Part shown: piece after piece, positions 1 through 64,000 of the stretch
How positions within the stretch are numbered: position 1 is the stretch's first letter
Layout of the letters: every line of letters begins with the position of its first letter
DNA from: Planctomycetota bacterium
GTDB lineage: Bacteria > Planctomycetota > Phycisphaerae > Phycisphaerales > Phycisphaeraceae
Direction of reading: 5' to 3'
NCBI GenBank assembly: GCA_039025855.1
Contig: JBCCNL010000001.1
Coordinates: 106,988-170,987, forward strand
DNA length: 64,000 bases
Translations under genes and position numbers: made by a program
Notes under the pieces: model-generated
What the model was told of the DNA's origin: nothing
What the model saw: only the letters and a program-made list of their open reading frames with translations
Databases searched by the model: none

Positions 1-572
1 GAGCCGGACTGCCCGAAGGAAGGCAGGGCCGAGGGTGCAGAGGGCGTCGCGGCATCGACGCCCGGGGCCGCCTCGATGAGGCTGGTAAAGGCTTGACCCG
101 CTGTCGTCTCATTAGGCTGATCGAAACGTGCCAAGCGGTCGTTGTAGTTGGCAAAGTAGGCGCGGAGCACGGCGTTGAGGATTAGCGCGGCCTCGTCCGG
201 ATCGGGGGCCTTGAAGCTGAGGATGACCGTCTCGTCTTCGTCATCGCCGCGGATATCCAGGCCTTCGCGGAGGAAGGTCAAGCGATCGTCGACATCGGCA
301 AACGTGACCGCGGAGGCGAGAGCGGGTTCGGCCAACGCACGGGTGAGCACGGCGGTCGACTTGAGCACGGAGGCCTGCGTTACGGGGTTCGCGGCGGCGA
401 CGCCGTCGTTCTTCAACCGGCCCGGGTCGTTGGTCGTGGACGGCCGGTCGATGTACACCACAGCCGAGCTTTCGTAGACACGCGGTGCCAGGAAGAAGTG
501 CATCAATCCCAATAGCAGTCCGACGCATGTCGCGAGGATCAGGAGCCTTCGGCCCCGCCAAGCGATCTCCAC
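1..572 (-). CDS. Polysaccharide chain-length determinant (Wzz/GumC-like) protein, N-terminal part; the gene runs off the window start.
   Basis: A minus-strand frame absent from the ORF track because it runs off the edge. My translation gives a short cytoplasmic segment, a TM helix (RLLILATCVGLLLGLMHFFL) and then 'APRVYESSAVVYIDRPSTT...ILNAVLRAYF', typical of the start of a Wzz periplasmic domain. A possible GTG start lies at 572..570. Confidence 0.6.
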   Translation of the reverse strand, partial: MEIAWRGRRLLILATCVGLLLGLMHFFLAPRVYESSAVVYIDRPSTTNDPGRLKNDGVAAANPVTQASVLKSTAVLTRALAEPALASAVTFADVDDRLTFLREGLDIRGDDEDETVILSFKAPDPDEAALILNAVLRAYFANYNDRLARFDQPNETTAGQAFTSLIEAAPGVDAATPSAPSALPSFGQSG

Positions 573-960
573 CGCCGATCGTTCCCACGACCCGGAGGCC
601 GTCGCGGCGTCTGCTTCTGTAACGCAGATATCCCGCAGCGCGTCGGCGGCCGACGGGAGGGTCGAAGCGGACTGTTCCTGGTTCTCAATGGTGATGATTT
701 TCTCCCTGCGGCGCGACTCCAAGGACGAACTCGCTCCGATCTTTCCAGCGGCCTATCTCTTGCCCCTCGGGCGACGCTACTTCACATTCTGTCGCCCTTG
801 CCCGAGTCTATGCCACGCGTGCTGTGCTCGGATCATGCGCAGTGCAAATGGCGATAAGCAGGCCCATACCAAAAGTAACCGCTAGCCAAGCACTGTCAAG
901 GGATTAAATCGTTCGTTTTCGTGGCTGGACCGACACGCCGTTGTTTGGGAGAGGTTTGGA

Positions 961-2268
961 TCAGGCGGTGGGTTGCGCTCCGTTTGGGCCGACCGCTTGG
1001 GGTCGAGCCACGGGAGCGCGGTCCAGGCCCACGACGGCGAGGATGACGCCGGCCGCGAGGGCCTGTGTGGCGTGAGCGATCAAGACGGCCAGAGCCATAC
1101 CCGGCAAGCCCAGCCAAGCGGTCAGGGGCAGGCCGACGGCGATCAGCACAAGCGCCCCCATAACGGCACAGGGCAGGACCCGATCGGGGCGTTCAGCGGC
1201 CTTGAAGGCGGCGTGCAGCGTGCTGTGGGCCGCCACCGCCACGGGCACCCCCGCGAGAAGCCAGAGCAGCCCCGCATCCTCCACGTATTTATCCCCGTAC
1301 AGCAACCCGGTCAGGGCACCCCCGGTGAGCCCGAGCAGCGGCCAGGCCAGCAGCGGCATCGCCGTGAGCAGGCCACCCACCATCACCAGCAACCGATAGA
1401 AGCCCGGCTCGCGCAGCCGGCGGACCAGCACGGGCTGGGCCAACGCCGAGACGGAATATGTCGCCATGATGAAGGGCATGGTCAGGTTGTTCAGAGCTTT
1501 GTAGGCGCCACCGTCGGCATAGCTCAGCATCAAGGGCAGCACCAGAAACGGGAACTGCTCCGGCACGAAACGGATCAGGTTGGTCGGGCCCGCCCAGAGC
1601 CCGTAGCGGACGTGACGGCTCTGCACGGCCCGGCGCTGGATCGCGGTGTGACCAGTCCGGCGCGGGATCGCCAACCGGACGGTCAGAAACGAGCCGGCCG
1701 TCAGGGCAGCACACCCCATGACACCGATCGCAGCCGGGATCGTCGCCGCCCCGGTACCCCACAGCACAGCAAGCCCCACCCCGATCACCGCGGCGTAAAG
1801 CATGCCCGACATGGCCGCCGTCTTCGGGTCCGCCCGTACGTAGCACGCATCCCGCAGCAACCAGGGCAGAAGCATGACCGGCTGTGCAAGGGCAAACGCG
1901 AGCAGGGCCGTGGCAAAGGTGTACTGCCCGAGCGCCCAGAAGACCGCAGCGGTGACCGCAAGACCAAGCGCCGCTATGCCCGTCAGCCGAAGGTGCGACC
2001 CCATCAGCACACGGAGGTACCGGGCAAACCGGCCTTGGTATCGCCCCGAACCAAAGACCACCATCGGCTCGGTCAGGAACGCGGTATGGGCCGCACCAAC
2101 GATCAGAAACACCGCAAAGCCCGCCGCAAACGCCCCGTAGTCGGACTCGGGCAGCAGCCGGGCCAGCACGAGGTGCACCGCGAAGTTCGCGCCGGCAAAG
2201 AAGACCTGGTCCAACATCGCCCACGCCCCCCGGCCCAGCCAACGACGCTTTGCTGTTCCACTGCTCAT
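961..2268 (-). CDS. MOP-superfamily polysaccharide flippase (Wzx-like), multi-TM.
   Basis: ORF 961..2310 trimmed to the ATG at 2268 (MSSGTAKRRWLGRGAWAMLDQ...). About 12 predicted TM helices. The N-terminal 'LVLARLLPESDYGAF' resembles the Wzx consensus. Confidence 0.7.
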   Translation of the reverse strand: MSSGTAKRRWLGRGAWAMLDQVFFAGANFAVHLVLARLLPESDYGAFAAGFAVFLIVGAAHTAFLTEPMVVFGSGRYQGRFARYLRVLMGSHLRLTGIAALGLAVTAAVFWALGQYTFATALLAFALAQPVMLLPWLLRDACYVRADPKTAAMSGMLYAAVIGVGLAVLWGTGAATIPAAIGVMGCAALTAGSFLTVRLAIPRRTGHTAIQRRAVQSRHVRYGLWAGPTNLIRFVPEQFPFLVLPLMLSYADGGAYKALNNLTMPFIMATYSVSALAQPVLVRRLREPGFYRLLVMVGGLLTAMPLLAWPLLGLTGGALTGLLYGDKYVEDAGLLWLLAGVPVAVAAHSTLHAAFKAAERPDRVLPCAVMGALVLIAVGLPLTAWLGLPGMALAVLIAHATQALAAGVILAVVGLDRAPVARPQAVGPNGAQPTA

Positions 2269-2543
2269 CAGACCGCCAGACTCCTCAACCACCGAACCAC
2301 ACCACCGCATCGGCCCCGATGTACCGCCTTAATCGCGTGTGCCGACCCTCCAACCGCACAAAAGCCGCCCCACCCAGAAGCTGACACACTCACAGACATC
2401 CGACTCTCTCCGCCTCTCTTCGAGGGCCACCGTTCAAGCCCAATGGGGCTGATCCCACTGGGACGCGATGTCCCTCCCGCGGTGCGAGTATCGCACACCG
2501 ATGCGCCACCATCAACAAATGGTCGTCCGCCCACCGCATCGCA

Positions 2544-2573
2544 GGAAGCATGCTTCCCGCTCCATGGCCATGG
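2544..2573. other. Two adjacent perfect palindromes, GGAAGCATGCTTCC (2544..2557) and CCATGGCCATGG (2562..2573), just downstream of the PEP-CTERM gene stop.
   Basis: Seen directly. Could be a hairpin terminator or a protein-binding site. Confidence 0.3.
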
Positions 2574-2589
2574 CCCCCCGCCTACCCGA

Positions 2590-4269
2590 TCAGGCGCGAT
2601 GCATTGATCGCCGACGCCCCCGCCCAACGACAGCCCATGCCAGCAAGCCGCCCACACCGACCAGGCCCAGCGCCCCCGGCTCCGGGATGACGGTGATCGT
2701 CCGCGTGTCGTACGCCACCCCGGCATCGCCATAAGCCAGCACGGTCACCGTGTACTCATCCGCCTTCGGGAACACCACCTCCACGCTCGACCCGAGCACC
2801 GGCACCCCATAACCCAGGTCCCACAAGACCGTCTGCGGCGCGAAGCCTGCCCCAGCAGTGACGCTCAAACGGATCGGCTGCCCCGCCACCACGTCTCCGA
2901 TCGCATCCAGACTCAGCTCGGGCACCCCGCTCGCAAACCCCTGAGACACGGGCTGGGCATCCGACCCGTTGTCCGCCACATCGTTCCCCAGCCACTGCAG
3001 GTCCGCCGGCAGACCGGAGACCTGCACCGGGTCGAACGCGTCCTTCTGGTTCTCGTGCACCGTGTTGCCCACAAACCGCAGCCGCTCGTTGTCCCCGGTC
3101 AGCGTGATCCCTCGGCCGGCATGGCCCGTCAGCTTGTTGCCAACCGCCAGCAGGTCCTGCACGTTGTCGTTCACCCGCAGCCCGTCCCCGAACCCCGACC
3201 CGACAAAACCATCCCCGCCGACCGCGTCGCTCAACGTGTTCTGCAACAACAACACCCCACGCAAGGCCCCGTCGCCATCGTCGCCGTCGTCACCCTGCAG
3301 CTGCGCCGAGAACGAGTTCGCCCCCCCAACCTGATTACGCGCAACGATCACCGACTCCGTCACGCCCTGCCCCGATAGCGACAGCCCCACATCCGCGTTG
3401 CCGTCCACGCGGTTGTCCGCCAGCACCACCCGATTCACGTCCACCAACTCCAGGCCCGCAAACTTGAACCCGGCACCCGGCACGCCGCCAATCACATTCC
3501 GCCTCACCGCCACCCGGTCCGAACCATCCACGCTCAGCCAGCTGTCCACCCGGTTGTCTTCCACCACCGACCCGTCCACCCCGGTGTGCAGCTCGATGCC
3601 CAAGCCTTGCGACCTCAGCCCCGACCCCGTCACCGTGTTGCCTCGGACCACCGCCTGACCCGAGTCATCATTGAAAAAAATCCCGCCGCGCCCCGTGTTC
3701 TTCACCTTGTTCCCCACCACCGTGTTCCGCACCGAGCCGTGAGCGATCCGTATCCCGCCGCCAAAGGTCGAGTCGACCCCGATCTCCGAGAACCGGCTCC
3801 CGGTAATCACCGAATCGGTCACCCCGCTCGAGAAGTACACCCCCAGCGGCCCAAACGCCGTCCCGCTCAGCCGGGTCACCTCGACCCGCTCCAGCCGATG
3901 CCCGCCCCCGTTCGACGCGACCACGCCATACGACAGCCCCGAACCCACCCCATCCATCGTGAACCCCCGCAGCGTCACATCACGCGTCCCCGCCAGATCA
4001 AAAAACCGGTCATGCCCCCCCGCCGCCCGCAGCACCGTCTGACCCATCCCCGCCCCCTCGATCGCCACCCCCGACTTCGCCCGCAACGGCCCATCCAGCA
4101 CGTAGTCCAGGTGCCCCGGCAGCTCCACCGTATCCCCCGCCGACGACGCATCGATCGCCGTCTGGATCGCCGCCCGCGTCCCCACCGCCACCGTCCGCGT
4201 CGTCCCCCCAGCCGCCGGCCAAGCCAGCAGCAACACGACCCACCCCGCGAACCAACCACGCTTGGTCAT
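2590..4269 (-). CDS. Secreted right-handed beta-helix (pectate-lyase-fold) repeat protein with a C-terminal PEP-CTERM sorting signal.
   Basis: ATG at 4269 gives a signal peptide (MTKRGWFAGWVVLLLAWPAAGG). Repeated 'NxVxxNxxxGxxxxG' beta-helix turns are present. The C-terminus reads VIPEPGALGLVGVGGLLAWAVVGRGRRR, i.e. PEP + TM + Arg-rich. Confidence 0.8.
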   Translation of the reverse strand: MTKRGWFAGWVVLLLAWPAAGGTTRTVAVGTRAAIQTAIDASSAGDTVELPGHLDYVLDGPLRAKSGVAIEGAGMGQTVLRAAGGHDRFFDLAGTRDVTLRGFTMDGVGSGLSYGVVASNGGGHRLERVEVTRLSGTAFGPLGVYFSSGVTDSVITGSRFSEIGVDSTFGGGIRIAHGSVRNTVVGNKVKNTGRGGIFFNDDSGQAVVRGNTVTGSGLRSQGLGIELHTGVDGSVVEDNRVDSWLSVDGSDRVAVRRNVIGGVPGAGFKFAGLELVDVNRVVLADNRVDGNADVGLSLSGQGVTESVIVARNQVGGANSFSAQLQGDDGDDGDGALRGVLLLQNTLSDAVGGDGFVGSGFGDGLRVNDNVQDLLAVGNKLTGHAGRGITLTGDNERLRFVGNTVHENQKDAFDPVQVSGLPADLQWLGNDVADNGSDAQPVSQGFASGVPELSLDAIGDVVAGQPIRLSVTAGAGFAPQTVLWDLGYGVPVLGSSVEVVFPKADEYTVTVLAYGDAGVAYDTRTITVIPEPGALGLVGVGGLLAWAVVGRGRRRSMHRA

Positions 4270-4400
4270 AGGGCTCACACATCCCATCGTCACCAGACTC
4301 CGCTCTGTTCCGTCAGGCCGCCGACCGTCTCACTCTATCAAGTCTCACCCCAGCCCCCCTACCCGTCCCCGTGATCGCCCCACCCCTTAGCCCCTAAAGC

Positions 4401-5744
4401 CTACCCCGCCCGCACCACCAGCCGCCGGTAGGCGTACGCCCGCACCGCCGTCCCCACGATCGACCCCGCCAGGACGATGTAGGCCGCCGACTCCACACCC
4501 AGACCCGCGCCCTGCCAACCCATGAACAGCCCCATCAAACCAGCCACCACCGCCAACTCCGCCACCCCCGCCGTAAACCCCCACGCCGGCCGACCCACCG
4601 CCACGATCCCGCTGTTCCAACCCATCCGCACCGCACGCACCGCCAACGCCACACCCAACACCGCCACCGCATGCCCCAGCCCCGCGTACGCCGAATCCCC
4701 CAACACCCACAGCAGCACCGGACCACCCACCAGACCCGCCACCGCCGCATACCCCACCATCACCAACGCCACCCCCCACGTCACCCGCCCCACCATCTGC
4801 CGCAGCGCCAACCCGCCGCCCTGCTTCCACGCCGCCGCCGTCCGCGGCGCCACCACCCCCCCCAGACCCAGCAACAACGGGTTCGCCGCCACCACCACCA
4901 GCCCCGCCGCCGCGAAACGCCCCGCCTCCCCAGAACCCGCCGCCGCCGCCAGGCCCCACGTCACCACCATCAACGTCACCGCCCGAGCCTGCTGACTCCC
5001 CAGCAACCAACGCCCGAACCGCCACGACCGCACCAGCCAAGTCCCCACCGCACGCCGGTCCCCGCCCACCCAATGCCGGTGAAACCAACACCACACCACA
5101 CCCCCCACCAGACCGGCCCCCCCCAACACCCCGATCGCCGCTTCCGCCGTCAGCCACCCCATCACACCCAGCCACACCACCAGCCCAACCTGCATCCCGC
5201 TCACCACCACATCCAACGCCAACGCCGACCCCGGCTCATCGTGAGCGTACGCCACACGCCGCGCCACCCCATGCACCATCACCCCCGGCCACGCCAACGC
5301 CAACACCAGCAACAACCGCCCCTCAGGCCCGCTCCCCACCATCCCCCAGGCTCCGCCCACCACCCCCAGCCCCGCGACCGCCACGCCCACCAGCACCCCC
5401 CAAACCACCAGCATGCTCCCCAACGCACGCCGCCGACGAAACGCCGACACCTGATTCCCCAGCACCGTGTAAGGCGTCAGCAACAACGACTCCTGCACCA
5501 CCATCCCGATCACCACCACCGCAAAACCCATCGCATACAGCCCCAACTCGTCCGCACCCGCCAGCCGACCGATCAACACCGTCAACGCAAACCGCCCCGC
5601 ACTCACCACCGCCTGGTCCAACACCGCCGCCCCCCCCCACCGCGCCGCCGACACCATCACCCCCGCACCACCACGCCACCACGTCCGCAGCCCCCCTTCC
5701 AAACGCCCAGCCCCCGCGACCACCCGCGCCGAACCCTTACTCAT
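4401..5744 (-). CDS. MOP-superfamily polysaccharide biosynthesis/flippase protein (second Wzx-like).
   Basis: ORF 4401..6044 trimmed to the ATG at 5744 (MSKGSARVVAG...), which overlaps the stop of the upstream gene as ATGA. Multi-TM with the MATE-like/MOP pattern. Confidence 0.65.
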   Translation of the reverse strand: MSKGSARVVAGAGRLEGGLRTWWRGGAGVMVSAARWGGAAVLDQAVVSAGRFALTVLIGRLAGADELGLYAMGFAVVVIGMVVQESLLLTPYTVLGNQVSAFRRRRALGSMLVVWGVLVGVAVAGLGVVGGAWGMVGSGPEGRLLLVLALAWPGVMVHGVARRVAYAHDEPGSALALDVVVSGMQVGLVVWLGVMGWLTAEAAIGVLGGAGLVGGVVWCWFHRHWVGGDRRAVGTWLVRSWRFGRWLLGSQQARAVTLMVVTWGLAAAAGSGEAGRFAAAGLVVVAANPLLLGLGGVVAPRTAAAWKQGGGLALRQMVGRVTWGVALVMVGYAAVAGLVGGPVLLWVLGDSAYAGLGHAVAVLGVALAVRAVRMGWNSGIVAVGRPAWGFTAGVAELAVVAGLMGLFMGWQGAGLGVESAAYIVLAGSIVGTAVRAYAYRRLVVRAG

Positions 5745-7072
5745 CGTGCCCCCCCCACTGCCGCCCCGGAGGCCTCCGATGGACTCAACCGCCCCGCCGC
5801 CGTCGGCTTCGGGTCCACCGCCGCCGCCCGCGTCGCTCGCCGCCGAAGCGGCCGTGACATCTCCAGCAACGACGGCAGCGGGTCCCGCCAAGACCACGTG
5901 ATGTGCACCCCGCCCCGCAGCCCCGGCCACGCCGCACGCACACCCGCCCACCCCGCACGCCCCATCAACCGCGCTGCCCGACCCCAACCAATCACCCCCT
6001 GACGCCGCTCGAACCGGCACCCCGCCCACGCCCCGAACGTCCACGCAAACCGCAGCCCCCGCCGATACGCCAACGCATCCGCCGGCACCTCCAACCGCTC
6101 ACCCCCCGCCAGCCGCACCGCCAGCTCCGGCAGCCGAAGCCCCGCCCGATACACCACCGCGAAGTTCGCCCCCAGCCGCGGATTCAGCTCCAGAAAACAC
6201 CGCGACGACTCCTCCCCCTCGTACAGAAACTGCGCACACCCCACCCCGCGATAACCCAACGCCCCGACCAACGCCTCCGTGTCCGCGATCAACGCCGGCG
6301 TCGGCTCCACCGTCCGCCCCGACACCGCCAGACCCGTCCCGTCCACCCGGTCAGTCCGATCGATCCGCACCTCCACCGCCCCCACCAGCCGCCCCCCGTC
6401 CGCCGCGAAATACACGTTATGCCTCGGCCCCGCCGCATACCCCTGCACCATCAGCCGCCGCCCCGCCATCGCCCCGTCCCCCGCCAACGCCTCCGCCTCG
6501 CCCGCCTCCCGCACAATCTCCGCCTTCACCCCAAACCGCAGCGTCTCGTGGTCCATCGGCTTCACCACGCACGGCAGACCGACCCGCTCCATCGCGCCAC
6601 CCAGTTCATCTCCACCCACCACCTCGTAACCCGCGTGCGGCACCCCCGCCGACCGACACGCCTCCAGCATCCGCCCCTTGTCCAGACACGTCTCGACCGC
6701 TCCGGGATTCGCCACCGCCAACCCCACCCGCTCCCCGAACCTCGCCCCCATCTCCCCCCGCAGCCCATCCACCCGCCGCACCGCCGATTCATCCACCGGG
6801 AACACCACCCGTACCCAAGGCCGCGCCTCCAGAAACCGCATCAACTGCCCATCAAACGCCGACGGGTCGCCCTTCCACGACGCATGCCGCCACACCTCCG
6901 CCACACCCCGCGACCGGTACGCGTGGTAGTCCCGATCGTCTGCCTCATCCCGCCCAACCACGACCGCCCAGCCGTCCGACCGCAGCGCCCGGATCACCGT
7001 CAGGCTCTGCCGCCGGTTGCCCAGCAGGAGCACCCCACTCCGCCCGTCGGTACCCGCGCCGCTGCCGCTCAA
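5741..7072 (-). CDS. ATP-grasp domain enzyme (carboxylate-amine ligase type).
   Basis: N-terminal 'VLLLGNRRQSLTVIRALRSDGWAVVVGRD' Rossmann-like pre-ATP-grasp segment. 'CVVKP' and 'FLELNPR' resemble ATP-grasp motifs. Start is TTG at 7072 (TTGA overlap with the upstream stop) or GTG 13 codons downstream. Confidence 0.65.
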   Translation of the reverse strand: MSGSGAGTDGRSGVLLLGNRRQSLTVIRALRSDGWAVVVGRDEADDRDYHAYRSRGVAEVWRHASWKGDPSAFDGQLMRFLEARPWVRVVFPVDESAVRRVDGLRGEMGARFGERVGLAVANPGAVETCLDKGRMLEACRSAGVPHAGYEVVGGDELGGAMERVGLPCVVKPMDHETLRFGVKAEIVREAGEAEALAGDGAMAGRRLMVQGYAAGPRHNVYFAADGGRLVGAVEVRIDRTDRVDGTGLAVSGRTVEPTPALIADTEALVGALGYRGVGCAQFLYEGEESSRCFLELNPRLGANFAVVYRAGLRLPELAVRLAGGERLEVPADALAYRRGLRFAWTFGAWAGCRFERRQGVIGWGRAARLMGRAGWAGVRAAWPGLRGGVHITWSWRDPLPSLLEMSRPLRRRATRAAAVDPKPTAAGRLSPSEASGAAVGGAR

Positions 7073-8433
7073 GACCCCACCCCTTCAAGCACGTTCGCCT
7101 CCGCCGGTGTCGCCACCGCCCGACGCCCCAGAGCCGACACCACCGTCCGGTGCTTGCCCCCCGGCCGCGCCGGCAGCACATCCACCTCCCGAACCACCAA
7201 GCCAAAGCCCGGCACCAACGCCGCCAGCCTCCGCTCAATCGCGACCCGCAACCCCTCACCTAGCGTTTCGTGACACTCCAGCCAAACCGTCACCGCCCCC
7301 GACTCGTCCTGCTCCGCCCGCCAACGCCGCACCCCGTCGTACTTGTCCACCACGTCCTCAAACGCCTGGCCGTGCACCGCATCCCCCGCCGCATCCATCA
7401 CCAGATCGAAGTCACGCCCCCGCACCGCCGGCAACACCGCAAACCCCACCGCCGACCGATCAATCGGGCCGTCGCACACATCACCCAACCGATACCGCAG
7501 CAGCGGGAAATCGCCGTTGCCCAGCACCGACACCACCACGTCGTACGCCCCGTCCTCCCGCGGCAGCGTTTCGACAAACACCAAATCGTCCCGCACCCGA
7601 AGCCGACGGTCCCCGTCGTGCCCCGCCAGGAACTCGCACTCCGTGCAGCCATACTCCGCCACCGCCGGCACCCCGAGCGCCCGCTCCACCACCGCCACCG
7701 TCGCCGGACGCACCGGCTCGGCCGTCAACACCACCAGCCGCAGCGACGGGCACTGCCACCCCATCCGCTCCGCCTCTTCCGCCAACAGGTGAGCCGCCAT
7801 GCTGTGAGAATAAATCGCCCTCGGCTTGAACCGTGCGATCCGCTCCAGATACCCCCGCAGCGTCGACGCCCGCAGGTCATACGGCGACAGCCGCAACCGA
7901 CCCCGTGCCCAATCCATCACCGGCCCCCGGACCCGCTCCTTCAACCCCTGAATCCCCGGCGCCAACGCCCCCGCATTCCCCCACACAAACACCCACCGAT
8001 CGTAGAAGTCCACCCCCCAGGACTGATAGAACCGGTACTTCGCCCGCAGCGTCTCCCGATGCGCCGTCGCACCGTAATAAATCGACGTCCGCGACCCGCT
8101 CGACCCGCTGGTCCGGTGCCACTCCCCGCCCCCGTCCCGCCCCGCCCGGATCGAGCAGAACCGCTCCGGCGCATCCCGAACAGCACCCTTCTCCAACACG
8201 GGCATCAGGCGCGTAAACGCCTCCAACGACTCAAACCGCACCGGCAAGCCCAGCCGATCCCGCAACGCCCGGTAGTGCGTGGTCTCTTCAAAAGCCCGCT
8301 CCCAGACCGCGTTGAGACGCTCCAACTGGTACGCCTCCATCCGCTCGCGATGCCAGCCCTCACGCGCCGCCAGCTCCCGCATCGCCAGACGCGCGGCACG
8401 AAACCGCGGCAGATGTTTAAAGAGCCTTCTCAT
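7069..8433 (-). CDS. Adenylate-forming enzyme of the phenylacetate-CoA ligase / coenzyme F390 synthetase (CapK-like) family.
   Basis: The 'TSGSSGSRTSIYY' AMP-binding P-loop-like motif. ATG at 8433 (the ORF track starts at a TTG at 8439). Sits inside the EPS operon. Confidence 0.7.
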   Translation of the reverse strand: MRRLFKHLPRFRAARLAMRELAAREGWHRERMEAYQLERLNAVWERAFEETTHYRALRDRLGLPVRFESLEAFTRLMPVLEKGAVRDAPERFCSIRAGRDGGGEWHRTSGSSGSRTSIYYGATAHRETLRAKYRFYQSWGVDFYDRWVFVWGNAGALAPGIQGLKERVRGPVMDWARGRLRLSPYDLRASTLRGYLERIARFKPRAIYSHSMAAHLLAEEAERMGWQCPSLRLVVLTAEPVRPATVAVVERALGVPAVAEYGCTECEFLAGHDGDRRLRVRDDLVFVETLPREDGAYDVVVSVLGNGDFPLLRYRLGDVCDGPIDRSAVGFAVLPAVRGRDFDLVMDAAGDAVHGQAFEDVVDKYDGVRRWRAEQDESGAVTVWLECHETLGEGLRVAIERRLAALVPGFGLVVREVDVLPARPGGKHRTVVSALGRRAVATPAEANVLEGVGS

Positions 8434-8514
8434 CGTCAACCTTCTCCCGACGCCTGTTCAGGATGTCACATCAACCCCTCCCAAGCAACCCGTAATCCCA
8501 AACAAACCGTCACG

Positions 8515-9702
8515 TCAGCCGCTGCCCCCGTCCTGCCCTCGCCTCACCCGGATCGCACGCTCGTAGAGCTCGATCAGCATCTGGTAGTTCCGCTCCGGCG
8601 TAAACGCCTCGGCATACCGCCGCCGCGCCGCCTCCCCCAGCCGGCGAGCCCGCGTGGGATCCGCAAACAGCCCCGCCGCGTGCGCCGCCAAACCCGCCGC
8701 GTCGTGCGGCTCATACAGCAGCCCCGTCCGGCCGTGGTCCACCAGCTCCGGCAGCGCCCCAATCCGCGCCGCAATCACCGGCGTGCCCCCCGCAAACGCC
8801 TCCACCACCGTCCGACCAAACACCTCGTACCACACCGACGGCACCACCACGAACGCTGCCCCCGCCATCAACTCCAACGCCCGCTCACGCTCGCACCGCC
8901 CCCACCACTCCACCCGCGCATCGCCCGTCTCCGCCTCCAGCCGCTCCCGCGCTGGACCATCACCCACAATCAGAAGCCGACCCAGCGACGGATCACGCGC
9001 CCACGCCTTGCACAGCACCTCCACACCCTTCTCTTCCGACACCCGCCCCACATACAACGCGTAATCCCGCGACGCCTCACGCGGCATAGGCGGCGCCTGC
9101 GTGAAGTTCGGCTTCACCACAATCCGCCGCGGATCAAAGCCCCCGTCCGCATACGCGTCACGCGTGAACTGCGACGGCGTCACGAACAGGTCCACCCCAC
9201 CACGCTTAACCGCCTGCCGCCGAACCGACAGCTGCGACAACGCCACCACCGCGCTCGACGCCCGGCTCCCCCGGTAGCAGGCGTGACGGACACCCGCGTG
9301 CGCAACCGCCGAACCCTGACACTTCGTGCAGACCCGGCCCTCCCGCAGGAACAACCCATTCACACACAAACCGCGGTAATTCCGCAGCGCCTGCACCACC
9401 GCCACGCCCCGTGAGCCGGCCTCCCGGTAAATCGATGGCGAGATCAGCGGGAAGATGTTGTTCGCGTGCAGCACGTCCGGGCGGTGCCGATCCAGCAGCG
9501 CCCCGACCGCCCGCGCCGAGCCCCGACTCCAGATCGTCTCCGCCGCGATGCCCAGCCGCGAGCGGTCCGCGATCTCATCGTTATGCCGGGTGTACCGGAT
9601 GACCGTGTGCCCCTGAGACTCAAGCACCGCCGCCTCAGCCTCGAAAGACTCATCCTCACCCCCACGCTGCCGGTAATAGGTATGGCACAGCAGAACCTTC
9701 AT
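8515..9702 (-). CDS. Glycosyltransferase family 4 (GT-B fold, group 1).
   Basis: C-terminal 'EVFGRTVVEAFAGGTPVIAARIGALPELV' GT4 signature. ATG at 9702. A Cys cluster (CTKCQGS...C) is inserted in the N-domain. Confidence 0.85.
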   Translation of the reverse strand: MKVLLCHTYYRQRGGEDESFEAEAAVLESQGHTVIRYTRHNDEIADRSRLGIAAETIWSRGSARAVGALLDRHRPDVLHANNIFPLISPSIYREAGSRGVAVVQALRNYRGLCVNGLFLREGRVCTKCQGSAVAHAGVRHACYRGSRASSAVVALSQLSVRRQAVKRGGVDLFVTPSQFTRDAYADGGFDPRRIVVKPNFTQAPPMPREASRDYALYVGRVSEEKGVEVLCKAWARDPSLGRLLIVGDGPARERLEAETGDARVEWWGRCERERALELMAGAAFVVVPSVWYEVFGRTVVEAFAGGTPVIAARIGALPELVDHGRTGLLYEPHDAAGLAAHAAGLFADPTRARRLGEAARRRYAEAFTPERNYQMLIELYERAIRVRRGQDGGSG

Positions 9703-9914
9703 CGCTCAGTCTTACGCTCAACTCCCCAAGGTCCGCCGAAGTCTACCCGCGCCCACCGCTAAACCAAGCCGCACCCCTCAGGCCCGCCACCCAGCTGCCC
9801 CAAGCTCACCCGCAAAGTCAAGTCGCCTCTATTGCCTAATCTTCCCAATCGACTATGTTGCGGGCTAGACATCCCACGAAGCGGTTCAACGCTCAGCCGA
9901 GGAGAGAAGGCCCC

Positions 9915-12900
9915 ATGTCGTCGCCCCCCAAACGCCACGCCCTCACGCCACCCGTAAACGCGCCGCTCATCGAATCCCTGGAGCCCAGGGTCCTCCTCTC
10001 GGCGACCCCGTCGGGAGCCACCCCCGCCTTCACCGACAACCTCCCCTGGGCCGAGACCTTCGAGTCGCTGCCCAACGGCACCGACGTCGACACCGGCGAC
10101 ACCGCCTGGTCCATCGATCGTTCCAACGCCCGACCGACCGCGCTCATCGCCGTCAGCAACGGCGCCTTCCGCGCCCAAGGCACCGGCGGCGAAGCCGTCT
10201 GGTGTTCGGATACCCTCGACATCTCGCAGCGCACCGGCGTCGACCTCTCACTCGATCTCGACGGCGCCGGCACCCTCGAAAACGCCGGTGATTTCCTCGA
10301 CTACCTCCGCGTCTACGCCGTCATCGACGGCGGCCCCGAACAGCTACTCGCCGAACGCGTCGGTAACATCAACAACGGCCAACCCGAAACCCTCACCGTT
10401 AACGGCCTCGCAGGCTCCACCCTCCAGATCGTCATCCGCACCCTTACCACAGGCGCCACCGAAGCGTACCTCTGGGACAACCTCACCCTCACACCCAACC
10501 CAGACGACCCGCCACCGCCGCCGCCACCCCCGACCGGCGACGAACTGCCGTGGACCGAGACCTTTGGCGGGCTGCCCAACGGCACCACCACAGACACCGG
10601 TACCACGGCATGGACCACCGACGGGTCGAACCTCGGCGGATCAGCACAAGTCGGCGTCAGCAACGGCACCTTCCGTGCCCAAGGCACCGGCGGCGAAGCC
10701 GTCTGGCTTTCTGAAACCCTCGACATCTCGCAGCGCACCGGCGTCGATCTCTCCCTCGACCTCGACGGTGCCGGCACCCTCGAAAACGCAGGCGATTTCC
10801 TCGACTACCTCCGCGTCTACGCCATTATCGACGGCGGCCCCGAACAGCTCCTCGCCGAACGCCTCGGCAACGTCAACAACGGCCAACCCGAAACCCTCAC
10901 CGTCAACGACCTCGCGGGCTCCACCCTCCAGATCGTCATCCGCACCCTCACCACAGGCTCCACTGAAGCCTACCTCTGGGACAACCTCACCCTCACACCC
11001 AACCCGGACGACCCGCCGCCGCCACCACCCAACAACGACCCGATCGCCAACAACGACTCGGCCACCGTCAACGAAAACGGCTCCATCCTCATCCCCGTCC
11101 TCAGCAACGACACCGACCCCGACAACGACACCCTCGCCATCACCGGCGTCACCGTCGACCCCACCCAGGGCCAGGCCACCGTCGAGGGCAATGCGATCCG
11201 CTACACCCCAGACACCGACACCAACGGCAGCGACACCTTCACCTACGCCATCAGCGACGGTAATGGCGGCAACGCCTCCGCCACGGTCGCCCTCACCATC
11301 ACACCTGCACCGCCACCGCCGCCGCCACCGCCACCCAGCGGCCTGCCGTGGAGCGAAACCTTCGCCGGGCTCCCCAACGGCACCACTACCGACACCGGCG
11401 ACACCGCCTGGTCCGTCGACGATTCGCAGGCCGGCGGCGGCGCCACCATCGGCGTCGATGGCGGCTGGTTCGCCGTCCGCAACACCGATGGCTTGGTGAC
11501 CTGGAGCAGCGAGGTCATCGACTTCGGCGGCGCCGCCACCGTCGACCTCACCTTGGACATCCAAGGCCTCGGCGGCCTCGATAGCTCCGGCCGATTCGCC
11601 GACGCGCTCCGCGTCTACACCCGCGTCGACGGCGGCCCCGAAACGCTCATCGCCGAACGCCTCGGCCGATTCAACAGCAGCAACCCGCAGACCCTCACCG
11701 TCGACGGCATCACCGGCTCCAGCCTGCAGGTCATCGTCCGCGCTTCCAACACCGCCAACAACGAGACCTACCGCTGGGACAACCTCACCGTCACCACCGT
11801 CGTCCCGCCGCCCCCGCCCGACCCACAGCCGGGCACCCTCGCCCTGGCCAGCAGCCAGTTCGCGGTCAATGAAGACGCCGGCGTCGTCACCATCGGCGTG
11901 ACCCGCACCGGCGGCAGCGACGGCGTGGTCTCCATCGACTACCTCACCGCCGAGGGCTCCGCCACCGCCGGCGACGACTTCACCCCTGTCAGCGGCACCC
12001 TCGTCTTCGCCGACGGCCAGACCTTCGCCAGCTTCGACGTGCCCATCCTGCAGGACACCGACTTCGAGACCGAAGAGACCTTCGCCGTCTCGCTCAACCG
12101 CGTCGGCGGCGAGGCCAACCTCGCCCAGCCCCGCACCGCCACCGTCACCCTCGCCGACGACGACACCGACACACCCACCCCCGGCACCGGCGACGGGCTC
12201 GCCGCCGTCTACTTCGATCAGCTCGGGTTCGCCGGCCCGTCCGTCACCCGTATCGATCCCGACGTCAACTTCGACTGGGCCTCCGGCTCACCCGACCCCG
12301 CGATCGGCAACAACACCTTCTCCGCCCGCTGGACCGGCCAGATCGAAGCCCTCTACTCCGAACGCTACACCTTCACCACCACGGCCGACGACGGCATCCG
12401 CCTCTGGGTCGACGACCAGCTCATCATCGACCGCTGGAACGACCAGACGGCCACCAGCTTCACCGGCACCATCGACCTCACCGCAGGCCAACGCGTCAAC
12501 CTCCGCCTCGAGTACTACGAGAACGGCGGCGCCGCCGTCGCCCAACTCGCCTGGCAGAGCGCCTCCCAAGCCTTCGAAATCGTCCCCACAAGCCAGCTCT
12601 ACAGCACCGGCTACACCGGCGATGTCGATCCGCCCACCAGCCTCAACCTCTCCGCCGAAACCATCATCACCGGGCTCAACCAGCCCACCGCCCTCTCCTT
12701 CCTCCCCAACGGCACCGCCCTCGTCGCCCAGAAGAACGGCGTCGTCCGGGCCTACCAGAACGGCCAACTCCTCAGCACCCCCTTCATCGACCTCAGCGAA
12801 GAGGTCAACGGCGTCCGTGACCGCGGCCTGCTCGGGCTCGCCGTCCACCCCGACTTCGACAACAACCCCTACGTCTACCTCCTCTACACCTACGACCCGC

Positions 12901-13886
12901 CCGAAACCCAAGGCCAGGCCGGCTTCGCCGGGCCCGACGGCCGCGGCTCCCGTGTCTCCCGGCTCCTCCGCGTCACCGCCGACCCCGCCACCGACTTCGC
13001 CACCGCCATCGCCAACTCCGGCGTCGTCATCCTCGGCACCAACAGCACCTACGAGAACATCGGCGCGCCCGACCGCGGCCAGTCCATCAACAACCCCTAC
13101 GGTGGCCTCGACGAAAACGGCAACTACATCCAGGACGTCCTGCCCATCGACTCGGAGTCCCACACCATCGGCGGACTCGCCTTCCTCCCCGACGGCTCGC
13201 TCATCGTCTCCAGCGGCGACGGCACCTCCTACGGCGCGGTCGACCCTCAGTCCTCACGCGTCCAGGACCTCGACTCGCTCAACGGCAAGATCCTCCGCAT
13301 CGACCCCATCACCGGCGACGGGCTGGCCGACAACCCCTTCTACACCGGCGACCCCGACGCCAACGCCTCCAAGGTCTGGGCCCTGGGCTTCCGCAACCCC
13401 TTCCGCATCGCCGTCAACCCCACCAACGGCAAGCTCTACGTCGGCGACGTCGGCTGGACCCGATGGGAAGAGGTCAACGAGGTCGTCCGCGGCGGCAACT
13501 ACGGCTGGCCCTGGTTCGAGGGCGGCAACGGTGCCCCGATCCAGACCAACGGCTACCGCGACCTCCAGGACGCCCAGGACTTCTACGCCGCCGGCACCCC
13601 CGTCGAGCCCTCGCTCTTCGCCCGCTCTCATTCCGACGGCGGCGTGGCCGTCGTCGTCGGCGATGTCTACACCGGCACCGTCTACGACAGCAGCTACGAC
13701 AACGCCCTGTTCTTCACCGACTACGGCACAGGTGCGATCGAAGCCCTGGTCTTCGACGATGCCGGCGGACTCGTCGGCGTCAACACCGTCACCGACCGCA
13801 TCGGCGTCGTCGTCGAAATGACCATGGGCCCCGACGGCACCATGTGGTACGTCGACATCACCGGCAGCGTCGGTCGGCTCGTGTAA
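9915..13886 (+). CDS. Giant secreted/surface multidomain protein. Domains: N-terminal 'ESLEPRVLLSA' motif, 3 x ~165-aa modules, cadherin-like, Calx-beta, PA14, and a PQQ-type soluble sugar dehydrogenase-like beta-propeller.
   Basis: The ORF track starts at 9855. The ATG at 9915 is preceded by the SD-like GGAGAGAAGG. The Calx-beta segment reads 'FAVNEDAGVVTIGVTRTGGSDG...DDF'. The PA14 segment reads 'AAVYFDQLGFAGP...FSARWTGQI...YTF...DDGIRLWVDD'. The GSDH-like propeller reads 'LNQPTALSFLPNGTALVAQKNGVVR...'. Confidence 0.85.
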   Translation: MSSPPKRHALTPPVNAPLIESLEPRVLLSATPSGATPAFTDNLPWAETFESLPNGTDVDTGDTAWSIDRSNARPTALIAVSNGAFRAQGTGGEAVWCSDTLDISQRTGVDLSLDLDGAGTLENAGDFLDYLRVYAVIDGGPEQLLAERVGNINNGQPETLTVNGLAGSTLQIVIRTLTTGATEAYLWDNLTLTPNPDDPPPPPPPPTGDELPWTETFGGLPNGTTTDTGTTAWTTDGSNLGGSAQVGVSNGTFRAQGTGGEAVWLSETLDISQRTGVDLSLDLDGAGTLENAGDFLDYLRVYAIIDGGPEQLLAERLGNVNNGQPETLTVNDLAGSTLQIVIRTLTTGSTEAYLWDNLTLTPNPDDPPPPPPNNDPIANNDSATVNENGSILIPVLSNDTDPDNDTLAITGVTVDPTQGQATVEGNAIRYTPDTDTNGSDTFTYAISDGNGGNASATVALTITPAPPPPPPPPPSGLPWSETFAGLPNGTTTDTGDTAWSVDDSQAGGGATIGVDGGWFAVRNTDGLVTWSSEVIDFGGAATVDLTLDIQGLGGLDSSGRFADALRVYTRVDGGPETLIAERLGRFNSSNPQTLTVDGITGSSLQVIVRASNTANNETYRWDNLTVTTVVPPPPPDPQPGTLALASSQFAVNEDAGVVTIGVTRTGGSDGVVSIDYLTAEGSATAGDDFTPVSGTLVFADGQTFASFDVPILQDTDFETEETFAVSLNRVGGEANLAQPRTATVTLADDDTDTPTPGTGDGLAAVYFDQLGFAGPSVTRIDPDVNFDWASGSPDPAIGNNTFSARWTGQIEALYSERYTFTTTADDGIRLWVDDQLIIDRWNDQTATSFTGTIDLTAGQRVNLRLEYYENGGAAVAQLAWQSASQAFEIVPTSQLYSTGYTGDVDPPTSLNLSAETIITGLNQPTALSFLPNGTALVAQKNGVVRAYQNGQLLSTPFIDLSEEVNGVRDRGLLGLAVHPDFDNNPYVYLLYTYDPPETQGQAGFAGPDGRGSRVSRLLRVTADPATDFATAIANSGVVILGTNSTYENIGAPDRGQSINNPYGGLDENGNYIQDVLPIDSESHTIGGLAFLPDGSLIVSSGDGTSYGAVDPQSSRVQDLDSLNGKILRIDPITGDGLADNPFYTGDPDANASKVWALGFRNPFRIAVNPTNGKLYVGDVGWTRWEEVNEVVRGGNYGWPWFEGGNGAPIQTNGYRDLQDAQDFYAAGTPVEPSLFARSHSDGGVAVVVGDVYTGTVYDSSYDNALFFTDYGTGAIEALVFDDAGGLVGVNTVTDRIGVVVEMTMGPDGTMWYVDITGSVGRLV
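10040..11840 (+). repeat. Intragenic tandem repeat. Two ~500-bp copies (about 10040..10540 and 10540..11040) with long near-identical stretches, plus a diverged third copy (about 11335..11830).
   Basis: Seen directly: 10215..10535 against 10719..11035 are about 90 % or more identical at the DNA level. The minus-strand ORF-track peptides 9893..10273 and 10313..10777 are near-duplicates, reflecting the same repeat. Confidence 0.85.
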
Positions 13887-14197
13887 GACCCGGTGGGTCC
13901 AAAGCCCACTGCGGAGCGCGTTGGCGGACAACCGCTGGCCCAACCCGCCGCCGAAGTCACACGCGCTAGCGTCCCTGCTCTTATGTTTGGCCACTATCGC
14001 CATAGCATCACATCACATCAACCCGCTGAACACCCGCCAGACCCAACGGCTCTGATCCAGCACCGCGTCGGCCCTACAGGGACCCCATAAAAACACACCA
14101 CCGCTTCTGCACTTGCGCATTAATCCTGCTTGCCTCACTCGGTGCGGCAGCCGACGACCGATGAAGCAATGGTCGACACCACGCCGGTTAAGTCGGG

Positions 14198-15544
14198 TCA
14201 GTTGTGAAGGGGGTAGCGGTGACCGATCGCGTGCAGGTAGGCACAGGCCGCGTCGCGTGTGGTCTGCTGGTTCTCGAGGATGCTCCAGCCGTCTCGGCCC
14301 GGGATCATGTTGCCCTTGGACTTCTGCCGCGCATGGAAGAAGTCGAGCAGCTTGAGCCGCCAACGCATGCTCAGCGGGATGTCGTCGAAGCGTCCGGACA
14401 AGACGGCGATGAGTGCCCGGTGGACGCCGAGCGGCCCTTTGCCCTGAAGCAGCAGTTCGCGGAACGGGTGGCTGTAGAAGAGATTGATGTAGTGCAACAT
14501 CAATCCTCGGCGTGCGGCGCCGCGCTCGAGGAAGTGCTGCTTTGCCCGTTGCGGGTTGTCGTTGCTCAGGACCTGGTCGGCGGCGTGGGCGGCGTCCAGC
14601 GCGCTGGCGATCGCGAGGCGCACGCCGGAGGAAAACACGGGGTCCAGGAAGGCCTCGGCATCGCCGACCATCAGGTAGCCGTCGCCGGCACCGGGTGAAC
14701 AGGTGTAGGAGAAGTCGGCCACCGACCACGTGGTCTCGGGGAAGGTCGCGTTGGCGGTGCGCTTGGCGAGCAGCGGGGTGCGTGCGATGGACCAGGCGAG
14801 TTCTTCGCCGGGCTTGACCCCCTGCTTGCGCATCGCGGTGCTGGCGGACTTATCGACGACCAGGCCGATGGAGGTGCGCTGGTCGTCGATGGGGATCACC
14901 CAGTACCAGGCCTCGTTGGCCATGACGACCGAGATGAAGCCCTCGGCGTCGCCGGCGAGGCGCTCGACGCCGGTGAAGTGCCCGACGAACGCGACCTTGC
15001 GGTGGTTCTCGAGAACCTTCTTCGTGCCGAGGTGTTTGCCGAGCACGGTGGCCTGTCCGGAACAGTCGATCACCATCCGGGCGTGCATCGGGCCAGCGGA
15101 CGTCTGCAGAGCGCAGTCGCCCTGGCTGAGCCTCTCGATGGACTGAACGCCGACACCTTGATGCAGCGTCACGCCCGGTTGCTCGGCCGCGAAGTCGAGC
15201 ACGGCCTTGTCGAAGACGCAGCGCTCGATGTTGAACGTCTCGGTCTGCCCCCACCGCTTGCCCGATTCGAAGTAGAGCATCGCGCCCTGGTCTTCTTGAC
15301 CGGCCGAGACGATCTCGGCGCCGCGCTTCGTGATCCTGGGCAGCTTCTGCAGCGTCTCGGTCAGGCCCAGGCTGTCGAGCATCGGGTTAACGCTCGGCAG
15401 CAAAGACTCGCCGACGTGGAAACGAGGGAAGTGCTCCCGCTCGATGATGTCGACGGTGTAGCCGCGGCGCGACAACGCGATCGCGGTGCACGCCCCCGCG
15501 GGCCCACCTCCAATGATCAATGCGTCGGCTGGCTTCTGTTTCAC
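14198..15544 (-). CDS. Flavin-dependent halogenase.
   Basis: GxGxxG FAD fold (IIGGGPAGACTA), 'WYWVIP' (WxWxIP) and 'FLDPVFSSG' (FxxPxSxG) signatures are all present. GTG start at 15544 in a GTGA overlap with the upstream stop. Confidence 0.8.
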   Translation of the reverse strand: MKQKPADALIIGGGPAGACTAIALSRRGYTVDIIEREHFPRFHVGESLLPSVNPMLDSLGLTETLQKLPRITKRGAEIVSAGQEDQGAMLYFESGKRWGQTETFNIERCVFDKAVLDFAAEQPGVTLHQGVGVQSIERLSQGDCALQTSAGPMHARMVIDCSGQATVLGKHLGTKKVLENHRKVAFVGHFTGVERLAGDAEGFISVVMANEAWYWVIPIDDQRTSIGLVVDKSASTAMRKQGVKPGEELAWSIARTPLLAKRTANATFPETTWSVADFSYTCSPGAGDGYLMVGDAEAFLDPVFSSGVRLAIASALDAAHAADQVLSNDNPQRAKQHFLERGAARRGLMLHYINLFYSHPFRELLLQGKGPLGVHRALIAVLSGRFDDIPLSMRWRLKLLDFFHARQKSKGNMIPGRDGWSILENQQTTRDAACAYLHAIGHRYPLHN

Positions 15545-16455
15545 GAGGCGGCCTCGATCTCAAGACAGAGGTTGTTGCGGCAGATGTCCGATCGCATCAG
15601 TTCGATCGACACCCGCGAAGGGTAGGCCGATTCAATCCCCCGGGCTAACGCGGGCAGGTCTTCGGCATCGGTCGCGTAGATCCGGAAGTGACGCAGCCGA
15701 TCGTCCGGCTCACCGATGCCGGCCATCACCGCCCGCAGGTTGGCGAGGGTTTCGTCGAACTGGGCCTGCAGCTGGTTGGGGTGTTGGCTCTCTTCACCGA
15801 CGATGCTCGCGGTGCCGGAGACAAAGAGGTGCTGCCCGAAGCGCATGGCCCGGACGAAGACGGGCGGGCTCGGCCCGAAGCGCGGCGAGTAGCGGTAGGC
15901 CGGGGTTTGACGCGGGTTCTCCAGGGCCTCGCCGGGCTGCTCGCTGGCCAGGAGGTGGACCTGCAGGTGCTCGCCGAGGTGCCCAACGGCGGTCGCGGCC
16001 GGCGTGCGATGGGGCAGTTGGTCCTCGCCGAAGCGTTGGACGAACGCGGCGGTGCGCCCGGCGTTGAAGGCCATGTAGCGATCGAACGGCTCGTGTTCGG
16101 GGGCTTGAGATTCCCAGTCCGCGAGCTGGTCGGCGGGGGCGGTGATGGGCTGGACGATGCCGGGCAGCCCGTTCCAGAGGCGGAGCAGGTGGGGGTGCCC
16201 GGTCTGGTCGAGCAGGTCGAAGAGCCGGGTGTAGAGGTCCTCGACGGTGTCTTCGAGCTGACGGGCGTCCATGGTGCTGGCGTGGGGGAGCGCGGCGTGG
16301 ACCCGGAGCATGCCGTTCTGTGCGGCGTGGTTCAGGGTGGCATCGCCCGACGGCGCAGCGGGCGGCGGGCAGAGCGCGTCGAGCCAGGACGGGGCGAGCA
16401 GCTCGTCGTCGGGCAGCTGTCGGATGCGGGGCGTGTCAGTCGTCGGTGGGTGCAT
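15541..16455 (-). CDS. Chorismatase-like protein (FkbO/Hyg5/XanB2 family) with a C-terminal YjgF/RidA-like domain.
   Basis: C-terminal 'LFVSGTASIVGEESQHPNQLQAQFDETLANLRAV' matches the RidA-fold core. The ~150-aa N-terminal extension matches the chorismatase family arrangement. Context is an aryl-polyene cluster. Confidence 0.55.
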   Translation of the reverse strand: MHPPTTDTPRIRQLPDDELLAPSWLDALCPPPAAPSGDATLNHAAQNGMLRVHAALPHASTMDARQLEDTVEDLYTRLFDLLDQTGHPHLLRLWNGLPGIVQPITAPADQLADWESQAPEHEPFDRYMAFNAGRTAAFVQRFGEDQLPHRTPAATAVGHLGEHLQVHLLASEQPGEALENPRQTPAYRYSPRFGPSPPVFVRAMRFGQHLFVSGTASIVGEESQHPNQLQAQFDETLANLRAVMAGIGEPDDRLRHFRIYATDAEDLPALARGIESAYPSRVSIELMRSDICRNNLCLEIEAAS

Positions 16456-18640
16456 CGGGTCTGGATACGATAATGCTGCTGCGGAGTCCGGAGGGGCAGG
16501 CGGACGCGAGATTTGTAGACGGCGGACCTAGCTGGGCCAGGGTGTGGAGCAGCGCGAGGCCGGTGCCGAGGGCGAACCAGGGCCCGTGGGGGAAGGGCTG
16601 GTGCCCGGCGGTGCGGAGCGGTTGCTCTTGCCGCAGATCGGTCGGGCAGAACGCGGGGCTCGGGCGGCCCTGCGTGAAGAGCTCGGCCAAGGCTTCGGTC
16701 GGGTCGTGGTATGAAACGAGGCTCGGGTCGCTCAGGACGGCCACAGGCTTGCTGCTCGCGTCCAAACGCTGGAGCACCAGCGCGATCGCGCCTTCGTGTG
16801 GGGCCGCATCGGGTGCGATGTGGCCAAAGTCCGCGACGATCTGCCGCACCAACGGGTGATCCTCCTCGGCGATACAGACGATCGCGGTGGTCCACCGCCC
16901 CGAAGCGATCCGGGCGGTCGCTAAGGCGAGGGCGTCGAGGCCGCTGGTGTGCGTGCCGATGATGCTCTGGCTTGGGCCGTGCAGCTTGTAGACCATCGAG
17001 AGGTGCGCCGCCGGTGCGTTGGGCACACCCTCGGCGAAGAGCAGCGGGTTGGCGGCCTGATAGCCCTCTTCGATCAGCGGCTTGTAGTAGTCGAGCGCGT
17101 AGCTCGCGGACCCGTTGGCGGAGGCGACCAGGCAGGCGGGCCGGGCTTCGGCGGGCGCATCGAGCCCGGGCAGGTCGGCCGGGTCGATCCCCGCGCGGTG
17201 CAGGGCGAGGTCGGTGGCCTTGAGGGCCAGACGGGTCAGCGGGCTGAGCCTCCGGGTCTTGGCCCGGGGCATGCCGGTGTTGAGGTCTGCCGGTGCGATG
17301 GTGCCGGTCGCCCACAGCAAGTCTTGATCCGGTACGCCTTCGCAGACGATGCCCGGCAGCACCACGCCAACGCCCGTGATCGCGACGCCTTGTTGGTCTT
17401 GGCTGCCTTGGTGATCCGAATGGTGAACGGACTGGGGATCCGAGCCGGGCGCGGACTGGATCATGCCGACGTTGGCCCCGCCGAAGCCAAGCGAGCTGGA
17501 GAGGAAGTGCGGGATCGGCGTGGCCAGCTCGGGCGGCGTCCCGGTGGCGAGTTGGACGGGCTCGCCGACCTGCTCGGGCGTGACGCTGGCGGTGGTGGGG
17601 AGTCGCCCGGCATCGAGGCAGGCACGGGCGATACCCGCTTCGAGTGCGCCGCAAGCGCCGAGGGTGTGACCGATCCGGCTCTTGAGGGCCGCGACCCGCG
17701 GGCCTTGGTCGCCGAAGACCTGGTGCAGGGCTTTGGCTTCCGCGGCGTCGTTGTCGCGGGTTCCGGTCGCGTGTGCCATCGCCAGGCCGATCGATGCTGT
17801 GTTGAGCTGAGCGTCACGCACAGCGTCGGCCATCGCGGCCGCAGCCCCCCTGCCGTCGGGGTGGGGCTGGGTGAGGTGGTGAGCGTCGGAGGACTCGCCG
17901 ATCCCGCGGATCAAGGCCTGCACGCCTTGGCCACGCTGCTCAGCATGCCCAGCGCGTTCGAGCACGAACACGGCGTAACCCTCGGAGACCTGCATGCCCT
18001 GGCGGTCGGCGGCGAACGGGCGCAGCCGGTCCATCGTGACCACGCGGAGCGAGTGGAACCCCGCGACGGCGTACTCGCTCACCGGGTCGTACCCGCCACA
18101 CAGGACGATGTCTGCGTCGCCGGACTCGAGGAGTGCGCGGGCGTGGCCGACCGACGAGAACGCCGATGCACACGCTGATGAGCAGGTCACGCGTGCTCCG
18201 CCGACGGGCAGGCCCTCGAGTGCGTGCTGCATGACGTGACCGGCCTGGAACCACGCGAAGACCGCGGTCGGCGATCCGCGCAGCCACGCCCCCGCGGCGT
18301 TCATGCCGTGGAGGCTGGTCCCGAGCACGGCACTGATCCGCTCCGGCGGACAGGGTGGGGCGTCGGCGTCGATGCCCGCCGCTTCGATCGCTTCGCGGGC
18401 CGCGATCGCCAGCCCGCGCGCGGCGCGTTCGTGGATCGGCAGGCCGGCGAGGCTGGCGCACTCGCCCCCGCGGATGCCCTCGTCGGCGACCTGCTCCGCC
18501 AGCTCCATGTCGCGGTAGGGGCCGAGCCCGACGCCGTCCCGGCACAGTGCCTCGACCTGCGCAGCGACGCCCGCGCCCAGCGGGCTGATGCAGCCGAACC
18601 CGGTGATCACGGGCGTGTTGCTTGGGTCTGCCTGACTCAT
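16436..18640 (-). CDS. Fused beta-ketoacyl-ACP synthase / chain-length-factor (KS-CLF) polypeptide.
   Basis: The N-half carries the KS active site 'VTCSSACASAF' and His motifs. The C-half is a second thiolase-fold repeat lacking the active Cys (CLF-like). ATG at 18640 overlaps the upstream stop as ATGA. Confidence 0.8.
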   Translation of the reverse strand: MSQADPSNTPVITGFGCISPLGAGVAAQVEALCRDGVGLGPYRDMELAEQVADEGIRGGECASLAGLPIHERAARGLAIAAREAIEAAGIDADAPPCPPERISAVLGTSLHGMNAAGAWLRGSPTAVFAWFQAGHVMQHALEGLPVGGARVTCSSACASAFSSVGHARALLESGDADIVLCGGYDPVSEYAVAGFHSLRVVTMDRLRPFAADRQGMQVSEGYAVFVLERAGHAEQRGQGVQALIRGIGESSDAHHLTQPHPDGRGAAAAMADAVRDAQLNTASIGLAMAHATGTRDNDAAEAKALHQVFGDQGPRVAALKSRIGHTLGACGALEAGIARACLDAGRLPTTASVTPEQVGEPVQLATGTPPELATPIPHFLSSSLGFGGANVGMIQSAPGSDPQSVHHSDHQGSQDQQGVAITGVGVVLPGIVCEGVPDQDLLWATGTIAPADLNTGMPRAKTRRLSPLTRLALKATDLALHRAGIDPADLPGLDAPAEARPACLVASANGSASYALDYYKPLIEEGYQAANPLLFAEGVPNAPAAHLSMVYKLHGPSQSIIGTHTSGLDALALATARIASGRWTTAIVCIAEEDHPLVRQIVADFGHIAPDAAPHEGAIALVLQRLDASSKPVAVLSDPSLVSYHDPTEALAELFTQGRPSPAFCPTDLRQEQPLRTAGHQPFPHGPWFALGTGLALLHTLAQLGPPSTNLASACPSGLRSSIIVSRPDAPTDD

Positions 18641-19539
18641 GAAGGCGCGGGGTCTTTCAGTTCGTGCTGGTTCTCGATAAAGGCCCGTTGGAGCGTGTGC
18701 CATTGGCCGGGTTGACGGGCGATGATCCCGGAGAAGAACGCGGCGAGCCGGTGTCGGATCGAGTCCTTGTCGGGGTGTGGGTCGGCCTCGCTTGGACCGA
18801 TGGGCCGGTCGATATGGAGCAGGACGCGGCCGTCGGGCTGAACGCTACAGGCAATCGGGAGGATGGGGGCACCGGTGATCTGTGCGAGCTTGGCGGGGCC
18901 GTCGGGCATCTGCATGTGGCCGTGCAGGAAGGGGGTGGGCGTACCGGGCTGGCCGGGCATGCAGCGGTCGGCCTGGATCAGGACGGCGGCGCCACGGCAC
19001 AGCGCGTCGCGGAGCTGCATCCATGTCTCCAATCCGCCCTCGACCCGCGCTTCGGTCAGACGCAGCCGCCGGTGCAGCTCGCTACGCATCCGGTCAAACC
19101 CGCTGTCCTCGTCGCTCTGGAACAGGATGTGTGTCTCCGGCACCCGCTCGGCGACGGCCACGGCACCCACCTCGAAGTTGCCCACGTGGCAGGTCGCGAT
19201 GATCAGGCCACGCTCCATCTGGAGCGCCGCCTCGAAGTGGTCTCGGCCCTCGATGTCCGCGACGCGGCCGAGCATCTGAGCGGGGTCCATGACCCGGGCC
19301 TGTGCGAGATCGCCAACGAACCGCAGAAACTCGCAGACCACGGACCGCCCGTAGCGCGCGAGTGCCGCGTCGTCGGCGTCCGGCCCGAGCACCCAGCGCC
19401 CGTTGCTCTTGCAGACACGCCTGAGGTAGCCGGAGCCGAACCAGGCGATCGCCGCTAAGGCGTCGCGGTGCCGGACCAGCCAGCCCGGCCGAAGCGCGAC
19501 GGCACTGAACAGGAGCTTGAGAGTAAGGCGGTGAAGCAT
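18637..19539 (-). CDS. LpxL/HtrB-type lipid A biosynthesis acyltransferase-like protein (lysophospholipid acyltransferase superfamily).
   Basis: Family-level similarity ('IIATCHVGNFE' region). ATG at 19539. Its position matches the lauroyl-acyltransferase-like gene of aryl-polyene clusters. Confidence 0.6.
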   Translation of the reverse strand: MLHRLTLKLLFSAVALRPGWLVRHRDALAAIAWFGSGYLRRVCKSNGRWVLGPDADDAALARYGRSVVCEFLRFVGDLAQARVMDPAQMLGRVADIEGRDHFEAALQMERGLIIATCHVGNFEVGAVAVAERVPETHILFQSDEDSGFDRMRSELHRRLRLTEARVEGGLETWMQLRDALCRGAAVLIQADRCMPGQPGTPTPFLHGHMQMPDGPAKLAQITGAPILPIACSVQPDGRVLLHIDRPIGPSEADPHPDKDSIRHRLAAFFSGIIARQPGQWHTLQRAFIENQHELKDPAPS

Positions 19540-19554
19540 GGTGCGGTCTGTCGT

Positions 19555-20295
19555 TCAGCGGCGGTTGTCCTGCTCGGAGTTCCCCTCCGGGTACTCGACG
19601 CGTGCATCGTCCGGCACGTCCAACGCGATCTCAGTGTCCGCCACCGTCTGGTTGATACGCACCTGCGAGAACTCCATATCGGTCCGGTCACCCGCCGCAT
19701 CGGTGGACGAGGCGCTGACGATCAGTCCCAGCATCGGGTCGAATCCCAGCGTGAGCGACTGCATGTGTTCGCGGACCGACTCACGGGGCTCGAGCGCGAG
19801 CGTGACCCGGCCGCTGCGTGGATCGGTCGACAGATCGGCAAGCCGGAAGTCCCTGGCGAGCGCTTCGGGGTCGGGTCGGCCCGTGGTCATCGCCATGCCG
19901 TTGGGGGGGATGCGGTAGACCTCGAGCACGTTGTCATCGGGGTAGTAGATGTGCATCTGCGTGGCGTTGAAATGCATCTCGACGGGCGACGGCGTGGTGA
20001 GCGACAAGCGTGCGGCCTCGCCCTTGGCGACGAAGCGGCCTCGCGAGACGACCGGCTCATCGAGCAGCAGGCTGGTGCGCTTCTGCGTGAACACGGCGCG
20101 GACCGACTCGGGCTTCGGCGACTGATCCAGCAACTGGCCGAGCTGCTTCCAACGCTCGGCCTCGGATGTTTCGTCGGGCTGGCTGGCGGACTCGGCGACG
20201 GCCGGCGCGGGGCAAGCGAGGATGACCGCCAGCATCAGGCAGCACCGGGCGGCCAGCGAGGTGACATATGTCCAGACTGAGACGGAGCAACGCAC
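19555..20295 (-). CDS. LolA-like outer-membrane lipoprotein carrier family protein.
   Basis: Signal peptide followed by a beta-rich, LolA-sized (246 aa) protein. Context matches aryl-polyene clusters. GTG at 20295; an alternative ATG lies at 20235. Confidence 0.55.
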   Translation of the reverse strand: MRCSVSVWTYVTSLAARCCLMLAVILACPAPAVAESASQPDETSEAERWKQLGQLLDQSPKPESVRAVFTQKRTSLLLDEPVVSRGRFVAKGEAARLSLTTPSPVEMHFNATQMHIYYPDDNVLEVYRIPPNGMAMTTGRPDPEALARDFRLADLSTDPRSGRVTLALEPRESVREHMQSLTLGFDPMLGLIVSASSTDAAGDRTDMEFSQVRINQTVADTEIALDVPDDARVEYPEGNSEQDNRR

Positions 20296-20302
20296 GGCCG
20301 AT

Positions 20303-20764
20303 TCAACCCTTGAGCACGTTGGTGAGGAGGATCTCGCCGCGGGCGATCAGCCGACCATCGACGTGTGCGGCGACGAGAAACGTGGTGATGCCGGCCGTGT
20401 CGCCTTGGGTCTCGGAGGACAAGTCGATCCGGGCGGGCGGGACGACCGGTCGCTTGAGGACGACGTCCGCCTTGACGATCCCGGCCTGCACCGGCTCGGC
20501 ACCCGGCTCGGCGTCAAAGTGGATCAGCCCGCTGAACTGCGCGAGTGCTTCGATCAGCAGCACGCCGGGCACGATCGGTCGGCCCGGGAAGTGGTCCTTA
20601 AAGAACGGCTCGTCGCCGCGGACCCGCCAGTGGCCCTTACCGTGGGTCGTCCCGTCCGGCGTCGATCCGCACTCATCGACGGCGGTTACAAAGCGGAAGC
20701 CGTCGCCGTGCGGCAGCGACGTCGGCGTGGGCAAATCCTGAGTGTTTCGCGTCTCTCCGGGCAC
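20303..20764 (-). CDS. FabA/FabZ-like 3-hydroxyacyl-ACP dehydratase (hotdog fold).
   Basis: '[10 protein letters not shown]...[23 protein letters not shown]' matches the FabZ catalytic His region. GTG at 20764. Confidence 0.8.
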
Positions 20765-20876
20765 GATTTAGACTATAGCAGCAGGCGTTGTTAGACTGCC
20801 TCTGATGTCGTTTGGCCGCGGCGGTACCACCGCCGGCCGCTTTCACCTCGCACAACTTTCGCCTTGGGGATTACCT
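20765..20876. promoter_or_regulatory. Divergent promoter region between the aryl-polyene operon (minus) and a lipoprotein gene (plus). Contains a TTAGACT direct repeat (20768..20774 and 20791..20797).
   Basis: Seen directly in the sequence. The region has lower GC than its surroundings. Confidence 0.3.
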
Positions 20877-21296
20877 ATGACTCGCGTCCTTCCGCTGCTT
20901 CTGGTTGCCACGCTCTGCCTGTCTGTCGCCGCCTGCCAATCCAGCGGTGTCAAGGGCACGCCGATGATTGAGCCCGCACCCGTGGACATCACGGGCCTGG
21001 ATAAAGACAAGGTCTCGAAGGCGGTCTTCGCCGCCGTCGAATCACGCGGCTTTATCTTCGAAAGCGGCACATCGACTTCCATGCAGGTCGGCTGGGCCCG
21101 CGGCAAGTACACCGCAACCTGGGAGATCGATTTTGCGGGCGACGAGGTCATCCTCAGCTACGTCGATAGCCAGGAGCTGTCGTACAACGAAGACGCCGAG
21201 GGCAACCCGTTCATCCACCGGACCTACAACACCTGGACCACCAACCTGCGGAGCGACATCGCCCGTGAGGTCGGCAAGCTGCGGTTCAGCAGCTGA
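20877..21296 (+). CDS. Small lipoprotein (signal peptide + lipobox LSVAAC), function unknown.
   Basis: ORF 20805..21296 trimmed to the ATG at 20877 (MTRVLPLLLVATLCLSVAAC). The only plus-strand gene inside the aryl-polyene cluster. Confidence 0.55.
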   Translation: MTRVLPLLLVATLCLSVAACQSSGVKGTPMIEPAPVDITGLDKDKVSKAVFAAVESRGFIFESGTSTSMQVGWARGKYTATWEIDFAGDEVILSYVDSQELSYNEDAEGNPFIHRTYNTWTTNLRSDIAREVGKLRFSS

Positions 21297-21326
21297 GGCA
21301 ATCACCGAGCCGTCCGGGGTTGACGG

Positions 21327-21351
21327 GCCCAAACCGTCTTAGGGTTTGGGC
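21327..21351. terminator. Hairpin GCCCAAACC-(gtcttag)-GGTTTGGGC between convergent genes. It overlaps the methyltransferase stop codon.
   Basis: Perfect 9-bp inverted repeat seen in the sequence. No U-tract follows, so an intrinsic terminator is unproven. Confidence 0.3.
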
Positions 21352-22136
21352 TTGGTGCCCAGGTACTCCTTGAAGACGCTGAGCGTACTGTTGCAGCGCA
21401 CGTCCTCGAAGCCGGCCTCACGCATCGCGTTCATGATGGCCTCGGAGTCGATGCAGGTCTGGATCGTGTCCCAGTAGTAGCGCCAGAGCGTGCCGACCTC
21501 TTTGCGCTCGCCGGTGAGCCGGGCCAGGAGCGGAACGACCCGCCGGATGTAGAGCCCACCGAGCCAGCCGGTCAGTCGGCCGCGCGGCTTGGTGATCTCC
21601 ATCAGGCAGACCTGGCCGCCGGGCTTGAGCACCCGCAGGTATTCGCCGAACGCCTGCTCCAGGCTGCTGAGGTGCCGCAGCGCGTACCCCATCGTGACCA
21701 GGTCGAACCGGTCGTCGTCTAGCGGGATCGACTCGGCGTAGCCCTCGATGACCTCGACGTCGAGCTTCTGCTTCGCCTCGGCGAGCATGCCCGGTGAGGG
21801 GTCGAGCCCGACAAGGACGCCGCCGGGCAGGTTCAGCTTCTGGATCTCGACCGCCACCAGCCCCGTCCCCATCGCGACATCCAGCACGTCGTCGCCGGGC
21901 TTGAGCCCCATGCGTCTGAGCACCCGCCTGCGGTACCACGGCCCGACGCCCAGCCCTGTCAACGCCTCGGCCTTGTCGTAGCCCGCCGCCCCGGCGTCGA
22001 ACATCTCACGCGTCCGGTCACGGCGCTGCGCTTCACTCTCGTAGTAGCGCTCCAGGCCCGCACCCTCCACCAGCGGGGTGTCGGCACCACCGATGGTGGA
22101 CTCGCTCGGCAGGCTCGGTGCGGTGCTCGGCATCAC
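21339..22136 (-). CDS. Class I SAM-dependent methyltransferase (UbiE/COQ5 family).
   Basis: Motif I 'VLDVAMGTGLVAVEI'. Start is GTG at 22136 (GTGA overlap) or ATG at 22133. Confidence 0.85.
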   Translation of the reverse strand: MMPSTAPSLPSESTIGGADTPLVEGAGLERYYESEAQRRDRTREMFDAGAAGYDKAEALTGLGVGPWYRRRVLRRMGLKPGDDVLDVAMGTGLVAVEIQKLNLPGGVLVGLDPSPGMLAEAKQKLDVEVIEGYAESIPLDDDRFDLVTMGYALRHLSSLEQAFGEYLRVLKPGGQVCLMEITKPRGRLTGWLGGLYIRRVVPLLARLTGERKEVGTLWRYYWDTIQTCIDSEAIMNAMREAGFEDVRCNSTLSVFKEYLGTKPKP

Positions 22137-23458
22137 GCCACCCCCGCGGGGCTCGTGGCTGGTCGGTGATCGACACGCGTCAGGGCCAACGCCCGGTGGT
22201 GCAGCGTGGTCTGAGCGAACAGCACCGTGACGAACGGGACCATGCCCGTCAGCGCCGCACCCGTCGGCCGCAGCAGGATGCCCATGAAGACAGCCAGAAC
22301 CGAGACGCCGGCGATCACCCAGGCGTCGCCCCGGTTCGAGGCTTCCGGCACCCGGTCGACCCCCAACAGCCAGCCCGGCCGAAACACCGCGAGCATCACA
22401 CAGACCGCAGCGACCCAGAGGTGCAGCGCGAGCTCCTGCAGCTGGCCGTAGCTGTTATGGATCAGCGGATAGAACGCGGTGCCCTGCGATAGAACGCCCA
22501 GCGAGCCCAGCAAGAGGAACATGAACGACGCGGCGGGCAGCGGCTGGTAGCCGAGTCGCAGGCGTCGCCACAGCGCGATCACGATGAGGCTGAGCGTGCC
22601 ACCGACGAGGAAGGCCGGGTGCCAGCGCGGCTCGGGCTCAAGCCCCATCCGGACCAGCCCGACGATCAGGAACACCGACAGCGGCAGGTAGAGCAGTTGG
22701 TGCCGCAGCCACTTGTTCAGGAAGACCGCGGGCCGCGGATGGTCCTTGAGAACTGCAGCGTGCATCGCCAGGCTGTGCAGCGAGTCGCGGAGCGGTTTGA
22801 AGTGGCTGATCCGCTGGGCTCTGGGCGAGTAGTGCGAGTCGATCGGCACCGTGGTCACGCCGACGCCAGCCCTCCCGGCACGGATGAGCACCTCGGTCTC
22901 GAAAGCGAACCGAGAGAACACGCAGTCCAGCTTCTCGACGACGGCGAGCGGGTAGACACGGAAGCCGGTCTGCGAATCGCTGACCCGGACGCCGGACTGC
23001 AAGGAGATCAGACGGTTCGACACACGCCGGCCCACGGTCGATCGCCACGGCGTGCCGCCCTCCGCCTTGGCAGGGCGCTCGCCCAGGATTAGGTCCCCGG
23101 GGTACCGGACCGCGGCGTCCCACAGCAGGCCGATCTGCTGTGGGTCGTGCTGGCCGTCGGCATCGAGCGTGATGGCGTGGGAGTAGCCCAGCGCCCGGGC
23201 CCGGTCGAACCCGGTCATCAACGCCGCGGCCTTGCCCCGGTTGGCCGGGTGCTTCTCCAGGTGGAGCGAGGCGTCCGGATCGTCGGCTCGCAATTGGGCC
23301 AGCGTCTGATCCGTGCCGTCGGTGCTCCCGTCGTCCACCACGATGCAGGCCCAGCCCGCGTCGAGCACCGCCCGGGCGATCGTGCAGACGGTCGAGCCGT
23401 TCTGGTAGGTCGGCACAACGATGACCGGTCGGATCGCGGTGTCAGTGGCGGGTGGCAT
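22133..23458 (-). CDS. Glycosyltransferase family 2 with a C-terminal multi-TM domain.
   Basis: 'VIVVPTYQNGSTV...VVDDGSTDGTDQ' GT-A DxD region. ATG at 23458. The C-terminal half is hydrophobic. Confidence 0.8.
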   Translation of the reverse strand: MPPATDTAIRPVIVVPTYQNGSTVCTIARAVLDAGWACIVVDDGSTDGTDQTLAQLRADDPDASLHLEKHPANRGKAAALMTGFDRARALGYSHAITLDADGQHDPQQIGLLWDAAVRYPGDLILGERPAKAEGGTPWRSTVGRRVSNRLISLQSGVRVSDSQTGFRVYPLAVVEKLDCVFSRFAFETEVLIRAGRAGVGVTTVPIDSHYSPRAQRISHFKPLRDSLHSLAMHAAVLKDHPRPAVFLNKWLRHQLLYLPLSVFLIVGLVRMGLEPEPRWHPAFLVGGTLSLIVIALWRRLRLGYQPLPAASFMFLLLGSLGVLSQGTAFYPLIHNSYGQLQELALHLWVAAVCVMLAVFRPGWLLGVDRVPEASNRGDAWVIAGVSVLAVFMGILLRPTGAALTGMVPFVTVLFAQTTLHHRALALTRVDHRPATSPAGVA

Positions 23459-23490
23459 GGGGTGGAGTTGAGGGTGGGGCGGGGTTGTAG

Positions 23491-23751
23491 TTAGGCCATC
23501 CGGGTCTGGAGATAGGTCGCCAGCGTTCGGAGGTCACGCATCGTCTCAGGCCCCATCTCGTCGGGACTGAGCTTGATGCCGTACTTCTTTTCAATGCTGG
23601 TGATAAGCATGAGGTAGTCCAGCGAGTCGAACCCGATGTCCTCGGAAGCGAACGAAGTGGTTGGGGTCAGCTCGACGTCGCCGAGCTTCAGGTCCCGCCG
23701 GATGATCTCGATCAGAGCCCCCTCCAGTTCCTCAACATTCACCACTTTCAT
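23491..23751 (-). CDS. Acyl carrier protein, dedicated to the polyene pathway.
   Basis: 86 aa with the 'GFDSLD' phosphopantetheine-attachment motif. The ATG at 23751 is preceded by GGAGG. Confidence 0.85.
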   Translation of the reverse strand: MKVVNVEELEGALIEIIRRDLKLGDVELTPTTSFASEDIGFDSLDYLMLITSIEKKYGIKLSPDEMGPETMRDLRTLATYLQTRMA

Positions 23752-23778
23752 GGCCTCCGACTATACCAGTGCAAGGGC

Positions 23779-24465
23779 CTACTCGCGATAGGCGTGGCGG
23801 CGTCGCGTCGCGCACTGATCCTCGGGAATCCCCATCTCCTCGAGCAGGTCCCGGTGCAGGCCGCGGATGCGGTCGGCCAGCTCGGCTTCGTACCGCCGGA
23901 GGCCCTCGGGGCCGGACCGTTTGTCCGGCGGCGGCATCGGTTCGCCAAAAGCAATCCCGTAGCGGGCCTGGTTCGGAAACCATGCGCTCCAACGTGCAAA
24001 GGTCAGCGAGTCCTCGATCGCACAGGGGATCATCGGGGCCTTGCCCAGCCGGGCGATCCCGCCGATCCCTGGCACGAGGCTCCCGCCGTGCAGCACCGAC
24101 TTGTCCTGAAAACTCAGCGCCCCCTCAGGGAAGACACCCACGCTCCGGCCCTGCTTCAGCCGCGCCACAATGTCACGCACCGTCTTCGGGTCCGGCTTCG
24201 ACTGATCCAACGGCATCGCATTACACATCCGATACAGCCAGCCCGCACGGGAGTTGATGATCTCCGTCGTCGAAACGAAGTCGATCTTGACCGGCATGTA
24301 GTACATCAGGATCGCGATGTCGTAAGGGCTCGTGTGGTTCGAGGCCACCATCAGCGGTCCCTCGAGACCCTTGAGGTGATCGAGACCCAACGCCGTCGGC
24401 TTGTGGCAGATCACGAAACCGGGCCAACAGATTCCGTAAACGACGTTGTAAAAAAGATCGGACAT
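23779..24465 (-). CDS. PlsC-type 1-acylglycerol-3-phosphate acyltransferase-like (LPLAT).
   Basis: HxxxxD motif 'NHTSPYD' and 'FPEGA' motif. ATG at 24465. Confidence 0.75.
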   Translation of the reverse strand: MSDLFYNVVYGICWPGFVICHKPTALGLDHLKGLEGPLMVASNHTSPYDIAILMYYMPVKIDFVSTTEIINSRAGWLYRMCNAMPLDQSKPDPKTVRDIVARLKQGRSVGVFPEGALSFQDKSVLHGGSLVPGIGGIARLGKAPMIPCAIEDSLTFARWSAWFPNQARYGIAFGEPMPPPDKRSGPEGLRRYEAELADRIRGLHRDLLEEMGIPEDQCATRRRHAYRE

Positions 24466-24469
24466 CGGT

Positions 24470-25237
24470 CTAGGTCTGAGCCGTGGCGTGGGGTGGGTGG
24501 AGAGCGCTACCCGCTGCGGCGTGGGGATCGACTTTAACGAGACTGGGGTCGTCCGGCTCGCCGGGGCTCAGGTCGTGGCGGTCGTCCACGCCGTCGAACT
24601 GGAGCAGCCGCTTGTACATCGCCGGGTAGGACGCGCGGAGCCGATCGCCGAGGGCTCGGCGTTGTTCACGACGCCCGCGGTGGTCGTTGTGCAGCGGTTC
24701 GGGGTGGATCGGCTCACCGACCGCGACATGGACCGCCGCGTGCCGGAACGGCCGCCAGGTCGTAGCCCGGTTCATGGCGTGTGTCCCGATGAGCGCGATC
24801 GGGATGATCGGCACCTGGCCGTGCATCGCGAGGAAGCACGCCCCCTGCTTGATCGGGCCGCCGCGCATGGCCGAGTACTGGCGACGCGACACCCCGGCCT
24901 CGGGGAACACGCCAACGCGTTCACCCTCCGCCAACAGCTCAAGCCCGCGGCGCAGCGCCGGCCGTGGGTAGCCCTGCCGATGGACCGGGAACGCCCGAAC
25001 CGCACGAAGCGCCCAGGCCAGCAGGCGGGACTTGTAGAACTCAGTCCGCGCCATCCACCGCACCTCGTCGCGTAGCAGGATGCCGAGGACCAGCGGGTCC
25101 AGGTGCGAGATGTGCGTCGGCGCGATGATGCAAGGCCCGTCGACCCCGAGGTGCTCCGGGTTCAGGATGGTCGTGGGCATCGTGCACCACGTGATCGGCT
25201 TCACCAGCCAGCGTGCGGTTTGATAAGCCAGGGTCAT
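24470..25237 (-). CDS. Second PlsC-type acyltransferase-like protein.
   Basis: ORF 24470..25681 trimmed to the ATG at 25237 (MTLAYQTARWL...). Carries 'HISHLD' and 'FPEAG' motifs. ATGA overlap with the MMPL stop. Confidence 0.7.
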   Translation of the reverse strand: MTLAYQTARWLVKPITWCTMPTTILNPEHLGVDGPCIIAPTHISHLDPLVLGILLRDEVRWMARTEFYKSRLLAWALRAVRAFPVHRQGYPRPALRRGLELLAEGERVGVFPEAGVSRRQYSAMRGGPIKQGACFLAMHGQVPIIPIALIGTHAMNRATTWRPFRHAAVHVAVGEPIHPEPLHNDHRGRREQRRALGDRLRASYPAMYKRLLQFDGVDDRHDLSPGEPDDPSLVKVDPHAAAGSALHPPHATAQT

Positions 25238-27702
25238 CGGTCTTGCCCTTCGACCAGTAGAGAGCCCGCGTTGCGTCGCCCGACCGAGAGCCCGAGCAGC
25301 CAGGTCGTCACGAGGACCGCGACGAGCCCGGCGGTGACCATCCACCCCAACTCGCGCACCGCCGGGATCGACGTCCACATGAGCGAGCCAAACCCGATAA
25401 AGGTCGTCACGAACGTCAGGTGGATGCCCGTCAATCGGCTTCGGATTGTAACCACACACCCCCGCGCGACGGCATCGCCCAGCAGCAGGCTCGCATCGAC
25501 CCCGATCCCCAGCAGCAGCGGCACCGCCGCCAGCGTGACCACGTTCCATTGACCCGACCCCAGCCGCTGCACGAGCAGCGCCGCGAGCAGACCCATCGCC
25601 GGCGGCAGCACCGTCACCACCACACGCCCAACCCGCCGGAGGCTCACCAGCAGCACCAGCCCGATCGGGATCACCGACCACGCGAACGCCCGCAGCAGGT
25701 CACGACGCAGCTGCTTCCGCATCTGCTCGCTGATCAGGTCGAGCCCGGTGGCTTGGAACCCGTCAAGCCCCGACAGCGCTTCACGCAGCCCGTCGAGGTC
25801 TTCACGCCGGTCCGACTCCCGCGCCCACGAACGCGTCGGTACCAGCAGCGCCACCGTGGCCGGCGCGTCGGCATCGAACGGGCTCGGGAAGAACAGCCCC
25901 CCCGCACCGGACCGGGCCAACGCCTCAAGCCCCGGCGACGGCGTCGCCAAAAACCCCGCCAAAAAATCCCCGGCCGGCTCGAACACCGCAGGCCGAAACC
26001 CGGCCTGTCCAGCCGCCTCCAGCAACAAACGCTTGACCTCGACCGGATCGATGTCAGCGAGCAACGCGCTGTTGCGCACGTCGGCCCCAGCCTCGGGCAG
26101 CAGGCTCAGCGCGCTGGCCTTCTCAAACGGGGTATCGAGCCCATGCAGCCGATCCAACCGCTCGTACAGCTGCCCCGCGTCTTCAGCCTCGATCAGCACC
26201 AGCACAGAACCCTGGCGTTGGCCGAACGACCGCTCCATCCGCTGCTGAGCCTCGAGCGTCGGGTTGGGCTGCGGGTGCAGGTTGTACAAGGTCAGTGCGC
26301 TGTCATCCCCGCGGATCAGCACGGCACTCAAGATCATCACCAGGACAAAGGCGATGCCCGCGACGCGTAGCCACGTCGAGTGCGCGAGCGCCCAAACGAG
26401 CAGACGATGAGGCGTTGCGCTGGTCCGGGGAGTCACCGTCTTGCACAGCCCAGTCAACGTGGGCAGAAGGGTCAGCGAGGCGATCGCCGCGCAGGCCAGC
26501 GCCAGACCGCCGAGCACCGCGAGCTGCTTCAGTGCGGTCGGCTCGGTGGCAAGCAGCGCCAGGAAGCCGCACGTCGTGGTGATGCACGCCGTCGCGATCG
26601 GCCGGGCCAGCGTCCGCGCCGCCGACCACGCCCGCTGCACCGGGGTCGTGCCGTCGGGCGCGGCACGCCGCACCTCCGTGAGCAGATGGATCCCGTAGTC
26701 CACGCCCAGCCCCGCGAGCATGCCGCCAGACAATGCCGCGAGCGGCGACAGCCTCATCCCGGTCAGGCCAAAAAGCCCGAACGCGGTGAACATCGCCACT
26801 AGGGTCGTCGTCAACAGCAACACGATCGGCGTCAGCCGCCGCCACACGATCAGGAACACCCCGACCAGCCCGACCGACGCGAACAGCACCGACCCCTTGA
26901 TGTCGTCCCGCACCCGGCCCGCCGCCTCGGCCGCCATCATGTGCCCCCCCACCGCCTCGAACCGCAGCGTCGGATAGTCCCGGCCCAGCGGTGCCAACAC
27001 CCCGTTCAAGGCTTCGGACAATTCAACCGAACGCGCGTGGTCACTCGGAGCAAACGGCACCGCGAGCGTGAGGGACCACGCCGTGCCGGACGCGCTAAAC
27101 CGCCCAGCCAGCGGATTGGTCGGTGCGCTCCATTCCGTCTCATCAATACCCGGCGCGGACGGCGTGTCTGCACCCAGCCGTTCCGCAAAGTCGCGCGGCA
27201 CGAGCTCGCGGAGCCCCAGCGGGTCGCGCAGCATCTGCCGTGTGACCTCCGCCGGCTGCGGCGTAGCGAGGCGTTGCTTGTGGCGCTGCAGCCTCGCCCG
27301 GATCGACTCGGGCTCCAGCCGGGCGCGCAGTTCCACCACCGCCTCTTCGCTGAGCCAGGCCCGGCCACGCGGGACCTGCTGAATCACCCAATCACGGGCC
27401 TGCAACTCGGCCACGGCCTGCGCCTCGACACCAAGCTCCTCAAGCCCCTGCGAATCACGGATCGCATCACGCAGCTGATCGATCGCTTCGATCGGGAGCG
27501 GCGTGGCATCATCACGCGAGCTGACCAAGACGTGCGCCGTACCACCGATGCGAAACCGCTCGTTGATCTGCACCATCGCATCGACCGCGGGGAAGCCCTG
27601 GCCAAGCGTGTTCTCGACCGACGGGTCGAGCTCGAGCCGCGTCCAGCCGATGCACGCCAGCACGAACAGCGCCGGCCACAGGTAGAGGGAAAGGCGTCGC
27701 AT
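25234..27702 (-). CDS. MMPL/RND-superfamily exporter.
   Basis: 822 aa with two 6-TM bundles separated by periplasmic loops. This is the canonical exporter slot of aryl-polyene clusters. ATG at 27702. Confidence 0.8.
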   Translation of the reverse strand: MRRLSLYLWPALFVLACIGWTRLELDPSVENTLGQGFPAVDAMVQINERFRIGGTAHVLVSSRDDATPLPIEAIDQLRDAIRDSQGLEELGVEAQAVAELQARDWVIQQVPRGRAWLSEEAVVELRARLEPESIRARLQRHKQRLATPQPAEVTRQMLRDPLGLRELVPRDFAERLGADTPSAPGIDETEWSAPTNPLAGRFSASGTAWSLTLAVPFAPSDHARSVELSEALNGVLAPLGRDYPTLRFEAVGGHMMAAEAAGRVRDDIKGSVLFASVGLVGVFLIVWRRLTPIVLLLTTTLVAMFTAFGLFGLTGMRLSPLAALSGGMLAGLGVDYGIHLLTEVRRAAPDGTTPVQRAWSAARTLARPIATACITTTCGFLALLATEPTALKQLAVLGGLALACAAIASLTLLPTLTGLCKTVTPRTSATPHRLLVWALAHSTWLRVAGIAFVLVMILSAVLIRGDDSALTLYNLHPQPNPTLEAQQRMERSFGQRQGSVLVLIEAEDAGQLYERLDRLHGLDTPFEKASALSLLPEAGADVRNSALLADIDPVEVKRLLLEAAGQAGFRPAVFEPAGDFLAGFLATPSPGLEALARSGAGGLFFPSPFDADAPATVALLVPTRSWARESDRREDLDGLREALSGLDGFQATGLDLISEQMRKQLRRDLLRAFAWSVIPIGLVLLVSLRRVGRVVVTVLPPAMGLLAALLVQRLGSGQWNVVTLAAVPLLLGIGVDASLLLGDAVARGCVVTIRSRLTGIHLTFVTTFIGFGSLMWTSIPAVRELGWMVTAGLVAVLVTTWLLGLSVGRRNAGSLLVEGQDR

Positions 27703-27705
27703 GGG

Positions 27706-28497
27706 TCAATCGGGGCCGAACGCGAGGCTGAGCCGAGTCGCAAGACCGAGCCGGCGGCTTCCGGGCACCGGCTTGAAGTGGGCCGGCGTCAGTGATGGAT
27801 TGGGCTGGAACGCGTCAACAAGGAACTCCACAACCGGCTCCCCGCCCAGGCTCAGCCGCAGCGCGTCCACATGCGGCGCCGGCTCACCACTTCGATAACG
27901 CAGCTCGGTCGTCACCGGGCCATCGGGGCTCTGAACCAAGACCCGGTGAGTCGTCCGAGTGCTGCGGTGGACCCAGACCTCAGCGGGATGCTCGCCGATG
28001 AGGTCAGTCGTGTTGAACACTAGGTGATCGTCGGCCGACCGATCGAAGACCAGCGACTCGCTGCGGATCAATGCGAGCGGCAGTTCGATCGGTGCAGCGT
28101 CCGTCGCATCACCACCCGCGTCGTCGGCACGGCTCCGGGTCCAGACCCACGCCTCCCCGTCGGCATACACCAGGTCAATCGCGTTGCGACCGAGCTTGCT
28201 CGCGCGCAGCCGCAGGCGGGGTGATTCAGTCTCGAGCGCATCGATCAGCATGATCCCGTCCAGCCTTGTGGTTCGGCCTTCCCGCGACAGCAACACCGTG
28301 CCGACCGCCCGCCACGACGTGAGCCCCGCATCACGCTCCTGCATCGCCGCAAGCACCGCCTCGGGCGCCGCGTCTTCGTACACCGGCAGATCAACACCGG
28401 GGTGGTCGTACACACCGCCGCGCTGGAGACACCCCTGCCCGAGCACCGCGAACGCGGGCATCAACCACGCCCACGCCGAAAACACCCGGCCCGTCAC
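27706..28497 (-). CDS. LolA/LolB-like outer-membrane lipoprotein-sorting family protein (putative lipoprotein).
   Basis: The ORF track gives 27706..28602, but that overlaps the upstream gene by 109 nt. A GTG at 28497 forms a GTGA overlap with the upstream stop and yields the signal peptide MTGRVFSAWAWLMPAFAVLGQGC. Confidence 0.5.
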   Translation of the reverse strand: MTGRVFSAWAWLMPAFAVLGQGCLQRGGVYDHPGVDLPVYEDAAPEAVLAAMQERDAGLTSWRAVGTVLLSREGRTTRLDGIMLIDALETESPRLRLRASKLGRNAIDLVYADGEAWVWTRSRADDAGGDATDAAPIELPLALIRSESLVFDRSADDHLVFNTTDLIGEHPAEVWVHRSTRTTHRVLVQSPDGPVTTELRYRSGEPAPHVDALRLSLGGEPVVEFLVDAFQPNPSLTPAHFKPVPGSRRLGLATRLSLAFGPD

Positions 28498-29960
28498 GAG
28501 GGCACCGCCGACAACGCCTCGTCTGGCTGGGCGTGCCGGATCACTTTGCCCAACGCCGTGCGCGGCAGGTGTTCGCAGGCGAAGGTGCGCGGCACCTTCC
28601 ACGGCGCAAGGTGGTGCCGGCAGTGGCGTCGCAGTTCGGCCGCCGTCGGCGGGGCGTCGTCGTCGGTCGGCTCGATCACCGCGTTGAGCCGACTGATCGT
28701 GTGGTTCAGCCGCTCCTCACCGACGAGCGCTTCGCGGACGCCGGGGTGCAGCCGAAGGATGGCCTCGACCTCCATCGGGTTGACCTTGTTCGCACCGACA
28801 TCGATCAGCAGCTTCCGCCGTGCGACAAACCGGAAGTGCCCGTCGCGCCCGCGCACCCCCAGGTCGCCCGTCAGGAAACATCGCCGCCCCGCGATCTCAG
28901 TAAATGGAGGCTCGTGCTCGGCCTCGCCCAACGCGTCGATGTAGCCCGTCATCAGCGACGGGGCATCGACCGCGATCTCGCCCGTCATGCCGTCCGAGAC
29001 CGGCACCCGGCTGTCCGGATCCACGATGTGCATCGCCACCCCCGGCATCGGCCGCCCCAACCACCCGGCATCGTGCCCCGGCTCATGTGGGTCCGCCAAA
29101 CAGACCGAGCCCATCTCCGTCGCCCCGTAGTAGTTCGCCGCTTCAAGCCCGAGCTTGTCCCGGCAGGCATACCACAGCGGCTCGGGCAGCGTCGCACCCG
29201 CACAAAGCAGGCGACGCAGCGTCGGGAACGCCGGCTCACCCGGTTCGCCGCGGTGCATCTGCACGAGCATGTCGACCATGGCCGGGACCGCCGGCAGGAT
29301 CGTCGCACCGGTCTCATGGATCCGCTGCGCCAACCGGTCCGGCGTGAACGCGTTCTCCAGCTCGACACGCGACCCCGCCAACAGCGGCGCAAGCAGCCCC
29401 GCCTCCAGCCCATACGCATGGGTCAACGGCACCGCCGCAAACACGGTGTCGCCAGCCAGGTACCCCACCGACGTGCAGACCTGACACGCCACCGCGTCCA
29501 CCGCCGCCGCCTCCCGCCGCACCACCTTCGAACCGCCAGTCGTGCCCGATGACGGCAGCGCCAGCCAGCCGCGTAGTTCGACCGGTCCATCCGTCCGCTG
29601 CGTGTCCAACGAGGCCCCCTCCGCCACCGACTCCTCCACACGCACCGTCACCCCAACACCCGCCTGCTGCGCCACGCGCCGACGCTCCGCGTCCGGCAAG
29701 CGATCCGACATCGGCAACACCCCATACCCCAGATGCCACAACGCAAACAGGTGCACCACCATCCCCGGCGTCGAGCCGCCCACCAGCCCGACGGGCCGCG
29801 CCGCGTCCGGCCCGGGCAGCTCCGACGCCAACCGCTCCGCGCAGCCCAGCACCAGGCCCGGCAGCTCCCCGTAGCTCACCTCCACCTCACCCAGCCGCAG
29901 CAGAACCCCGGACGGCGACCGCTGCGCGTGCTGTTGAATCGCCTGACTGATCCCTTGCAT
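28494..29960 (-). CDS. AMP-dependent synthetase/ligase (aryl/acyl-AMP ligase; starter-unit activation).
   Basis: 'LPSSGTTGGSKVV' AMP-binding motif plus the A8-A10 core. ATG at 29960 (MQGISQAIQQ...). Confidence 0.8.
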   Translation of the reverse strand: MQGISQAIQQHAQRSPSGVLLRLGEVEVSYGELPGLVLGCAERLASELPGPDAARPVGLVGGSTPGMVVHLFALWHLGYGVLPMSDRLPDAERRRVAQQAGVGVTVRVEESVAEGASLDTQRTDGPVELRGWLALPSSGTTGGSKVVRREAAAVDAVACQVCTSVGYLAGDTVFAAVPLTHAYGLEAGLLAPLLAGSRVELENAFTPDRLAQRIHETGATILPAVPAMVDMLVQMHRGEPGEPAFPTLRRLLCAGATLPEPLWYACRDKLGLEAANYYGATEMGSVCLADPHEPGHDAGWLGRPMPGVAMHIVDPDSRVPVSDGMTGEIAVDAPSLMTGYIDALGEAEHEPPFTEIAGRRCFLTGDLGVRGRDGHFRFVARRKLLIDVGANKVNPMEVEAILRLHPGVREALVGEERLNHTISRLNAVIEPTDDDAPPTAAELRRHCRHHLAPWKVPRTFACEHLPRTALGKVIRHAQPDEALSAVPS

Positions 29961-30266
29961 AGCTCTACTGTTGAAGCGAACCGGAGGCCGCCCCCAGAAT
30001 ATGGCAGAGCAGCGTTTTCCGCCAAATCGCCATGGCCCACCCAGTACAGCACGCAAACGCCCCGCAACCCCCAGCAGGCCCCGCAAAGCCCCAGAAACGC
30101 CTGAATGACCCCTGTTCGTGTCAGACGTGCAACAGAGGGGTCTGCTAGATTGATCCGCGGCAGAGGGGGGGCCTCCCCCCAGCCGATTGACGGATGTTCA
30201 ACCCGTTCCGCGGGTTCTCAGGTCGATCACCGCGTCCCTGCCGCGCCCGCTCCGGAGAGGTGTCCC
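29961..30266. promoter_or_regulatory. Divergent intergenic region between the aryl-polyene operon and the NfeD-flotillin operon. Contains a G7/C6 near-palindrome at about 30163..30181.
   Basis: Non-coding gap of 306 bp. The GGAGAGG SD-like sequence sits just before the ATG at 30267. Confidence 0.3.
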
Positions 30267-30917
30267 ATGGCCGACTTCATCACAGCCTGCACGCAGAGCC
30301 CCACCAACCTCGTGTTGTCCGTGCTCCTGGTGCTCATCATGCTGTACTGGATCGTCGTCATCATCGGGGCCGTCGGCATGGACAGCCTCGACTTCGATTT
30401 CGACTTCGACGGCGATGTCGACCTCGCCCTCGACGGCCACACCAGCCTCTTCGGCGCAGGCATCGGCCTCTCGTTCCTCCGGTTCTTCCACGTCGGCACC
30501 GTGCCGCTGCTCATCCTGGTCTCCGTCTTCGTCCTCATGATGTGGGCCATCGGCGTGATCAGCTACCCGCTCATTGGCAACTGGGGCATCCTCCTCCAAC
30601 TGCTCATGCTGGTCCCCTTCGCGATCGGCGCAATCCTCCTGACCAAAGTCCTCACGCTGCCGCTTCGTGTCTTCTTCGACAAGCTCAAAGCCCAGGAAGC
30701 CGCCGAGCAAAGCGTCAACCTCATCGGCCAACGCTGCGAAGTCGTCTCCCTCACCGCCACCCACCGGCACGGGCAGGTCAAGGTCGCCACCGACGGCTCC
30801 CCCCTGCTGCTTAACGTCGTAACCCCCGACGAATCGATCACCCTGAACAAGGGCGACGAAGCCGTATTGATCTCCCAGGACGCCGACTCAAGCGTCTTCA
30901 CCATCCAGGGGTTTTAA
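30267..30917 (+). CDS. NfeD/YqiJ-like membrane protein (TM helices + C-terminal OB-fold beta-barrel), partner of flotillin.
   Basis: ORF 30105..30917 trimmed to the ATG at 30267 (MADFITACT...), with GGAGAGG upstream. Several TM helices, a 'DFDFDFDGD' acidic loop and a C-terminal 'VKVATDGSPLLLNVV...' OB-like segment. Confidence 0.65.
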   Translation: MADFITACTQSPTNLVLSVLLVLIMLYWIVVIIGAVGMDSLDFDFDFDGDVDLALDGHTSLFGAGIGLSFLRFFHVGTVPLLILVSVFVLMMWAIGVISYPLIGNWGILLQLLMLVPFAIGAILLTKVLTLPLRVFFDKLKAQEAAEQSVNLIGQRCEVVSLTATHRHGQVKVATDGSPLLLNVVTPDESITLNKGDEAVLISQDADSSVFTIQGF

Positions 30918-30941
30918 ACCCCCGCTCCGGAGCACACTGCC

Positions 30942-33059
30942 ATGCTGCAACTCCTACCAACCCTCGGCCTCGCCACGCAGACGATGTTCGTCCTCGTTGT
31001 GGCCGGCATCGTCGGCTTCATCCTCGTCGTCGCGATCGTCGCCACCGTCGCCAAGTTCTACGTCAAGGTCGAGCCCGGGACCGCACTGGTCCGCCGCGGC
31101 CAGGGCGGCGGCCAGGTGTCCTTCAACGGCAAGCTGGTCATCCCCATCGCCCACCGCGCCGACATCATGGACATCTCCGTCCGGCGTATCGAGATCTACC
31201 GGCACGGCTCAGAGGGCCTGATCTGTAAAGACAACGTCCGCGCCGACATCAAGGTCGCCTTCTTCGTCCGCGTCAACAACGTCGACAAAGACGTCCTCCA
31301 GGTCGCCGACTCCATCGGCGTCAAGCGTGCGTCCCAGCTCGACGCCCTCGTCGAGCTCTTCGACGCCAAGTTCTCCGAAGCCCTGAAAACCGTCGGTAAG
31401 AAGTTCGACTTCACCGAGCTCTACACCGAACGCGAACGCTTCAAAGACGCCATCCTCGAACACCTCGGCACCGACCTCAACGGCTACGTCCTAGACGACG
31501 CCGCGATCGACTACCTCGAACAGACCGAACTCGGCAAGCTCGACCCCAAGAACATCCTCGACGCCGAGGGCATCAAGAAGATCACCGACCTCACGGCACG
31601 CGAAGCGATCCTTGCCAACGACATCTCCCGCGAGAAAGAAAAGACGATCACCAAGCAGGACGTCGAGGCCCGCGAGGCGATCCTCGAGCTCGAGCGCCAG
31701 CAGGCCGAGGCCGAGGCCAAGCAGGCCCGCGAGATCGCCACCGTCCAGGCCCGCGAGCAGGCCGAGTCCCAGAAAGTCGAAGAGGAGGAGCGGTACAAGT
31801 CGGAGAAGGCCCGCATCGCAACCGAAGAAGAGCTCGGTATCGCCGAAGAAAACAAGCTGCGGCAGATCCTCGTCGCCCAGCGGGCCAAGGAACGCACCGA
31901 CGCGGTCGAGACCGAGCGTGTCCAGCGTGAGCAGGGCCTCGAGATGACCGAACGCGAGCGCGTCGTGGAACTGGCCCGGATCGAGAAGGAGACCGCCCTT
32001 GAGGTCGAACGCAAGAAGATCCAGGACGTCATCCGCGAACGCGTGGTGGTCGAGCGGGCGGTGGTCGAGGAAGAGCAGAAGATCAAGGACACCGAAGAGA
32101 TCATGACTGCCGAGCGGGCCAAGAGCGTGCAGGTCACCACGGCCACGGCACAGGCGGAAGAAGAGAAGATCAAGGAAGTGAAGAAGGCCGAGGCCGCGAA
32201 GCTGGCGAGCCAGTTCGAGGCCGACGAGATCCTGATCGAGGCCGAGGCCAAGCGGGCCGCGGCTGAGAAGGAAGCGCTGGCCAAGATGAAGCTGGCCGAG
32301 GCCCGTCAGGCCGAAGCCGCCGCGGACGGCCTCGCCGAGGCCGAGGTCATGGACGCCAAGGCCGGGGCCGTTGAGAAGTACGGCACCGCCGAGGCCGAGG
32401 TCGTCCAACGCAAGCTCGAAGCCGAGGCCAAGGGCGACTTCGCCAAGGCCGAGGCCATCAAGGCCAAGGGCAGCGCCGAGGCCGACGTCATGCAGGCCAA
32501 GTACGCCGCCGAGGCCGACGGTGTCGCCGGCAAGGCCGAGGCCATGAAGAAGCTCGACGGTGTCGGCAAAGAACACGAAGAGTTCAAGCTCAACCTCGAC
32601 AAACAGCTCCAGGTCGAGCTCAAGCAGATCGACATCCACAAGGACATCGCGGCCGAACAGGCCAAGGTGCTCGGCGAAGCGCTCAAGTCCGCCAACATCG
32701 ACATCGTCGGCGGCGAGTCCGAGTTCTTCGACACCATCATCCACGCGATCACCAAGGGCAAACAGGTCGACCGGCTCGTCGACAACTCCGACCACCTCGC
32801 CCGGCTGTCCGACTCGCTCCTGTCCAGCAACGGCGACGGCACCACCCTCGCCGACCGTATCGGCGACTTCGTCTCCCGCTCCGGTATCGACAGCGACGAC
32901 GTCAAGAACCTCTCGATCGCCGCGCTCATCGGCAAGATGATCGCCGACTCCAGCGACCAGGGCGTCGTCAACGAGCTCAAGAACCTGCTGAGCCTGTCCA
33001 AAGCCGCCGGGTATGCCGACCAGAAACTCGCCAGCCTCGGCGTCAAGGCCCGCGCCTGA
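30942..33059 (+). CDS. Flotillin-like SPFH/band-7 protein with a long EA-rich coiled coil (YqiK-like).
   Basis: N-terminal TM hairpin, then an SPFH domain ('ALVRRGQGGGQVSFNGKLVIPIAHRADIMDISVRRIEI'), then about 400 aa of E/A/K/R coiled-coil repeats. Confidence 0.85.
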   Translation: MLQLLPTLGLATQTMFVLVVAGIVGFILVVAIVATVAKFYVKVEPGTALVRRGQGGGQVSFNGKLVIPIAHRADIMDISVRRIEIYRHGSEGLICKDNVRADIKVAFFVRVNNVDKDVLQVADSIGVKRASQLDALVELFDAKFSEALKTVGKKFDFTELYTERERFKDAILEHLGTDLNGYVLDDAAIDYLEQTELGKLDPKNILDAEGIKKITDLTAREAILANDISREKEKTITKQDVEAREAILELERQQAEAEAKQAREIATVQAREQAESQKVEEEERYKSEKARIATEEELGIAEENKLRQILVAQRAKERTDAVETERVQREQGLEMTERERVVELARIEKETALEVERKKIQDVIRERVVVERAVVEEEQKIKDTEEIMTAERAKSVQVTTATAQAEEEKIKEVKKAEAAKLASQFEADEILIEAEAKRAAAEKEALAKMKLAEARQAEAAADGLAEAEVMDAKAGAVEKYGTAEAEVVQRKLEAEAKGDFAKAEAIKAKGSAEADVMQAKYAAEADGVAGKAEAMKKLDGVGKEHEEFKLNLDKQLQVELKQIDIHKDIAAEQAKVLGEALKSANIDIVGGESEFFDTIIHAITKGKQVDRLVDNSDHLARLSDSLLSSNGDGTTLADRIGDFVSRSGIDSDDVKNLSIAALIGKMIADSSDQGVVNELKNLLSLSKAAGYADQKLASLGVKARA

Positions 33060-33114
33060 CCCGGCCGTTCTTCACGCATCCGCTGAGCTGCACCCGCCGT
33101 GCCCAGAGTAATCG

Positions 33115-36100
33115 ATGGCTGAAACTCCAGAAGCCACATCCGAGGCCCTGCCGGAGGACCCCACCCCGTCCCAGGGTCCGAGCCACGACCAGATCGACCA
33201 GGGCGCCTACGAGGTCATCCGACGCCGGCTCGACACGCACGGCCGGGACCTCCGCACCCGCCTCGATCAGCTCAACGCCCGCCGCAAAGAAGTCTTCGGG
33301 TCCATCGACTTCAAGCTGATCGACAACGAGCGGATCACCACGGGCAACAACTGCGTCCCCCGCGACATCGCCGCCGTCGGCGACCGCTTCCTGATGGGCT
33401 TCAACGTCCACTTCGGGCTCAAATCCCACGTCGAGCTCGACGACGTCTTCGCGATCTACCGGTTCGACGGCAGCACCTTCCACGCCGACGACCTTTCGCT
33501 CCTCGATAACGAAGACTTCGCCAAGGACTTCACCGACCTGTTCCGTTTTTACAAGAACGCCAAGTTCGCCAAGTTCTTCCGCGAAGGCCCGCACGTCTAT
33601 ATGAAGTTCCACGTCGGGCGCGACGTCGATGACTTCAAGGCCTTCAAGTGGGCCATCGAGGGCGAGTCCCTCCGCTACATGGGCAACCGCTCCGACCACG
33701 AGGTCCGCTACCCCGAGCAACACGACTTCACCTGGACCCGCGCGACCCGCGAGATGCAGACCCAGGGCGCGTTCCCGCACTACTCGATCGAAGACATCGT
33801 CTTCGTCGAAGCGACAGGTGGCGACTTCACCATCAAGGTCGAAGACAACAGCAACACCGGCGAGGGCATCTACGTCGAGCCGGTCGAGAACGCCGACCAG
33901 TCCCTCGACGACGCCGAGATCCACTACTGCGTCGTCGGGCACATCGTCCTGCTCAAGGTTCGGCCCTATCAGGAACGCAACTTCCGGTACTACATCTTCA
34001 ACGCCAAGCTCCAGCAGGTGCACCGCGAAGACAGCCTCGGCGAGGCCTGCGTCCTCCTCCCCGAGAGCCACGGCCTAGTCTTCTCCCGCGGCTACTACCT
34101 CGCCTCCGGCAAATACCAACGCTTCCCCGGCATCCCCGACGACCTCATCTTCGAACGCAAGATCTCCGCGCCCAACGGCGAAGACTTCGCCTTCCTCTTC
34201 TATCACCGCCGGCAGGGCATCTACGTCATCCTCGCCTACAACCTGATCGACCAGTCGATCGACACCCCGCTGGTCACCAACGGCTACGCATTCTTCGGCG
34301 ACGGCCGCGTCGTGTTCTTCAAGACCCCCGAAGACGCCGAACCCCAGAAACACCACGCGATCCAGGTCTGGCAGACCCCCTTCGTCGGGCCCAACTACGT
34401 CGCGCCGCCCGGCGAGGAGTCCTACCTCTCGAAGATCGGCAACCGCGACATTGTGCGTGGCATGGCCGAGTGCGTTGAGGTCCTCGAACTGCTCTCCCGC
34501 GAAGACCTCTACTCCGACCTCTACGTCGATCTGGTCAAGACCACCTCCGACCTGCTCGACGCCTACTTCTGGCTCGACCACGACGAGTCAGCCAACCTCG
34601 CCGAGCCCCTGGGCGAGATCAAGACCGCCGCCGAAGCCGCGATCGGCGAGTACGAAAAGGTCACCCGGATCCGCCGAAACACCGAGCGGCAGATCGCTGC
34701 CGTGACCCGCGAGGCCGAAGACCTGGTCAACACCAACGCGACCCGGATCTACGACAACATCCTCGTCTACGTCGAAGCCCTCGCGTCGCTCCGAGAAGTC
34801 CGGGGCAAGACCATCGCGCTCAAGGAGCTGCGTTACGCCGACCTCAAGCACATCGACGAACTCGAAGAGCGGGTCAAGGACCAGACCGCGTCACTGTCGC
34901 AGCGCTGCGTGGACTTCCTGCTCGACGAGAAGTCGCTCACGCCCTACCAGGCCGCCGCCGAGGAGCACGACGCAAAGATCGACAGCCTGACCAAGGCGAC
35001 CGACGCGAAGGAGCTCGCCGAGCTGGTCCAGAAGAGCGCCGACGAGCTCGAGATGCTGATCGAGATCGTCGGCAACCTCCGCATCGAAGACACGACCCAC
35101 CGCACCGAGATCGTCGACAACATCTCAGCGATCTTCGGCCAGCTCAACGCCACCCGCACCCGCCTCCGCAACAAGCAGCAGGAGCTCGGCCGGGCCGAGG
35201 GCGTCTCCGAGTTCAACTCCCAGCTCAAGCTGCTGAACCAGTCTGTCGTCAACTACCTCGACCTGTCCGACGACCCGGAGAAGACCGAGCAGTACCTCAC
35301 GAAGGTGATGGTGCAGATCGAAGAGCTCGAGGGCCGGTTCGCCGAGTTCGACGAATTCGTGATCCAGCTCACCGAGAAGCGGGACGAGGTGTACACCGCG
35401 TTCGAGAACCGCAAGCTCCAGCTGGTCGAGAAGCGGAACAAGCGGGCCGACGCACTCGGCCAAGCGGCGGGCCGCATCCTCAGCAGCATCAAGTCCCGGG
35501 TCGACGGGATGGAGCAGATCAACGCGATCAACAGCTACTTCGCCAGCGACCTGATGATCGACAAGGTCCGCGACATCTGCGAACAGCTGGCCGAGCTCGA
35601 CGACACGGTCCGGGTCGACGACATCCAGTCCCGGCTCAAGGCGATCCGCGAGGACGCTGTCCGCCAGCTCAAGGACCGCCAGGACCTCCAGGCCGACGGC
35701 CGAAACACCATCCGCTTCGGGCGACACGTCTTCTCGGTCAACAACCAGGCCGTCGACCTCACCACGATCACCCGCGGCGGCGAGATGAAGCTGCACCTAA
35801 CCGGCACGCAGTTCTTCGAAGCCATCGAAGACCAGCAGCTGCTGGAAACACAAGACGTCTGGTCGCAGGAGGTCGTCTCGGAAGACACCACGGTCTACCG
35901 CGCCGAGTACCTCGCCTACCTCATGCACGAGCAGCTCACACGCGGCGAACCCGCCGAGCTGCAGGCCTTGCTAAAGGAGACCGACGACGACAGCGACCCG
36001 ATCCTCGACGCGGTGCGGTCCTTCATGGGGCCACGTTACAGCGAGGGCTACACCAAGGGCGTCCACGACGCCGACGCCGCCGTCCTCCTGCGGGCCCTGC

Positions 36101-38661
36101 TCGAGATGCACGGCTCTGTCGGCCTGCTCCGCTACCGCAGCGCCGCCCGGGCCATGGCCGGCTACTGGTGGGCCACGCTCGAAGACCGCCGGCTCCGCGA
36201 ACGCCTCACCCATCAGCTCGCCGGCTTCGGCACCGTCGGCGACGTCTTCGCCTCCGCCACCCAGCAACGCGCCTACATCGACGAGCTGTCCCAACACCTC
36301 CACCGCTTCGCCGAAGGCCTCGACCTTTTCGACGCATCGCTCTCATCAGAAGCGGGCGAGTACCTCTTCTATGAGCTGACCGAACCCAAAGACGGGCTCG
36401 TGGTCAGCCCCGAAGCGGCCGAGCTGTTCGACGCCTTCAACAACCACCTCCGCGGCAACCGCTCGCTGAAAAAGTTCCGCGACTCGATCGAAGCCCTCAA
36501 CGACGCCTGGCTCGCCCGCTTCGGCCTCATCCGCGACTGGGCCCACGCCTTCCTCAGCGAGAGCGACGACTTCCCGTCCGACATCTACCGCCACTACGCC
36601 GACGAGTTGGCCCTGCTCCTGCTGCACGGCAAGCCCCCGACCGACCGCATCCACACCGCGAGCGTCCGCCGTGAGCTCGACGGGCTCATCGGCTCACACG
36701 CCGTGATCGATCAGGGCCAATACAGCCTGGACTACAACGAGTTCCTCGCCCGCCTCCGCCACTTTGCCGGCCACACCGTCCCCCGCTTCGAGGCCTACAC
36801 CCACCTGAAACAACAGCTGCTTGATGCTGCCCGCGACGAGATGCGGCTGGACGAGTTCAAGCCCAAGGTCCTCACGTCCTTCGTCCGCAACCAGCTCATC
36901 GACAAGGTCTTCCTCCCACTGATCGGCGACAACCTCGCCAAGCAGATGGGCACCGCCGGGACGGACACCCGCACCGACCGCATGGGCCTGCTCCTGCTCA
37001 TCTCCCCGCCCGGCTACGGCAAGACCACCCTCATGGAGTACATCGCCAACCGCCTCGGCGTCATCTTCATGAAGATCAACGGCCCCGCGATCGGCCACTC
37101 CGTCACCTCCATCGACCCCGCCGAGGCCACCAACGCCGCCGCCCGCGAAGAGCTCGAAAAACTCAACCTCGCCTTCGAGATGGGCGACAACGTCGTGATC
37201 TACGTCGACGACATCCAGCACACCCACCCCGAGTTCCTGCAGAAGTTCATCAGCCTGTGTGACGCCCAGCGGCGCATCGAGGGCGTGTACAAGGGCAAGA
37301 CGCGGACCTACGACTTCCGCGGGCGGAAGGTCGCCGTGGTCATGGCGGGCAACCCGTACACCGAGTCGGGCGAGCGGTTCGCGATCCCCGACATGCTCGC
37401 CAACCGGGCCGACACCTACAACCTCGGCGACATCATCGGCGACCACGCCGAGGCCTTCAAGATGTCGTACCTCGAGAACTGCCTCACCTCAAACCCCGCG
37501 CTCAACGCCCTCGCGTCCCGCAGCCAGAAAGACGTCTATGGCGTGATCAAGATCGCGGAGACCGACAGCCGCGACGGCGTCGAGTTCGAGGGCAACTACG
37601 GCCGGGACGAGCTCGACGAAATGGTCAACGTGATGAAGAAGCTCATCACCGTCCGCGACGTCATCCTGAAGGTCAACCTGCAGTACATCGCCTCGGCCGG
37701 GCAGGAAGACGCCTACCGCACCGAACCCCCCTTCCAACTCCAGGGCTCGTACCGGAACATGAACCGCATCGCCGAGCGGGTGGTCCCCGTGATGAACGAC
37801 GCGGAACTGCAAACGCTCATCTCCTCGAGCTACGAGCAGGACGCGCAGACCCTGACAACCGGTGCCGAGGCCAACCTGCTCAAGCTCCGCGAGATGTTGG
37901 GCTGGATCACCGATGAGGAGGCCGAGCGTTGGGACGACATCAAGCGGACATTTGTCCGCAACAACTCGGTCAACGCGCTAGGCGGTGACGACAAGACGGC
38001 CGCGGTGCTGACGCAGATGGCCGGCCTCAATCAGGGCCTCGGCGACATCGGCAGCGCACTGTCGACCGGCCTCGATGCTTTGAAAGATGCGGATGCATCA
38101 ACGGATGAGGCGGAACCGATCGCGATCGATCTCGCCCCGCTCGCCGAGCAGATGGCGTCGTTCGCCCAGGGGCTCACGGGTATCCGCGAAGCCATGGCGA
38201 CTGTCGCCGAACGCGCCGCGGCGCCAGTCCCACAAGCACCCAAGCCCGTACCGCAGAACGGCCCCGTCGAAGCACGTTTCGACCAGGGCACGCTCGACGC
38301 GATCCAGGCCCTCACCCAGCAGATGGCCGAGCAGGCCCGGGCCGCGCCGCACTCGCCCGCTATCAACGGCGAAGTACCCGTCTCGAACCGCCCCACCGAC
38401 GAACCGGACGACCCCCCGCACGAGATCCGCGTGATCAACAAGATCCCCGCGACGTTCCTCTACGTGATGAAGGAGCAGTTCAAGCTGATGCAGGCCTGGA
38501 TGGAGCCGCTGACCCGGATCACCGCCGACCAGGACGACCAACTCAAGCAGATGCGGGGCTCCATCCAGCAGATCGTCTCGCGGTACGACGACATGATCCA
38601 ACGGCTCGAGAAGAAGCGGGCGTCCGCCGGAGACGAGATCGATGACGACGCCGATGCTTAG
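33115..38661 (+). CDS. 1848-aa protein of unknown function. An AAA_5/MoxR-like ATPase core lies at about residues 1270-1450, preceded by a beta-rich N-terminal region and a long coiled coil.
   Basis: Walker A 'LLLLISPPGYGKTTL', Walker B 'VVIYVDDIQHTHPEFLQKFISL' and sensor-1 'VAVVMAGNPYTE' match the MoxR/AAA_5 pattern. The rest matched no family I recognise. Confidence 0.75.
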   Translation: MAETPEATSEALPEDPTPSQGPSHDQIDQGAYEVIRRRLDTHGRDLRTRLDQLNARRKEVFGSIDFKLIDNERITTGNNCVPRDIAAVGDRFLMGFNVHFGLKSHVELDDVFAIYRFDGSTFHADDLSLLDNEDFAKDFTDLFRFYKNAKFAKFFREGPHVYMKFHVGRDVDDFKAFKWAIEGESLRYMGNRSDHEVRYPEQHDFTWTRATREMQTQGAFPHYSIEDIVFVEATGGDFTIKVEDNSNTGEGIYVEPVENADQSLDDAEIHYCVVGHIVLLKVRPYQERNFRYYIFNAKLQQVHREDSLGEACVLLPESHGLVFSRGYYLASGKYQRFPGIPDDLIFERKISAPNGEDFAFLFYHRRQGIYVILAYNLIDQSIDTPLVTNGYAFFGDGRVVFFKTPEDAEPQKHHAIQVWQTPFVGPNYVAPPGEESYLSKIGNRDIVRGMAECVEVLELLSREDLYSDLYVDLVKTTSDLLDAYFWLDHDESANLAEPLGEIKTAAEAAIGEYEKVTRIRRNTERQIAAVTREAEDLVNTNATRIYDNILVYVEALASLREVRGKTIALKELRYADLKHIDELEERVKDQTASLSQRCVDFLLDEKSLTPYQAAAEEHDAKIDSLTKATDAKELAELVQKSADELEMLIEIVGNLRIEDTTHRTEIVDNISAIFGQLNATRTRLRNKQQELGRAEGVSEFNSQLKLLNQSVVNYLDLSDDPEKTEQYLTKVMVQIEELEGRFAEFDEFVIQLTEKRDEVYTAFENRKLQLVEKRNKRADALGQAAGRILSSIKSRVDGMEQINAINSYFASDLMIDKVRDICEQLAELDDTVRVDDIQSRLKAIREDAVRQLKDRQDLQADGRNTIRFGRHVFSVNNQAVDLTTITRGGEMKLHLTGTQFFEAIEDQQLLETQDVWSQEVVSEDTTVYRAEYLAYLMHEQLTRGEPAELQALLKETDDDSDPILDAVRSFMGPRYSEGYTKGVHDADAAVLLRALLEMHGSVGLLRYRSAARAMAGYWWATLEDRRLRERLTHQLAGFGTVGDVFASATQQRAYIDELSQHLHRFAEGLDLFDASLSSEAGEYLFYELTEPKDGLVVSPEAAELFDAFNNHLRGNRSLKKFRDSIEALNDAWLARFGLIRDWAHAFLSESDDFPSDIYRHYADELALLLLHGKPPTDRIHTASVRRELDGLIGSHAVIDQGQYSLDYNEFLARLRHFAGHTVPRFEAYTHLKQQLLDAARDEMRLDEFKPKVLTSFVRNQLIDKVFLPLIGDNLAKQMGTAGTDTRTDRMGLLLLISPPGYGKTTLMEYIANRLGVIFMKINGPAIGHSVTSIDPAEATNAAAREELEKLNLAFEMGDNVVIYVDDIQHTHPEFLQKFISLCDAQRRIEGVYKGKTRTYDFRGRKVAVVMAGNPYTESGERFAIPDMLANRADTYNLGDIIGDHAEAFKMSYLENCLTSNPALNALASRSQKDVYGVIKIAETDSRDGVEFEGNYGRDELDEMVNVMKKLITVRDVILKVNLQYIASAGQEDAYRTEPPFQLQGSYRNMNRIAERVVPVMNDAELQTLISSSYEQDAQTLTTGAEANLLKLREMLGWITDEEAERWDDIKRTFVRNNSVNALGGDDKTAAVLTQMAGLNQGLGDIGSALSTGLDALKDADASTDEAEPIAIDLAPLAEQMASFAQGLTGIREAMATVAERAAAPVPQAPKPVPQNGPVEARFDQGTLDAIQALTQQMAEQARAAPHSPAINGEVPVSNRPTDEPDDPPHEIRVINKIPATFLYVMKEQFKLMQAWMEPLTRITADQDDQLKQMRGSIQQIVSRYDDMIQRLEKKRASAGDEIDDDADA

Positions 38662-38771
38662 GCCCACCGCTGCCCGCGGGGCTGTCGGCCTCGTGCGTCC
38701 GTGCCCTGCGAGCCGATATAGAATGCGTCCGCAAAACACCCTGCGGTTGCCTTGTTGATAGGAGCTCGAAC

Positions 38772-39593
38772 ATGTTCAAAGCCATCGGCCGATACTTCCG
38801 TGCACTGGGTTACCTCGTCACCGGCCGTATCGACGCCGCCCGCAGCGCCCTGTCCACCAGCCCCCACGTGGTCAACGCGACCTACGACCAGATCATCGAC
38901 GACAAGAAGAAGTCGATCCAGCAATACAAAGACGCCATCGCCCGGCTGATCGTGCAGCACGAGGGCAAGATGTCCAAGATCAAGGACGAGAGCGACTCGC
39001 TCAACCGCCTCGAACAGATGAAGGAAGGCGCCGCCGCCAAGGCCCGCTCCGTGGTGGCCGAGATGAAGGCCACCGGCGCGACGCTCGAGCAGATCAAGGC
39101 CGGCGAGGACTACCAGAAGTGCATGCTCGCCTACCAGGACTTCTCCTCGAAGATCGAAGAGAAGACCCCGCGGATCGCTGAGCTCGAATCCGATGTGAAG
39201 GAGATGGACGCGACGATCTCGGGGCACAAGCTGCAGCTCACCGAGATGCTGCGGGAGATCGAAAACCTCCGCGGCGAGCAGGCCGAGGCGGTCGCCGAGA
39301 TCATCACCGCCAAGGAGACCGCCGAGCTGAACGACATGCTCTCGGGCATCAGCAAGGACCGCACGTCGCGTGAGCTGGCCGACATGCGTCAGCTCCGCGA
39401 GGAGATGAAGGCCAAGGCCAAGGTCTCCAAGGAGCTGGCCGGCACCGACACGAAGGTGCAGGAGGACGAGTTCGTCCGGTATGCCCAGGAGAGCAAGACC
39501 TCCGATGAGTTCGACGCGTTGATCGGGCTGGCTGAAGAAGCGGACAACGCGACCCCCGACAACCCAGAGCGCGAGCCCCGGCTGCCGGAGTAG
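38772..39593 (+). CDS. PspA/IM30 (Vipp1, ESCRT-III-like) family coiled-coil protein, putative.
   Basis: 273-aa all-helical protein. N-terminal amphipathic 'MFKAIGRYFRAL'. 'KAGEDYQKCMLAYQD' resembles the conserved PspA 'kaGrEDLAReAL' motif. GGAG lies before the ATG. Confidence 0.5.
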   Translation: MFKAIGRYFRALGYLVTGRIDAARSALSTSPHVVNATYDQIIDDKKKSIQQYKDAIARLIVQHEGKMSKIKDESDSLNRLEQMKEGAAAKARSVVAEMKATGATLEQIKAGEDYQKCMLAYQDFSSKIEEKTPRIAELESDVKEMDATISGHKLQLTEMLREIENLRGEQAEAVAEIITAKETAELNDMLSGISKDRTSRELADMRQLREEMKAKAKVSKELAGTDTKVQEDEFVRYAQESKTSDEFDALIGLAEEADNATPDNPEREPRLPE

Positions 39594-39618
39594 ACCACCA
39601 CTGGTCCAACTCCAGCGG

Positions 39619-41436
39619 GTGACGCGTGGTGCCTTTGTCCGGTCGTCGATGAATACTCCCCCGCCACAACACGCCTTCTTCAGCGACCTCGCCCGCATGC
39701 TCAACGCCGGGCAGTCGCGCAGTGTCATGCTGACCGGCGAGGTCCACGACCTGTTCTACCTTGAGGCCGCCGACCGCTACGTCCCGCTGGTCCCCTACCT
39801 CTGCCGGCGATGCTCGGTCGAGGGCGTCGTCCCCCTGGTCTACGAGCTCAACGGCCCGATCCGCTGCACCAACGCCGGCGACCGCAGAACCCTCAAAGAA
39901 GCATGGGTCCGCTGGAAGACCGGCCAATCCCTCGACCAGCTCATCCTCCAATCGCTCAACGACGAGTCGGCCCGCCAGCGCCGCGAGTCCCTCGAAGAAC
40001 AGTTCGACCGACTCACCGCCGAGGCCGCCGGCCGACCCACCGCCGCCCTCGAGATGCTTCGGCAACTCACGCTCTGCTCCCGCGCACAAGCGGCACTCGG
40101 CGGCAAGCGGTTCCGGCTGCTCATCCTGGTCGAGGCCGCCGATATGCTCCTCCCCGCGGCCGACGGCGACATCACTCGGCTCAGCGCCAGCGACCGCCAG
40201 CGCGTCGCCATCTGCCAAGACTGGTTCAGCGATCCCGCCTTCATGGAGGGCGACGACAGCGTGGTACTCCTCGCCGAGTCCCGCAGCGCCATCCACCCCC
40301 GCGTCACCCGCCTGCCCCAGATGCTCACCGTCGAGGTCCCTGCCCCCGACGAGGCCCGGCGTGCCTTCTACATCGAACGCTTCACCCGCGACCGCCCGGT
40401 CAAAATCGACATGGGCACCGACGGCCTCGCCCGCCTCTCCGCCGGGCTTTCGCTGCACGCGTTGCGTCAGCTCCTGGTCGCCTCCGCCCACACCGGCACA
40501 TCCATCACCCACCACGCGGTCATCGACCTCGTCGAGCACCACATCACCAGCGCCCTCGGCGAGGGCGTCGTCGAGTTCAGCAAACCCTCGCACACCCTCG
40601 ACGATGTCGTGGGTCACCGCCGGCTGCGCGCGTTCCTCAACGACGAGCTGATCCCCCGCATCAAGTCGACCGGCGAAGACGCCCTGCCCGGCGCCGCGAT
40701 CGCCGGCCCAATCGGCTCGGGCAAGACCTTCGTCTTCGAGGCCGTCGCGGGCGGGCTCGGCCTCCCCGTCCTCGTGCTCAAGAACATCCGCAGCCAATAC
40801 TTCGGGCAGACCGACGTCATCTTCGAGAAGCTCCGACGCGTCCTCGAAGCGCTCGGCAAGGTCATCCTGTTTGTCGACGAGGCCGACACCCAGTTCGGCG
40901 GCGTCGGCGGCGACGCCCACCCCACCGAACGCCGGCTCACCGGCAAAATCCAGGCTTTGATGAGCGACCCCAAGCTCCGCGGCCGAGTCGTCTGGCTGCT
41001 CATGACCGCACGCATCGAACGCCTCAGCCCCGACATCCGACGCCCCGGCCGAGTGGGCGACCTCATCATCCCCGTGCTCGACCCCGCCCCGGGCAGCGAC
41101 GATCGCCGCGACTTCCTCCGCTGGGTCCTCAAGGGCGTCTTCGACCACCCCGACGACGCACTCCTCAATGAACTCGACCAGCTCACCCCCGGCTACTCCG
41201 CCGCCGCCTTCGCCGCCCTCCGCTCACTGCTCAAAGCCAAGGCCGCCGCGCAAGGCCAGCTCGACGCCGCCACCATCCGTGAGGTCGTCGCCGACGTCAT
41301 CCCCGCCGACATCGGCGACCAACGCGAACGCCAGACCCTCCAGGCCCTGCTCAACTGCACCCGCCGATCACTCCTGCCCGACCCGGACATCGACGAGTCC
41401 ACCCGCGAGGCGTGGCGGCGAGCCCTCGGCCAGTGA
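39619..41436 (+). CDS. Classic-clade AAA ATPase with a ~330-aa N-terminal (degenerate ATPase-like/substrate) domain.
   Basis: Walker A 'GPIGSGKTFV', Walker B 'VILFVDEAD', second region of homology 'RPGRVGDLIIPVLDP'. GTG at 39619; an alternative ATG lies at 39649. Confidence 0.8.
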   Translation: MTRGAFVRSSMNTPPPQHAFFSDLARMLNAGQSRSVMLTGEVHDLFYLEAADRYVPLVPYLCRRCSVEGVVPLVYELNGPIRCTNAGDRRTLKEAWVRWKTGQSLDQLILQSLNDESARQRRESLEEQFDRLTAEAAGRPTAALEMLRQLTLCSRAQAALGGKRFRLLILVEAADMLLPAADGDITRLSASDRQRVAICQDWFSDPAFMEGDDSVVLLAESRSAIHPRVTRLPQMLTVEVPAPDEARRAFYIERFTRDRPVKIDMGTDGLARLSAGLSLHALRQLLVASAHTGTSITHHAVIDLVEHHITSALGEGVVEFSKPSHTLDDVVGHRRLRAFLNDELIPRIKSTGEDALPGAAIAGPIGSGKTFVFEAVAGGLGLPVLVLKNIRSQYFGQTDVIFEKLRRVLEALGKVILFVDEADTQFGGVGGDAHPTERRLTGKIQALMSDPKLRGRVVWLLMTARIERLSPDIRRPGRVGDLIIPVLDPAPGSDDRRDFLRWVLKGVFDHPDDALLNELDQLTPGYSAAAFAALRSLLKAKAAAQGQLDAATIREVVADVIPADIGDQRERQTLQALLNCTRRSLLPDPDIDESTREAWRRALGQ

Positions 41437-41545
41437 TCACGACCGGTTCAATCCCTCAACCGCACTTCCGCAGCGCACCGGCCACCACCCCACCGCCGGC
41501 GACAAGTCTGCCATGATGTAGCGTCCTCTCCTCAGGACTCTTCCC

Positions 41546-42712
41546 ATGAAAATCACCGATGTCAAAGTCTGGCTCGTCCGCGGCGTCAAATACAACTGGA
41601 CCCTCCTCAAGGTCTACACCGACACCGGACACACCGGCGTCGGCGAAGCCACCAACTGGCCCGGCTCACCCATCATCGAGGCCGCCGCTAAGCACGTCGG
41701 GCAGCGCGTCATCGGGCTCGACCCCATGCGCACCGACTTCATCTGGACCAAGCTCTACCGCGACCTCAACTGGATCGGGCCCTACGGCGCCAGCCTCTGC
41801 GCCATCTCCGGCCTCGACATGGCCCTGCTCGACCTCAAGGGCAAAGTCCTCGGCACCCCCTGCTACCAACTCCTCGGCGGTGCCTACCGCACCGAGCTCC
41901 TGCTCTACGCCAACTACTGGTTCGATCGCGGCGAACACACCCCCGAGGACTACGCCAAGCAGGCCCAGGCCGTGGTCGACGCCGGCTTCACCGGGCTCAA
42001 GTTCGACCCCTTCGCCCACACCAACTACCTCTACGGCGACCACCTCTCCGACAACCTCACCCTCACCCCCGCACAACAAGACCTCGCCTACAACCTCACC
42101 GCCGCCGTCCGCGAAACCGTCGGCCCCGACTTCGAGATGATGATCGAGACCCACGCCATGCTCAACGGTGACATCGCCGTCAAGATGGCCGAACGCCTCG
42201 GGCCCCTCGGCGTCACCTGGTACGAAGAACCCGCCGGCCCCGAGAGCGCCGAGACCCTCGCCGCCCTCCGAAGGCGCCTGCCCAGCAATATCCCCATCAC
42301 CGTCGGCGAACGCCACTACACCCGCCACGCCTTCCGACCCATCTTCGAGAAGCACGTCTGCGATGTCGTCATGCCCGACGTCACCCGCTGCGGCGGTCCC
42401 TCCGAACTCAAGCGCATCGCCACCATGGCTGAGGCCTACAACGTCCTCATCGCTCCGCACAACCCCAACGGCCCGCTCTGCACCCTCGCCAGCGCCCACG
42501 TCTGCGCGTCGATCCCCAACTTCTTCCGCTGCGAGTTCATGTTCATGGACGTCCCGTGGCGCGACACCGTCATCGACCACCCCCTCGACGTCCGCGACGG
42601 CAAGCTCCACCTCTCCGATCGCCCGGGCCTCGGCGTCGACCTCGTCGAAGACGAGATGGAAAAACACCCCGGCGTCCGCGACGTCAGCGAGATCCACAAC
42701 TTCTACGTCTGA
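41546..42712 (+). CDS. Mandelate racemase/muconate lactonizing enzyme family protein (enolase superfamily; acid-sugar dehydratase or cycloisomerase type).
   Basis: Capping domain plus TIM barrel with conserved metal ligands ('KFDPF', 'ETHAM..D', 'WYEEP'). ATG at 41546. Confidence 0.8.
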   Translation: MKITDVKVWLVRGVKYNWTLLKVYTDTGHTGVGEATNWPGSPIIEAAAKHVGQRVIGLDPMRTDFIWTKLYRDLNWIGPYGASLCAISGLDMALLDLKGKVLGTPCYQLLGGAYRTELLLYANYWFDRGEHTPEDYAKQAQAVVDAGFTGLKFDPFAHTNYLYGDHLSDNLTLTPAQQDLAYNLTAAVRETVGPDFEMMIETHAMLNGDIAVKMAERLGPLGVTWYEEPAGPESAETLAALRRRLPSNIPITVGERHYTRHAFRPIFEKHVCDVVMPDVTRCGGPSELKRIATMAEAYNVLIAPHNPNGPLCTLASAHVCASIPNFFRCEFMFMDVPWRDTVIDHPLDVRDGKLHLSDRPGLGVDLVEDEMEKHPGVRDVSEIHNFYV

Positions 42713-42715
42713 CCC

Positions 42716-44794
42716 TCAGAAACTCAACCGCTCCGCGTGCTCTTCATCGCGCACCAACACCTGCCGCCGCTGGTGCGTCGCCATGCGTCCCGCCCGACGC
42801 TGCGCCGCCCGGAACAGCCACCCCAACACCCACCCCGGTAGACGCACCGGCACCGACTTCAACAGCCGCCGACGCACCGGCGTGAACTTCACCAGCAGCG
42901 GATCGTCCAGGCTCGTGATCACCGTCGCCGTCCCCGGCTCGCCCTGCCGTGCGCTGCGACCTTCAAGCTGCCGATCTACCCGGCGTGACTCGTGACGATC
43001 CGTCGCAATCACCGCCAGCCCGCCCCGCTCGACCACGCCCTCAGGCAGCTTGATGTCCGTCCCCCGACCCGCCATGTTCGTCGCCACCGTCACCCGCCCC
43101 AGCTGCCCCGCCTCCGCGACAATCGCCGCCTCCTGCTCGTGCAGGTGCGCGTTTAGCACCGCATGCGGAACGCCCGCGCCCGTCAGCCGAACGCTCAGGC
43201 TCTGGCTGTCATCCACACTCCGCGTGCCCACCAGCACGGGCCGACCCGCAGCGTGCATTTCCCTCGTCAGCTCTGTCACCGCGTCCCACTTGGCATCCAA
43301 CGTCGGCAGCGGCCGAACAGTCTGGGTCTCGCGGCGGCATACCCGGTGCGTCGGGATCCGCACCGTCTGCATCCGATAGGTCCGCCAAAGCTCCGCCCGT
43401 TCTCCCCACGCGGTCCCGGTCATCCCGCTCAGCCGGCGGTACAGCCGGAAGAACCGCTGGAAGCTGATCGCCGCCAGCGTGTGGTTCAGGTCGCTGACCT
43501 CCAGGCCCTCCTTCGACTCGACCGCCTGGTGCAGCCCCGCCTGCCACGTGCGGTCGGGCATCAGCCGGCCCGTGCTCTCGTCCACAATCACCACCTTGCC
43601 ATCCTGCACCACGTACTGGTCGTCGCGCAGATACAGGTACTGCGCCACCAACGCCTGATACACCCGCTCTTCCAGGCGACGCACCGGGCTACGGTCCGCA
43701 TCGCCTCTCGAACCCACCAACCGCTTGATGTGTTGCCGACCCGCCTGCGTCAGGCGCAGGTCCCGGTGCCGCCGATCCAGCCGGAAGTCGCGGTCGGGCT
43801 GCAGCCGCGCCGCCAACGCCGTGGCGTCCCGATACGTGAACTCCCGGGCGTCGCCGCCCGGTGCCGTATCCGCCTTCGGCCCCGAAATAATCAACGGCGT
43901 CGTCGACTCATCAAGCAAGATCGAGTCGGCCTCGTCAATGATCGCCGCCTCACCGCGGAAGAACCGGCCCTGCGACCGCGTCGACTCACCCGTCAGGTTC
44001 CGGGCCAGAACCGAAGCGAGCGGCATCGACGCACGATCGGTCTGCGCCTGTTCCTGCAGCAGGTCACGCAGGTAGTCCGCGGCCGCCTCCTTGTGCGTCG
44101 TGTACGTGATGTCGGCCGCATACGCGCTGCCCCGATCGTGAGGCGGCGTGCCACCCGTGATGTAAGCCACGCGCAGCCCCGCGCCGCCAAACAACGGCTT
44201 GGCCCACTGGGCGTCCCGTTTAGCCAGGTAGTCGTTCACGGTGAAGACGTGACAACCCCGGCCGTGCCACCCGACCAGGCAGGCGGCCAGCGCCGCCACC
44301 AGCGTCTTGCCCTCGCCCGTCGCCATCTCCGTCATCCGGCCATCCAGCAACGCCGCGGCCGCCGCGACCTGCACGCGGTACGCATTGAGCCCCAGGGTCC
44401 GCCGCGCCGCCTCCCGGATCAGCGCGAGCGCTTCAACCCGCTGCTCGACCGTGACCGACCCTCGCCGAAACACCGCACGCTGCTCCGCCAGCCGCCCGCT
44501 CAACGCATCGATGTGCAACTCCCTGCACACCGCCTCCTGCGCGAGCACGCGGTCCGCCAAACGCAGATAACGACGCACCGAACACCGCCCCGCAACCAGG
44601 TGCGACGCGACCCACTCGTACACCGCATCGGCATGCCGACGCGGCTTCGCCGGCTGCCGGTTATGCGATCGGCTCCGCCACGCCTCCCCATCACGCCACA
44701 GCTTCGCCAGCGCCGGCGTCTGCAACTCACCCGGCCGCGCTACGCCCACGGGCTGGTTCGGGTCAGACGGGAACAGCGTGGTCAGGCTCGACAT
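42716..44794 (-). CDS. SecA-like ATPase paralogue (NBD1-PPXD-NBD2-partial HSD; the C-terminal ~200 aa of canonical SecA is absent).
   Basis: 'TEMATGEGKTLVAALA...VNDYLAKRDAQW', 'IIDEADSILLDESTTPLIISG' and 'GMTGTA...ATNMAGRGTDI' align to SecA motor motifs. The ATG at 44794 overlaps the upstream stop by 1 nt (TGATG). Confidence 0.75.
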   Translation of the reverse strand: MSSLTTLFPSDPNQPVGVARPGELQTPALAKLWRDGEAWRSRSHNRQPAKPRRHADAVYEWVASHLVAGRCSVRRYLRLADRVLAQEAVCRELHIDALSGRLAEQRAVFRRGSVTVEQRVEALALIREAARRTLGLNAYRVQVAAAAALLDGRMTEMATGEGKTLVAALAACLVGWHGRGCHVFTVNDYLAKRDAQWAKPLFGGAGLRVAYITGGTPPHDRGSAYAADITYTTHKEAAADYLRDLLQEQAQTDRASMPLASVLARNLTGESTRSQGRFFRGEAAIIDEADSILLDESTTPLIISGPKADTAPGGDAREFTYRDATALAARLQPDRDFRLDRRHRDLRLTQAGRQHIKRLVGSRGDADRSPVRRLEERVYQALVAQYLYLRDDQYVVQDGKVVIVDESTGRLMPDRTWQAGLHQAVESKEGLEVSDLNHTLAAISFQRFFRLYRRLSGMTGTAWGERAELWRTYRMQTVRIPTHRVCRRETQTVRPLPTLDAKWDAVTELTREMHAAGRPVLVGTRSVDDSQSLSVRLTGAGVPHAVLNAHLHEQEAAIVAEAGQLGRVTVATNMAGRGTDIKLPEGVVERGGLAVIATDRHESRRVDRQLEGRSARQGEPGTATVITSLDDPLLVKFTPVRRRLLKSVPVRLPGWVLGWLFRAAQRRAGRMATHQRRQVLVRDEEHAERLSF

Positions 44795-47031
44795 CAGAGA
44801 CTCAGCCCCAGCGGGGACGCGTTCGGATCGCCCGGCACCTGGAACCGCCGCTGCAACACCTGCCGCGCCGAGCGGTACCACTGCTGCAGCAGCGGCTTGT
44901 CCGGCAGGCTGAAACGCACCACCACCGTCTGCCCGTGCTGCATCGCCCAGGCGACCTGCTCCGCATCCGCCGCCTCACCCAGCTCGGGTTCGATCACGAT
45001 CTCGAAGTACGGCTCGGCCGCGGTCGTCCCCTGCGGGTCCGTCGGGTCGGTCGCGATCTGCCCCCCCGCCGCCTCCGACAACGCCGCCGAAGGCAGCCGA
45101 CGCTGACCCGCGGGCATCGCCTGCACCACCCGGCCCGAAAAACCACGGTCGGGCTGATCGGTCGGACGCACCTCCACCCGGTGATCCGCCTGCAACAAAC
45201 GCGGCCCCTCAAACTGATCCGCCGCCACCCGCACCGTCAGCCGACCCGTCTCCGCCAACACGCCAACCGGTTCACCCCGCCGCACATAGTGCCCCTGCAC
45301 ATCGTCATCCAGTGCCGGCGTCCACGTCCCCGCGAATCCCGCCGTCATCACCAGCGACGCCCGCCGCTCCCGCGCCTTCGCCAGAAGGTCCCGTGTCGCC
45401 GCCAGCTGCTCCGCAATCACCTGCCGCTGGATCGGCTCCTCCACCACCGCCCGGCGATACCGCGCTTCCAGCAACGCCTGCCGCGCCTCCAGCTCCAACA
45501 CCTCCGCGTCCAGCCGGGGGTTCGCCGCCGACACCAGCACCCCCCCCGCCGACACCTCCGCATCCGACCCCGCGATCGATTCCACAAACCCCTCCGCCTC
45601 GGCATGCACCGTCACCAGCCGTGCCGGCTCCAACACCCCCAGCGCCCTCGGCCGGTCCGGCACCGGCACCCACCCCAACACCAGCAACGGCCCGCCGATC
45701 ATCAACACCGTCGCCAGCACCGCCCGCCCACGCACCCGCGCCGGCTCCGGCGACGCGCTCAGGTAATGCACCAGCTTGATCGACGGGATCACCAGATACC
45801 CCACCAACGCCAAGATCACAAAGATCGCCCCAATGAAGAACAGCTTGTCCGCCACAAACATGATGATCACCACGCCAAGGAACAGCCGGTACGCCAACGA
45901 CGCCAGCCCGAACACCACAAACCAGAAGCGCTCCTTGAGGTTCCCACCCGCCGCCGGATTGATCAGCTGCCGCACCCCGTAGACATACCGCCGGATTAGG
46001 TACGTCATGTACTGCTGCGCACGCTGATACAGGTTCGGCGTCTCGATGACATCGGACAGGATGTAGTAACCATCAAACTTGATCAGTGGGTTCGCGTTGA
46101 ACAGGATCGTCGACACACCAGCGATGAAGATCAGGTTGTAAGCCAACGCGTGGGCCAGCGTCCCGTCCGCCGTCTGCGACCAGACCACCGCCGCCACCGC
46201 CGCCACCGCGAGCTCGGCATACATCCCCGCCGCCCCCACAAACGCCCGCTGCCATTTGCTCGGAAGCGTCCACGCACTCGTCGCATCGACATACGGCACC
46301 GGCGTCAACACCATCAGCATGATCCCCACCGTGTGCACCTCGCCCTGCCCGTGACGCCGACGCCCGAACCGCTTGCACGCAAACGCATGCCCCAACTCGT
46401 GCAGCAGCTTGATCCCCACCAGACACACGTAAAGCCAAATCAAGTTCTGCGGCGCAAGCACATTCCCCGTCTGCGCCCACAGCTCATCAAACCGCCCCAG
46501 CAACGACCACCCACCCAGCACCAGCAGCCCGGCCCACAGCACCCAGCCCACCGGCCCAAACAACCAGGCCACCGCCGGCAGCCAACGATTCAAAAACCGG
46601 TCCGGGTCCCAGATCGGCACCCGCGCAAACAACAGGTTCTTGAGATACCCACCCACCTCCTTGCGGATCCGCTTCTGCCGCCGTTCAAACATCCGCCCCG
46701 CGTCCGGTGACAGCTCGTGGTCCAACAAGTTGCTCGTGTGCAGCTGCCCGATCAGCCGCAGCGCCTCGCCCTGTGTTGGCGCCTCGTCCTCGAGCTGTTC
46801 CTGTACCGCTTCCCACGCGTCCTGGATGCTCCGACGCCCGTCGAGCAGCCCGACAAACCGATACCCCGCTGCGCTCAGCCGGAAGTGCTGGTTGTTCGAC
46901 GGGTCCATCACCACGTACCACTGCCTACCGCGATATTGCTGACGACCGCACTGCACCGTCGAGCGCAGCCTCGGCTTCGTCTCCGCAATGCGGTGCCAGG
47001 AGTCGTCGTAGGTCGGCCGTTCAAACGCCAA
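44794..47031 (-). CDS. Fusion of a site-2-protease (peptidase M50) transmembrane domain with a HlyD-type periplasmic adaptor (membrane-fusion protein).
   Basis: 'LLHELGHAFACKRFG' (HExxH) and 'NANPLIKFDGYYIL' (the S2P LDG motif) lie in TM segments. The C-terminal half has biotinyl/lipoyl-like and beta-barrel MFP segments. Start is TTG at 47031 or downstream. Confidence 0.7.
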   Translation of the reverse strand: MAFERPTYDDSWHRIAETKPRLRSTVQCGRQQYRGRQWYVVMDPSNNQHFRLSAAGYRFVGLLDGRRSIQDAWEAVQEQLEDEAPTQGEALRLIGQLHTSNLLDHELSPDAGRMFERRQKRIRKEVGGYLKNLLFARVPIWDPDRFLNRWLPAVAWLFGPVGWVLWAGLLVLGGWSLLGRFDELWAQTGNVLAPQNLIWLYVCLVGIKLLHELGHAFACKRFGRRRHGQGEVHTVGIMLMVLTPVPYVDATSAWTLPSKWQRAFVGAAGMYAELAVAAVAAVVWSQTADGTLAHALAYNLIFIAGVSTILFNANPLIKFDGYYILSDVIETPNLYQRAQQYMTYLIRRYVYGVRQLINPAAGGNLKERFWFVVFGLASLAYRLFLGVVIIMFVADKLFFIGAIFVILALVGYLVIPSIKLVHYLSASPEPARVRGRAVLATVLMIGGPLLVLGWVPVPDRPRALGVLEPARLVTVHAEAEGFVESIAGSDAEVSAGGVLVSAANPRLDAEVLELEARQALLEARYRRAVVEEPIQRQVIAEQLAATRDLLAKARERRASLVMTAGFAGTWTPALDDDVQGHYVRRGEPVGVLAETGRLTVRVAADQFEGPRLLQADHRVEVRPTDQPDRGFSGRVVQAMPAGQRRLPSAALSEAAGGQIATDPTDPQGTTAAEPYFEIVIEPELGEAADAEQVAWAMQHGQTVVVRFSLPDKPLLQQWYRSARQVLQRRFQVPGDPNASPLGLSL

Positions 47032-47057
47032 TGCAGAACCTCAATCGTCAATCGGCG

Positions 47058-49073
47058 TCAGAGCCAGAGCTGCATCCGCACCCAGTTCACCGCGTCCCGC
47101 GTCCACAACCAGAGGTGGCTCGACTCGCCCGCATCCAGCCGGGCCGCGCCCGTCATCCCCGGCCGAAGCCAGACCGGCTGACGGTCCAGCTCCACCTCCG
47201 CCGCGAACACGTTCCGCCCCTCGTGCACCTTCGCCTGAGGCTCGATCGACCGCACCGTGAAGCCCACCCGCTGATCCGGGTAACTCGTCGTCGCCAGCTC
47301 GCCCCGCATCCCCAGCGTCACCTCTCCCGCCCGGTCCTCCGGGATATAAAGCTCCGCCCGCAGCGCCTCCACGGGCGCGACCTCAAAGAGCGTGTCGCCC
47401 TCCGTCACCGCCTTCCCGATCTCACGCTTCAGGTCGCCCGCCATCACCATCCCGCCCAGCGACGACCGCAGTGCCGCCATCTCGATCTGCCGTTCAATCA
47501 AGCGGCGCTTCGCCGCCGTCGCCTCCGCCTCCGCCATCGACACCTGAACGCCCGACATGTCCGACTCCCGCCGCGCCGCCTCCGCCTGCTTCCGCTGCGC
47601 CGTCTCCTGCGCCCAGAGCTCCGCCGCCTGCAACCGGAGCTCCGCCGTATCCAGCTCCGCCAACACCGTCGCCCCCGCCTGCACCGCATCGCCCGGCCCA
47701 ACATGCACCGACTTCAGATACCCCGCGAACGGCGCCGTCACCAGCTGCCGCTGCGTCGCCTCAATCACAAAGCTCGACTCCACATGGTCCGTCCCCTTGC
47801 CCAGCGTCAACCACAGCACCAACGCCAAGAGCCCGACCGCTGCGACCTTCGCCCAGGTGTACTGCGTGCCCAGCGCTTTGCCGAGCACCCGTGTGCTCCC
47901 GTCCTTGAGCCGACCCCCCACCCAACGGTCACGCTGCCGCAGCGGCACCAGCAACGGCGTCGCCAACTCACCAATCAACCGCAACCGCGTCAACCGCTGC
48001 GCCGTCTCCGCGGCGTCCTTCGGCAGCTCGTTCCACTCCAGCGTCAGCACCGCCACCACCCCGCCCTCCCGTCCCTGCTCCGACTCGCCGCTCACCTCGC
48101 CCTTCGCCCCGCCCACGTGACGCAGCGGAAGCGACACCGCACACGCCGAGCCGTGCTGCTTCGTCAACGCCTGATGGTCTCGGCTCACCACCGGCACCTC
48201 GGGCGGCGCGGGCCACACCACCTCGATGTCCTGATCCAGACACTCGTGCATCGCCGACTCCAGGTCCTGCACCAGCTTCATCCGCCGGTTCAGCCGCTCG
48301 GTCCGGCTCATCGCGATCAGCTTGAGCGCCTCCCGCTGCGGCTCCACCCAACCCAGGCTCACCCGCTCCGCCCCGTGCCGCGACGCCAGCTCGTTGCACA
48401 ACCCCATGGCCGCCTCACGGAACCGCCGACAACGCCCCAGCGCCGCCAAGACATCCACCGATTCCGTCAGCCGATCGATCCCGCCCTGCTTCTGGTGCAG
48501 CTGCGCCCGCGCGTCATACGCCCCGAGCAACCCAAGCGTCAGCTCCACCTGCTGCGCCGCCCGATCCACCTCGCCCCGCGACACGCCCTGAAGCCCCAGC
48601 GCCACCATGAACCGTCCTTCCCCGCCATCCAACCCGACCGACTGCGGCAGGCCCAACAACACCAAGAACTGCTCACTCGCCGACTCCGGCGGCGCAGTCG
48701 TTGCGGTCGCATTCTCAGCCGGGACGGACTGACGGATCCCCATCACCACCGGCGTCGACCGCGCAAACACCCGCTCCGCCTGCTCCGCCGCGAACCGCAC
48801 CCAGGGCGGTGGCAACCGATCCGGGTGCGGGTTGTAGTCCGCCACCACCGCCGGCCCGGACTGCGGCATAAACCGGATCACCACCCCGTGGTCCGCGCCC
48901 GTCAGCCGGCCCTGAAGCGTCACCAACCGCTGCAGGAACTCCGGAGCCGGGCCATCGAACCGCGCCAGCATCTCCACGACCGTCGGCCGCTTCGCGTCGG
49001 CCGCCGGCTGCTGCCCCAAGCCCCCACCCGACAGCCCCGCACCACCCGAAGAAGATCGACCTGATTCATCCAT
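47058..49073 (-). CDS. HlyD-family membrane-fusion protein with an N-terminal cytoplasmic GAF-like sensory region.
   Basis: ATG at 49073. The N-terminal ~330 aa are soluble and alpha/beta GAF-like. A TM segment ('VAAVGLLALVLWL') is followed by an MFP lipoyl hairpin and barrel ('VTAPFAGYLKSVHVGPGDAV'). Confidence 0.6.
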   Translation of the reverse strand: MDESGRSSSGGAGLSGGGLGQQPAADAKRPTVVEMLARFDGPAPEFLQRLVTLQGRLTGADHGVVIRFMPQSGPAVVADYNPHPDRLPPPWVRFAAEQAERVFARSTPVVMGIRQSVPAENATATTAPPESASEQFLVLLGLPQSVGLDGGEGRFMVALGLQGVSRGEVDRAAQQVELTLGLLGAYDARAQLHQKQGGIDRLTESVDVLAALGRCRRFREAAMGLCNELASRHGAERVSLGWVEPQREALKLIAMSRTERLNRRMKLVQDLESAMHECLDQDIEVVWPAPPEVPVVSRDHQALTKQHGSACAVSLPLRHVGGAKGEVSGESEQGREGGVVAVLTLEWNELPKDAAETAQRLTRLRLIGELATPLLVPLRQRDRWVGGRLKDGSTRVLGKALGTQYTWAKVAAVGLLALVLWLTLGKGTDHVESSFVIEATQRQLVTAPFAGYLKSVHVGPGDAVQAGATVLAELDTAELRLQAAELWAQETAQRKQAEAARRESDMSGVQVSMAEAEATAAKRRLIERQIEMAALRSSLGGMVMAGDLKREIGKAVTEGDTLFEVAPVEALRAELYIPEDRAGEVTLGMRGELATTSYPDQRVGFTVRSIEPQAKVHEGRNVFAAEVELDRQPVWLRPGMTGAARLDAGESSHLWLWTRDAVNWVRMQLWL

Positions 49074-49085
49074 CGCCGATCCTTT

Positions 49086-49952
49086 TCAATTCGCCACCGC
49101 CGTCGGCTCCGCGTCCGCTTCCTGAACCAAAGCCTCCGCCTCCCGCGGCAGCCACACCAGGAACCCAGCCGGCAGCGACAGGTCGCTGTTGTCAATCGCA
49201 AACACACACCGGAACGTCTGACTCGCCGGGTCGATCATCGGGTCCACCCACTTCAGCTCCGCCCGCAAGCCCCGCCCCACCGGTGCCCCCGCCTGCAGCT
49301 CGTACCGCTGACCCACCTCCATCTGCCCGTACCGCGCGACCGGCAAAAACAGCTCGGCCTTGAGTTCCGTCAACGACGCAAACACCGCCACCGGATCGCC
49401 CTGGTCCACCGTCGCACCCGGCTGCGCCTCCAGCTTCATCACCCGCCCATCGAACGGCGCCTTCAGTGCAAACCGTTCCAGACGCGCCTGCTCCAGATCA
49501 AACTGCAGCGCCGCCGCATCACGATCCTGCTTCGCGATCGCCAGGTCGATCTTCGAGAGCTCCAGCTGCACCCGAGCCTGACGGACCTCCCAGTCCGTCC
49601 CCGCGTCCTGCTTCACCATGTCCTTCGCCTGCTCCAGCCGGAGCTGCAACTCGTTGACCGCCTCGACCGCACGACGCACCGACAGGTCGCTCTCCGACCG
49701 CATCTGCGCCAACGCCACCGCCTCCGCCTGACCCCGATCCGCCAGCCTTGCGATCAACTCACCCGCCGACCGGGCCTCGCCCTCCGCCGCCAACTCACCC
49801 GGGATCACCTGGCCCACCGCCTCGGCCCGCAGCACCACGTACCGCGTCGGCTTCACGATGCCTTGATCCAGCATCGCGTCCTGCGCCGCCACAACACCCG
49901 CAGCACCAACGCTCACAAACGCAAAAATTGACCGTTTCAGGAGTTCTTTCAC
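49086..49952 (-). CDS. Short HlyD/RND-type periplasmic adaptor (membrane-fusion protein) with a signal peptide.
   Basis: GTG at 49952. Signal peptide 'SIFAFVSVGAAGVVAAQ'. Coiled-coil hairpin plus the 'LKAPFDGRVMKLEAQPGATV' lipoyl motif. Confidence 0.65.
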   Translation of the reverse strand: MKELLKRSIFAFVSVGAAGVVAAQDAMLDQGIVKPTRYVVLRAEAVGQVIPGELAAEGEARSAGELIARLADRGQAEAVALAQMRSESDLSVRRAVEAVNELQLRLEQAKDMVKQDAGTDWEVRQARVQLELSKIDLAIAKQDRDAAALQFDLEQARLERFALKAPFDGRVMKLEAQPGATVDQGDPVAVFASLTELKAELFLPVARYGQMEVGQRYELQAGAPVGRGLRAELKWVDPMIDPASQTFRCVFAIDNSDLSLPAGFLVWLPREAEALVQEADAEPTAVAN

Positions 49953-50376
49953 CCACTGAGACTACCGCCCGCCATCGACGTACACAAGAGATACTTCGCG
50001 CCGATTCAGGCCCGACCACGACGCCTTGTCAAGAGCACACTAAGTAATTCCGTAGAAACCGTTAACGAGTCTTCGAAAACCCGCCGCAGGGGCGATAAAC
50101 CACGCCCGGATCAAGGCCAGTCCCGCCCCGCTCCGACGCCCCATCAAATGGGCCGCTCGTGGTTGTTTCCGTCCCAACGGCCGATTATTGTTAACGGTTG
50201 ACAATCATCGCGACGATCCAGTCCCCCAAGCACGCGGCCCCTCGTTGTTTTCACCTCGTCGTGACACGGACCGCCAGGACGCACCGCTCACCCAGCGCGC
50301 CGCTCAGCCCGGCGACCAACCCCGCCATCTCCCCGCCGACTCCCCCCGCTCCTCCCGTCTCCAGAAAGCCCACGCC
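49953..50376. promoter_or_regulatory. Divergent intergenic region with an inverted repeat AACCGTTAAC (50057..50066) / GTTAACGGTT (50190..50199). The second copy abuts a TTGACA -35-like hexamer.
   Basis: Seen directly. Lower GC than the flanking sequence. Confidence 0.3.
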
Positions 50377-52053
50377 ATGAAGACCCCCACGCCGCTGCTT
50401 CTGATCCTGCTCCTGGCAATGACCAGCCTCGCCTGCACCGGCCCCAGCCCCACCGCCAAGGCCGACGGCCACAACCCGCCCGCACCCCCCAACATCATCT
50501 TCATCATCACCGATGACCAGGAGCGCCGAGAGCTCGGCTTCCTCGAAAACCAATCCCACACCCCCCACCTCGACGCCCTCGCCGCAGGCGGCACCTACTT
50601 CAGCAACTGCTACGTCAACTCCAGCGTCTGCACCCCCAGCCGCTACGGCGTCATGACCGGCCAATACGCCAGCCGAAGCGAAACCGACTTCTTCAAGCGG
50701 CACACCAGCGCAGAGGGCGTCACCCAGGTCGTCTGGAACCCCGGCCTCATGCCCGACCAGCCCACCCTCCCCTCGGTCCTCAAAGAAGCCGGCTACGCCA
50801 CCGGCTTCGTCGGCAAGTGGCACATCGGCAGCCTCAAACGCGCCCCGGGCCCCAAGCTCGAGCAAGGCGCCGACCCCGCCGACCAGGCCACCATCGCCCG
50901 CCTCAAAGCCAACCAAGCCTCCTTCGCCGAAGACCTCCGCACCAAAGGCTTCGACTTCGCCGACGCCATCTACTCCGGCAACCCCGACGACGACCAGGAA
51001 CTCAAACGCGTCGGCCTCAACGTCCACCACCAGGAGTGGGTCACCCGCGGCGGCCTCAATTTCATCGATCAGTCCGTCGCCCAGGACAAGCCCTTTTTCC
51101 TCTACTTCTCGACCACGCTCACCCACGTCCCCAAGCCGCTCGAATCCCTCAAGCTCGACCCCCGCGTCTCACCCATCGGCATGCTCGACGCACCCATCGA
51201 AGGCGTCCAACCCTCCCGCGCCGACGTCATCGCCCGCGGCCAACAACTCGGCATCCCCGAAGAACTCTGGGGCTCGATGTGGCTTGACGACGGTATCGGC
51301 GCCCTCACCGCCAAGCTCCGCGAACATGGCATCGAAGACAACACCCTCATCGTCTACTTCGTCGATCACGGCATGGAGTTCCGCAGCAAAGGCACCTCCT
51401 ATCAAGGCGGCCTCATCTCCCCAACCCTCTTCTTCTGGCCCGGCCAAGTCCCCGCGGGCAAGACCCAGGACGCCCTGATCCAGAACATCGACTTCGCCCC
51501 CACCTTCCTCGAACTCGCCGGTGCCACCCCGCCCGCAAGCATGGTGATCGACGGTAAGTCGCTCGTCGAACTCATCCGCGGCAGCGACGCCCCCGTCCGC
51601 AAGTCCGTCTTCAGCGAGCTCGGCCTCACCCGCACCGTCGTCACCGCCGACGGCTGGAAGTACCTCGCCTTCCACGTCCCGCCCAGCCTCCAACGCACGA
51701 CCGAAGAGCGTCTGGCCGACCACAAAAAGCGCCTCAGTGAGATCCACACCAAACACCCGTGGACCCGCAACAACCCGCACTACGCGCTCGACCCCGAAGC
51801 CAAGTACTTCCAGCTCGGCATGGCCGCCGGCGGCAACGTCTTCGAGCGCAACCAGCTCGCCGGCAATGTGCCTTTCCGAGCCCACTACTTCGACGCGCAT
51901 CAGCTCTTCAACCTCAACGCCGACCCGGACGAGACGACCAACCTCGCGGACGACCCGAAATACGCCGACAAGCTCGCCGAGATGCAGGCCGAGCTCACGG
52001 TCTACCTCGACAGCCTCCCCGGCACGTACGGCGACCTCAAGCCCAGCGAGTAA
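50377..52053 (+). CDS. Sulfatase (formylglycine-dependent, S1 family), lipoprotein.
   Basis: ORF 50188..52053 trimmed to the ATG at 50377 (MKTPTPLLLILLLAMTSLAC). 'IIFIITDDQ' and 'CTPSRYGVMTGQY' (CxPxR) signatures. Confidence 0.9.
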   Translation: MKTPTPLLLILLLAMTSLACTGPSPTAKADGHNPPAPPNIIFIITDDQERRELGFLENQSHTPHLDALAAGGTYFSNCYVNSSVCTPSRYGVMTGQYASRSETDFFKRHTSAEGVTQVVWNPGLMPDQPTLPSVLKEAGYATGFVGKWHIGSLKRAPGPKLEQGADPADQATIARLKANQASFAEDLRTKGFDFADAIYSGNPDDDQELKRVGLNVHHQEWVTRGGLNFIDQSVAQDKPFFLYFSTTLTHVPKPLESLKLDPRVSPIGMLDAPIEGVQPSRADVIARGQQLGIPEELWGSMWLDDGIGALTAKLREHGIEDNTLIVYFVDHGMEFRSKGTSYQGGLISPTLFFWPGQVPAGKTQDALIQNIDFAPTFLELAGATPPASMVIDGKSLVELIRGSDAPVRKSVFSELGLTRTVVTADGWKYLAFHVPPSLQRTTEERLADHKKRLSEIHTKHPWTRNNPHYALDPEAKYFQLGMAAGGNVFERNQLAGNVPFRAHYFDAHQLFNLNADPDETTNLADDPKYADKLAEMQAELTVYLDSLPGTYGDLKPSE

Positions 52054-52068
52054 TCACCGAGACCTCTC

Positions 52069-52986
52069 ATGCCCATCGCCTCACGCCCTGTCACCCAAGC
52101 GGTCTGCATTTTCATTATGGCTCTAACCTCTTCCTTCACGTCCGGCTGCGCCGGCGACGGCTCGCCCACCACGGGCCCGTTCCTCTTGCCCGGAACCGAC
52201 ACCGACGCCGAGGCCCTGCGCTGGTCCCCGGTTGACAACATGTCCGACGAGTTCGACGGCAACACCGTCGACGCCACCAAGTGGCAGACCGAGCCCTTCG
52301 AGAACGGCTGGGTCTGGATCGGCCGACCTCCCGGGCTGTTCAAATCCGAAAACATCAGCGTCGCCGACGGCTCACTCAACGTCACCGTCAGCGGCCTGCC
52401 GGAAACGTTCGAGAAGAACGGCCGGACCTACGACTACCAGGGCGGCATCGTCCGCTCCCTCCACGCCGGACAGCCCGGCTGGTACTACGAGACCCGCATG
52501 AAGGCCAACGCGACCGTCATGTCCTCCACCTTCTGGCTCATGACCTCGAACCGATCGGCCAGCAAGAAGAAGCTCGAGCTCGACATCCAGGAGTGCGTCG
52601 GGCTCACCACCGACCTCACCTTCGACTGGGCCCGCACCTGGGACCAGATCTACCACTCCAACATGATCCACCGCGTCAACCAGTACAACCCAGAGCCGGT
52701 GCAGCACCAGAAATCCGTCCCCACGGAGACCAAGAACCACGAGCGCTACTACGTCTACGCCGCCTGGTGGAAGTCACCCGAAGAAGTCCGGTTCTACCTC
52801 GACGGGGCCTACGTCTACTCCATCACCCCACCGATCACCTGGGACGTCCCCGCCTTCCTCCAGATGGCCATCGAGACCTACGACTGGAACCCCGTCCCCG
52901 AGGACGGCGGGCTGATCACCACCGGCACGCTCGACCAACGCACCACCCGCTACGACTGGGTTCGCGTCTGGAAACCCGAACAGTAG
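52069..52986 (+). CDS. Glycoside hydrolase family 16 (beta-jelly-roll glycanase).
   Basis: Catalytic motif 'ELDIQE'. Lipoprotein signal (FTSGCAG). Confidence 0.8.
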   Translation: MPIASRPVTQAVCIFIMALTSSFTSGCAGDGSPTTGPFLLPGTDTDAEALRWSPVDNMSDEFDGNTVDATKWQTEPFENGWVWIGRPPGLFKSENISVADGSLNVTVSGLPETFEKNGRTYDYQGGIVRSLHAGQPGWYYETRMKANATVMSSTFWLMTSNRSASKKKLELDIQECVGLTTDLTFDWARTWDQIYHSNMIHRVNQYNPEPVQHQKSVPTETKNHERYYVYAAWWKSPEEVRFYLDGAYVYSITPPITWDVPAFLQMAIETYDWNPVPEDGGLITTGTLDQRTTRYDWVRVWKPEQ

Positions 52987-53108
52987 ACACAGCCCGATCA
53001 CCCGCCCGACGCCGGCGGTCAACAGCGAGCCGGGGCGTGTCGCCCCGGTCCAACCAACCCGCCGCTCCCGCCCCCCACCACCCCCCACCGCCCCCACCGA
53101 GCCACCCG

Positions 53109-54500
53109 ATGCCTCAATCGACCGCCGACCGACCGGCGTCCGCCGCTACCGCCCCATTCAAAGAACACTGGACCTCGCTCCGCCAACACCGCACCCCCGA
53201 CTGGCTCGCCGACGCCAAGTTCGGCATCTACTGCCACTGGGGCATCAATACCATCTGGTACCAGCCCGAATACGCCGACCTCTCCGCCGAAGAGGCCGTT
53301 GACAAGTGGACCGCCGACGCGTTCGACCCCGACGGCTGGGCCGAACTCTTCCAACGAGCCGGCGCCCGCTTCGGCGGCCCGATCGCCCTGCACTCCGAAC
53401 CCTTCCCCTACTGGGACAGCGCCCTCACCGACTTTAACTGCGTCAAGCGCAACCCCCACACCGACATCCTCGGCCGGGTCAGCGACGCCCTCAAACGCCG
53501 TGGCCTCAAGGTCATGACCAGCTTCCACCAGTGCAACGACACCACCTGCTTCGCCCGTGCCCGGGAAGTCATCGACAAATACCTGCCCGACCTGCTCTGG
53601 TTCGACGCGAGCTTCGGCGGCACCAAGGCCGCCCACCATCAGAAGATCCTCAAGCACTCCCGCTTCCTCGGCACAACCGACCAAACGCAAGACGAACCCG
53701 ACCTCGGCGGCGGCGACCCTCAAGCCCACATCGAGCAGGTCTCCGACCGTGAACAACGCAAGCTCCTCGCCTACTACTACAACCGCGCCGCAGAGGCCGG
53801 CCGCGACGTCGAGGTCGTCTACAAGTCCCACGACCTCCCGCCCGGCGTCGCCATGCGCGACCTCGAAAACGGGCTCATGCCCGATACCGCTTACGACGTC
53901 TGGATGAGCGACATCGACATCACCGTCGTCCCCGACTGGAAGACGCACGGCTGGTTCTACCGCGAAGGCATCCCCTTCCGCTCGGCCGGCAACATCGTCC
54001 ACCTCCTCGCCGACATCACCAGCAAGAACGGCATCCTCCTGCTCAACGTCCCCCCCAAAGCCGACGGCTCCTTCACCGACGAGACCCACCGCACCCTCGG
54101 CCAAGTCGGCGACTGGCTCCAGACCCACGGCGAAGCCATCTACAGCACCGCCCCGTGGTGCTACAGCGGCGAAGGCCCCACCGAGATCGGCACCTGGACC
54201 GACGTCCTCCACCACAACGACCACTTCGGCAAGATCCGGTTCACCCCCGAAGACATCCGCTTCACTACCCGCGACGACAAGCTCTATGCCATCTGCCTCG
54301 GGCCCATCGCCAACCAAGTCCACATCCGCGCCTTCTCAACGGACCACCGCCTCATGGCCGGCCAGGCCAAGCACGTCGAACTGGTCGGCTCCGACGCCCC
54401 CCTCGACTGGCAGCACACACCCCACGGCATGACCATCACCCTCCCCGACAGCGTCACCCCCGACCCGCTCGCCAGCGTCTTCCGCGTCACCGTCGACTAA
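53109..54500 (+). CDS. Alpha-L-fucosidase (GH29).
   Basis: ORF 52281..54500 trimmed to the ATG at 53109 because upstream it overlaps the GH16 gene in another frame. 'DAKFGIYCHWGINT' resembles the GH29 N-terminus. No signal peptide is seen. Confidence 0.7.
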   Translation: MPQSTADRPASAATAPFKEHWTSLRQHRTPDWLADAKFGIYCHWGINTIWYQPEYADLSAEEAVDKWTADAFDPDGWAELFQRAGARFGGPIALHSEPFPYWDSALTDFNCVKRNPHTDILGRVSDALKRRGLKVMTSFHQCNDTTCFARAREVIDKYLPDLLWFDASFGGTKAAHHQKILKHSRFLGTTDQTQDEPDLGGGDPQAHIEQVSDREQRKLLAYYYNRAAEAGRDVEVVYKSHDLPPGVAMRDLENGLMPDTAYDVWMSDIDITVVPDWKTHGWFYREGIPFRSAGNIVHLLADITSKNGILLLNVPPKADGSFTDETHRTLGQVGDWLQTHGEAIYSTAPWCYSGEGPTEIGTWTDVLHHNDHFGKIRFTPEDIRFTTRDDKLYAICLGPIANQVHIRAFSTDHRLMAGQAKHVELVGSDAPLDWQHTPHGMTITLPDSVTPDPLASVFRVTVD

Positions 54501-54535
54501 ACCACCCCACCCAGCACCGAACCAGGAACCGCGCC

Positions 54536-54904
54536 ATGAGCCAGCACGTCGTCATGTACAACGAACCCCACGGTGCAACCCTCGCCACGCAGCCCGCACC
54601 CATCGCCGAGGGCGTCGACTACGCCGGCTGGTCCATCATGACCACCGAGTCAGCGGGCGTCTCCGTGATCGTGCTCAAGGGCGAACCCGATGCCGTCGAG
54701 TTCCCGATGCACGCGGTCCCCGACGCCTACTTCGGCTACGTCGTTGCCGGGCAGGTCATCATCCACGCCGGCAACGCCGACGGCGAAAAGCTCGACGAAA
54801 CCACCCTCACCGCCGGCGACCTGCTCACCCTCGAACCCGACACGCAGCACGCCTGGGTTAACACCGGCGGCCCCGCCGAGATCATCTTCACCAAACCGGC
54901 CTAA
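54536..54904 (+). CDS. Small cupin-fold protein.
   Basis: ATG at 54536 within ORF 54155..54904. 122 aa with a beta-rich 'GYVVAGQVIIHAGNADG...LEPDTQHAWVN' cupin motif-like region. Confidence 0.5.
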   Translation: MSQHVVMYNEPHGATLATQPAPIAEGVDYAGWSIMTTESAGVSVIVLKGEPDAVEFPMHAVPDAYFGYVVAGQVIIHAGNADGEKLDETTLTAGDLLTLEPDTQHAWVNTGGPAEIIFTKPA

Positions 54905-54919
54905 GCCAATCGGCCACCG

Positions 54920-57418
54920 TCACAGCGCGTTGTCGATCTCGGTCTCGACCTTCTCTTGCTCCGTCGCCTCGTCCAGCGACGCGATCCACGGCAACGGCTC
55001 GCACGCCGCCGCCCGCAGACTCAGCGTCGCGTCACGCATCCCCTCCGCACGCGCCCGCAGCACGACCTCGCCCGGCTCACGCGTCGCCTGCACCAACACC
55101 TGCGCCAGCCCGTTGAACAACCGCCGGTGGTCCGCCTTGTCCGGCTCATGGCTCGCCGGGTCGCCATTACCCACGCCCAACAACACCGCCGGCCCCGTGA
55201 CCTCGAAGTGGATCATGTCGTCCGCGACCGGCACCGGGTTGCCGTCCGCGTCCTCCGCCGACACCGTCACGACCGCCACGTCTCGGCCGTCTGCATCGAT
55301 GTGCGTTCGCTCACAACTCAGCGTCACTGCCGCAGGCGCACCCGCTGTCACATGCCGCTGCCGCAACACCTCTTTGCCGTCCGCGCTGTACCCCACCGCC
55401 TCGATCACCCCCGGCTCGAACGGCACCGCCCACTCCACATGCCGATACGTCGGCATCGCCTGACGCCCCAGCGATCTCCCGTTCAACGACAACTCCACCT
55501 CGGCACAGGCCGCATAGCACCACACATCGATCACCTCGCCATCGTGCCCGCTCCACGACCAGTGCGGGAACAGGTGCATGCCCGGCTCCTCGTTCCAGTG
55601 CACACGGTAGTAGTGATACGCGTCCTTCCCAAACCCGCACAGGTCCGTCAACCCGTAACACGTCACCACGTTCGGCCAATCCGCCGGATAGATCTCACCC
55701 CGGTAGTCCATCCCCGTCCACAAGAACGTCCCGCACATAAACGGCCGCTCCAAACAATCAATCCAAGTCTGCTCGACCGAGTAGCCCCACGGCGTACACG
55801 TCTCCCCATACGCACTCACAAACGTCTCACGCTTCGGCTCACGCATCCACGGCTTCAGATGCGTCTCGCCCGGGCTCAACGGCGCCGAGTCCTGATGCGG
55901 CAGATACAAGCCACGCGTCGACGCACTCCCCCCCGTCTCGCTCCCGAGCATCGGCCAGTCCGGGAACCGCTCGTGGAAGGCGTCGTACATCCGCCCGTCC
56001 ACCTCGTAGCCCTTGTAACAAACATAATTCCCGCCGAACACATCGAAGCGGAAGCCCTGCTCGTCATGGAACACGCTGACCCGGTCCCACCCCGCGTTCA
56101 TCGCGTACGTCACCTTCCGCGTCGGGTCGAGCTGGTGACAGCGGTGCTGCATCCGACGGAACACCCGGATGCCCACCGCGAACGGCTGCAGCTTCGCCTC
56201 CTCGTTCCCCACCGACCAAAGAAACACACACGCATGATTCCGGTCCCGAAGGATCAGGTCTTCCAACTGCCCCAGCGCCTCTTCCGACGTCCCCGGCATC
56301 CGCACCTCGTCCATCACCAGCACGCCCAGCTCGTCACACAACTCCAGCAGCTGCGGCGACGGCGGGTTGTGGCTCGTCCGGATCGCGTTGACCCCCATCG
56401 CCTTCATCACGTCCACGCGGTAACGCTCCACCGCCTCGGGGATCGCGACCCCCACCCCCGCGTGGTCCTGATGCTGGCACACACCCTTGAGCTTCACCGA
56501 TTCGCCGTTGAGATAGAACCCCGTGTCCGCATCGAAACGGAAGCTCCGCACGCCAAACGGCGTCTCCGTCTGATCGACCACCTCGCCGGCCCGGAGCACC
56601 GTCGTCCGCAGCGTGTACCGGTGCGGGTCATCGCACGACCACAGCCGCGGCTTGTCAAGCCGGCCCGTCAGCGTGCTCACCGCTTCGCCAAACGCGTCAA
56701 CCTCAAGCCCGCCTTCCAACGACAACACCACCGCGTCGCCGTTCAGCACCTCAGCCCGCACGGTGCAACGCACCGCGTCGAACGCGTCGTTCTTCACCGT
56801 CGTATCCACCACCACCCCGGCCGACGTGTGATCGTCCGAAAGCTCGGCCCGCACGAACGTGCCCCAGTGCCCGACGTGCACCGGGTCGGTCTTCACCAGC
56901 CGGACATCGCGGTAGATGCCGCCGCCCTCATAGCTCCAGAGCTCGAACAGCGTCGCGTCGGCCCGCACCGCGATCGAGTTCGCCTCGCCGTAGTTCAGCA
57001 GGTCGGTGATGTCGTAGGCGAACCCGGTGTAGCCCGAGAGATGACGACCCGCGAAGTGGCCGTTGACCCAGACCTGGCTGTCGCGGAACACGCCATCGAA
57101 CTCGAGCGACAGCCGCTTGCCCTCGTCCTCGGCCGGCACATGGAACGTCTTGCGGTACCAGCCCACACCGGTCGGCAGCGACCCATGGATGCGGTTGTGT
57201 TCCTCCCGGTAGTCGCCGGTCTCGTGGATGAAGTCGTGCGGCAGGTCGACGCGACGCCAGTCTTCATCCGGATACCCCACCATCGCAGCGCCGTTGTTCC
57301 CCGCCTTGATCCATTCGGTGACGTCGAACCGGCCGCCGTGCACCGCGTTGAAGTTCCGCTCGGCCAGGTCGCCGAAGTGGAACCGCCAGCCGTCGTTCAT
57401 CAAAAAAGTCTCACGCAT
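54920..57418 (-). CDS. Glycoside hydrolase family 2 (beta-galactosidase-like).
   Basis: Sugar-binding jelly roll and TIM barrel with 'WSVGNEE' (acid/base) and 'ETGG' (nucleophile) GH2 motifs. ATG at 57418. Confidence 0.85.
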   Translation of the reverse strand: MRETFLMNDGWRFHFGDLAERNFNAVHGGRFDVTEWIKAGNNGAAMVGYPDEDWRRVDLPHDFIHETGDYREEHNRIHGSLPTGVGWYRKTFHVPAEDEGKRLSLEFDGVFRDSQVWVNGHFAGRHLSGYTGFAYDITDLLNYGEANSIAVRADATLFELWSYEGGGIYRDVRLVKTDPVHVGHWGTFVRAELSDDHTSAGVVVDTTVKNDAFDAVRCTVRAEVLNGDAVVLSLEGGLEVDAFGEAVSTLTGRLDKPRLWSCDDPHRYTLRTTVLRAGEVVDQTETPFGVRSFRFDADTGFYLNGESVKLKGVCQHQDHAGVGVAIPEAVERYRVDVMKAMGVNAIRTSHNPPSPQLLELCDELGVLVMDEVRMPGTSEEALGQLEDLILRDRNHACVFLWSVGNEEAKLQPFAVGIRVFRRMQHRCHQLDPTRKVTYAMNAGWDRVSVFHDEQGFRFDVFGGNYVCYKGYEVDGRMYDAFHERFPDWPMLGSETGGSASTRGLYLPHQDSAPLSPGETHLKPWMREPKRETFVSAYGETCTPWGYSVEQTWIDCLERPFMCGTFLWTGMDYRGEIYPADWPNVVTCYGLTDLCGFGKDAYHYYRVHWNEEPGMHLFPHWSWSGHDGEVIDVWCYAACAEVELSLNGRSLGRQAMPTYRHVEWAVPFEPGVIEAVGYSADGKEVLRQRHVTAGAPAAVTLSCERTHIDADGRDVAVVTVSAEDADGNPVPVADDMIHFEVTGPAVLLGVGNGDPASHEPDKADHRRLFNGLAQVLVQATREPGEVVLRARAEGMRDATLSLRAAACEPLPWIASLDEATEQEKVETEIDNAL

Positions 57419-57560
57419 CGTTTCTCTCGCAGGCTCGGTCGCTCGGGCACGACATCTCGAAGACGGGCATTGTAAATTGTTGGCTTTTCGGCGGCGTCAA
57501 CCCCCACACGTCTCCCACTACCCCTTACCAACCCCCACCACCTCCCCGAGACTTGCAACC

Positions 57561-59096
57561 ATGCGGATCATCTACCTCGACCTCGACGCCCTCAACCCCG
57601 ACCACCTGTCCTGCTACGGCTACGCCCGCCAAACCTCGCCCATGATCGACCAGATCGCCGCTGAGGGCCTCCGCTGCACCAACACCTACTGCTCCGACGC
57701 CCCCTGCCTCCCCTCACGCACCGCCTTCTACCAAGGCCGGTTCGGCATCCAGACCGGCGTCGTCGGGCACGGGGGCACCGCCGCCGACCCCAAACGCGAG
57801 GGCTACCGCCGCGGCTTCCGCTCCTGCTATGAAGAACAGTCACTGGCCCGCAAGCTCCAGCTCGCCGGCTACCACACCGCGATGATCTCGCCCTTCGGCC
57901 AACGCCACGCCGCCCACCACTTCTACGCCGGCTTCAACGAGATGTACAACACCGGCGACGGCGGCATGGAGTCCGCCGAGGTCGTCACGCCGGTCATCGA
58001 CAAGTGGCTCGGCGACAACGCCGAGCGCGACGACTGGTACCTCCACATCAATTTCTGGGACATCCACACGCCCTACCGCGTCCCCGCCTCATTCGGCGAC
58101 CCGTTCGCCGACACCGAGCTGCCCCTGCAGATGTCTGACGAACAGCTCGCCGACGACGTCGCCCGCTGCGGCCCGCACTCCGCCCAGGAGCTCGTCACCT
58201 ACAGCGTCAACAACACCGACCGGTTCCCCCGCCTCCCCGAGAGCATCACCGACCGCGCCTCCCTCAAGAAGTGGTTCGACGCCTACGACACCACCATCCT
58301 CTACACCGACCAAGCGATCGCCCGCATCGTCGATCAGCTCAAAGCCGCCGGCGTCTACGACGACACCGCGATCATCATCTCGGCCGACCACGGCGAAAAC
58401 CAAGCCCACCTCGGGATCTACGGCGAGCACGGCACCGCCGATCACGGCACCTGCCACATCCCCTTCATCGTCAAGTGGCCTGGCACCCCCGCCGGCCAGG
58501 TCGACGACGGCCTCCACTACAACGTCGACTGGGCGCCCACCCTCATGGACATGATCGGCAAGCCCGAGCTCACCCCCGACCTCTGGGACGGCAAGAGCTT
58601 CGCCGAAACTCTCACCTCCGGTACCCCCGCCGGGCAGGACGAGCTCATCGTCAGCCAGTGCGCCCACATCTGCCAACGCTCGGTCCGCTTCGACGAGGGC
58701 GACCACCGCTGGATCTACATCCGCACCTACCACGACGGGTTCCAGCCGTTCCCCGACCACATGCTCTTCGACCTCGCAACCGACCCGTACGAACGCCACA
58801 ACCTCGCCGAAGCCCACCCCGACGTCGTGCTCCGCGCCGCGTTCAAGCTAACCGAGTGGCACAACAACCAGATGTACAAGATGGCCAAGTACTGCAGCGA
58901 CGTGGTCGACCCGCTGTGGACCGTGATGTCCGAGGGGGGGCCGCAGCACGCCGGGCTGATGCCGTACCGGCAGCCGGGTGAGGCCGGTTTCCAGCAGTAC
59001 CTGAAACAGCTCGAAGACAGCGGCCGCAGCGAAGGCGCCGCCGCCCTGCGGGAGCAGTACGCCGACGGGCACCTCACCCGCAACCGCCGGGCGTGA
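57561..59096 (+). CDS. Sulfatase (S1 family); no signal peptide detected.
   Basis: ATG at 57561 inside ORF 57228..59096. 'CSDAPCLPSRTAFYQG' contains CxPxR. Alkaline-phosphatase-superfamily metal ligands are present. Confidence 0.8.
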   Translation: MRIIYLDLDALNPDHLSCYGYARQTSPMIDQIAAEGLRCTNTYCSDAPCLPSRTAFYQGRFGIQTGVVGHGGTAADPKREGYRRGFRSCYEEQSLARKLQLAGYHTAMISPFGQRHAAHHFYAGFNEMYNTGDGGMESAEVVTPVIDKWLGDNAERDDWYLHINFWDIHTPYRVPASFGDPFADTELPLQMSDEQLADDVARCGPHSAQELVTYSVNNTDRFPRLPESITDRASLKKWFDAYDTTILYTDQAIARIVDQLKAAGVYDDTAIIISADHGENQAHLGIYGEHGTADHGTCHIPFIVKWPGTPAGQVDDGLHYNVDWAPTLMDMIGKPELTPDLWDGKSFAETLTSGTPAGQDELIVSQCAHICQRSVRFDEGDHRWIYIRTYHDGFQPFPDHMLFDLATDPYERHNLAEAHPDVVLRAAFKLTEWHNNQMYKMAKYCSDVVDPLWTVMSEGGPQHAGLMPYRQPGEAGFQQYLKQLEDSGRSEGAAALREQYADGHLTRNRRA

Positions 59097-59112
59097 GACC
59101 GATACGTTTCCC

Positions 59113-60585
59113 TCAGCCGTGGCTGAGATAAACCGTGCGTTTCTGCAGGTAGCCCTCGATGCCGTGCACGCCGTCCTCGCCGCCGAGGCCGCTGTGCTTG
59201 TGCCCGGTGTGGTAGCCCTGGATGTAGCCGCAGATGCCCTTGTTGACAAAGACGGTGCCGGTCTGCAGGTGCTTGGTCGCGTGCATGATCGTCTTGAAGT
59301 TCTGCGTCCACAGGTAGGCCGAGAGGCCCTCGCTGCGGGAGTTGACCATGTCGAGGGCTTCTTCGTAGCCGGAGATCTTCACGATCGGCAGCACGGGGCC
59401 GAACAGCTCCTGCTCGACCGCGGCCATGTCACGCGTGACGTTGGTCAGCACCGTCGGCTCGTACCAGTTGCCGCCGGCAAACGCGTCGCCATCCGGCCGC
59501 TTGCCGCCCAGCGCCAACTCCGCACCCTGCCCGATCGTGTCCTTCACGATGCTGTCGAACCGCTCCAGTCCAACGGCTGTCGTGTACGGCCCCATCGTCG
59601 TGCCCGCCGCCCCCGGGTCGCCCACGGTGATCTGCTTCGTCCGGGCGATGAACTTCTCGGTGAACTCGTCGACGATGCCCTCGTGCACCAACGCCATCTC
59701 GTTGCAGATGCACACTTGCCCGCAGTTGGCGTAACGCGCGATCACCGCCGCCTCGACAACCTCGTCGACGTCCACATCATCGAGCACAATGAACGGGGCC
59801 TTGCCGCCCAGCTCCAGCGACATCTGCGTGATGTTCTTCGCCCCCGCCGCGTAGATCGCTCGGCCCGCGGGGATGCTCCCCGTCACCGTCACCAGCTGCG
59901 TGACCGGGCTCTCCACCAGCGTGCTCCCGACCTCGGCCACCGACCCGGTCACCATGTTGCACACGCCCGGCGGCAGCCCCGCCTCATCCACCAACCGGCA
60001 GAACTCGCTCGCCGTCACCGGCGTCACGTCGTGCGGCTTGAGGATCATCGTGTTGCCCGTCACCAGCGCCGGTCCGAGCTTGCGCCCGATCAGCGCCAAC
60101 GGGTAGTTGAACGCGCACAGCCCGATCGTCACGCCATACGGCACCTTCGTGATCCACAGCGACTCGTTGGCCATGTCCGACGGGAAGATCTGCCCCTCCA
60201 GCCGACGCGCCGCCTCGGCCGCGTAGCTCATGTACCGCATCGTGTCCGTCACCTCGCCCCGGGCCTCGGCGATCGGCTTGCCCTGCTCCTTCACCAACAG
60301 CTCGGCGAAGAACTCCTGCTCCGCCTCCAGCCGCTTGACAATCTTCATGATGTGGTCGGCCCGCTCCTGCGCCGGCAGCGCGGCCCACCCCGGCTGCGCC
60401 CGGCTCGAAGATTCGAGCGCCTGCTCCGCCTGGCTCTTGGAACAGGCCGGCACCGTGGCCCACACCTCGCCCGTCGCCGGGTTCTCGACCTCGATGTGCT
60501 GGCCGGAATCCGAATCGATCCATTGGCCATCGATGTAACAGCGGTAGGTACTCACAGCGGGCGAGATGGTGGTCGTTGTGGTCAT
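59113..60585 (-). CDS. NAD(P)-dependent aldehyde dehydrogenase.
   Basis: ATG at 60585 ([11 protein letters not shown]...). '[10 protein letters not shown]' and catalytic 'CGQVCICNE' motifs. Confidence 0.9.
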
Positions 60586-60602
60586 AGCGAACCTTCTAGG
60601 GT

Positions 60603-61424
60603 CTAAGGGTTTTGGGGAGCGGTCGTCAGGTCGAGGGGGCGTTGGCCGGTGAACACCGGCGGTCGTTTTTCGGCAAACGCCTGCAGCCCCTCGGCGGCGT
60701 CCGCTGAATCGTAAAGCGCATCCACACACTCGGACTCGAGCGCGAGCGCATCATCGACAGAAAGGTCGGCCCCCCGATACAAACAACGCTTGATCGCCGC
60801 GATCGCCTCGGCCGGGCCGTGCACAAGAGCTTGGGCGTAATCGGTAGCCGATTGTTCCAGCTCACTCGGTGGCAGCAGCCGATCAAGCAGGCCAATGCGG
60901 TGAGCCTCAGCCGGACCGATCGACGCACCGGTGACCAACAGATCGAGCGCCCGGCTCATCCCCACCAGACGCGGCAACCGGACCGCCCCGCCGTTGCCGG
61001 GCATCAGGCCCAGACGCACCTCGGGCAGCCCGAGCTGGTACTCGCCCTTGGCCGCGAACCGCAGGTCGCAGCCCATCGCCAGTTCCAACCCACCGCCGAG
61101 CGCATGCCCGGCGATCACCGCGATGAAGACCTTGCCGGAGTCTTCTATCGCGGCCAGCACCGCCCGTGCATCCAAAACCAACGCACGGTTCGCATCGGTC
61201 GAGTTGCGGGCGAACGCCTTGACGTCCGCACCGCCGCTGAAGAACCGCGGCAGCGCACTGCGGATGAGCACTACGCGCACCGCCGGGTCGGCGTCGGCGG
61301 CCCTCACGGTTTCCAGCAACCGGGCCATGAACGCCGGGTCGTAGGCGTTGGCCTTCGGCCGATTCAGCGTGATCGTGCCGACGCCTTCCTTGGCTTCAAA
61401 ATGGACCTCCAAGCCGTCGCTCAT
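60603..61424 (-). CDS. Enoyl-CoA hydratase/isomerase (crotonase) family protein.
   Basis: '[11 protein letters not shown]' and '[23 protein letters not shown]' crotonase signatures. Confidence 0.85.
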
Positions 61425-61432
61425 CTCACTCC

Positions 61433-63334
61433 TTATTCAGCGTCTGCCTGTGCGACGCCGCCGGGGGTTACGCGGTCCACGCGGAGTACGACCGCGGCGA
61501 CCTTGCCGCCGGTGTCGGGGAAGGTCATCTCGACCTCGACGGTGTCGGTGAGCAGTTCGCCGGGGACATGCACTTCGATCATGCCGAAGAACGTGGGCCG
61601 GCCTACCTGCTTACTGCCGGACCAGTCGGTCGGGACTTCCAGTTCATGGCCGGCGATCTTGACGACCGGCTGAAGCGACAGGCCGGGCACACGCCCGATC
61701 GACATCCGCAGCACGCCGTCGCCCTCGCCACCGGGCACGTCTTCAAACTTGAACGTGATCGGCTTGTCGGCCTCAATGTCCTTCAGATACTCCGTGGCGT
61801 AAACGCGCGTCTCAAGGATCGTCTGCTCTGCGGGGTATTCGTGACGCAGGTCCATCATGACCAGCGCGGTCTGGCCGGGCTCGAGCGTGAGCTCTTCGGG
61901 CACGCCGAACAGCGTCTGTTCGGACAGGATCGGGACCTCGCCGTGCGTCGTGAGCGAGCGCAGGGTGACCTTGGTGATGTCCAGGTCATTGACGCCGCTG
62001 AGCTTCACCACGCGTGCCACGTCGTCCATGTTGTGCATCACCGCGGTGTGCCGGAGCCCGTCCGCAAAATAGTGGCAACGCACATCGGGATCCGTCGCGG
62101 TCATGATGCGGCGTTCGCCGTTGACACCCTTCCACAAGCGATAAAACTTGTCGAGCTCGGTCGTCACGTAGTTGTCGCCAGCCCGCCGGAACAGCAGGAA
62201 CGAGGACGGAATGTCTTCAGTGCTGCGCATGCCACCCTGCGTGTTGTAGGTCCAACTCGCCACGCCCAGGATGTACGGGACCGTCTTGATCAGCCGGTCG
62301 GGGTGGTCTATGTACATCATCAGCATACCGTTGAAAGAGCTCAGGAGACCGCCCATCCGCCGCATCCGATCGGGGACCACGCGGTTATCCGGGGACCTGT
62401 CGATCCGGCCATACTCCGTGATGGACTGCGGCTTGGCGACGCCGAACTTGATGAAGCTGTAGGCATCGATCAGATCGATGTTGGCCACGACGTTGCTGCC
62501 CGTGCGCTCGGCGTGCGTACCCTTGACGTTGATGCCGTCGTAGAGGTGGATTGAGAAGAAGTCCATCTCGTGGCCGGCCACATCCATGAACATCTTCTGC
62601 CAGCCATTCCAGTGGGAGAAGTTGCGGGCCTCGACCTCGGCCCAAGCCGCAGAGTAGCCACCGATCATGATGTCGTCGTCGGGCAGCAGCTCGCGGATCC
62701 GGCGGGCGGTGATCACGTGTTGTTCGGCCATCGCCCGGGCAGTCGTGCCCAGGTCTCTGGCTTTGATGAAGGGCTCGTTGAAGACTTCGTAATACTGCGG
62801 CCGGGATTCGTCGGTGTAGTAGTGCTTGAGGAATTGAGCGGCGAACTCGGCGGCAGCCTCGGGCGTCTTCGGCCCGAACGGGGCGAAGTCGTTGCCTTCC
62901 AGCCCCATCATCCACTCGGGGTGGGTGCACAGCACGACTTCGCGGAGCACCTCGGGGCGGAATCGCTCCGGACGCTCCGCACGCGCAGCCTGAAACGCAG
63001 CGCCCGCTCGACGCATGTGCTCCACGTCGGGCATCCCCGGGTTATCCGGGTCGGCGGGGGTCGATCGGAGCTGACCCGACTGAATCCCGCCGTCACGCCC
63101 GAAGTAGGCTTCGAGCTCTTCTTCGATGTAGCGAAACTTCGCATCATCGGTATCGCCATCGTCGGGCGACGCGTGGATCACGATGTATTTCTCACGCTCG
63201 AACGTGCTGATCCCGCCGATCGAACGGACCGTCGCGGGGTCCATGCTCACCTCGACGTGGTCGTCGGCAAGCGCCCCCGGGACGGTCAAACCAGACGCTA
63301 GACACAGGGCCAGGGTAGATAAGCGGTTTTTCAT
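61433..63334 (-). CDS. Secreted glycoside hydrolase, clan GH-A-like (catalytic 'EVFNEP').
   Basis: Signal peptide (MKNRLSTLALCLASGLTVPGALA). A TIM-barrel acid/base NEP motif is present. Family assignment (GH50, GH86, GH39 or GH30-like) cannot be resolved by eye. Confidence 0.5.
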   Translation of the reverse strand: MKNRLSTLALCLASGLTVPGALADDHVEVSMDPATVRSIGGISTFEREKYIVIHASPDDGDTDDAKFRYIEEELEAYFGRDGGIQSGQLRSTPADPDNPGMPDVEHMRRAGAAFQAARAERPERFRPEVLREVVLCTHPEWMMGLEGNDFAPFGPKTPEAAAEFAAQFLKHYYTDESRPQYYEVFNEPFIKARDLGTTARAMAEQHVITARRIRELLPDDDIMIGGYSAAWAEVEARNFSHWNGWQKMFMDVAGHEMDFFSIHLYDGINVKGTHAERTGSNVVANIDLIDAYSFIKFGVAKPQSITEYGRIDRSPDNRVVPDRMRRMGGLLSSFNGMLMMYIDHPDRLIKTVPYILGVASWTYNTQGGMRSTEDIPSSFLLFRRAGDNYVTTELDKFYRLWKGVNGERRIMTATDPDVRCHYFADGLRHTAVMHNMDDVARVVKLSGVNDLDITKVTLRSLTTHGEVPILSEQTLFGVPEELTLEPGQTALVMMDLRHEYPAEQTILETRVYATEYLKDIEADKPITFKFEDVPGGEGDGVLRMSIGRVPGLSLQPVVKIAGHELEVPTDWSGSKQVGRPTFFGMIEVHVPGELLTDTVEVEMTFPDTGGKVAAVVLRVDRVTPGGVAQADAE

Positions 63335-63356
63335 TGGATTACTCCAGGTTTACAAA

Positions 63357-64000
63357 TCAGACAGAGACTTCGAGGACCGCGTCAGACGACGCGGGGATAC
63401 AGGACAACGCAACACACGCATCGGCCAGCCCTTCTGCTCGACAGAGCACGGTGGTTTCAATCTCACTAACACCCGCCTGCACGATCAGCAATGCCCGGCC
63501 CTGGTGTGTGACCAAGCGGTTGGACTGGAAGGGCTGCACGTTGTCCGCCGCGCCGTTGTCGACACCCAGAACCCGCAGGCCTTCGCCAACGTCGAAGACG
63601 ACCTCGTTTTCTTGAGCCTGTACCGGCCGGCCCTCGGCATCCACAACCTGTGCCGTGATATGCGCGACATCACCGGGGCCCAGTTCCAGTTCGGTTTCGT
63701 CCACCGACAACGCGATCGCTGCGGCCTTCCCCGGCGTGACCACGCGGTGCTTGGTGTCGCTGCCGTCGATCCGCACGCACAGCTCGCCGGGCTCGAACGG
63801 CACCAGCCACTTACAAACATGGTCGTCCTGCTCGGCGAGCACTCGGGAACCCAGGTCCTTGCCATTGAGCGTCAGCGTCGCCGAGGCGCCGTTGATGTAT
63901 GCCTCGACCACAACGGGCGTCCCCGCCTCGTAATCCCAGTGCGGGTAGAGATCGTGCCAGAACCACAGGCGGTGTTCGTGTGATCCGGGCTTCTTCTCTA
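63357..64000 (-). CDS. C-terminal part of a second GH2-family glycoside hydrolase; the gene continues past the window end.
   Basis: ORF 63357..63911 plus the in-frame continuation to 64000 ('HEHRLWFWHDLYPHWDYEAGTPVVVEAYINGASATLTLNGKDLG') match the typical GH2 C-terminal Ig-like region. Confidence 0.6.
   Translation of the reverse strand, partial: EKKPGSHEHRLWFWHDLYPHWDYEAGTPVVVEAYINGASATLTLNGKDLGSRVLAEQDDHVCKWLVPFEPGELCVRIDGSDTKHRVVTPGKAAAIALSVDETELELGPGDVAHITAQVVDAEGRPVQAQENEVVFDVGEGLRVLGVDNGAADNVQPFQSNRLVTHQGRALLIVQAGVSEIETTVLCRAEGLADACVALSCIPASSDAVLEVSV

Follow-up and report, generated by a model that had tools for sequence, protein, structure and literature searches.

A probable xanthomonadin/arcuflavin-type pathway for aryl-polyene lipids in Phycisphaerae, with a fused ketosynthase-chain-length factor

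Several bacterial gene clusters for aryl-polyene pigments have been described. The arcuflavin (arc) genes of Azoarcus sp. BH72 place a halogenase gene beside that of a XanB2-type chorismatase (arcA/arcB) and include separate genes for a ketosynthase (KS) and a half chain-length factor (half-CLF), a FabZ-like dehydratase (DH), a dedicated ketoreductase (KR, arcH), a GT2 glycosyltransferase, a PlsC-type acyltransferase, a methyltransferase, an MMPL exporter, LolA, an AMP-ligase and an acyl carrier protein (ACP), distributed between two loci, with a link to a dialkylresorcinol (DAR) cluster (PMC3949708). The pig/xan clusters of Xanthomonas and the cluster of Lysobacter enzymogenes, as portrayed in published descriptions (PMC3691225, PMC6859482, PMC3949708), use a 3-hydroxybenzoate (3-HBA) starter, a XanB2-type chorismatase, an aryl-acid ligase, a dedicated ACP, a type II KS with a separate truncated CLF (~275 aa), two dehydratases and membrane-targeting or export genes. 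A halogenase is reported from Xanthomonas, in keeping with its brominated pigments, whereas Lysobacter has none and its pigment is non-brominated. Genetic and biochemical work covers the homologues XanB2/ArcB and ArcT (PMC3949708), the Lysobacter KS and half-CLF (PMC3691225) and the Xanthomonas KR FabG3 (PMC6859482). The ape clusters of E. coli CFT073, Xenorhabdus doucetiae and Acinetobacter baumannii combine an aryl starter, here a 4-hydroxyphenyl unit, with an AMP-ligase, KS:CLF with a short CLF, a methyltransferase, an acyltransferase, a glycosyltransferase, an RND/MMPL pump, a LolA-like carrier and a LolB-like lipoprotein; they have two KSs (ApeO, ApeR), two ACPs, two DHs, a KR (ApeQ), a thioesterase (ApeK) and a COG4648 protein (bioRxiv 10.1101/2020.12.19.423268). 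Flexirubin clusters of Bacteroidota likewise pair a type II aryl-polyene system with LolA-like proteins and an exporter.

The DNA analysed here, a 64-kb stretch of a marine-type Planctomycetota genome (the window), carries at 14198-29960 a cluster that, judged by its gene content, is probably the form which the xanthomonadin/arcuflavin-type pathway for aryl-polyene lipids takes in Phycisphaerae. It shares the components listed above for arc, including the adjoining halogenase and chorismatase, but KS and half-CLF form one gene, there is no KR, no DAR genes were seen in the window, and it lacks the genes for MipA, a Na/H antiporter and a polysaccharide deacetylase that arc-type loci carry. It also shares the listed features of the Xanthomonas and Lysobacter clusters, with a halogenase as in Xanthomonas, but with one dehydratase and a fused KS-CLF and without the KR. 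Of the ape inventory it retains the aryl-polyene core and the transport genes with single copies of KS, ACP and DH and without KR or thioesterase, while adding the chorismatase and halogenase that ape clusters lack and differing in its predicted starter. Unlike the flexirubin clusters, the window has no DarA/DarB or tyrosine ammonia-lyase and would supply its starter through a chorismatase. The clearest comparison is with a proteobacterial locus, L083, whose genes (halogenase, chorismatase, MipA, acyltransferase, GT2, KR, ApeP-like DH, half-CLF, KS, methyltransferase, deacetylase, MMPL) agree in set and order with those tabulated for the arc clusters of Azoarcus (PMC3949708), the halogenase again standing beside the chorismatase. 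Identity between window and L083 proteins is 40% for the chorismatase, 38% for GT2, 34% for the halogenase (E 6e-60), 31% for KS, 26% for CLF and 25% for MMPL, and these six matches help to uphold the xanthomonadin-type class proposed in a preliminary description of the locus.

That description had counted 15 genes, 14 of them on the minus strand, and the ORF listing, translations, start and junction analysis, Pfam and NCBIfam confirm both figures, with coordinates and domains. Catalytic motifs are intact across the cluster, and all 14 minus-strand genes have intact frames and strong third-position GC bias. The five 4-nt overlaps also stand (28497/28494 GTGA, 25237/25234 ATGA, 22136/22133 GTGA, 18640/18637 ATGA and 15544/15541 GTGA), the first of them only with a GTG start at 28497, as NCBI places the start at an ATG at 28461; the GTG suits the family's signal peptide better. 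A single operon, which had been proposed from these overlaps, does not hold, because a plus-strand gene (20877..21296, 139 aa) parts two minus-strand blocks. It encodes a small lipoprotein (signal peptide with lipobox VAAC) that found no family match in Pfam or NCBIfam and, among the related loci compared, has a homologue only in the closest relative, L003; it interrupts the cluster and probably lies outside the pathway. A Planctomycetota origin is confirmed by the three proteins searched, the KS-CLF, chorismatase and LolB-like protein, each 100% identical to NCBI Planctomycetota MAG proteins. All other genes below are on the minus strand.

The starter is likely to come from a chorismatase of the Hyg5/XanB2 kind, a 3-hydroxybenzoate synthase (15541..16455, 304 aa; PF21168 4e-18; TIGR04444 1e-40, below the curated cut-off, as are all NCBIfam matches of cluster proteins). 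Its top PDB match is Hyg5 (5ag3, 9e-25), and it has the Hyg5-type residues G240, C327 and E334, not those of FkbO, with Ala at 173 like the arc-type homologue. The same three residues occur in 120/120 chorismatase homologues, whereas FkbO has Ala at the first two sites; JGI labels the homologues chorismate lyase/3-hydroxybenzoate synthase. An aryl-acid AMP-ligase, the XanA2/ArcT/ApeH analogue (28494..29960, 488 aa; PF00501 1.9e-47, PF13193), has the core motifs SSGTTGGSK, YGATE, TGD and PRTALGK, is present in 36/43 well-covered Phycisphaerae loci and is expected to charge the ACP with hydroxybenzoate. That carrier (23491..23751, 86 aa; PF00550 6.5e-11) has its DSL serine at residue 43, and the GGAGG Shine-Dalgarno sequence earlier credited to it indeed lies 3 nt upstream of its ATG.

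Chain elongation would fall to a KS-CLF (16436..18640, 734 aa; PF00109, PF02801). A KS-CLF ketosynthase had been recognised before, but not that it is a single fused polypeptide, with the KS at ~10-395, a linker at ~396-417 and a CLF-like KS-N half at ~418-640. The KS domain has Cys153 and two His-containing motifs; the C-terminal part by itself matches PF00109 (4.6e-15) and PF13723 (2e-4), and the CLF half lacks the catalytic Cys. The protein is collinear with the adjacent separate KS and 266-aa half-CLF genes of L083, its C-terminal third corresponding to the half-CLF: a profile of the CLF half aligns to the L083 half-CLF with an hhalign probability of 90%, against 3.6% for the L083 KS. The KS matches include structures of ApeO (6qsp 3e-37, 7f28 1e-37), but the domain scores 164 bits against FabF, 127 against the L083 KS and ~131-133 against ApeO. 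As the KS is thus no closer to APE ketosynthases than to FabF, the APE affiliation rests on context and on the CLF half. PfaC of PUFA synthases belongs to a multidomain megasynthase and has a CLF of full length, whereas the window protein is a stand-alone two-domain protein with only the N-terminal CLF half. No specific PUFA-synthase affinity was found, PfaA being the sole such NCBIfam model listed and its match weak and sub-threshold. PfaC does offer a precedent for KS and CLF on one polypeptide, for which PMC9702510 and PMC12895367 use the term KS-CLF didomain. The dehydratase, of FabZ/FabA-like, ApeI type (20303..20764, 153 aa; PF07977 1.6e-14), is found in 38/43 well-covered loci, and its Algisphaera homologue also matches the ApeI-like PF22818.

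No SDR or thioesterase domain was found in the called genes scanned across the window, a scan that took in every called gene apart from the two within 60603-63334 and did not extend to the uncalled stretch 52986-54920. The preliminary description had likewise seen neither KR nor thioesterase, and the scanned genes agree; what it had not recognised is that the lack of a KR extends across the lineage. A FabG-like gene occurs within 10 kb in only 2/43 well-covered Phycisphaerae loci, in a search whose positive control worked; the missing KR is therefore conserved within the Phycisphaerae form of the cluster and is not a window-edge effect. Xanthomonas, by contrast, cannot do without its cluster KR FabG3/XanH, and neither the housekeeping FabG1 and FabG2 nor E. 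coli FabG can substitute for it (PMC6859482). The missing KR weighs against the aryl-polyene reading, as do the single copies of DH, ACP and KS.

Genes for a lipid anchor, tailoring and export make up much of the remainder. A GT2 glycosyltransferase bearing a membrane domain at its C-terminus, the ApeJ/ArcE analogue (22133..23458, 441 aa; PF00535 3.8e-21), has about five hydrophobic or transmembrane segments at residues 250-395 in a crude hydropathy scan. Two PlsC-type acyltransferases both carry an HxxxxD motif: one (24470..25237, 255 aa; PF01553 6.6e-21; HISHLD) overlaps the MMPL stop by ATGA, the other (23779..24465, 228 aa; PF01553 8.8e-16) has HTSPYD. A third acyltransferase, of the LpxL/HtrB family (18637..19539, 300 aa; PF03279 2.1e-18), lies directly upstream of KS-CLF in the gene orders tabulated and recurs in 78/82 related loci and 42/43 well-covered ones. 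A UbiE/COQ5-family SAM methyltransferase (21339..22136, 265 aa; PF01209 8.4e-32), overlapping the GT2 stop by GTGA, is found within 10 kb in only 3/82 related loci and is a variable accessory gene. The MMPL/RND-type exporter, an ApeM analogue (25234..27702, 822 aa; PF03176 6.4e-16), gives sub-threshold matches to HAE3 and HpnN and eight hydrophobic segments in a crude scan. Of two proteins previously called LolA-like, one is a LolA-like periplasmic carrier, the ApeL/ArcQ analogue (19555..20295; PF03548 2.7e-08; TIGR00547 and LolA2_flexi, E 2e-7, below cut-off), with counterparts in 38/43 well-covered loci; the other is instead a LolB-like lipoprotein, the ApeN analogue (27706..28497, 263 aa from GTG 28497), LolB-like by fold and with no Pfam match.

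The flavin-dependent halogenase (14198..15544, 448 aa; PF04820 3.2e-22) finds its best NCBIfam match, below cut-off, in CmlS (1.7e-50) and its top PDB matches in 8zop, CmlS, Bmp2, CndH and PltA (1e-46 to 1e-39). It contains GGGPAG, WYWVIP (WxWxIP) and GDAEAFLDPVFSSG, the pattern GDAxxFxDPxxSxG is intact, and the Lys within RITKRG aligns to the KK of CmlS. Its closest solved relatives include enzymes that work on carrier-protein-tethered substrates, which makes halogenation at the ACP-bound stage plausible. By analogy with homologous clusters, the predicted pigment is probably halogenated and would be anchored in the outer membrane. A halogenase gene alone does not guarantee a halogenated product, to judge from Azoarcus, where the gene is present, yet the reported pigment appears not to be halogenated, the arcuflavin masses (m/z 608.4 and 317.2) seeming to fit a halogen-free molecule (PMC3949708).

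Among GTDB species genomes, 161 contain a relative of the fused KS-CLF; the best 80 of these all belong to Phycisphaerae, including Algisphaera and Fontivita. Related loci follow a core order of ACP-DH-LolA-LpxL-KSCLF-chorismatase-halogenase-AMP ligase-MMPL; chorismatase and halogenase occur together in 33/43 well-covered loci, and Algisphaera agarilytica carries the same gene set. By these comparisons the architecture is widespread in Phycisphaerae, and the fusion of KS to its partner and the lack of an own KR are lineage-wide marks of the variant. In the Phycisphaerae loci examined, even at identities as low as ~37-40%, the KR-less layout is kept with intact frames, a pattern that points to a functioning pathway under purifying selection. 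antiSMASH 'arylpolyene' calls for Phycisphaerae genomes are already in print (PMC8882080, PMC13514998). Cultured relatives are described as pink or reddish, a colour credited to carotenoids, with no aryl-polyene reported (PMC8882080, PMC13514998), which counts against the aryl-polyene reading.

The product might be an aryl-capped lipid and not a full polyene, with KS-CLF and ACP using the same FabG, and perhaps the same FabI, as fatty-acid synthesis so that a (halo)hydroxyphenyl-ended, partly or fully saturated chain, colourless or weakly coloured, would reside in an outer-membrane glycolipid. The absence of a KR from the window and nearly all related loci (positive control working) would suit such a product, as would the single dehydratase, a KS at least as FabF-like as APE-ketosynthase-like, and the colours described for cultured relatives, which do not include yellow (PMC8882080). 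We nevertheless consider it unlikely: the half-CLF recurs in the xanthomonadin and APE systems of the comparison, which form polyenes (PMC3691225), the Algisphaera dehydratase homologue matches the ApeI-like family, and all other components match polyene-pigment clusters. Against a saturated chain it also counts that, to our knowledge, there is no precedent for one from such a cluster type.

More doubtful still is an incomplete or silent cluster, a remnant that for want of a KR would not elongate and perhaps would only produce and export hydroxybenzoate. Silence in culture is common among ape clusters (bioRxiv 10.1101/2020.12.19.423268), and the failure to find a KR, taken with the inability of Xanthomonas housekeeping FabGs to replace the cluster enzyme (PMC6859482), points the same way; the 14 intact minus-strand genes with their catalytic motifs and GC bias, and the conservation of the KR-less layout over such divergence, speak against decay. 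The preliminary description had named a lipid A or fatty-acid locus as the alternative, and the comparison gave that reading no support. A lipid A or fatty-acid/phospholipid modification locus with aromatic genes as incidental neighbours would account for the LpxL- and PlsC-family acyltransferases, GT2, LolA and MMPL, all envelope-lipid functions, and for a best NCBIfam match of the LpxL-like protein to PIM acyltransferase, below cut-off. Such envelope-lipid genes, however, belong to the usual inventory of xanthomonadin, arcuflavin and APE clusters (PMC3949708); the chorismatase, halogenase, AMP ligase, ACP and KS-CLF lie within translationally coupled blocks, and aromatic and envelope genes co-occur in a fixed order in most related loci, making this reading very improbable.

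Taken as an aryl-polyene lipid pathway, the cluster would begin with conversion of chorismate to 3-hydroxybenzoate, and possibly some 4-hydroxybenzoate, which the AMP-ligase would adenylate and load onto the dedicated ACP. The single-chain KS-CLF would then elongate the bound starter with malonyl units; each beta-keto group would be reduced by a reductase encoded outside the window, most likely a housekeeping FabG or a distal SDR, and the FabZ/ApeI-like dehydratase would remove water to give the conjugated polyene. The halogenase may brominate or chlorinate the ring, and the methyltransferase may add a methyl group to the ring or its hydroxyl. GT2 together with the three acyltransferases would make an anchor of glycolipid or phospholipid type and join the aryl-polyene acyl chain to it, and the MMPL pump, LolA-like carrier and LolB-like lipoprotein would carry the lipid to the outer membrane, where such a pigment would protect the cell from photo- and oxidative stress.

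Fifteen reading frames with high GC3 lie between 14198 and 29960 in the window, all but one on the minus strand, and the ORF listing with domain assignment by Pfam and NCBIfam bears out the gene content and strands of the preliminary description. The upper minus-strand block encodes an AMP-binding ligase (29960-28494), a 263-aa protein (28497-27706), an MMPL/RND transporter (27702-25234), two PlsC-type acyltransferases (25237-24470 and 24465-23779), an acyl carrier protein (ACP; 23751-23491; PF00550, with a DSL motif), a GT2 protein with a membrane tail (23458-22133) and a UbiE-like methyltransferase (22136-21339). Beyond a small plus-strand gene (20877-21296) for a 139-aa lipoprotein with the lipobox VAAC, the minus strand continues with a FabZ/FabA-like dehydratase (20764-20303; PF07977, 1.6e-14), LolA (20295-19555), an LpxL-family acyltransferase (19539-18637), a 734-aa ketosynthase protein (18640-16436; PF00109 and PF02801), an FkbO/Hyg5-family chorismatase (16455-15541) and a flavin-dependent halogenase (15544-14198; PF04820). 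On inspection, catalytic motifs are intact throughout the cluster; the ligase carries the core motifs SSGTTGGSK, YGATE, TGD and PRTALGK, and the PlsC proteins retain HxxxxD.

Five gene junctions overlap by 4 nt (ATGA or GTGA) and a GGAGG precedes the ACP start, both as first described. The proposal of a single operon does not survive, as the plus-strand lipoprotein gene parts the cluster into two minus-strand blocks. Gene orientation is the sole basis for these boundaries; scanning for sigma-70 promoters gave no hits, and terminator-like sequences are no more frequent than expected by chance. TATAGT(C) boxes occur on the minus strand at 20765-20790 and 23752-23775, where they precede the dehydratase GTG (20764) and the ACP ATG (23751) by 7-8 nt and resemble -10 elements that would give transcripts with very short leaders. 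Since the GGAGG is located between such a box and the ACP start codon, it may not act as a Shine-Dalgarno sequence. The plus-strand lipoprotein has no family match, and its only homologue among the related loci compared is in L003, the closest relative; its gene seems to have been inserted recently and not to belong to the pathway.

The 734-aa protein is a fusion of two parts. Its ketosynthase (KS) part is complete (residues ~10-395), with the catalytic Cys153 in TCSS and two His motifs, and a linker of about 20 residues leads to a chain-length factor (CLF) half (residues ~418-640), which repeats the KS N-terminal domain in degenerate form and lacks the catalytic Cys. Searched alone, the C-terminal 320 aa behave as a KS-N-like domain, matching PF00109 (4.6e-15) and, weakly, PF13723. 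In L083, a proteobacterial locus with the gene order of the arcuflavin (arc) clusters of Azoarcus, KS residues 11-394 are 31% identical to the KS, and residues 419-606 are 26% identical to the product of the gene directly downstream. In hhalign, a CLF-half profile aligns with the half-CLF of L083 from residue 1 at 90% probability, against only 3.6% for the L083 KS. Because both parts match adjacent L083 genes, the 734-aa gene is a fusion of two neighbouring xanthomonadin/arc-type genes. Lysobacter ORF16 (275 aa), which lies beside the KS ORF17, is a CLF cut down to its N-terminal half, as here (Wang et al., PMC3691225). KS-CLF didomains also exist in PUFA synthases; no description of a fused KS and half-CLF in an aryl-polyene cluster was found in the literature searched. 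The Phycisphaerae protein offers a natural single-chain form that would be handy for studying, by structure and enzymology, how chain length is controlled. Where the KS has its catalytic Cys, the CLF half (16436-17395; alignment A1) shows His in the clade of the window and Arg in most other Phycisphaerae; the actinorhodin CLF has Gln at this site. Six residues upstream lies an invariant Gln.

The aryl-polyene (ape) core set of Grammbitter et al. comprises KS, ACP, CLF, dehydratase, ketoreductase (KR) and transporter. From this set the window encodes an elongating type II KS with catalytic Cys, a short non-catalytic CLF paired with it, a dedicated ACP, a FabZ/FabA-like dehydratase whose Algisphaera orthologue matches the ApeI-like PF22818, and an RND/MMPL transporter with LolA-like and LolB-like helpers. 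Its complement is leaner than that of the ape clusters, with one KS instead of two (ApeO and ApeR), one ACP instead of two and one dehydratase instead of the ApeI:ApeP pair, and its CLF is joined to the KS rather than encoded by its own gene as in L083. The xanthomonadin/arcuflavin subfamily is marked by a flavin-dependent halogenase, which the cluster possesses, by a XanB2-type chorismatase that supplies 3-hydroxybenzoate (and 4-hydroxybenzoate), by an aryl-acid:ACP ligase (XanA2/ArcT) and by a product, an aryl-octaene or -heptaene ester bearing bromine and methyl groups, located in the outer membrane. The FkbO/Hyg5-family protein and the AMP-binding enzyme of the window are candidates for the XanB2 and XanA2/ArcT functions. 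Flexirubin-type clusters use a TAL-derived starter, whereas the window has a chorismatase, and no DarA/DarB (dialkylresorcinol) or TAL-starter domains were found among its Pfam-scanned genes.

L083 runs Na/H exchanger, halogenase, chorismatase, MipA, acyltransferase, GT2, KR, ApeP-like dehydratase, 266-aa Ketoacyl-synt_2 protein, KS, methyltransferase, polysaccharide deacetylase and MMPL, the gene set tabulated for Azoarcus arcuflavin clusters (PMC3949708). Identities to the window proteins are 40% for the chorismatase, 38% for GT2, 34% for the halogenase (E 6e-60) and 25% for MMPL, in a direct comparison based on this single proteobacterial arc-type locus and published gene tables. The halogenase of L083 adjoins its chorismatase. 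The earlier view of this pair as a hallmark is correct for the xanthomonadin/arc type. The window chorismatase has the Hyg5-type residues G240, C327 and E334, the first two of which are Ala in FkbO; all three are listed among CH-Hyg5 signatures (PMC7170507), and alignment alone is not reliable for predicting chorismatase product type (Schoener et al., PMC3949708). Position 173 is Ala, as in the L083 homologue (P0232). The halogenase shows GGGPAG, WYWVIP and GDAxxFxDPxxSxG and a Lys aligned to the KK of CmlS, with PDB entry 8zop as its top match. A halogenated product is a prediction only, because the masses of the Azoarcus pigment are, on present reading, compatible with a halogen-free molecule (PMC3949708). 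Another chorismatase homologue, P0141 (locus L084, 10001-10975; 40% identical), stands alone, with a chorismate synthase gene ~3 kb away. As it belongs to no aryl-polyene cluster it was not used for comparison, and this location indicates that the chorismatase family has further roles too.

The 263-aa LolB-like protein has no Pfam or NCBIfam match, and a PDB profile search gave none either; hhalign against the LolA family returned a probability of 49%. Its structure model, of moderate confidence as only 5 homologues stand behind it, gives mutually consistent fold matches. The NCBI start (ATG at 28461; 251 aa) leaves just 10 residues ahead of the lipobox Cys, while with the GTG at 28497 the signal peptide is normal, the GTGA overlap is present and the family consensus is matched.

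Fused KS-CLF relatives were found at 161 loci in a scan of one genome per GTDB species, and the best 80 of these all belong to Phycisphaerae, Fontivita pretiosa among them. The relatives fall in Phycisphaeraceae and Tepidisphaeraceae, and Algisphaera agarilytica has the same cluster. The KS-CLF, chorismatase and 263-aa proteins of the window are each 100% identical to proteins of a Planctomycetota MAG in NCBI. Among the 43 well-covered loci (at least 5 kb on each side), an LpxL-like gene is present in 42, the dehydratase and LolA in 38 each, the AMP-ligase and chorismatase in 36 each, the halogenase in 35 and MMPL in 32; chorismatase and halogenase occur together in 33, and the methyltransferase in only one. 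The usual order is ACP-DH-LolA-LpxL-KSCLF-chorismatase-halogenase-ligase-(LolB-like)-MMPL, of which the window presents two blocks permuted, and the position of the ligase next to the LolB-like and MMPL genes is conserved across the related loci. Related Phycisphaerae clusters often carry added genes missing from the window (L001 19731-22075; L011, L039, L076 and others): a polysaccharide deacetylase in 14, found in Azoarcus and L083 too, and an ankyrin-repeat lipoprotein in eight. The Algisphaera cluster has an additional 491-aa protein with no Pfam match.

As had been noted at the outset, neither a KR nor a thioesterase accompanies the cluster: Pfam found neither domain, nor any SDR domain that could represent a cluster-encoded ApeQ/FabG3, in the 37 called window genes scanned, which span the 64 kb save for the uncalled stretch 52986-54920 and a pair of called genes within 60603-63334. 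A FabG query, validated by its detection of the L083 KR (40% identity) as a positive control, found a FabG-like gene in only 2 of the 82 Phycisphaerae loci compared, and within 10 kb in only 2 of the 43 well-covered ones. These counts mark KR absence as a conserved trait rather than an accident of assembly. No account of a KR-less aryl-polyene architecture turned up in the literature searched. Xanthomonas cannot do without FabG3, for which neither FabG1, FabG2 nor E. coli FabG can substitute (PMC6859482). Ketoreduction is the weak point of the proposed pathway: either the Phycisphaerae FabG takes such intermediates, or there is an SDR at a distant locus, or the chain made falls short of a full polyene. 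The cluster is in this respect a natural test of the need for a dedicated ketoreductase.

By homology, chorismate would be converted to 3-hydroxybenzoate, which would be adenylated, loaded on the ACP and extended iteratively by the single-chain KS-CLF, with ketoreduction by a trans-acting reductase and removal of water by the FabZ-like dehydratase. The ring would be halogenated and methylated, GT2 and the acyltransferases would move the chain to a glyco- or phospholipid anchor, and MMPL, LolA and LolB would export the lipid to the outer membrane. Such a polyene pigment is probably what the cluster makes. The missing KR leaves room for a non-polyene aryl lipid, an unlikely product, and a non-functional cluster is less likely again, its catalytic motifs being intact. 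The acyltransferases could also suggest a lipid A-modification or fatty-acid locus; this was considered and rejected as very improbable, given the translational coupling of aromatic and lipid genes and their shared conservation.

Other genes of the window lie outside the cluster. A 1343-aa secreted protein (9855-13886, plus strand) has three ~200-aa repeats with poly-proline linkers between them; after these come cadherin-like/Big_9, Calx-beta, PA14 and glucose/sorbosone dehydrogenase beta-propeller domains. The plus-strand genes at 30105-41436 encode in turn a YqiJ/NfeD-like membrane protein, a coiled-coil protein of 705 aa and flotillin-like appearance, an 1848-aa protein with DUF3686, DUF7902 and AAA domains, a protein of 273 aa and an AAA ATPase of 605 aa; for the large ATPase genes near the cluster, PADLOC returned weak LmuB/JetC/IetA-like matches only. 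Consecutive minus-strand genes at 42716-49952 encode a 721-aa SecA-like ATPase, a 745-aa protein with Peptidase_M50 and PqqD domains and two membrane-fusion proteins of the HlyD type, possibly a dedicated module for peptide export or processing. A second, unrelated minus-strand set occupies 2590-9702; it comprises genes for a beta-helix/PKD protein, an ATP-grasp protein, a protein with weak AMP-binding similarity and a glycosyltransferase of the GT4 family, and may be a locus for a surface polysaccharide or a small molecule.

Aryl-polyene lipids, which shield cells from light and oxidants, rank with the most widespread specialised metabolites of bacteria; none has been characterised in Planctomycetota, where carotenoids alone are currently credited with the pigmentation. 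Regions labelled 'arylpolyene' by antiSMASH have been reported in Phycisphaera mikurensis and in Terricella alpina, the latter similar to Algisphaera, with no product reported and the colour attributed to carotenoids (PMC8882080, PMC13514998); as genome annotation the cluster is otherwise ordinary, such regions already receiving this label. It is possible, at slightly under even chances, that Phycisphaerae have their own lineage of the xanthomonadin-type pathway, in which KS and half-CLF form one polypeptide and which runs without a cluster-encoded KR, second dehydratase, second ACP or thioesterase. Cultured carriers (Algisphaera agarilytica and Fontivita pretiosa) make the halogenated-pigment prediction directly testable. 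If the reading of a separate lineage is true, its product would be, as far as the literature searched shows, the first report of a halogenated aryl-polyene lipid in the PVC superphylum and, if functional, the cluster would encode an aryl-polyene synthase reduced to a minimum and drawing on the fatty-acid FabG or on a reductase yet to be discovered, which the Xanthomonas system is demonstrably unable to do.

What the first reader, a model, noticed from the sequence alone, without database searches (positions are those of the whole stretch)
14198..16455. Overlapping halogenase and chorismatase-like genes suggest a halogenated hydroxybenzoate starter unit
The halogenase shows all three FDH signatures: GxGxxG, WxWxIP as 'WYWVIP', and FxxPxSxG as 'FLDPVFSSG'. 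It begins with a GTG that overlaps the stop of the chorismatase-like gene as GTGA. That gene in turn overlaps the KS-CLF gene by 20 nt. Tight coupling of aromatic-starter synthesis (XanB2/FkbO-like) and halogenation argues that halogenation occurs on the free or ACP-bound aryl starter.
Basis: partly seen in the sequence, partly recalled or inferred. Interest (0 to 1): 0.55.

Follow-up and report, generated by a model that had tools for sequence, protein, structure and literature searches.

The report
Halogenated aryl-polyene pigment operon, planctomycete
The two overlapping genes are a real halogenase and a real hydroxybenzoate-forming chorismatase, but they are the last two genes of a xanthomonadin-type aryl-polyene pigment operon, a gene pairing already known from Xanthomonas and Azoarcus and seen here in a marine planctomycete.

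Summary
A 448-aa flavin-dependent halogenase (14198-15544, minus strand) starts at a GTG that overlaps the stop of a 304-aa chorismatase (15541-16455) as GTGA. The chorismatase overlaps a fused KS-CLF gene by 20 nt. Both refutation tests fail. The chorismatase matches Hyg5 and FkbO over nearly its full length and keeps the catalytic Glu and the Gly/Cys pair of the 3-hydroxybenzoate formers. The halogenase keeps the Lys and Glu that align with CmlS K71 and E44.

The pair is not a stand-alone novelty. It ends a 16-kb operon with an aryl-AMP ligase, ACP, KS-CLF, dehydratase, methyltransferase, acyl- and glycosyltransferases, a LolA-like protein and an MMPL exporter. That is a xanthomonadin-type aryl-polyene cluster, where a halogenase next to a XanB2-type chorismatase is already published. 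The host is a Planctomycetota MAG. Phycisphaerae relatives, including cultured Algisphaera agarilytica, share the cassette.

The overlap says nothing about when halogenation happens, because four-base overlaps occur at five junctions of this operon. Conserved adjacency across phyla supports a functional link. Homology does not decide between a free, ACP-bound or late-stage substrate.

Verdict: new member of a known kind, modest interest.

The parts
14198..15544 (-). Flavin-dependent halogenase, 448 aa, GTG start; last gene of the operon
   Evidence: Pfam Trp_halogenase 3.2e-22. PDB matches: FasV 1.5e-46, CmlS, Bmp2, CndH, PltA. Motifs GGGPAG 12-17, WYWVIP 213-218, FLDPVFSSG 299-307, plus K73 and E46. 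AF2 model pLDDT 90.7; Foldseek top hits are FDHs.
15541..16455 (-). Chorismatase of the Hyg5/XanB2 kind, 304 aa; predicted hydroxybenzoate (3-HBA, possibly also 4-HBA) synthase
   Evidence: FkbO_Hyg5-like_N 4e-18 plus a weak RidA domain. Hyg5 5ag3 9e-25 and FkbO 4bps 2e-18. TIGR04444 140 bits, below its cut-off of 325. G214, C292 and E299 align with Hyg5 G240, C327 and E334.
16436..18640 (-). Fused ketosynthase / chain-length-factor-like protein, 734 aa (the ORF is open up to 18703)
   Evidence: ketoacyl-synt N and C domains, plus a faint second KS-like half. C158, H291 and H325 are intact. The NCBI call is 734 aa; the fusion occupies a single frame in relatives.
18637..19539 (-). LpxL/lipid-A-type acyltransferase-like protein
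   Evidence: Lip_A_acyltrans 2.1e-18
19555..20295 (-). LolA-like carrier protein
   Evidence: LolA 2.7e-8; weak match to the flexirubin LolA2 model
20303..20764 (-). FabA/FabZ-like (ApeI-like) dehydratase
   Evidence: FabA 1.6e-14; the orthologues in L081-L083 carry PF22818 ApeI-like
20805..21296 (+). Small lipoprotein-like ORF on the opposite strand inside the operon, function unknown
   Evidence: Codon-position GC favours the + frame. 38% identical (E 4.5e-34) to an ORF at the same position in L082. No Pfam or NCBIfam match.
21339..22136 (-). UbiE-type SAM methyltransferase
   Evidence: Ubie_methyltran 8.4e-32
22133..23458 (-). Family-2 glycosyltransferase
   Evidence: Glycos_transf_2 3.8e-21
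23491..23751 (-). Acyl carrier protein, 86 aa
   Evidence: PP-binding 6.5e-11; GFDSLD serine motif
23779..24465 (-). Acyltransferase (PlsC-type)
   Evidence: PF01553 8.8e-16
24470..25237 (-). Second PlsC-type acyltransferase; the start is inferred at ATG 25237, which overlaps the MMPL stop
   Evidence: PF01553 6.6e-21; start choice
25234..27702 (-). MMPL/RND-type exporter
   Evidence: MMPL 6.4e-16; HAE3/HpnN-like
27706..28497 (-). Conserved protein of unknown function between the ligase and the exporter; the start is inferred at GTG 28497
   Evidence: No family match. Unannotated genes occupy the same position in L083 and L086. Weak tblastn matches in L007 and L009.
28494..30086 (-). AMP-dependent ligase, candidate hydroxybenzoate:ACP ligase (XanA2/ArcT-like role)
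   Evidence: AMP-binding 1.9e-47 plus the C-terminal domain; benzoate-CoA ligase family match

Best explanation
The halogenase and chorismatase are the two distal genes of a roughly 16-kb, 14-gene operon (about 14198-30086, minus strand) for a xanthomonadin-like, probably halogenated and O-methylated aryl-polyene lipid pigment. The host is a marine, algal-polysaccharide-degrading Planctomycetota MAG whose closest relatives are Phycisphaerae.

Proposed mechanism:
1. The chorismatase converts chorismate to 3-hydroxybenzoate, possibly with some 4-hydroxybenzoate.
2. The AMP-dependent ligase loads the hydroxybenzoate onto the cluster ACP.
3. The fused KS-CLF extends it with malonyl units. The ApeI-like dehydratase, and a ketoreductase encoded elsewhere, produce the polyene.
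4. The methyltransferase O-methylates the ring.
5. The acyl- and glycosyltransferases attach the chain to a lipid or sugar anchor.
6. The LolA-like protein and the MMPL exporter move the product to the outer membrane.
7. The halogenase, using FADH2 from an unlinked flavin reductase, brominates or chlorinates the aryl end.

My best guess for the halogenase substrate is the ACP-tethered aryl starter or an early elongation intermediate, not free hydroxybenzoate.

Shown here: gene identities, catalytic residues, operon architecture and conserved synteny. Inferred: the product, the halide used, and above all the timing of halogenation.
For: Gene content matches the published xanthomonadin, arcuflavin and APE clusters.

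Chorismatase: matches Hyg5 and FkbO over nearly its full length and keeps E299. It has G214 and C292, the residues typical of 3-HBA formers; FkbO has Ala at both positions.

Halogenase: all three motifs plus K73 and E46, equivalent to CmlS K71 and E44. High-confidence FDH fold.

Synteny...DH-LolA-LpxL-KSCLF-Chor-Hal is conserved in eleven Planctomycetota loci, including cultured Algisphaera agarilytica. A 4-nt Chor/Hal overlap is present in five of them. Chor-Hal-AMP-ligase are consecutive in most. Hal-Chor adjacency in the opposite order holds in Nitrospira and in Beta- and Gammaproteobacteria.

ACP-tethered substrate: most of the nearest solved homologues are carrier-protein-dependent 'variant B' FDHs, namely PltA, Bmp2, Mpy16, ChlB4 and CndH.

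Habitat: sulfatases, a porphyranase and a GH2 enzyme in the window imply a marine, halide-rich setting.
Against: - No ketoreductase, thioesterase or second KS lies in the operon or anywhere in the window, yet the KR XanH/FabG3 is essential in Xanthomonas. The pathway as drawn needs genes from elsewhere.
- The best-scoring solved homologue, FasV, and also RadH, act on free late-stage polyketides.
- From my own knowledge, not tested here: xanthomonadin I carries one bromine on the polyene carbon next to the ring. That bromine cannot come from a pre-halogenated benzoate.
- Azoarcus has arcA (halogenase) next to arcB, but the paper's text search found no mention of halogenation of arcuflavin. A halogenase gene therefore does not guarantee a halogenated product.
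- Related halogenases occur in aryl-polyene-type clusters with no chorismatase (L002) and outside any such cluster (L084).
- The 3-HBA/4-HBA ratio cannot be read from sequence (PMC3949708).
Confidence: 0.6

Rival explanations
1. Late-stage halogenation: the halogenase acts on the finished or nearly finished aryl-polyene, either free, still on the ACP, or already lipid-linked, and not on the starter.
For: The closest solved homologue by sequence and by fold is FasV, a late-stage chlorinase of a free naphthacenone. RadH is also in the hit list. Family members sit in aryl-polyene clusters that lack the chorismatase (L002). From my own knowledge, one bromine of xanthomonadin I is on the polyene chain.
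Against: Strong conservation of Hal-Chor adjacency, and of Chor-Hal-AMP-ligase order in Planctomycetota. Most neighbours in sequence space are carrier-dependent early-stage enzymes. Identity to FasV is only about 30%.
Confidence: 0.25
2. Free-acid route: the chorismatase and halogenase make free halogenated hydroxybenzoate. This is then loaded by the ligase, or released as a small diffusible or toxic molecule, as proposed for BaaA/BaaB and 3,5-dibromo-p-anisic acid in another planctomycete.
For: A chorismate-utilising enzyme next to a brominase is the proposed route to dibromo-anisic acid in Planctomycetales strain 10988. 3-HBA is itself a diffusible factor in Xanthomonas. A methyltransferase is in the operon. 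The Azoarcus ligase ArcT showed low substrate specificity in vitro.
Against: BaaA is UbiC-like, not FkbO/Hyg5-like. Bmp5, the known brominase of free 4-HBA, lacks the WxWxIP motif that this protein has. The pair here is embedded in an aryl-polyene operon in all eleven Planctomycetota loci and translationally coupled in five of them.
Confidence: 0.1
3. The flavoenzyme is a ring hydroxylase, not a halogenase. It would add a second hydroxyl to the aryl group, as suggested for the Lysobacter pigment.
For: NCBIfam also matches the hydroxylases QhpG (3e-40) and LodB/GoxB. All matches are below the curated cut-offs. Lysobacter pigments are proposed to be 4-hydroxylated by an unidentified hydroxylase.
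Against: WxWxIP (proposed to block mono-oxygenation), Fx.Px.Sx.G, K73 and E46 are all present and are invariant or nearly invariant in the family. The best NCBIfam and PDB matches are halogenases. The Lysobacter cluster has no gene of this family.
Confidence: 0.05

Closest known systems
Xanthomonas pig (xanthomonadin) cluster: halogenase next to the bifunctional chorismatase XanB2, with XanA2 ligase, XanC ACP, KS/CLF and XanH (FabG3) KR
   Same: A halogenase gene sits beside a chorismatase that supplies 3-HBA as starter. Also shared are an AMP-ligase plus ACP for loading, a type II KS/CLF, a dehydratase, a methyltransferase, acyl- and glycosyltransferases, and a LolA-like/exporter pair.
   Different: Different phylum (Planctomycetota). 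Gene order is Chor then Hal, the reverse of the order in the proteobacterial loci sampled. KS and CLF are fused into one 734-aa protein. No KR is in the cluster. The halogenase is only 33-36% identical to the proteobacterial cluster-linked halogenases sampled. Direct comparison with Xanthomonas sequences was not possible.
Azoarcus sp. BH72 arcuflavin clusters (arcA halogenase / arcB XanB2-type chorismatase / arcT ligase)
   Same: Adjacent halogenase and chorismatase. ArcB was shown to make 3-HBA and 4-HBA, and ArcT to activate 3-HBA.
   Different: The Azoarcus genes are split over two loci and combined with dialkylresorcinol genes, and a KR is present. No DAR genes are in this window.
Lysobacter enzymogenes OH11 yellow-pigment cluster
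   Same: Type II PKS with an unusual KS/CLF pair (ORF17/16), and a XanB2 homologue supplying 3-HBA.
   Different: Lysobacter has no halogenase and a non-brominated product. Its KS and CLF are separate genes.
Hyg5 (PDB 5AG3) and FkbO (4BPS) chorismatases
   Same: Same two-domain fold family by sequence. Catalytic Glu conserved, and the Hyg5-type Gly and Cys are present.
   Different: About 35 residues shorter at the N-terminus. Below the TIGR04444 cut-off. Ala instead of Gly at the position of Hyg5 G173, as in the proteobacterial and Nitrospira cluster-linked homologues.
Phenol/pyrrole flavin-dependent halogenases: FasV, CmlS, Bmp2, CndH, PltA, Mpy16, ChlB4
   Same: Same fold, motifs, and Lys and Glu.
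   Different: Only about 30-32% identity. These enzymes fall outside the environmental clades that contain the window protein in an unbootstrapped NJ tree.
BaaA/BaaB of Planctomycetales strain 10988 (3,5-dibromo-p-anisic acid)
   Same: A planctomycete, with a chorismate-derived hydroxybenzoate enzyme next to a flavin-dependent brominase.
   Different: BaaA is a UbiC-like lyase. There are no PKS, ACP or export genes, and the product is a free small acid.

Membership tests
Flavin-dependent halogenase (FDH) | GxGxxG dinucleotide-binding motif near the N-terminus | tested here: met
   GGGPAG at 12-17; invariant in alignment A1
Flavin-dependent halogenase (FDH) | WxWxIP motif | tested here: met
   WYWVIP at 213-218. 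Both W are invariant; I and P are invariant or nearly so. Motif definition from PMC8407142.
Flavin-dependent halogenase (FDH) | Fx.Px.Sx.G tunnel motif | tested here: met
   FLDPVFSSG at 299-307; F, P, S and G invariant
Flavin-dependent halogenase (FDH) | Catalytic Lys, and the nearby Glu of the CmlS/CndH type | tested here: met
   K73 aligns with the conserved Lys of FasV, CmlS, Bmp2 and CndH. E46 (HVGES) aligns with the GES Glu of all four. Offsets fit CmlS K71 and E44. Both are invariant in A1.
Flavin-dependent halogenase (FDH) | FDH fold | tested here: met
   AF2 pLDDT 90.7; Foldseek top 38 hits are all FDH-family structures (37 named halogenase chains plus the uncharacterised 3nix chains), TM-scores (TMq) 0.67-0.79
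Flavin-dependent halogenase (FDH) | Halide-, O2- and FADH2-dependent halogenation activity | not testable with these tools
   Needs an enzyme assay; no flavin reductase gene was found in the window
Variant B (carrier-protein-dependent) FDH | Substrate must be tethered to a carrier protein | tested here: inconclusive
   Nearest homologues are a mix of variant B (PltA, Bmp2, Mpy16, ChlB4, CndH) and free-substrate enzymes (FasV, RadH) at similar scores
FkbO/Hyg5/XanB2 chorismatase | Chorismatase-specific N-terminal domain, not a bare RidA protein | tested here: met
   PF21168 E=4e-18, 66 bits against a cut-off of 27, residues 51-170
FkbO/Hyg5/XanB2 chorismatase | C-terminal RidA/YjgF-like domain with the catalytic Glu (Hyg5 E334 / FkbO E338) | tested here: met
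   Alignment with 5AG3 and 4BPS up to the C-terminal LEIE motif; E299 aligns with E334. The Pfam RidA hit is weak: 22 bits, below the cut-off of 27.3.
FkbO/Hyg5/XanB2 chorismatase | 3-HBA-forming signature Gly240/Cys327 (Hyg5 numbering), where FkbO has Ala/Ala | tested here: met
   G214 and C292; signature residues as listed in PMC7170507. The third listed residue (Hyg5 G173) is Ala here.
FkbO/Hyg5/XanB2 chorismatase | XanB2-type product spectrum (3-HBA plus 4-HBA) | not testable with these tools
   Not predictable from sequence according to PMC3949708. The score is below the TIGR04444 subfamily cut-off.
Xanthomonadin-type aryl-polyene gene cluster | Chorismatase + aryl-AMP ligase + ACP + KS/CLF + dehydratase in one locus | tested here: met
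   the same set is found in relatives L081-L083 and L086
Xanthomonadin-type aryl-polyene gene cluster | Dedicated ketoreductase (XanH/FabG3, essential in Xcc) | tested here: not met
   No short-chain dehydrogenase family hit in any ORF of the operon or the window, nor in the L081-L083 and L086 gene tables. It may be encoded elsewhere in the genome.
Xanthomonadin-type aryl-polyene gene cluster | Lipid-anchoring and export genes (acyltransferases, GT, LolA-like, MMPL) | tested here: met
Xanthomonadin-type aryl-polyene gene cluster | Orthology of the halogenase and chorismatase with Xanthomonas XCC4015/XCC4014 | not tested
   No Xanthomonas sequence could be fetched. The genome scan kept the 80 best loci, none from Xanthomonas. 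Proxy: proteobacterial cluster-linked homologues at 31-36% identity.
Xanthomonadin-type aryl-polyene gene cluster | Halogenated aryl-polyene product | not testable with these tools
   Needs chemistry

The most novel reading that the evidence does not exclude
In these alga-associated Phycisphaerae the conserved Chor-Hal(-ligase) cassette has two outputs. Besides priming a halogenated aryl-polyene membrane pigment, made by a stripped-down type II PKS with a fused KS-CLF and no dedicated KR, it releases free halogenated hydroxybenzoate or anisate. That free acid would act as a diffusible signal or algal toxin. It would parallel 3-HBA signalling in Xanthomonas and 3,5-dibromo-p-anisic acid in Planctomycetales strain 10988.
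Probability: 0.08. Interest if true: 0.6.

Novelty: new member of a known kind. Interest (0 to 1): 0.3.

Why it matters
Three points give it some value.

1. It extends xanthomonadin-type, halogenase-bearing aryl-polyene clusters to Planctomycetota/Phycisphaerae. A 2025 review of characterised metabolites from that phylum had no occurrence of 'aryl' in a text search.

2. When and on what substrate the aryl-polyene halogenase acts appears unresolved. I found no paper that settles it. The consecutive Chor-Hal-ligase cassette, and a cultured carrier (Algisphaera agarilytica), make this testable with three small proteins and one ACP.

3. The conserved KS-CLF fusion is a natural single-chain version of the KS/CLF heterodimer and could help structural work.

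None of this overturns current understanding.

Tried and rejected
- Plain RidA protein: rejected. The chorismatase-specific N-domain and near-full-length Hyg5/FkbO alignments are there.
- Tryptophan-halogenase kinship: rejected. No Trp halogenase appears in the PDB sequence hits at 1e-5, and Xcc4156 and a Trp halogenase appear only far down the fold list.
- Window from Xanthomonas or Lysobacter (my first guess from gene content and 66-70% GC): rejected. The halogenase is 100% identical to a protein of a Planctomycetota MAG, and its relatives are Phycisphaerae.
- Promoter and terminator scan of 13700-30500: nothing above chance.
- Self-alignment of the KS and CLF halves: no significant similarity. 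The CLF label rests on faint Pfam hits and on the precomputed second ketoacyl-synt hit in relatives.
- Cao et al. 2018 (xanthomonadin genes): not held in the library. No paper on PDB 8ZOP was found; its identity as FasV came from the fold-search description.
- ORFs 20843-21151 (-) and 21042-21332 (-) between MT and DH: rejected in favour of the + strand ORF 20805-21296, on codon-position GC and homology.
- The NJ tree of halogenases has no bootstrap support and partial reference sequences. I use it only descriptively.
- Composition check: the window's flanks have an extreme strand skew that the operon does not share. I recorded this as a side observation, not as proof of transfer.
Full report
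**1. Observation**

- ORF 14198-15544 (minus strand) encodes 448 aa from a GTG start. ORF 15541-16455 (minus) encodes 304 aa from an ATG start. ORF 16436-18703 (minus) is a long ketosynthase-like gene.
- The minus strand reads ...gcctcGTGAaacag... at the first junction, which is a 4-nt GTGA overlap.
- The chorismatase ATG at 16455 lies 20 nt upstream of the end of the upstream gene's stop codon at 16436.
- Independent public gene calls on the same DNA give the same 304-aa and 448-aa products.
- The halogenase carries GGGPAG (12-17), WYWVIP (213-218) and FLDPVFSSG (299-307).
- One correction to the neighbour. The KS-CLF most likely starts at ATG 18640, giving 734 aa. That start overlaps the preceding stop as ATGA and equals the NCBI call at 100% coverage.

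**2. The two proteins**

*Halogenase.*
- Pfam Trp_halogenase scores E=3.2e-22.
- The best solved-structure matches by sequence are FasV (8zop, 1.5e-46), CmlS, Bmp2, CndH, PltA, Mpy16, the uncharacterised Cytophaga protein 3nix, ChlB4 and RadH. No tryptophan halogenase appears at 1e-5.
- K73 aligns with the conserved Lys of FasV, CmlS, Bmp2 and CndH. E46, in HVGES, aligns with their GES Glu. The offsets fit CmlS K71 and E44.
- Both residues and all three motifs are invariant or nearly invariant across 28 homologues of 39-79% identity.
- An AlphaFold model built on that alignment has pLDDT 90.7. It superposes on the same set of halogenases with TM-scores of about 0.67-0.79.

*Chorismatase.*
- The chorismatase-specific N-terminal Pfam domain scores E=4e-18, well above its cut-off.
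- The protein aligns from residue 63-70 to its last residues with Hyg5 (5AG3, 9e-25) and FkbO (4BPS, 2e-18).
- E299 corresponds to the catalytic Hyg5 E334. G214 and C292 correspond to Hyg5 G240 and C327, the residues listed as characteristic of 3-HBA-forming chorismatases. FkbO has Ala at both positions.
- At the position of Hyg5 G173 the window protein has Ala. So do all the Nitrospira and proteobacterial homologues that sit in aryl-polyene clusters.
- The protein scores below the curated TIGR04444 cut-off, so it is a divergent member of the family.

**3. Context**

The pair ends a co-directional block from about 30086 down to 14198. In transcription order the genes are:
1. AMP-dependent ligase
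2. conserved unknown protein
3. MMPL exporter
4. two PlsC-type acyltransferases
5. ACP
6. GT2 glycosyltransferase
7. UbiE-type methyltransferase
8. a small lipoprotein gene on the opposite strand
9. ApeI-like dehydratase
10. LolA-like protein
11. LpxL-like acyltransferase
12. KS-CLF
13. chorismatase
14. halogenase

This is the gene set of the xanthomonadin, arcuflavin and aryl-polyene clusters. In those systems a XanB2-type chorismatase supplies 3-HBA, an AMP-ligase (XanA2, ArcT) activates it and loads it onto an ACP, and an unusual type II KS/CLF builds the polyene. A halogenase gene next to the chorismatase is already described for Xanthomonas and for Azoarcus arcA/arcB.

The KS half has an intact Cys-His-His triad, and the ACP has its GFDSLD serine.

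**4. Host and relatives**

- The halogenase is 100% identical to a protein of an NCBI Planctomycetota MAG on a 238-kb contig. The next relatives, at 79-58% identity, include a Phycisphaeraceae MAG. After that, identity drops to about 46%.
- The rest of the window carries sulfatases, a porphyranase and a GH2 enzyme, which points to a marine degrader of algal polysaccharides.
- Eleven Planctomycetota loci keep ...DH-LolA-LpxL-KSCLF-Chor-Hal: L003, L006/L083, L007, L009, L011, L013, L081, L082 and L086 (cultured Algisphaera agarilytica).
- In these loci the KS-CLF is fused in a single frame. A 4-nt Chor/Hal overlap is present in five of them. In most, the AMP-ligase follows directly after the halogenase.
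- In Nitrospira and in Beta- and Gammaproteobacteria the pair is also adjacent, but in the order Hal then Chor, and the KS is not fused.
- Fused KS-CLF proteins of 710-830 aa form more than 120 protein clusters.
- Many homologous halogenases of Acidobacteriota and Verrucomicrobiota have no chorismatase within 10 kb.
- One Phycisphaerales locus (L002) has the halogenase beside a separate KS, CLF, ACP and ligase, with no chorismatase.
- In an unbootstrapped NJ tree the window protein falls in a Planctomycetota/Acidobacteriota group. This group is separate from the proteobacterial/Nitrospira chorismatase-linked group. The characterised enzymes lie outside both groups, at about 30-32% identity to the window protein.

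**5. Mechanism and timing**

The pathway I propose is the standard one. Chorismate is converted to 3-HBA, possibly with some 4-HBA. The ligase loads it onto the ACP. The KS-CLF, the dehydratase and a KR build the polyene. O-methylation, lipid or sugar attachment and export follow.

Two points need care.

- *No ketoreductase in the cluster.* No KR, thioesterase or second KS is found in the operon, in the window, or in the related loci. In Xanthomonas the cluster KR is essential. The pathway must borrow FabG or use a second locus, as Azoarcus does.

- *The overlap is not evidence for timing.* Four-base overlaps occur at five junctions of this operon, so the GTGA overlap says nothing specific about this pair. 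What does argue for a functional link between starter synthesis and halogenation is conserved adjacency in two gene orders across phyla, and the Chor-Hal-ligase cassette. Homology does not settle the substrate:
  - PltA, Bmp2, Mpy16, ChlB4 and CndH act, or are thought to act, on carrier-tethered substrates.
  - FasV and RadH act on free late-stage polyketides.
  - From my own knowledge, one bromine of xanthomonadin I sits on the polyene carbon next to the ring. A halogenated benzoate starter alone could not produce that.

My estimates for the halogenase substrate are:

| Substrate | Probability |
|---|---|
| ACP-tethered aryl starter or early intermediate | about 0.4-0.5 |
| Late-stage aryl-polyene | about 0.25 |
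| Free hydroxybenzoate | about 0.1 |
| Enzyme is a hydroxylase, not a halogenase | about 0.05 |

The Azoarcus case also warns that a halogenase gene need not yield a halogenated product. A text search of that paper found no mention of halogenation of arcuflavin, despite arcA.

**6. Comparison and novelty**

The locus works like the xanthomonadin system and passes most membership features. It fails one, the dedicated KR. Orthology with the Xanthomonas genes could not be tested, because no Xanthomonas sequence was retrievable.

What is new is the phylum, the conserved KS-CLF fusion, the reversed gene order and the compact gene set. I found no paper describing aryl-polyene clusters with a halogenase in Planctomycetota. 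A text search of a 2025 review of the phylum's metabolites found no occurrence of 'aryl'. The only halogenated aromatic reported from the phylum uses a UbiC-like lyase and no PKS.

I rate the finding a new member of a known kind, interest 0.3.

**7. Side observations**

- Flanking genes show an extreme third-position GC skew on the + strand (-0.4 to -0.79), whatever their orientation. The distal half of the operon (14198-25237) has +0.26 to -0.09. This suggests recent insertion or inversion of the block.
- In the closest relative (L081) the cluster is 57% GC against 48-52% in its flank.
- A small lipoprotein gene on the opposite strand inside the operon is conserved in L082.

Noticed in passing
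window 2590-13886 and 39523-59096 versus 14198-25237: Flanking genes have a very strong third-codon-position GC skew on the + strand (-0.4 to -0.79), whatever their orientation. That looks like an unusually large replication-type strand bias. The distal half of the aryl-polyene operon has +0.26 to -0.09, and MMPL/unknown/ligase are intermediate. This suggests recent insertion or inversion of the block. Relatives L082 and L083 show no such skew. In L081 the cluster is 57% GC against 48-52% in its flank.
   Followed up: partly
window 20805-21296 (+): A 163-aa lipoprotein-like ORF lies on the opposite strand inside the operon, between the methyltransferase and the dehydratase. It has no family match. 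It is 38% identical (E 4.5e-34) to an ORF at the same position in L082 and is absent from L081.
   Followed up: partly
window 16436-18640 (-); L003, L005, L006, L007, L009, L011, L081-L083, L086: KS and CLF-like halves are fused into one polypeptide of about 730 aa. The fusion is conserved in Planctomycetota and present in more than 120 protein clusters. Proteobacterial and Nitrospira loci, and L002, have a separate KS.
   Followed up: partly
window 14198-30086; L081-L083, L086: No ketoreductase, thioesterase or second ketosynthase is found in this cluster or in its Planctomycetota relatives, although the cluster KR is essential in Xanthomonas.
   Followed up: partly
window 30105-41436 (+): A five-gene block: a YqiJ-like membrane protein, a 713-aa unknown, a 1849-aa protein with DUF3686 ('ATPase involved in DNA repair') + DUF7902 + AAA domains, a 315-aa unknown, and a 637-aa AAA protein. 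Function not explored.
   Followed up: no
window 4401-5740 (-): An extremely G-rich coding strand (plus-strand GC skew -0.53) encodes a Gly/Ala/Val/Trp-rich polytopic membrane protein with no Pfam match. Next to it are ATP-grasp-like, AMP-binding-like and GT1 genes (5741-9702), possibly a separate glycan or lipid locus.
   Followed up: no
window 9855-13886 (+): A 1343-aa secreted-type protein combines cadherin-like/Big_9, Calx-beta, PA14 and glucose/sorbosone dehydrogenase (GSDH) domains. It is convergent with the halogenase.
   Followed up: no
window 42716-49961 (-) and 50056-63349: A SecA-like protein (SecA DEAD-like, preprotein cross-linking and P-loop domains), a PqqD + M50 peptidase fusion and two HlyD-family proteins lie in a row. 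They are followed by two sulfatases, a GH2, an aldehyde dehydrogenase and a porphyranase-like protein, which indicates a marine alga-associated lifestyle.
   Followed up: no
L085 10001-12057: In a soil metagenome contig, a homologous halogenase (43% identity) overlaps by 4 nt a didomain ApeI-like/ApeP-like dehydratase, with no chorismatase or KS within 10 kb.
   Followed up: no

Follow-up and report, generated by a model that had tools for sequence, protein, structure and literature searches.

In the genome of a marine member of the Phycisphaeraceae (Planctomycetota), five plus-strand open reading frames, g1 to g5, form a block that is a lineage-restricted joining of two separable, older and individually widespread modules, a flotillin module (g1-g3) and a PspA-AAA module (g4-g5). 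What is directly observed is the order of the genes, the identity of their domains, and the fact that both modules, and the junction that links them, are conserved. We propose, with a probability that we put at about 0.55, that the two modules have been joined for the maintenance or remodelling of membranes under envelope stress, with the tandem AAA ATPase g5 recycling the PspA-family protein g4.

Gene order, spacing and transcription signals

In the window (the whole stretch of 64,000 nucleotides that was analysed), the five reading frames lie on the plus strand at 30267..30917 (g1), 30942..33059 (g2, 705 aa), 33115..38661 (g3, 1848 aa), 38772..39593 (g4, 273 aa) and 39619..41436 (g5, 605 aa). 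The list of open reading frames gives gaps of 24, 55, 110 and 25 bp between them, in agreement with an earlier sequence-only reading of this DNA, which had described five co-oriented genes with the same spacing. For g1 a longer frame begins at 30105, and the ATG at 30267 is favoured because the alignments of its homologues begin at residue 1 of the version starting there. It is also noted that the start of g5 may be the ATG at 39649, giving the 595-aa NCBI model (P0121), in which case the gap to g4 would be 55 bp. SD-like motifs are present 7-11 nt 5' of g1 (GGAGAGG, 7 nt before the ATG), g2 (GGAG) and g4 (AGGAG), consistent with the earlier count of three genes carrying such sequences, and none is present upstream of g3 or g5.

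A scan of 29.5-42 kb gave no terminator-like hairpins in the plus-strand gaps of the block, a frequency of such hairpins over the whole region no higher than in shuffled sequence, and no promoter-like sites, and the window yielded no RNA genes in tRNA and Rfam scans. With short gaps that are free of hairpins on the plus strand, the five genes are apparently co-transcribed, as a block specific to the Phycisphaeraceae. The pair g4-g5 could nevertheless have its own transcription unit, because 110 bp separate g4 from g3 and in sister species an extra gene, coding for a protein of about 330 aa with two transmembrane helices (2TM), is present between g3 and g4. When this protein was compared by hhalign with the 2TM and coiled-coil protein of about 250 aa encoded upstream of g4-like genes elsewhere, the resulting E = 0.018 was not significant.

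Conservation of the two modules and of the junction

The genes g2 and g3 are adjacent in replicons of Hymenobacter, Pseudomonas (pQBR103), Deinococcus, Proteus, Streptomyces and Vibrio, with identities of 33-52% to g2 and of 39-50% to g3 across the six, which come from four phyla. The pair, usually together with g1, recurs in five phyla, there without g4-g5. In two of these six replicons, one from the Bacteroidota and one from the Pseudomonadota, a PspA/IM30 gene and a Tir/YjfI chaperone gene are found in the same gene string, and therefore PspA has been recruited to the flotillin module independently at least two times.

The order g4-then-g5 is shared by Planctomycetota, Verrucomicrobiota and another three phyla or families. 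Among the 71 GTDB genomes that were informative, g5 follows a g4-like gene downstream on the same strand in 55, either adjacent to it or with a three-gene ABC transporter (binding protein, permease and ABC ATPase) in between, and many contigs of 4-9 kb hold g4-like and g5-like genes together. Seen from g5, no more than 31 of the 60 metagenomic loci that were informative have a g4-like gene within 7 kb. Most of the g4-g5 loci are without g1-g3.

All five genes occur together in the Phycisphaeraceae only. The order is beyond chance, because it is the same in 17 of the 19 species-level genomes having g3 upstream of g4. Of the single five-gene supermodule put forward in the sequence-only reading, the conserved order in this family stands, as does the tie of the flotillin module to PspA, which is seen elsewhere, but the set resolves into two separable modules. 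The survey of gene neighbourhoods that it had called for gives a similarly divided answer, with the five-gene order conserved in Phycisphaeraceae and g4-g5 in several phyla but the five together nowhere else.

The same data bear on the alternative that g1-g3 and g4-g5 are independent neighbours, each working alone, with the junction going back to a neutral rearrangement that has been inherited since. In most lineages the one module is present without the other; the junction-bearing genomes belong to one clade, with identities among the g4 proteins of at least 69%, so that the 17 of 19 may represent one inherited event; and the 110 bp before g4, into which a gene has been inserted in some relatives, would fit a seam between two units. 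By contrast, the genes on either side of the block vary among genomes while the junction has persisted. In the sister genomes L018 and L019 g1-g4 are intact and g5 is located elsewhere, so that g4 has stayed attached to g1-g3 even where the block has lost g5. Moreover, the PspA-family genes adjoining the flotillin module in Bacteroidota and Pseudomonadota are of a different subtype, which argues for a functional tie. We thus regard independent neighbours as a rather unlikely, though serious, explanation.

The flotillin module

The protein g1 is of the YqiJ/DUF1449 (NfeD-like) type, with three hydrophobic helices and a predicted C-terminal OB-like tail, and is encoded 24 bp upstream of the SPFH gene g2. 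It has 34% identity (E = 3e-29) to an annotated Hymenobacter DUF1449 protein and aligns collinearly with E. coli YqiJ over 189 aa, the C-terminus included (BLASTP E = 3e-4). The NfeD/YqiJ-like label given to it before is thus upheld, though its match to Pfam YqiJ_N (E = 6e-4, 20.4 bits) is below the cut-off of 23.

The protein g2 is a flotillin-type SPFH protein, as had been read from the sequence, in which an N-terminal transmembrane anchor is followed by Band_7 (aa 42-203, nt 31065-31550, plus strand), then by a coiled coil rich in E and A and, at the C-terminus, by a putative flotillin-like region. Full-length g2 gave no match in Pfam and NCBIfam, and the coiled-coil region had to be trimmed off before the SPFH domain became visible, the N-terminal residues 1-253 then matching Band_7 with E = 2.3e-11 and 44.5 bits against a cut-off of 23.6. 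The C-terminal Flot domain PF15975 gave E = 1 and 9.9 bits, and a single-sequence search of PDB sequences gave nothing useful. Among the relatives of g2, those in Streptomyces are annotated as "flotillin family protein", and a Hymenobacter plasmid protein encoded between the DUF1449 and DUF3686 genes is 52% identical over the full length.

The third protein, g3, is an AAA+ giant, in which DUF3686 (aa 45-485, nt 33247-34569; Pfam E = 3e-179, 596.6 bits), DUF7902 (aa 607-690, nt 34933-35184; 86.7 bits) and an AAA core (aa 1293-1416, nt 36991-37362) with Walker A GYGKT and Walker B VDDIQ follow one another on the plus strand, directly 3' of the flotillin gene. The ATPase core that had been noticed earlier is thus present, but its assignment to the MoxR/AAA_5 type finds no specific support, with the Pfam models AAA, AAA_22 and AAA_5 scoring alike (32.2, 29.6 and 28.0 bits). 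Among PDB sequences p97 is matched best, in the region around the P-loop (E = 2.6e-7). Relatives of g3 are found in thirteen replicon matches across phyla, and the one in Hymenobacter, 50% identical over 1635 aa, is named a "DNA repair ATPase".

If this name were taken literally, g3 would be a DNA-repair ATPase and the cluster would act on DNA, for which the Pfam description of DUF3686, the RefSeq product names and the weak SMC/RuvB-like scores of g3 and g4 could be invoked. The RuvB matches, however, are confined to about 47 residues at the P-loop, the SMC matches to g4 are coiled-coil noise far under the cut-offs, the genes that invariably accompany g3 code for membrane proteins, and support for the label was not found in the literature. 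We therefore give this explanation almost no credence, and the label "DNA repair ATPase" for DUF3686 ATPases is a widespread mislabelling.

The PspA/Vipp1-family protein g4

As judged from profile comparisons, g4 is a real but divergent PspA/Vipp1 relative, belonging to a discrete clade of proteins of about 270 aa on the PspA/Vipp1 rather than the Snf7 side of the ESCRT-III superfamily. By itself g4 scores only 16.3 bits against PspA_IM30 (PF04012), under the gathering cut-off of 33.9, and its single-sequence search of PDB sequences gave nothing useful, but 16 of 64 members of the family match PF04012, the best with E = 3.4e-7. With the family profile (A3) searched against the PDB, the eight best distinct sequences are all Vipp1/PspA (best E = 1.1e-8), which bears out the earlier PspA/IM30-like assignment, and the alignment with Vipp1 is collinear, residues 39-96 of the query falling on Vipp1 30-87 and 132-250 on 98-213. 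The hhalign comparisons of the g4 family alignments with single E. coli and Hymenobacter PspA sequences were not significant; they are given no weight, since templates of this kind carry no sequence diversity, and the family profile against the PDB is used instead. An SMC/JetC/LmuB-like identity was also considered for g4 and rejected, the scores being far below the cut-offs.

The AF2 model of g4 (pLDDT 76.7, above 90 over aa 30-170 and of low confidence at the N-terminal helix) has a helical hairpin, aa 31-100 and 112-241, with further helices. Its best Foldseek matches are the Vipp1 structure 6zvr, with a modest E = 1.5e-3, and 8qbw, over about 250 columns, other helical hairpins scoring close to them; the comparison of the predicted structure with ESCRT-III folds, which had been suggested as a check, thus came out in favour of the assignment. 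Residues 1-18 form an amphipathic helix, predicted to bind membrane, with a hydrophobic moment of 0.59, and its motif MF+AIGRYFRALGYL is kept in 80 loci. The C-terminal tail EFDALIGLA...RLPE (aa 246-273, nt 39507-39590, plus strand) is conserved in the same number of loci, so that in this family both ends of the protein are conserved across phyla.

The tandem AAA ATPase g5

The protein g5 is a tandem classical AAA ATPase of the Cdc48/p97-like kind. Its D1 (aa ~19-313) is degenerate, with GEVHDLF at the P-loop position, and its D2 (aa ~357-565) is predicted to be active, with Walker A GPIGSGKT, Walker B DEAD, pore loop SQYFG and SRH RRPGR. The motifs GPIGSGKT, DEAD, SQ[YW]FG and RRPGR are invariant across 30 homologues, which confirms the earlier view of g5 as a classic-clade AAA protein with an SRH. 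Searched by phmmer against the PDB, g5 finds VAT/p97/AFG2 (E = 6e-23 for VAT), and its AF2 model (pLDDT 88, pTM 0.82) matches Rix7/p97/Cdc48/AFG2 in Foldseek over about 640 columns with E ~1e-17. The tandem D1-D2 is thus as in the type II enzymes Cdc48/p97/VAT, but D1 is not of the nucleotide-binding kind and, as it begins at about aa 19 in the model, there is no N-terminal double-psi-barrel or other substrate-binding domain.

With Vps4/CdvC, g5 shares the classical-clade motifs and a neighbour of the ESCRT-III superfamily, but not the single cassette and not the MIT domain, residues 19-313 taking on in the AF2 model, as compared by Foldseek, the fold of a degenerate AAA domain with its alpha/beta core and lid rather than that of a three-helix MIT. 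The match to CdvC has E = 5.6e-4 only. The Vps4-like architecture that the sequence-only reading had implied is therefore not what is found.

It could also be argued that g5 does not act on g4 and is a general unfoldase of membrane proteins or other clients at a flotillin domain, as FtsH is in HflK/C cages, with g4 being only an adaptor or anchor. A Cdc48-like architecture with an intact pore loop is that of general segregases, about half of the metagenomic g5-like genes have no g4-like gene within 7 kb, and an ABC transporter is present in many operons of the g5 family. On the other hand, g5 lacks a recognisable substrate-binding N-domain, the g4 family is its strongest and most widespread neighbour, and g4 ends in an invariant motif of the type that unfoldases recognise. 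We consider this explanation improbable.

Still less probable, in our estimation, is a role in conflict or in defence against phages, in which the block would detect infection at the membrane and respond by membrane disruption or abortive infection. It would suit the flotillin module being often borne on plasmids or megaplasmids and patchy across phyla, the dip in GC content across the cluster, and the weak likeness of g5 to the defence ATPase IetA (E = 1e-7). Yet PADLOC models give just generic P-loop or coiled-coil similarity, the block holds no nuclease, protease or toxin domain, and the five-gene order is constant over the Phycisphaeraceae species despite their differing flanks.

Proposed mechanism and its implications

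Returning to the joining of the two modules for membrane maintenance, we infer the physical interactions, the substrates of both ATPases and the physiological role as follows. In the flotillin module, the YqiJ/NfeD-like protein, the SPFH scaffold and the giant DUF3686 ATPase would build and maintain a microdomain or cage in the membrane, in the way of the SPFH cages that house FtsH. In the PspA-AAA module, g4 would bind the stressed membrane via its N-terminal amphipathic helix and then polymerise. The other protein, g5, would be a hexameric Cdc48-like unfoldase with an inactive D1 ring, which may provide a docking site, and an active D2 ring with an aromatic pore loop. It would pull out subunits of g4, probably via the invariant C-terminal EFDxLIGLA...LPE tail, so that the polymer is recycled, and g5 would thus be a functional analogue of Vps4, not its orthologue. 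Two studies of other systems provide parallels. The SPFH protein YdjI of B. subtilis is described in PMC8581546 as bringing PspA to the membrane, and cpHsc70-1 takes apart VIPP1 through the C-terminal tail of VIPP1 (bioRxiv 10.1101/2025.05.20.655051).

In its stronger form, which we put forward only tentatively, the proposal is that of an ATP-driven recycler of a bacterial ESCRT-III protein, where g5 would disassemble g4 polymers via the tail and, in the Phycisphaeraceae, the pair would be wired to a flotillin/NfeD cage and the DUF3686 ATPase as a two-motor apparatus for repair or scission. According to a review of 2025 (PMC7619361), bacteria appear to lack a Vps4-like ATPase. If the recycling of g4 by g5 is true, that statement would be overturned. 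For the disassembly of bacterial PspA/Vipp1, g4-g5 is a conserved multi-phylum candidate, with experimental handles in the invariant tail of g4 and in the intact pore loop and the dead D1 of g5. A physical hint that the pair works with flotillin scaffolds and a DUF3686 ATPase comes from the block in the Phycisphaeraceae. Planctomycetota have unusually elaborate internal membranes, and for this reason a two-ATPase remodelling set in them is a reasonable experimental target. In the literature we found no experimental work on DUF3686, on YqiJ/YqiK with an ATPase or on PspA with Cdc48, and none on either module or on the families to which the five proteins belong. The surprise is limited, however, because both halves had already been noticed by comparative genomics and the biochemistry is still inferred.

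Comparison with known systems

The sequence-only reading had known of no characterised system of this composition, but both modules are described in the in silico study of Ravi et al. 2024 (mSystems, PMC11237479). In that study an operon of YqiJ/YuaF, band-7/flotillin and a beta-propeller, coiled-coil and AAA+ protein, exemplified by ANH61663.1 of Dokdonia, is tied to CesT/Tir-PspA, and g1, g2 and g3 correspond to it gene for gene. In the Hymenobacter plasmid version the order is Tir chaperone, PspA/IM30, DUF1449, hypothetical protein and "DNA repair ATPase", the last three having the identities to g1-g3 of 34%, 52% and 50%. By contrast, the PspA-family gene lies here downstream of the ATPase gene and there upstream; g4 belongs to a different PspA clade (hhalign of the A3 profile against the Hymenobacter PspA, a single-sequence template, E = 0.003); and g4 is without a CesT/Tir (YjfI) partner and with a tandem AAA ATPase of its own.

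The second module of Ravi et al. (Text S2.2 and Table S3, PMC11237479) is a PspA with a dyad of "inactive classical AAA + classical AAA", with an optional ABC transporter and TM+Snf7 genes, as in AEY64321.1 of Clostridium and OGG56892.1 of Handelsmanbacteria. By architecture, g4-g5 is likened to it, having the same two-domain classical AAA with a dead first domain. Outside the Phycisphaeraceae the relatives of g4-g5 carry the transporter genes in between and a 2TM and coiled-coil gene beside them, whereas in the block both the transporter genes and the 2TM gene have been lost from the pair, which is attached to the flotillin module.

As in ESCRT-III/Vps4 (CdvB/CdvC), a protein of the ESCRT-III superfamily is encoded here beside a classical AAA with a pore loop and an SRH, and the conserved C-terminal tail of g4 could act like a MIM motif. 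The differences from that system are that g5 has no MIT and has two AAA cassettes instead of one, with its best matches being Cdc48, p97, VAT, Rix7 and AFG2, and that g4 is on the PspA/Vipp1 side and not the Snf7 side. In the pspA-ydjGHI operon of B. subtilis, as presented in PMC8581546, an SPFH scaffold is tied to PspA localisation, and in HflK/C-FtsH, as given by reference 61 of PMC10936438, an SPFH cage surrounds an AAA+ enzyme; YdjI, however, is an SPFH protein that is soluble and carries a zinc ribbon, FtsH is a protease, and as far as these descriptions go both systems lack any DUF3686 ATPase and any tandem AAA protein as partner of PspA. The five-gene block brings together two modules that had so far been described in silico.

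Layout and surroundings of the five genes

The block consists of five co-oriented genes on the plus strand: g1, YqiJ-like (30105/30267..30917); g2, an SPFH/flotillin protein of 705 aa (30942..33059); g3, a DUF3686 AAA+ giant of 1848 aa (33115..38661); g4, a PspA/Vipp1-like protein of 273 aa (38772..39593); and g5, a tandem AAA ATPase of 605 aa (39619..41436). The ORF list gives gaps of 24, 55, 110 and 25 bp between them, exactly as the sequence-only reading had described. The alignments of homologues to g1 begin at ATG 30267, and ATG 39649 may be an alternative start of g5, giving the 595-aa model of NCBI. The SD-like motifs described earlier stand for g1, g2 and g4, which have GGAG-type sequences 7–11 nt 5' of them, and g3 and g5 have no such motif. 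In the motif scan no terminator-like hairpin was present in the plus-strand gaps between g1 and g5, and the scan around the cluster found no sigma-70-like promoter. The nearest database proteins are those of Planctomycetota/Phycisphaeraceae MAGs. The GC content across the cluster (30001–40000) is 0.63–0.65 vs 0.68–0.70 on both sides.

Divergent from g1, a biosynthesis/export gene run occupies 14198–30086 on the minus strand, with a FAD halogenase-like protein (14198–15544), a ketoacyl synthase (16436–18703), a GT2 glycosyltransferase (22133–23458), an MMPL transporter (25234–27702) and an AMP-binding enzyme (28494–30086), and resembles a cluster of the lipid or polyketide type. A SecA-like protein of 721 aa, an M50 peptidase-PqqD-like fusion and an HlyD-family protein, also encoded on the minus strand, follow one another at 42716–49073 and could serve together in processing and exporting peptides. 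A sulfatase (50188–52053), a GH2 glycosidase (54920–57418) and a porphyranase-like protein (61433–63334) are in keeping with a marine lifestyle that involves polysaccharide degradation. At 9855–13886 there is a cadherin-like/Calx-beta/PA14/GSDH protein of 1343 aa. The composition at 4001–6000 is extreme (GC 0.718, GC skew −0.49, AT skew +0.41), and a 547-aa ORF with no Pfam match is present at 4401–6044 on the minus strand.

The proteins of module A

In module A (g1-g2-g3), g1 scores just below the threshold of YqiJ_N in Pfam and has three hydrophobic helices; its alignment with E. coli YqiJ is collinear and includes the C-terminal part (E = 3e-4), and a Hymenobacter protein annotated as DUF1449 matches it with 34% identity (E = 3e-29). 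Full-length g2 gave no match in Pfam and NCBIfam; its residues 1–253 match Band_7/SPFH above the threshold (Pfam, E = 2.3e-11), and beyond them the protein is an E/A-rich coiled coil. The match of g2 to the Flot domain is not significant. In g3, Pfam recognises DUF3686 (E = 3e-179) and DUF7902 as well as a single AAA+ core, whose motifs are GYGKT and VDDIQ. Since AAA, AAA_22 and AAA_5 score alike on this core and the nearest solved sequences are those of p97, around the P-loop, the label "MoxR-type" given to g3 before has no specific support. The N-terminal part of this type of ATPase is called a beta-propeller by Ravi et al. (PMC11237479). It is noted that RefSeq names DUF3686 proteins "DNA repair ATPase" or "DNA repair protein" (plasmid/chromid records L088–L090 and L171–L173), with a flotillin gene always adjoining; the name looks like a propagated misannotation.

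g4 as a PspA/Vipp1 relative

Taken alone, g4 scores only 16.3 bits on PspA_IM30 in Pfam, vs the cut-off of 33.9. With a profile of 30 close relatives Vipp1 comes at the top of the PDB list, with only E = 0.017, and the same profile, run against 1.84 billion cluster representatives, delineates at E ≤ 1e-3 a discrete family, whose 595 representatives are almost all about 270 aa long. The A3 profile, built from 64 diverse representatives of this family having 28–49% identity to g4, gives as its eight best distinct PDB sequences Vipp1/PspA structures, with the best E = 1.1e-8 and with an alignment that is collinear over helix 1 and helices 2/3 to 5; the earlier PspA-like call for g4 is upheld by this match. 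In the AF2 model g4 folds into a long helical hairpin, with pLDDT 76.7 for the whole model and >90 within the hairpin; its best Foldseek matches, at a modest E = 1.5e-3, are the Vipp1 structures 6zvr and 8qbw, which align across some 250 columns. Across 80 loci the family keeps the amphipathic N-terminus MF+AIGRYFRALGYL (hydrophobic moment 0.59) and a C-terminus consisting of an EFDxLIGLA motif, an acidic linker and a terminal LPE, the last in 78 of the 80. We therefore regard g4 as a true, if divergent, representative of the ESCRT-III superfamily, on its PspA/Vipp1 branch.

The two loci ending in LRE (L018, L019) belong to the two genomes that have no g5 in the block, and these form a single lineage. 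This gives only a hint, from one lineage, that the tail of g4 and the ATPase g5 are coupled.

g5 as a tandem AAA ATPase

g5 belongs to the classical AAA ATPases (E = 6e-23 vs VAT); in an alignment of 30 homologues the Walker A (GPIGSGKT), the Walker B (DEAD), the pore loop (SQ[YW]FG) and the SRH arginines (RRPGR) are invariant. In Foldseek its AF2 model (pLDDT 88, pTM 0.82) matches Rix7, p97/VCP, Cdc48 and AFG2 with E ~1e-17 across some 640 columns, and the P-loop position of its N-terminal half reads GEVHDLF. These two observations make g5 a D1-D2 tandem whose first domain, D1, is dead and which has no N-domain. It was called "Vps4-like" before; with no MIT domain in g5 and with CdvC matching it at only 5.6e-4, it is to be called instead a Cdc48-like tandem AAA with dead D1, lying outside the Vps4 family, although it may still work in a Vps4-like mode. 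According to a review of 2025, bacteria appear to lack a Vps4-like ATPase (PMC7619361).

Conservation of the block and of its two modules

We searched one genome per GTDB species for the g4 family and tabulated the resulting 80 loci by tblastn. The junction, g3 followed by g4, occurs in 19 loci, all belonging to a single clade in which the identity of g4 is 69% or more and which comprises Phycisphaeraceae and unclassified Planctomycetota/Phycisphaerae MAGs. The conservation of the gene neighbourhood, which the sequence-only reading had named, together with the PspA-like call, as a point on which it could be refuted, is borne out here, with g5 also present in 17 of the 19 and the complete g1-g5 order found wherever the contig is long enough. 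The exceptions, L018 and L019, are sister genomes that keep g1-g4 and that have elsewhere (L042, L033) a second g4-like gene, then an ABC transporter, then a g5-like gene. The genes flanking the block vary from genome to genome, and thus the block is a discrete unit. In five sister Phycisphaeraceae species an extra gene for a two-TM helical protein of about 330 aa lies between g3 and g4 (L013, at 8752–9750; also L015, L016, L020 and L021), where the window has the 110-bp gap.

Outside the junction clade, none of the loci of the same 80-locus survey has g1-g3 beside the g4-like gene. Module B (g4-g5) is spread more widely: over all loci, 55 of the 71 informative ones have g5 downstream of the g4-like gene and co-oriented with it, in Planctomycetota, Verrucomicrobiota, Hydrogenedentota, Acidobacteriota and Nitrospiraceae. 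The two are either adjacent or about 3 kb apart, the interval then being occupied by genes for a binding protein, a permease and an ABC ATPase. Starting from g5, 31 of 60 informative loci on metagenomic contigs have a g4-like gene within 7 kb. The link of g4 with g5 is strong but not obligatory in cis. Just 5' of the g4-like gene, 39 loci (L002, L027, L032, L033 and 35 others) encode a protein of about 250 aa that starts with two TM helices and has a coiled coil as its tail; it has no match in Pfam and may be the "TM + divergent Snf7" protein of Ravi et al.; its homology with the ~330-aa two-TM protein is not significant (hhalign E = 0.018).

Module A also stands by itself. Searching plasmid records by tblastn with the N-terminus of g3 gave 13 replicons, and adjacent g2-like (33–52% identity) and g3-like (39–50%) genes occur in those of Hymenobacter, Pseudomonas (pQBR103), Deinococcus, Proteus, Streptomyces and Vibrio, with g4 and g5 absent from these six loci. 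For Hymenobacter and pQBR103, the string of genes that includes this pair opens with a Tir/YjfI chaperone gene and a canonical PspA/IM30 gene. The 34–52% identity of g1-g3 to the Bacteroidota plasmid triad suggests that module A may have been acquired horizontally.

On whether modules A and B are functionally coupled, two points speak for it and two against. PspA-type genes have been recruited independently to the flotillin module, and L018 and L019 have kept g4 with g1-g3, both of which argue for the coupling. Against it stand the separability of the two modules and the restriction of the junction to one clade, which may mean that the junction is a single inherited event.

Proposed mechanism and relation to known systems

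Reasoning by analogy, we consider the following mechanism of a cage, a membrane coat and its recycling to be the most likely. On the cytoplasmic membrane, g2 would assemble into an SPFH cage or microdomain; g1 would be its partner of the NfeD type and g3 its dedicated ATPase, for which the SPFH cage of HflK/C around the AAA+ enzyme FtsH is a precedent. g4 would bind stressed membrane by its N-terminal helix and polymerise, as Vipp1 and PspA do; a further precedent for this step is in B. subtilis, where the SPFH protein YdjI is described as localising PspA (PMC8581546). Hexamers of g5 would then thread g4 subunits through the pore of the second AAA domain, D2, recycling the polymer, perhaps by engaging the invariant C-terminal tail of g4, the nearest analogy being the action of cpHsc70-1 on the tail of VIPP1.

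The sequence-only reading knew of no system of this composition, overlooking the comparative-genomics description by Ravi, Aravind, Gennaro and colleagues (mSystems 2024, PMC11237479). Its overall interpretation is supported in part: it keeps the PspA-like call and the conservation, and loses this claim together with the "Vps4-like" and "MoxR-type" labels. Our literature search turned up no experiments on either DUF3686 or the dyad of PspA with a tandem AAA, and the joined five-gene arrangement was found neither in Ravi et al. nor elsewhere. The value of the block is that it offers a clean experimental entry to the ATP-driven turnover of bacterial ESCRT-III relatives. Two arrangements described in silico by Ravi et al. 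are relevant, the first being the operon of YqiJ, flotillin and beta-propeller-AAA+ with PspA, of which shorter versions without PspA are widespread, and the second the dyad of PspA with an inactive-AAA/AAA protein. Both halves of the cluster match these arrangements, and the joined block is a variant of arrangements known purely computationally.
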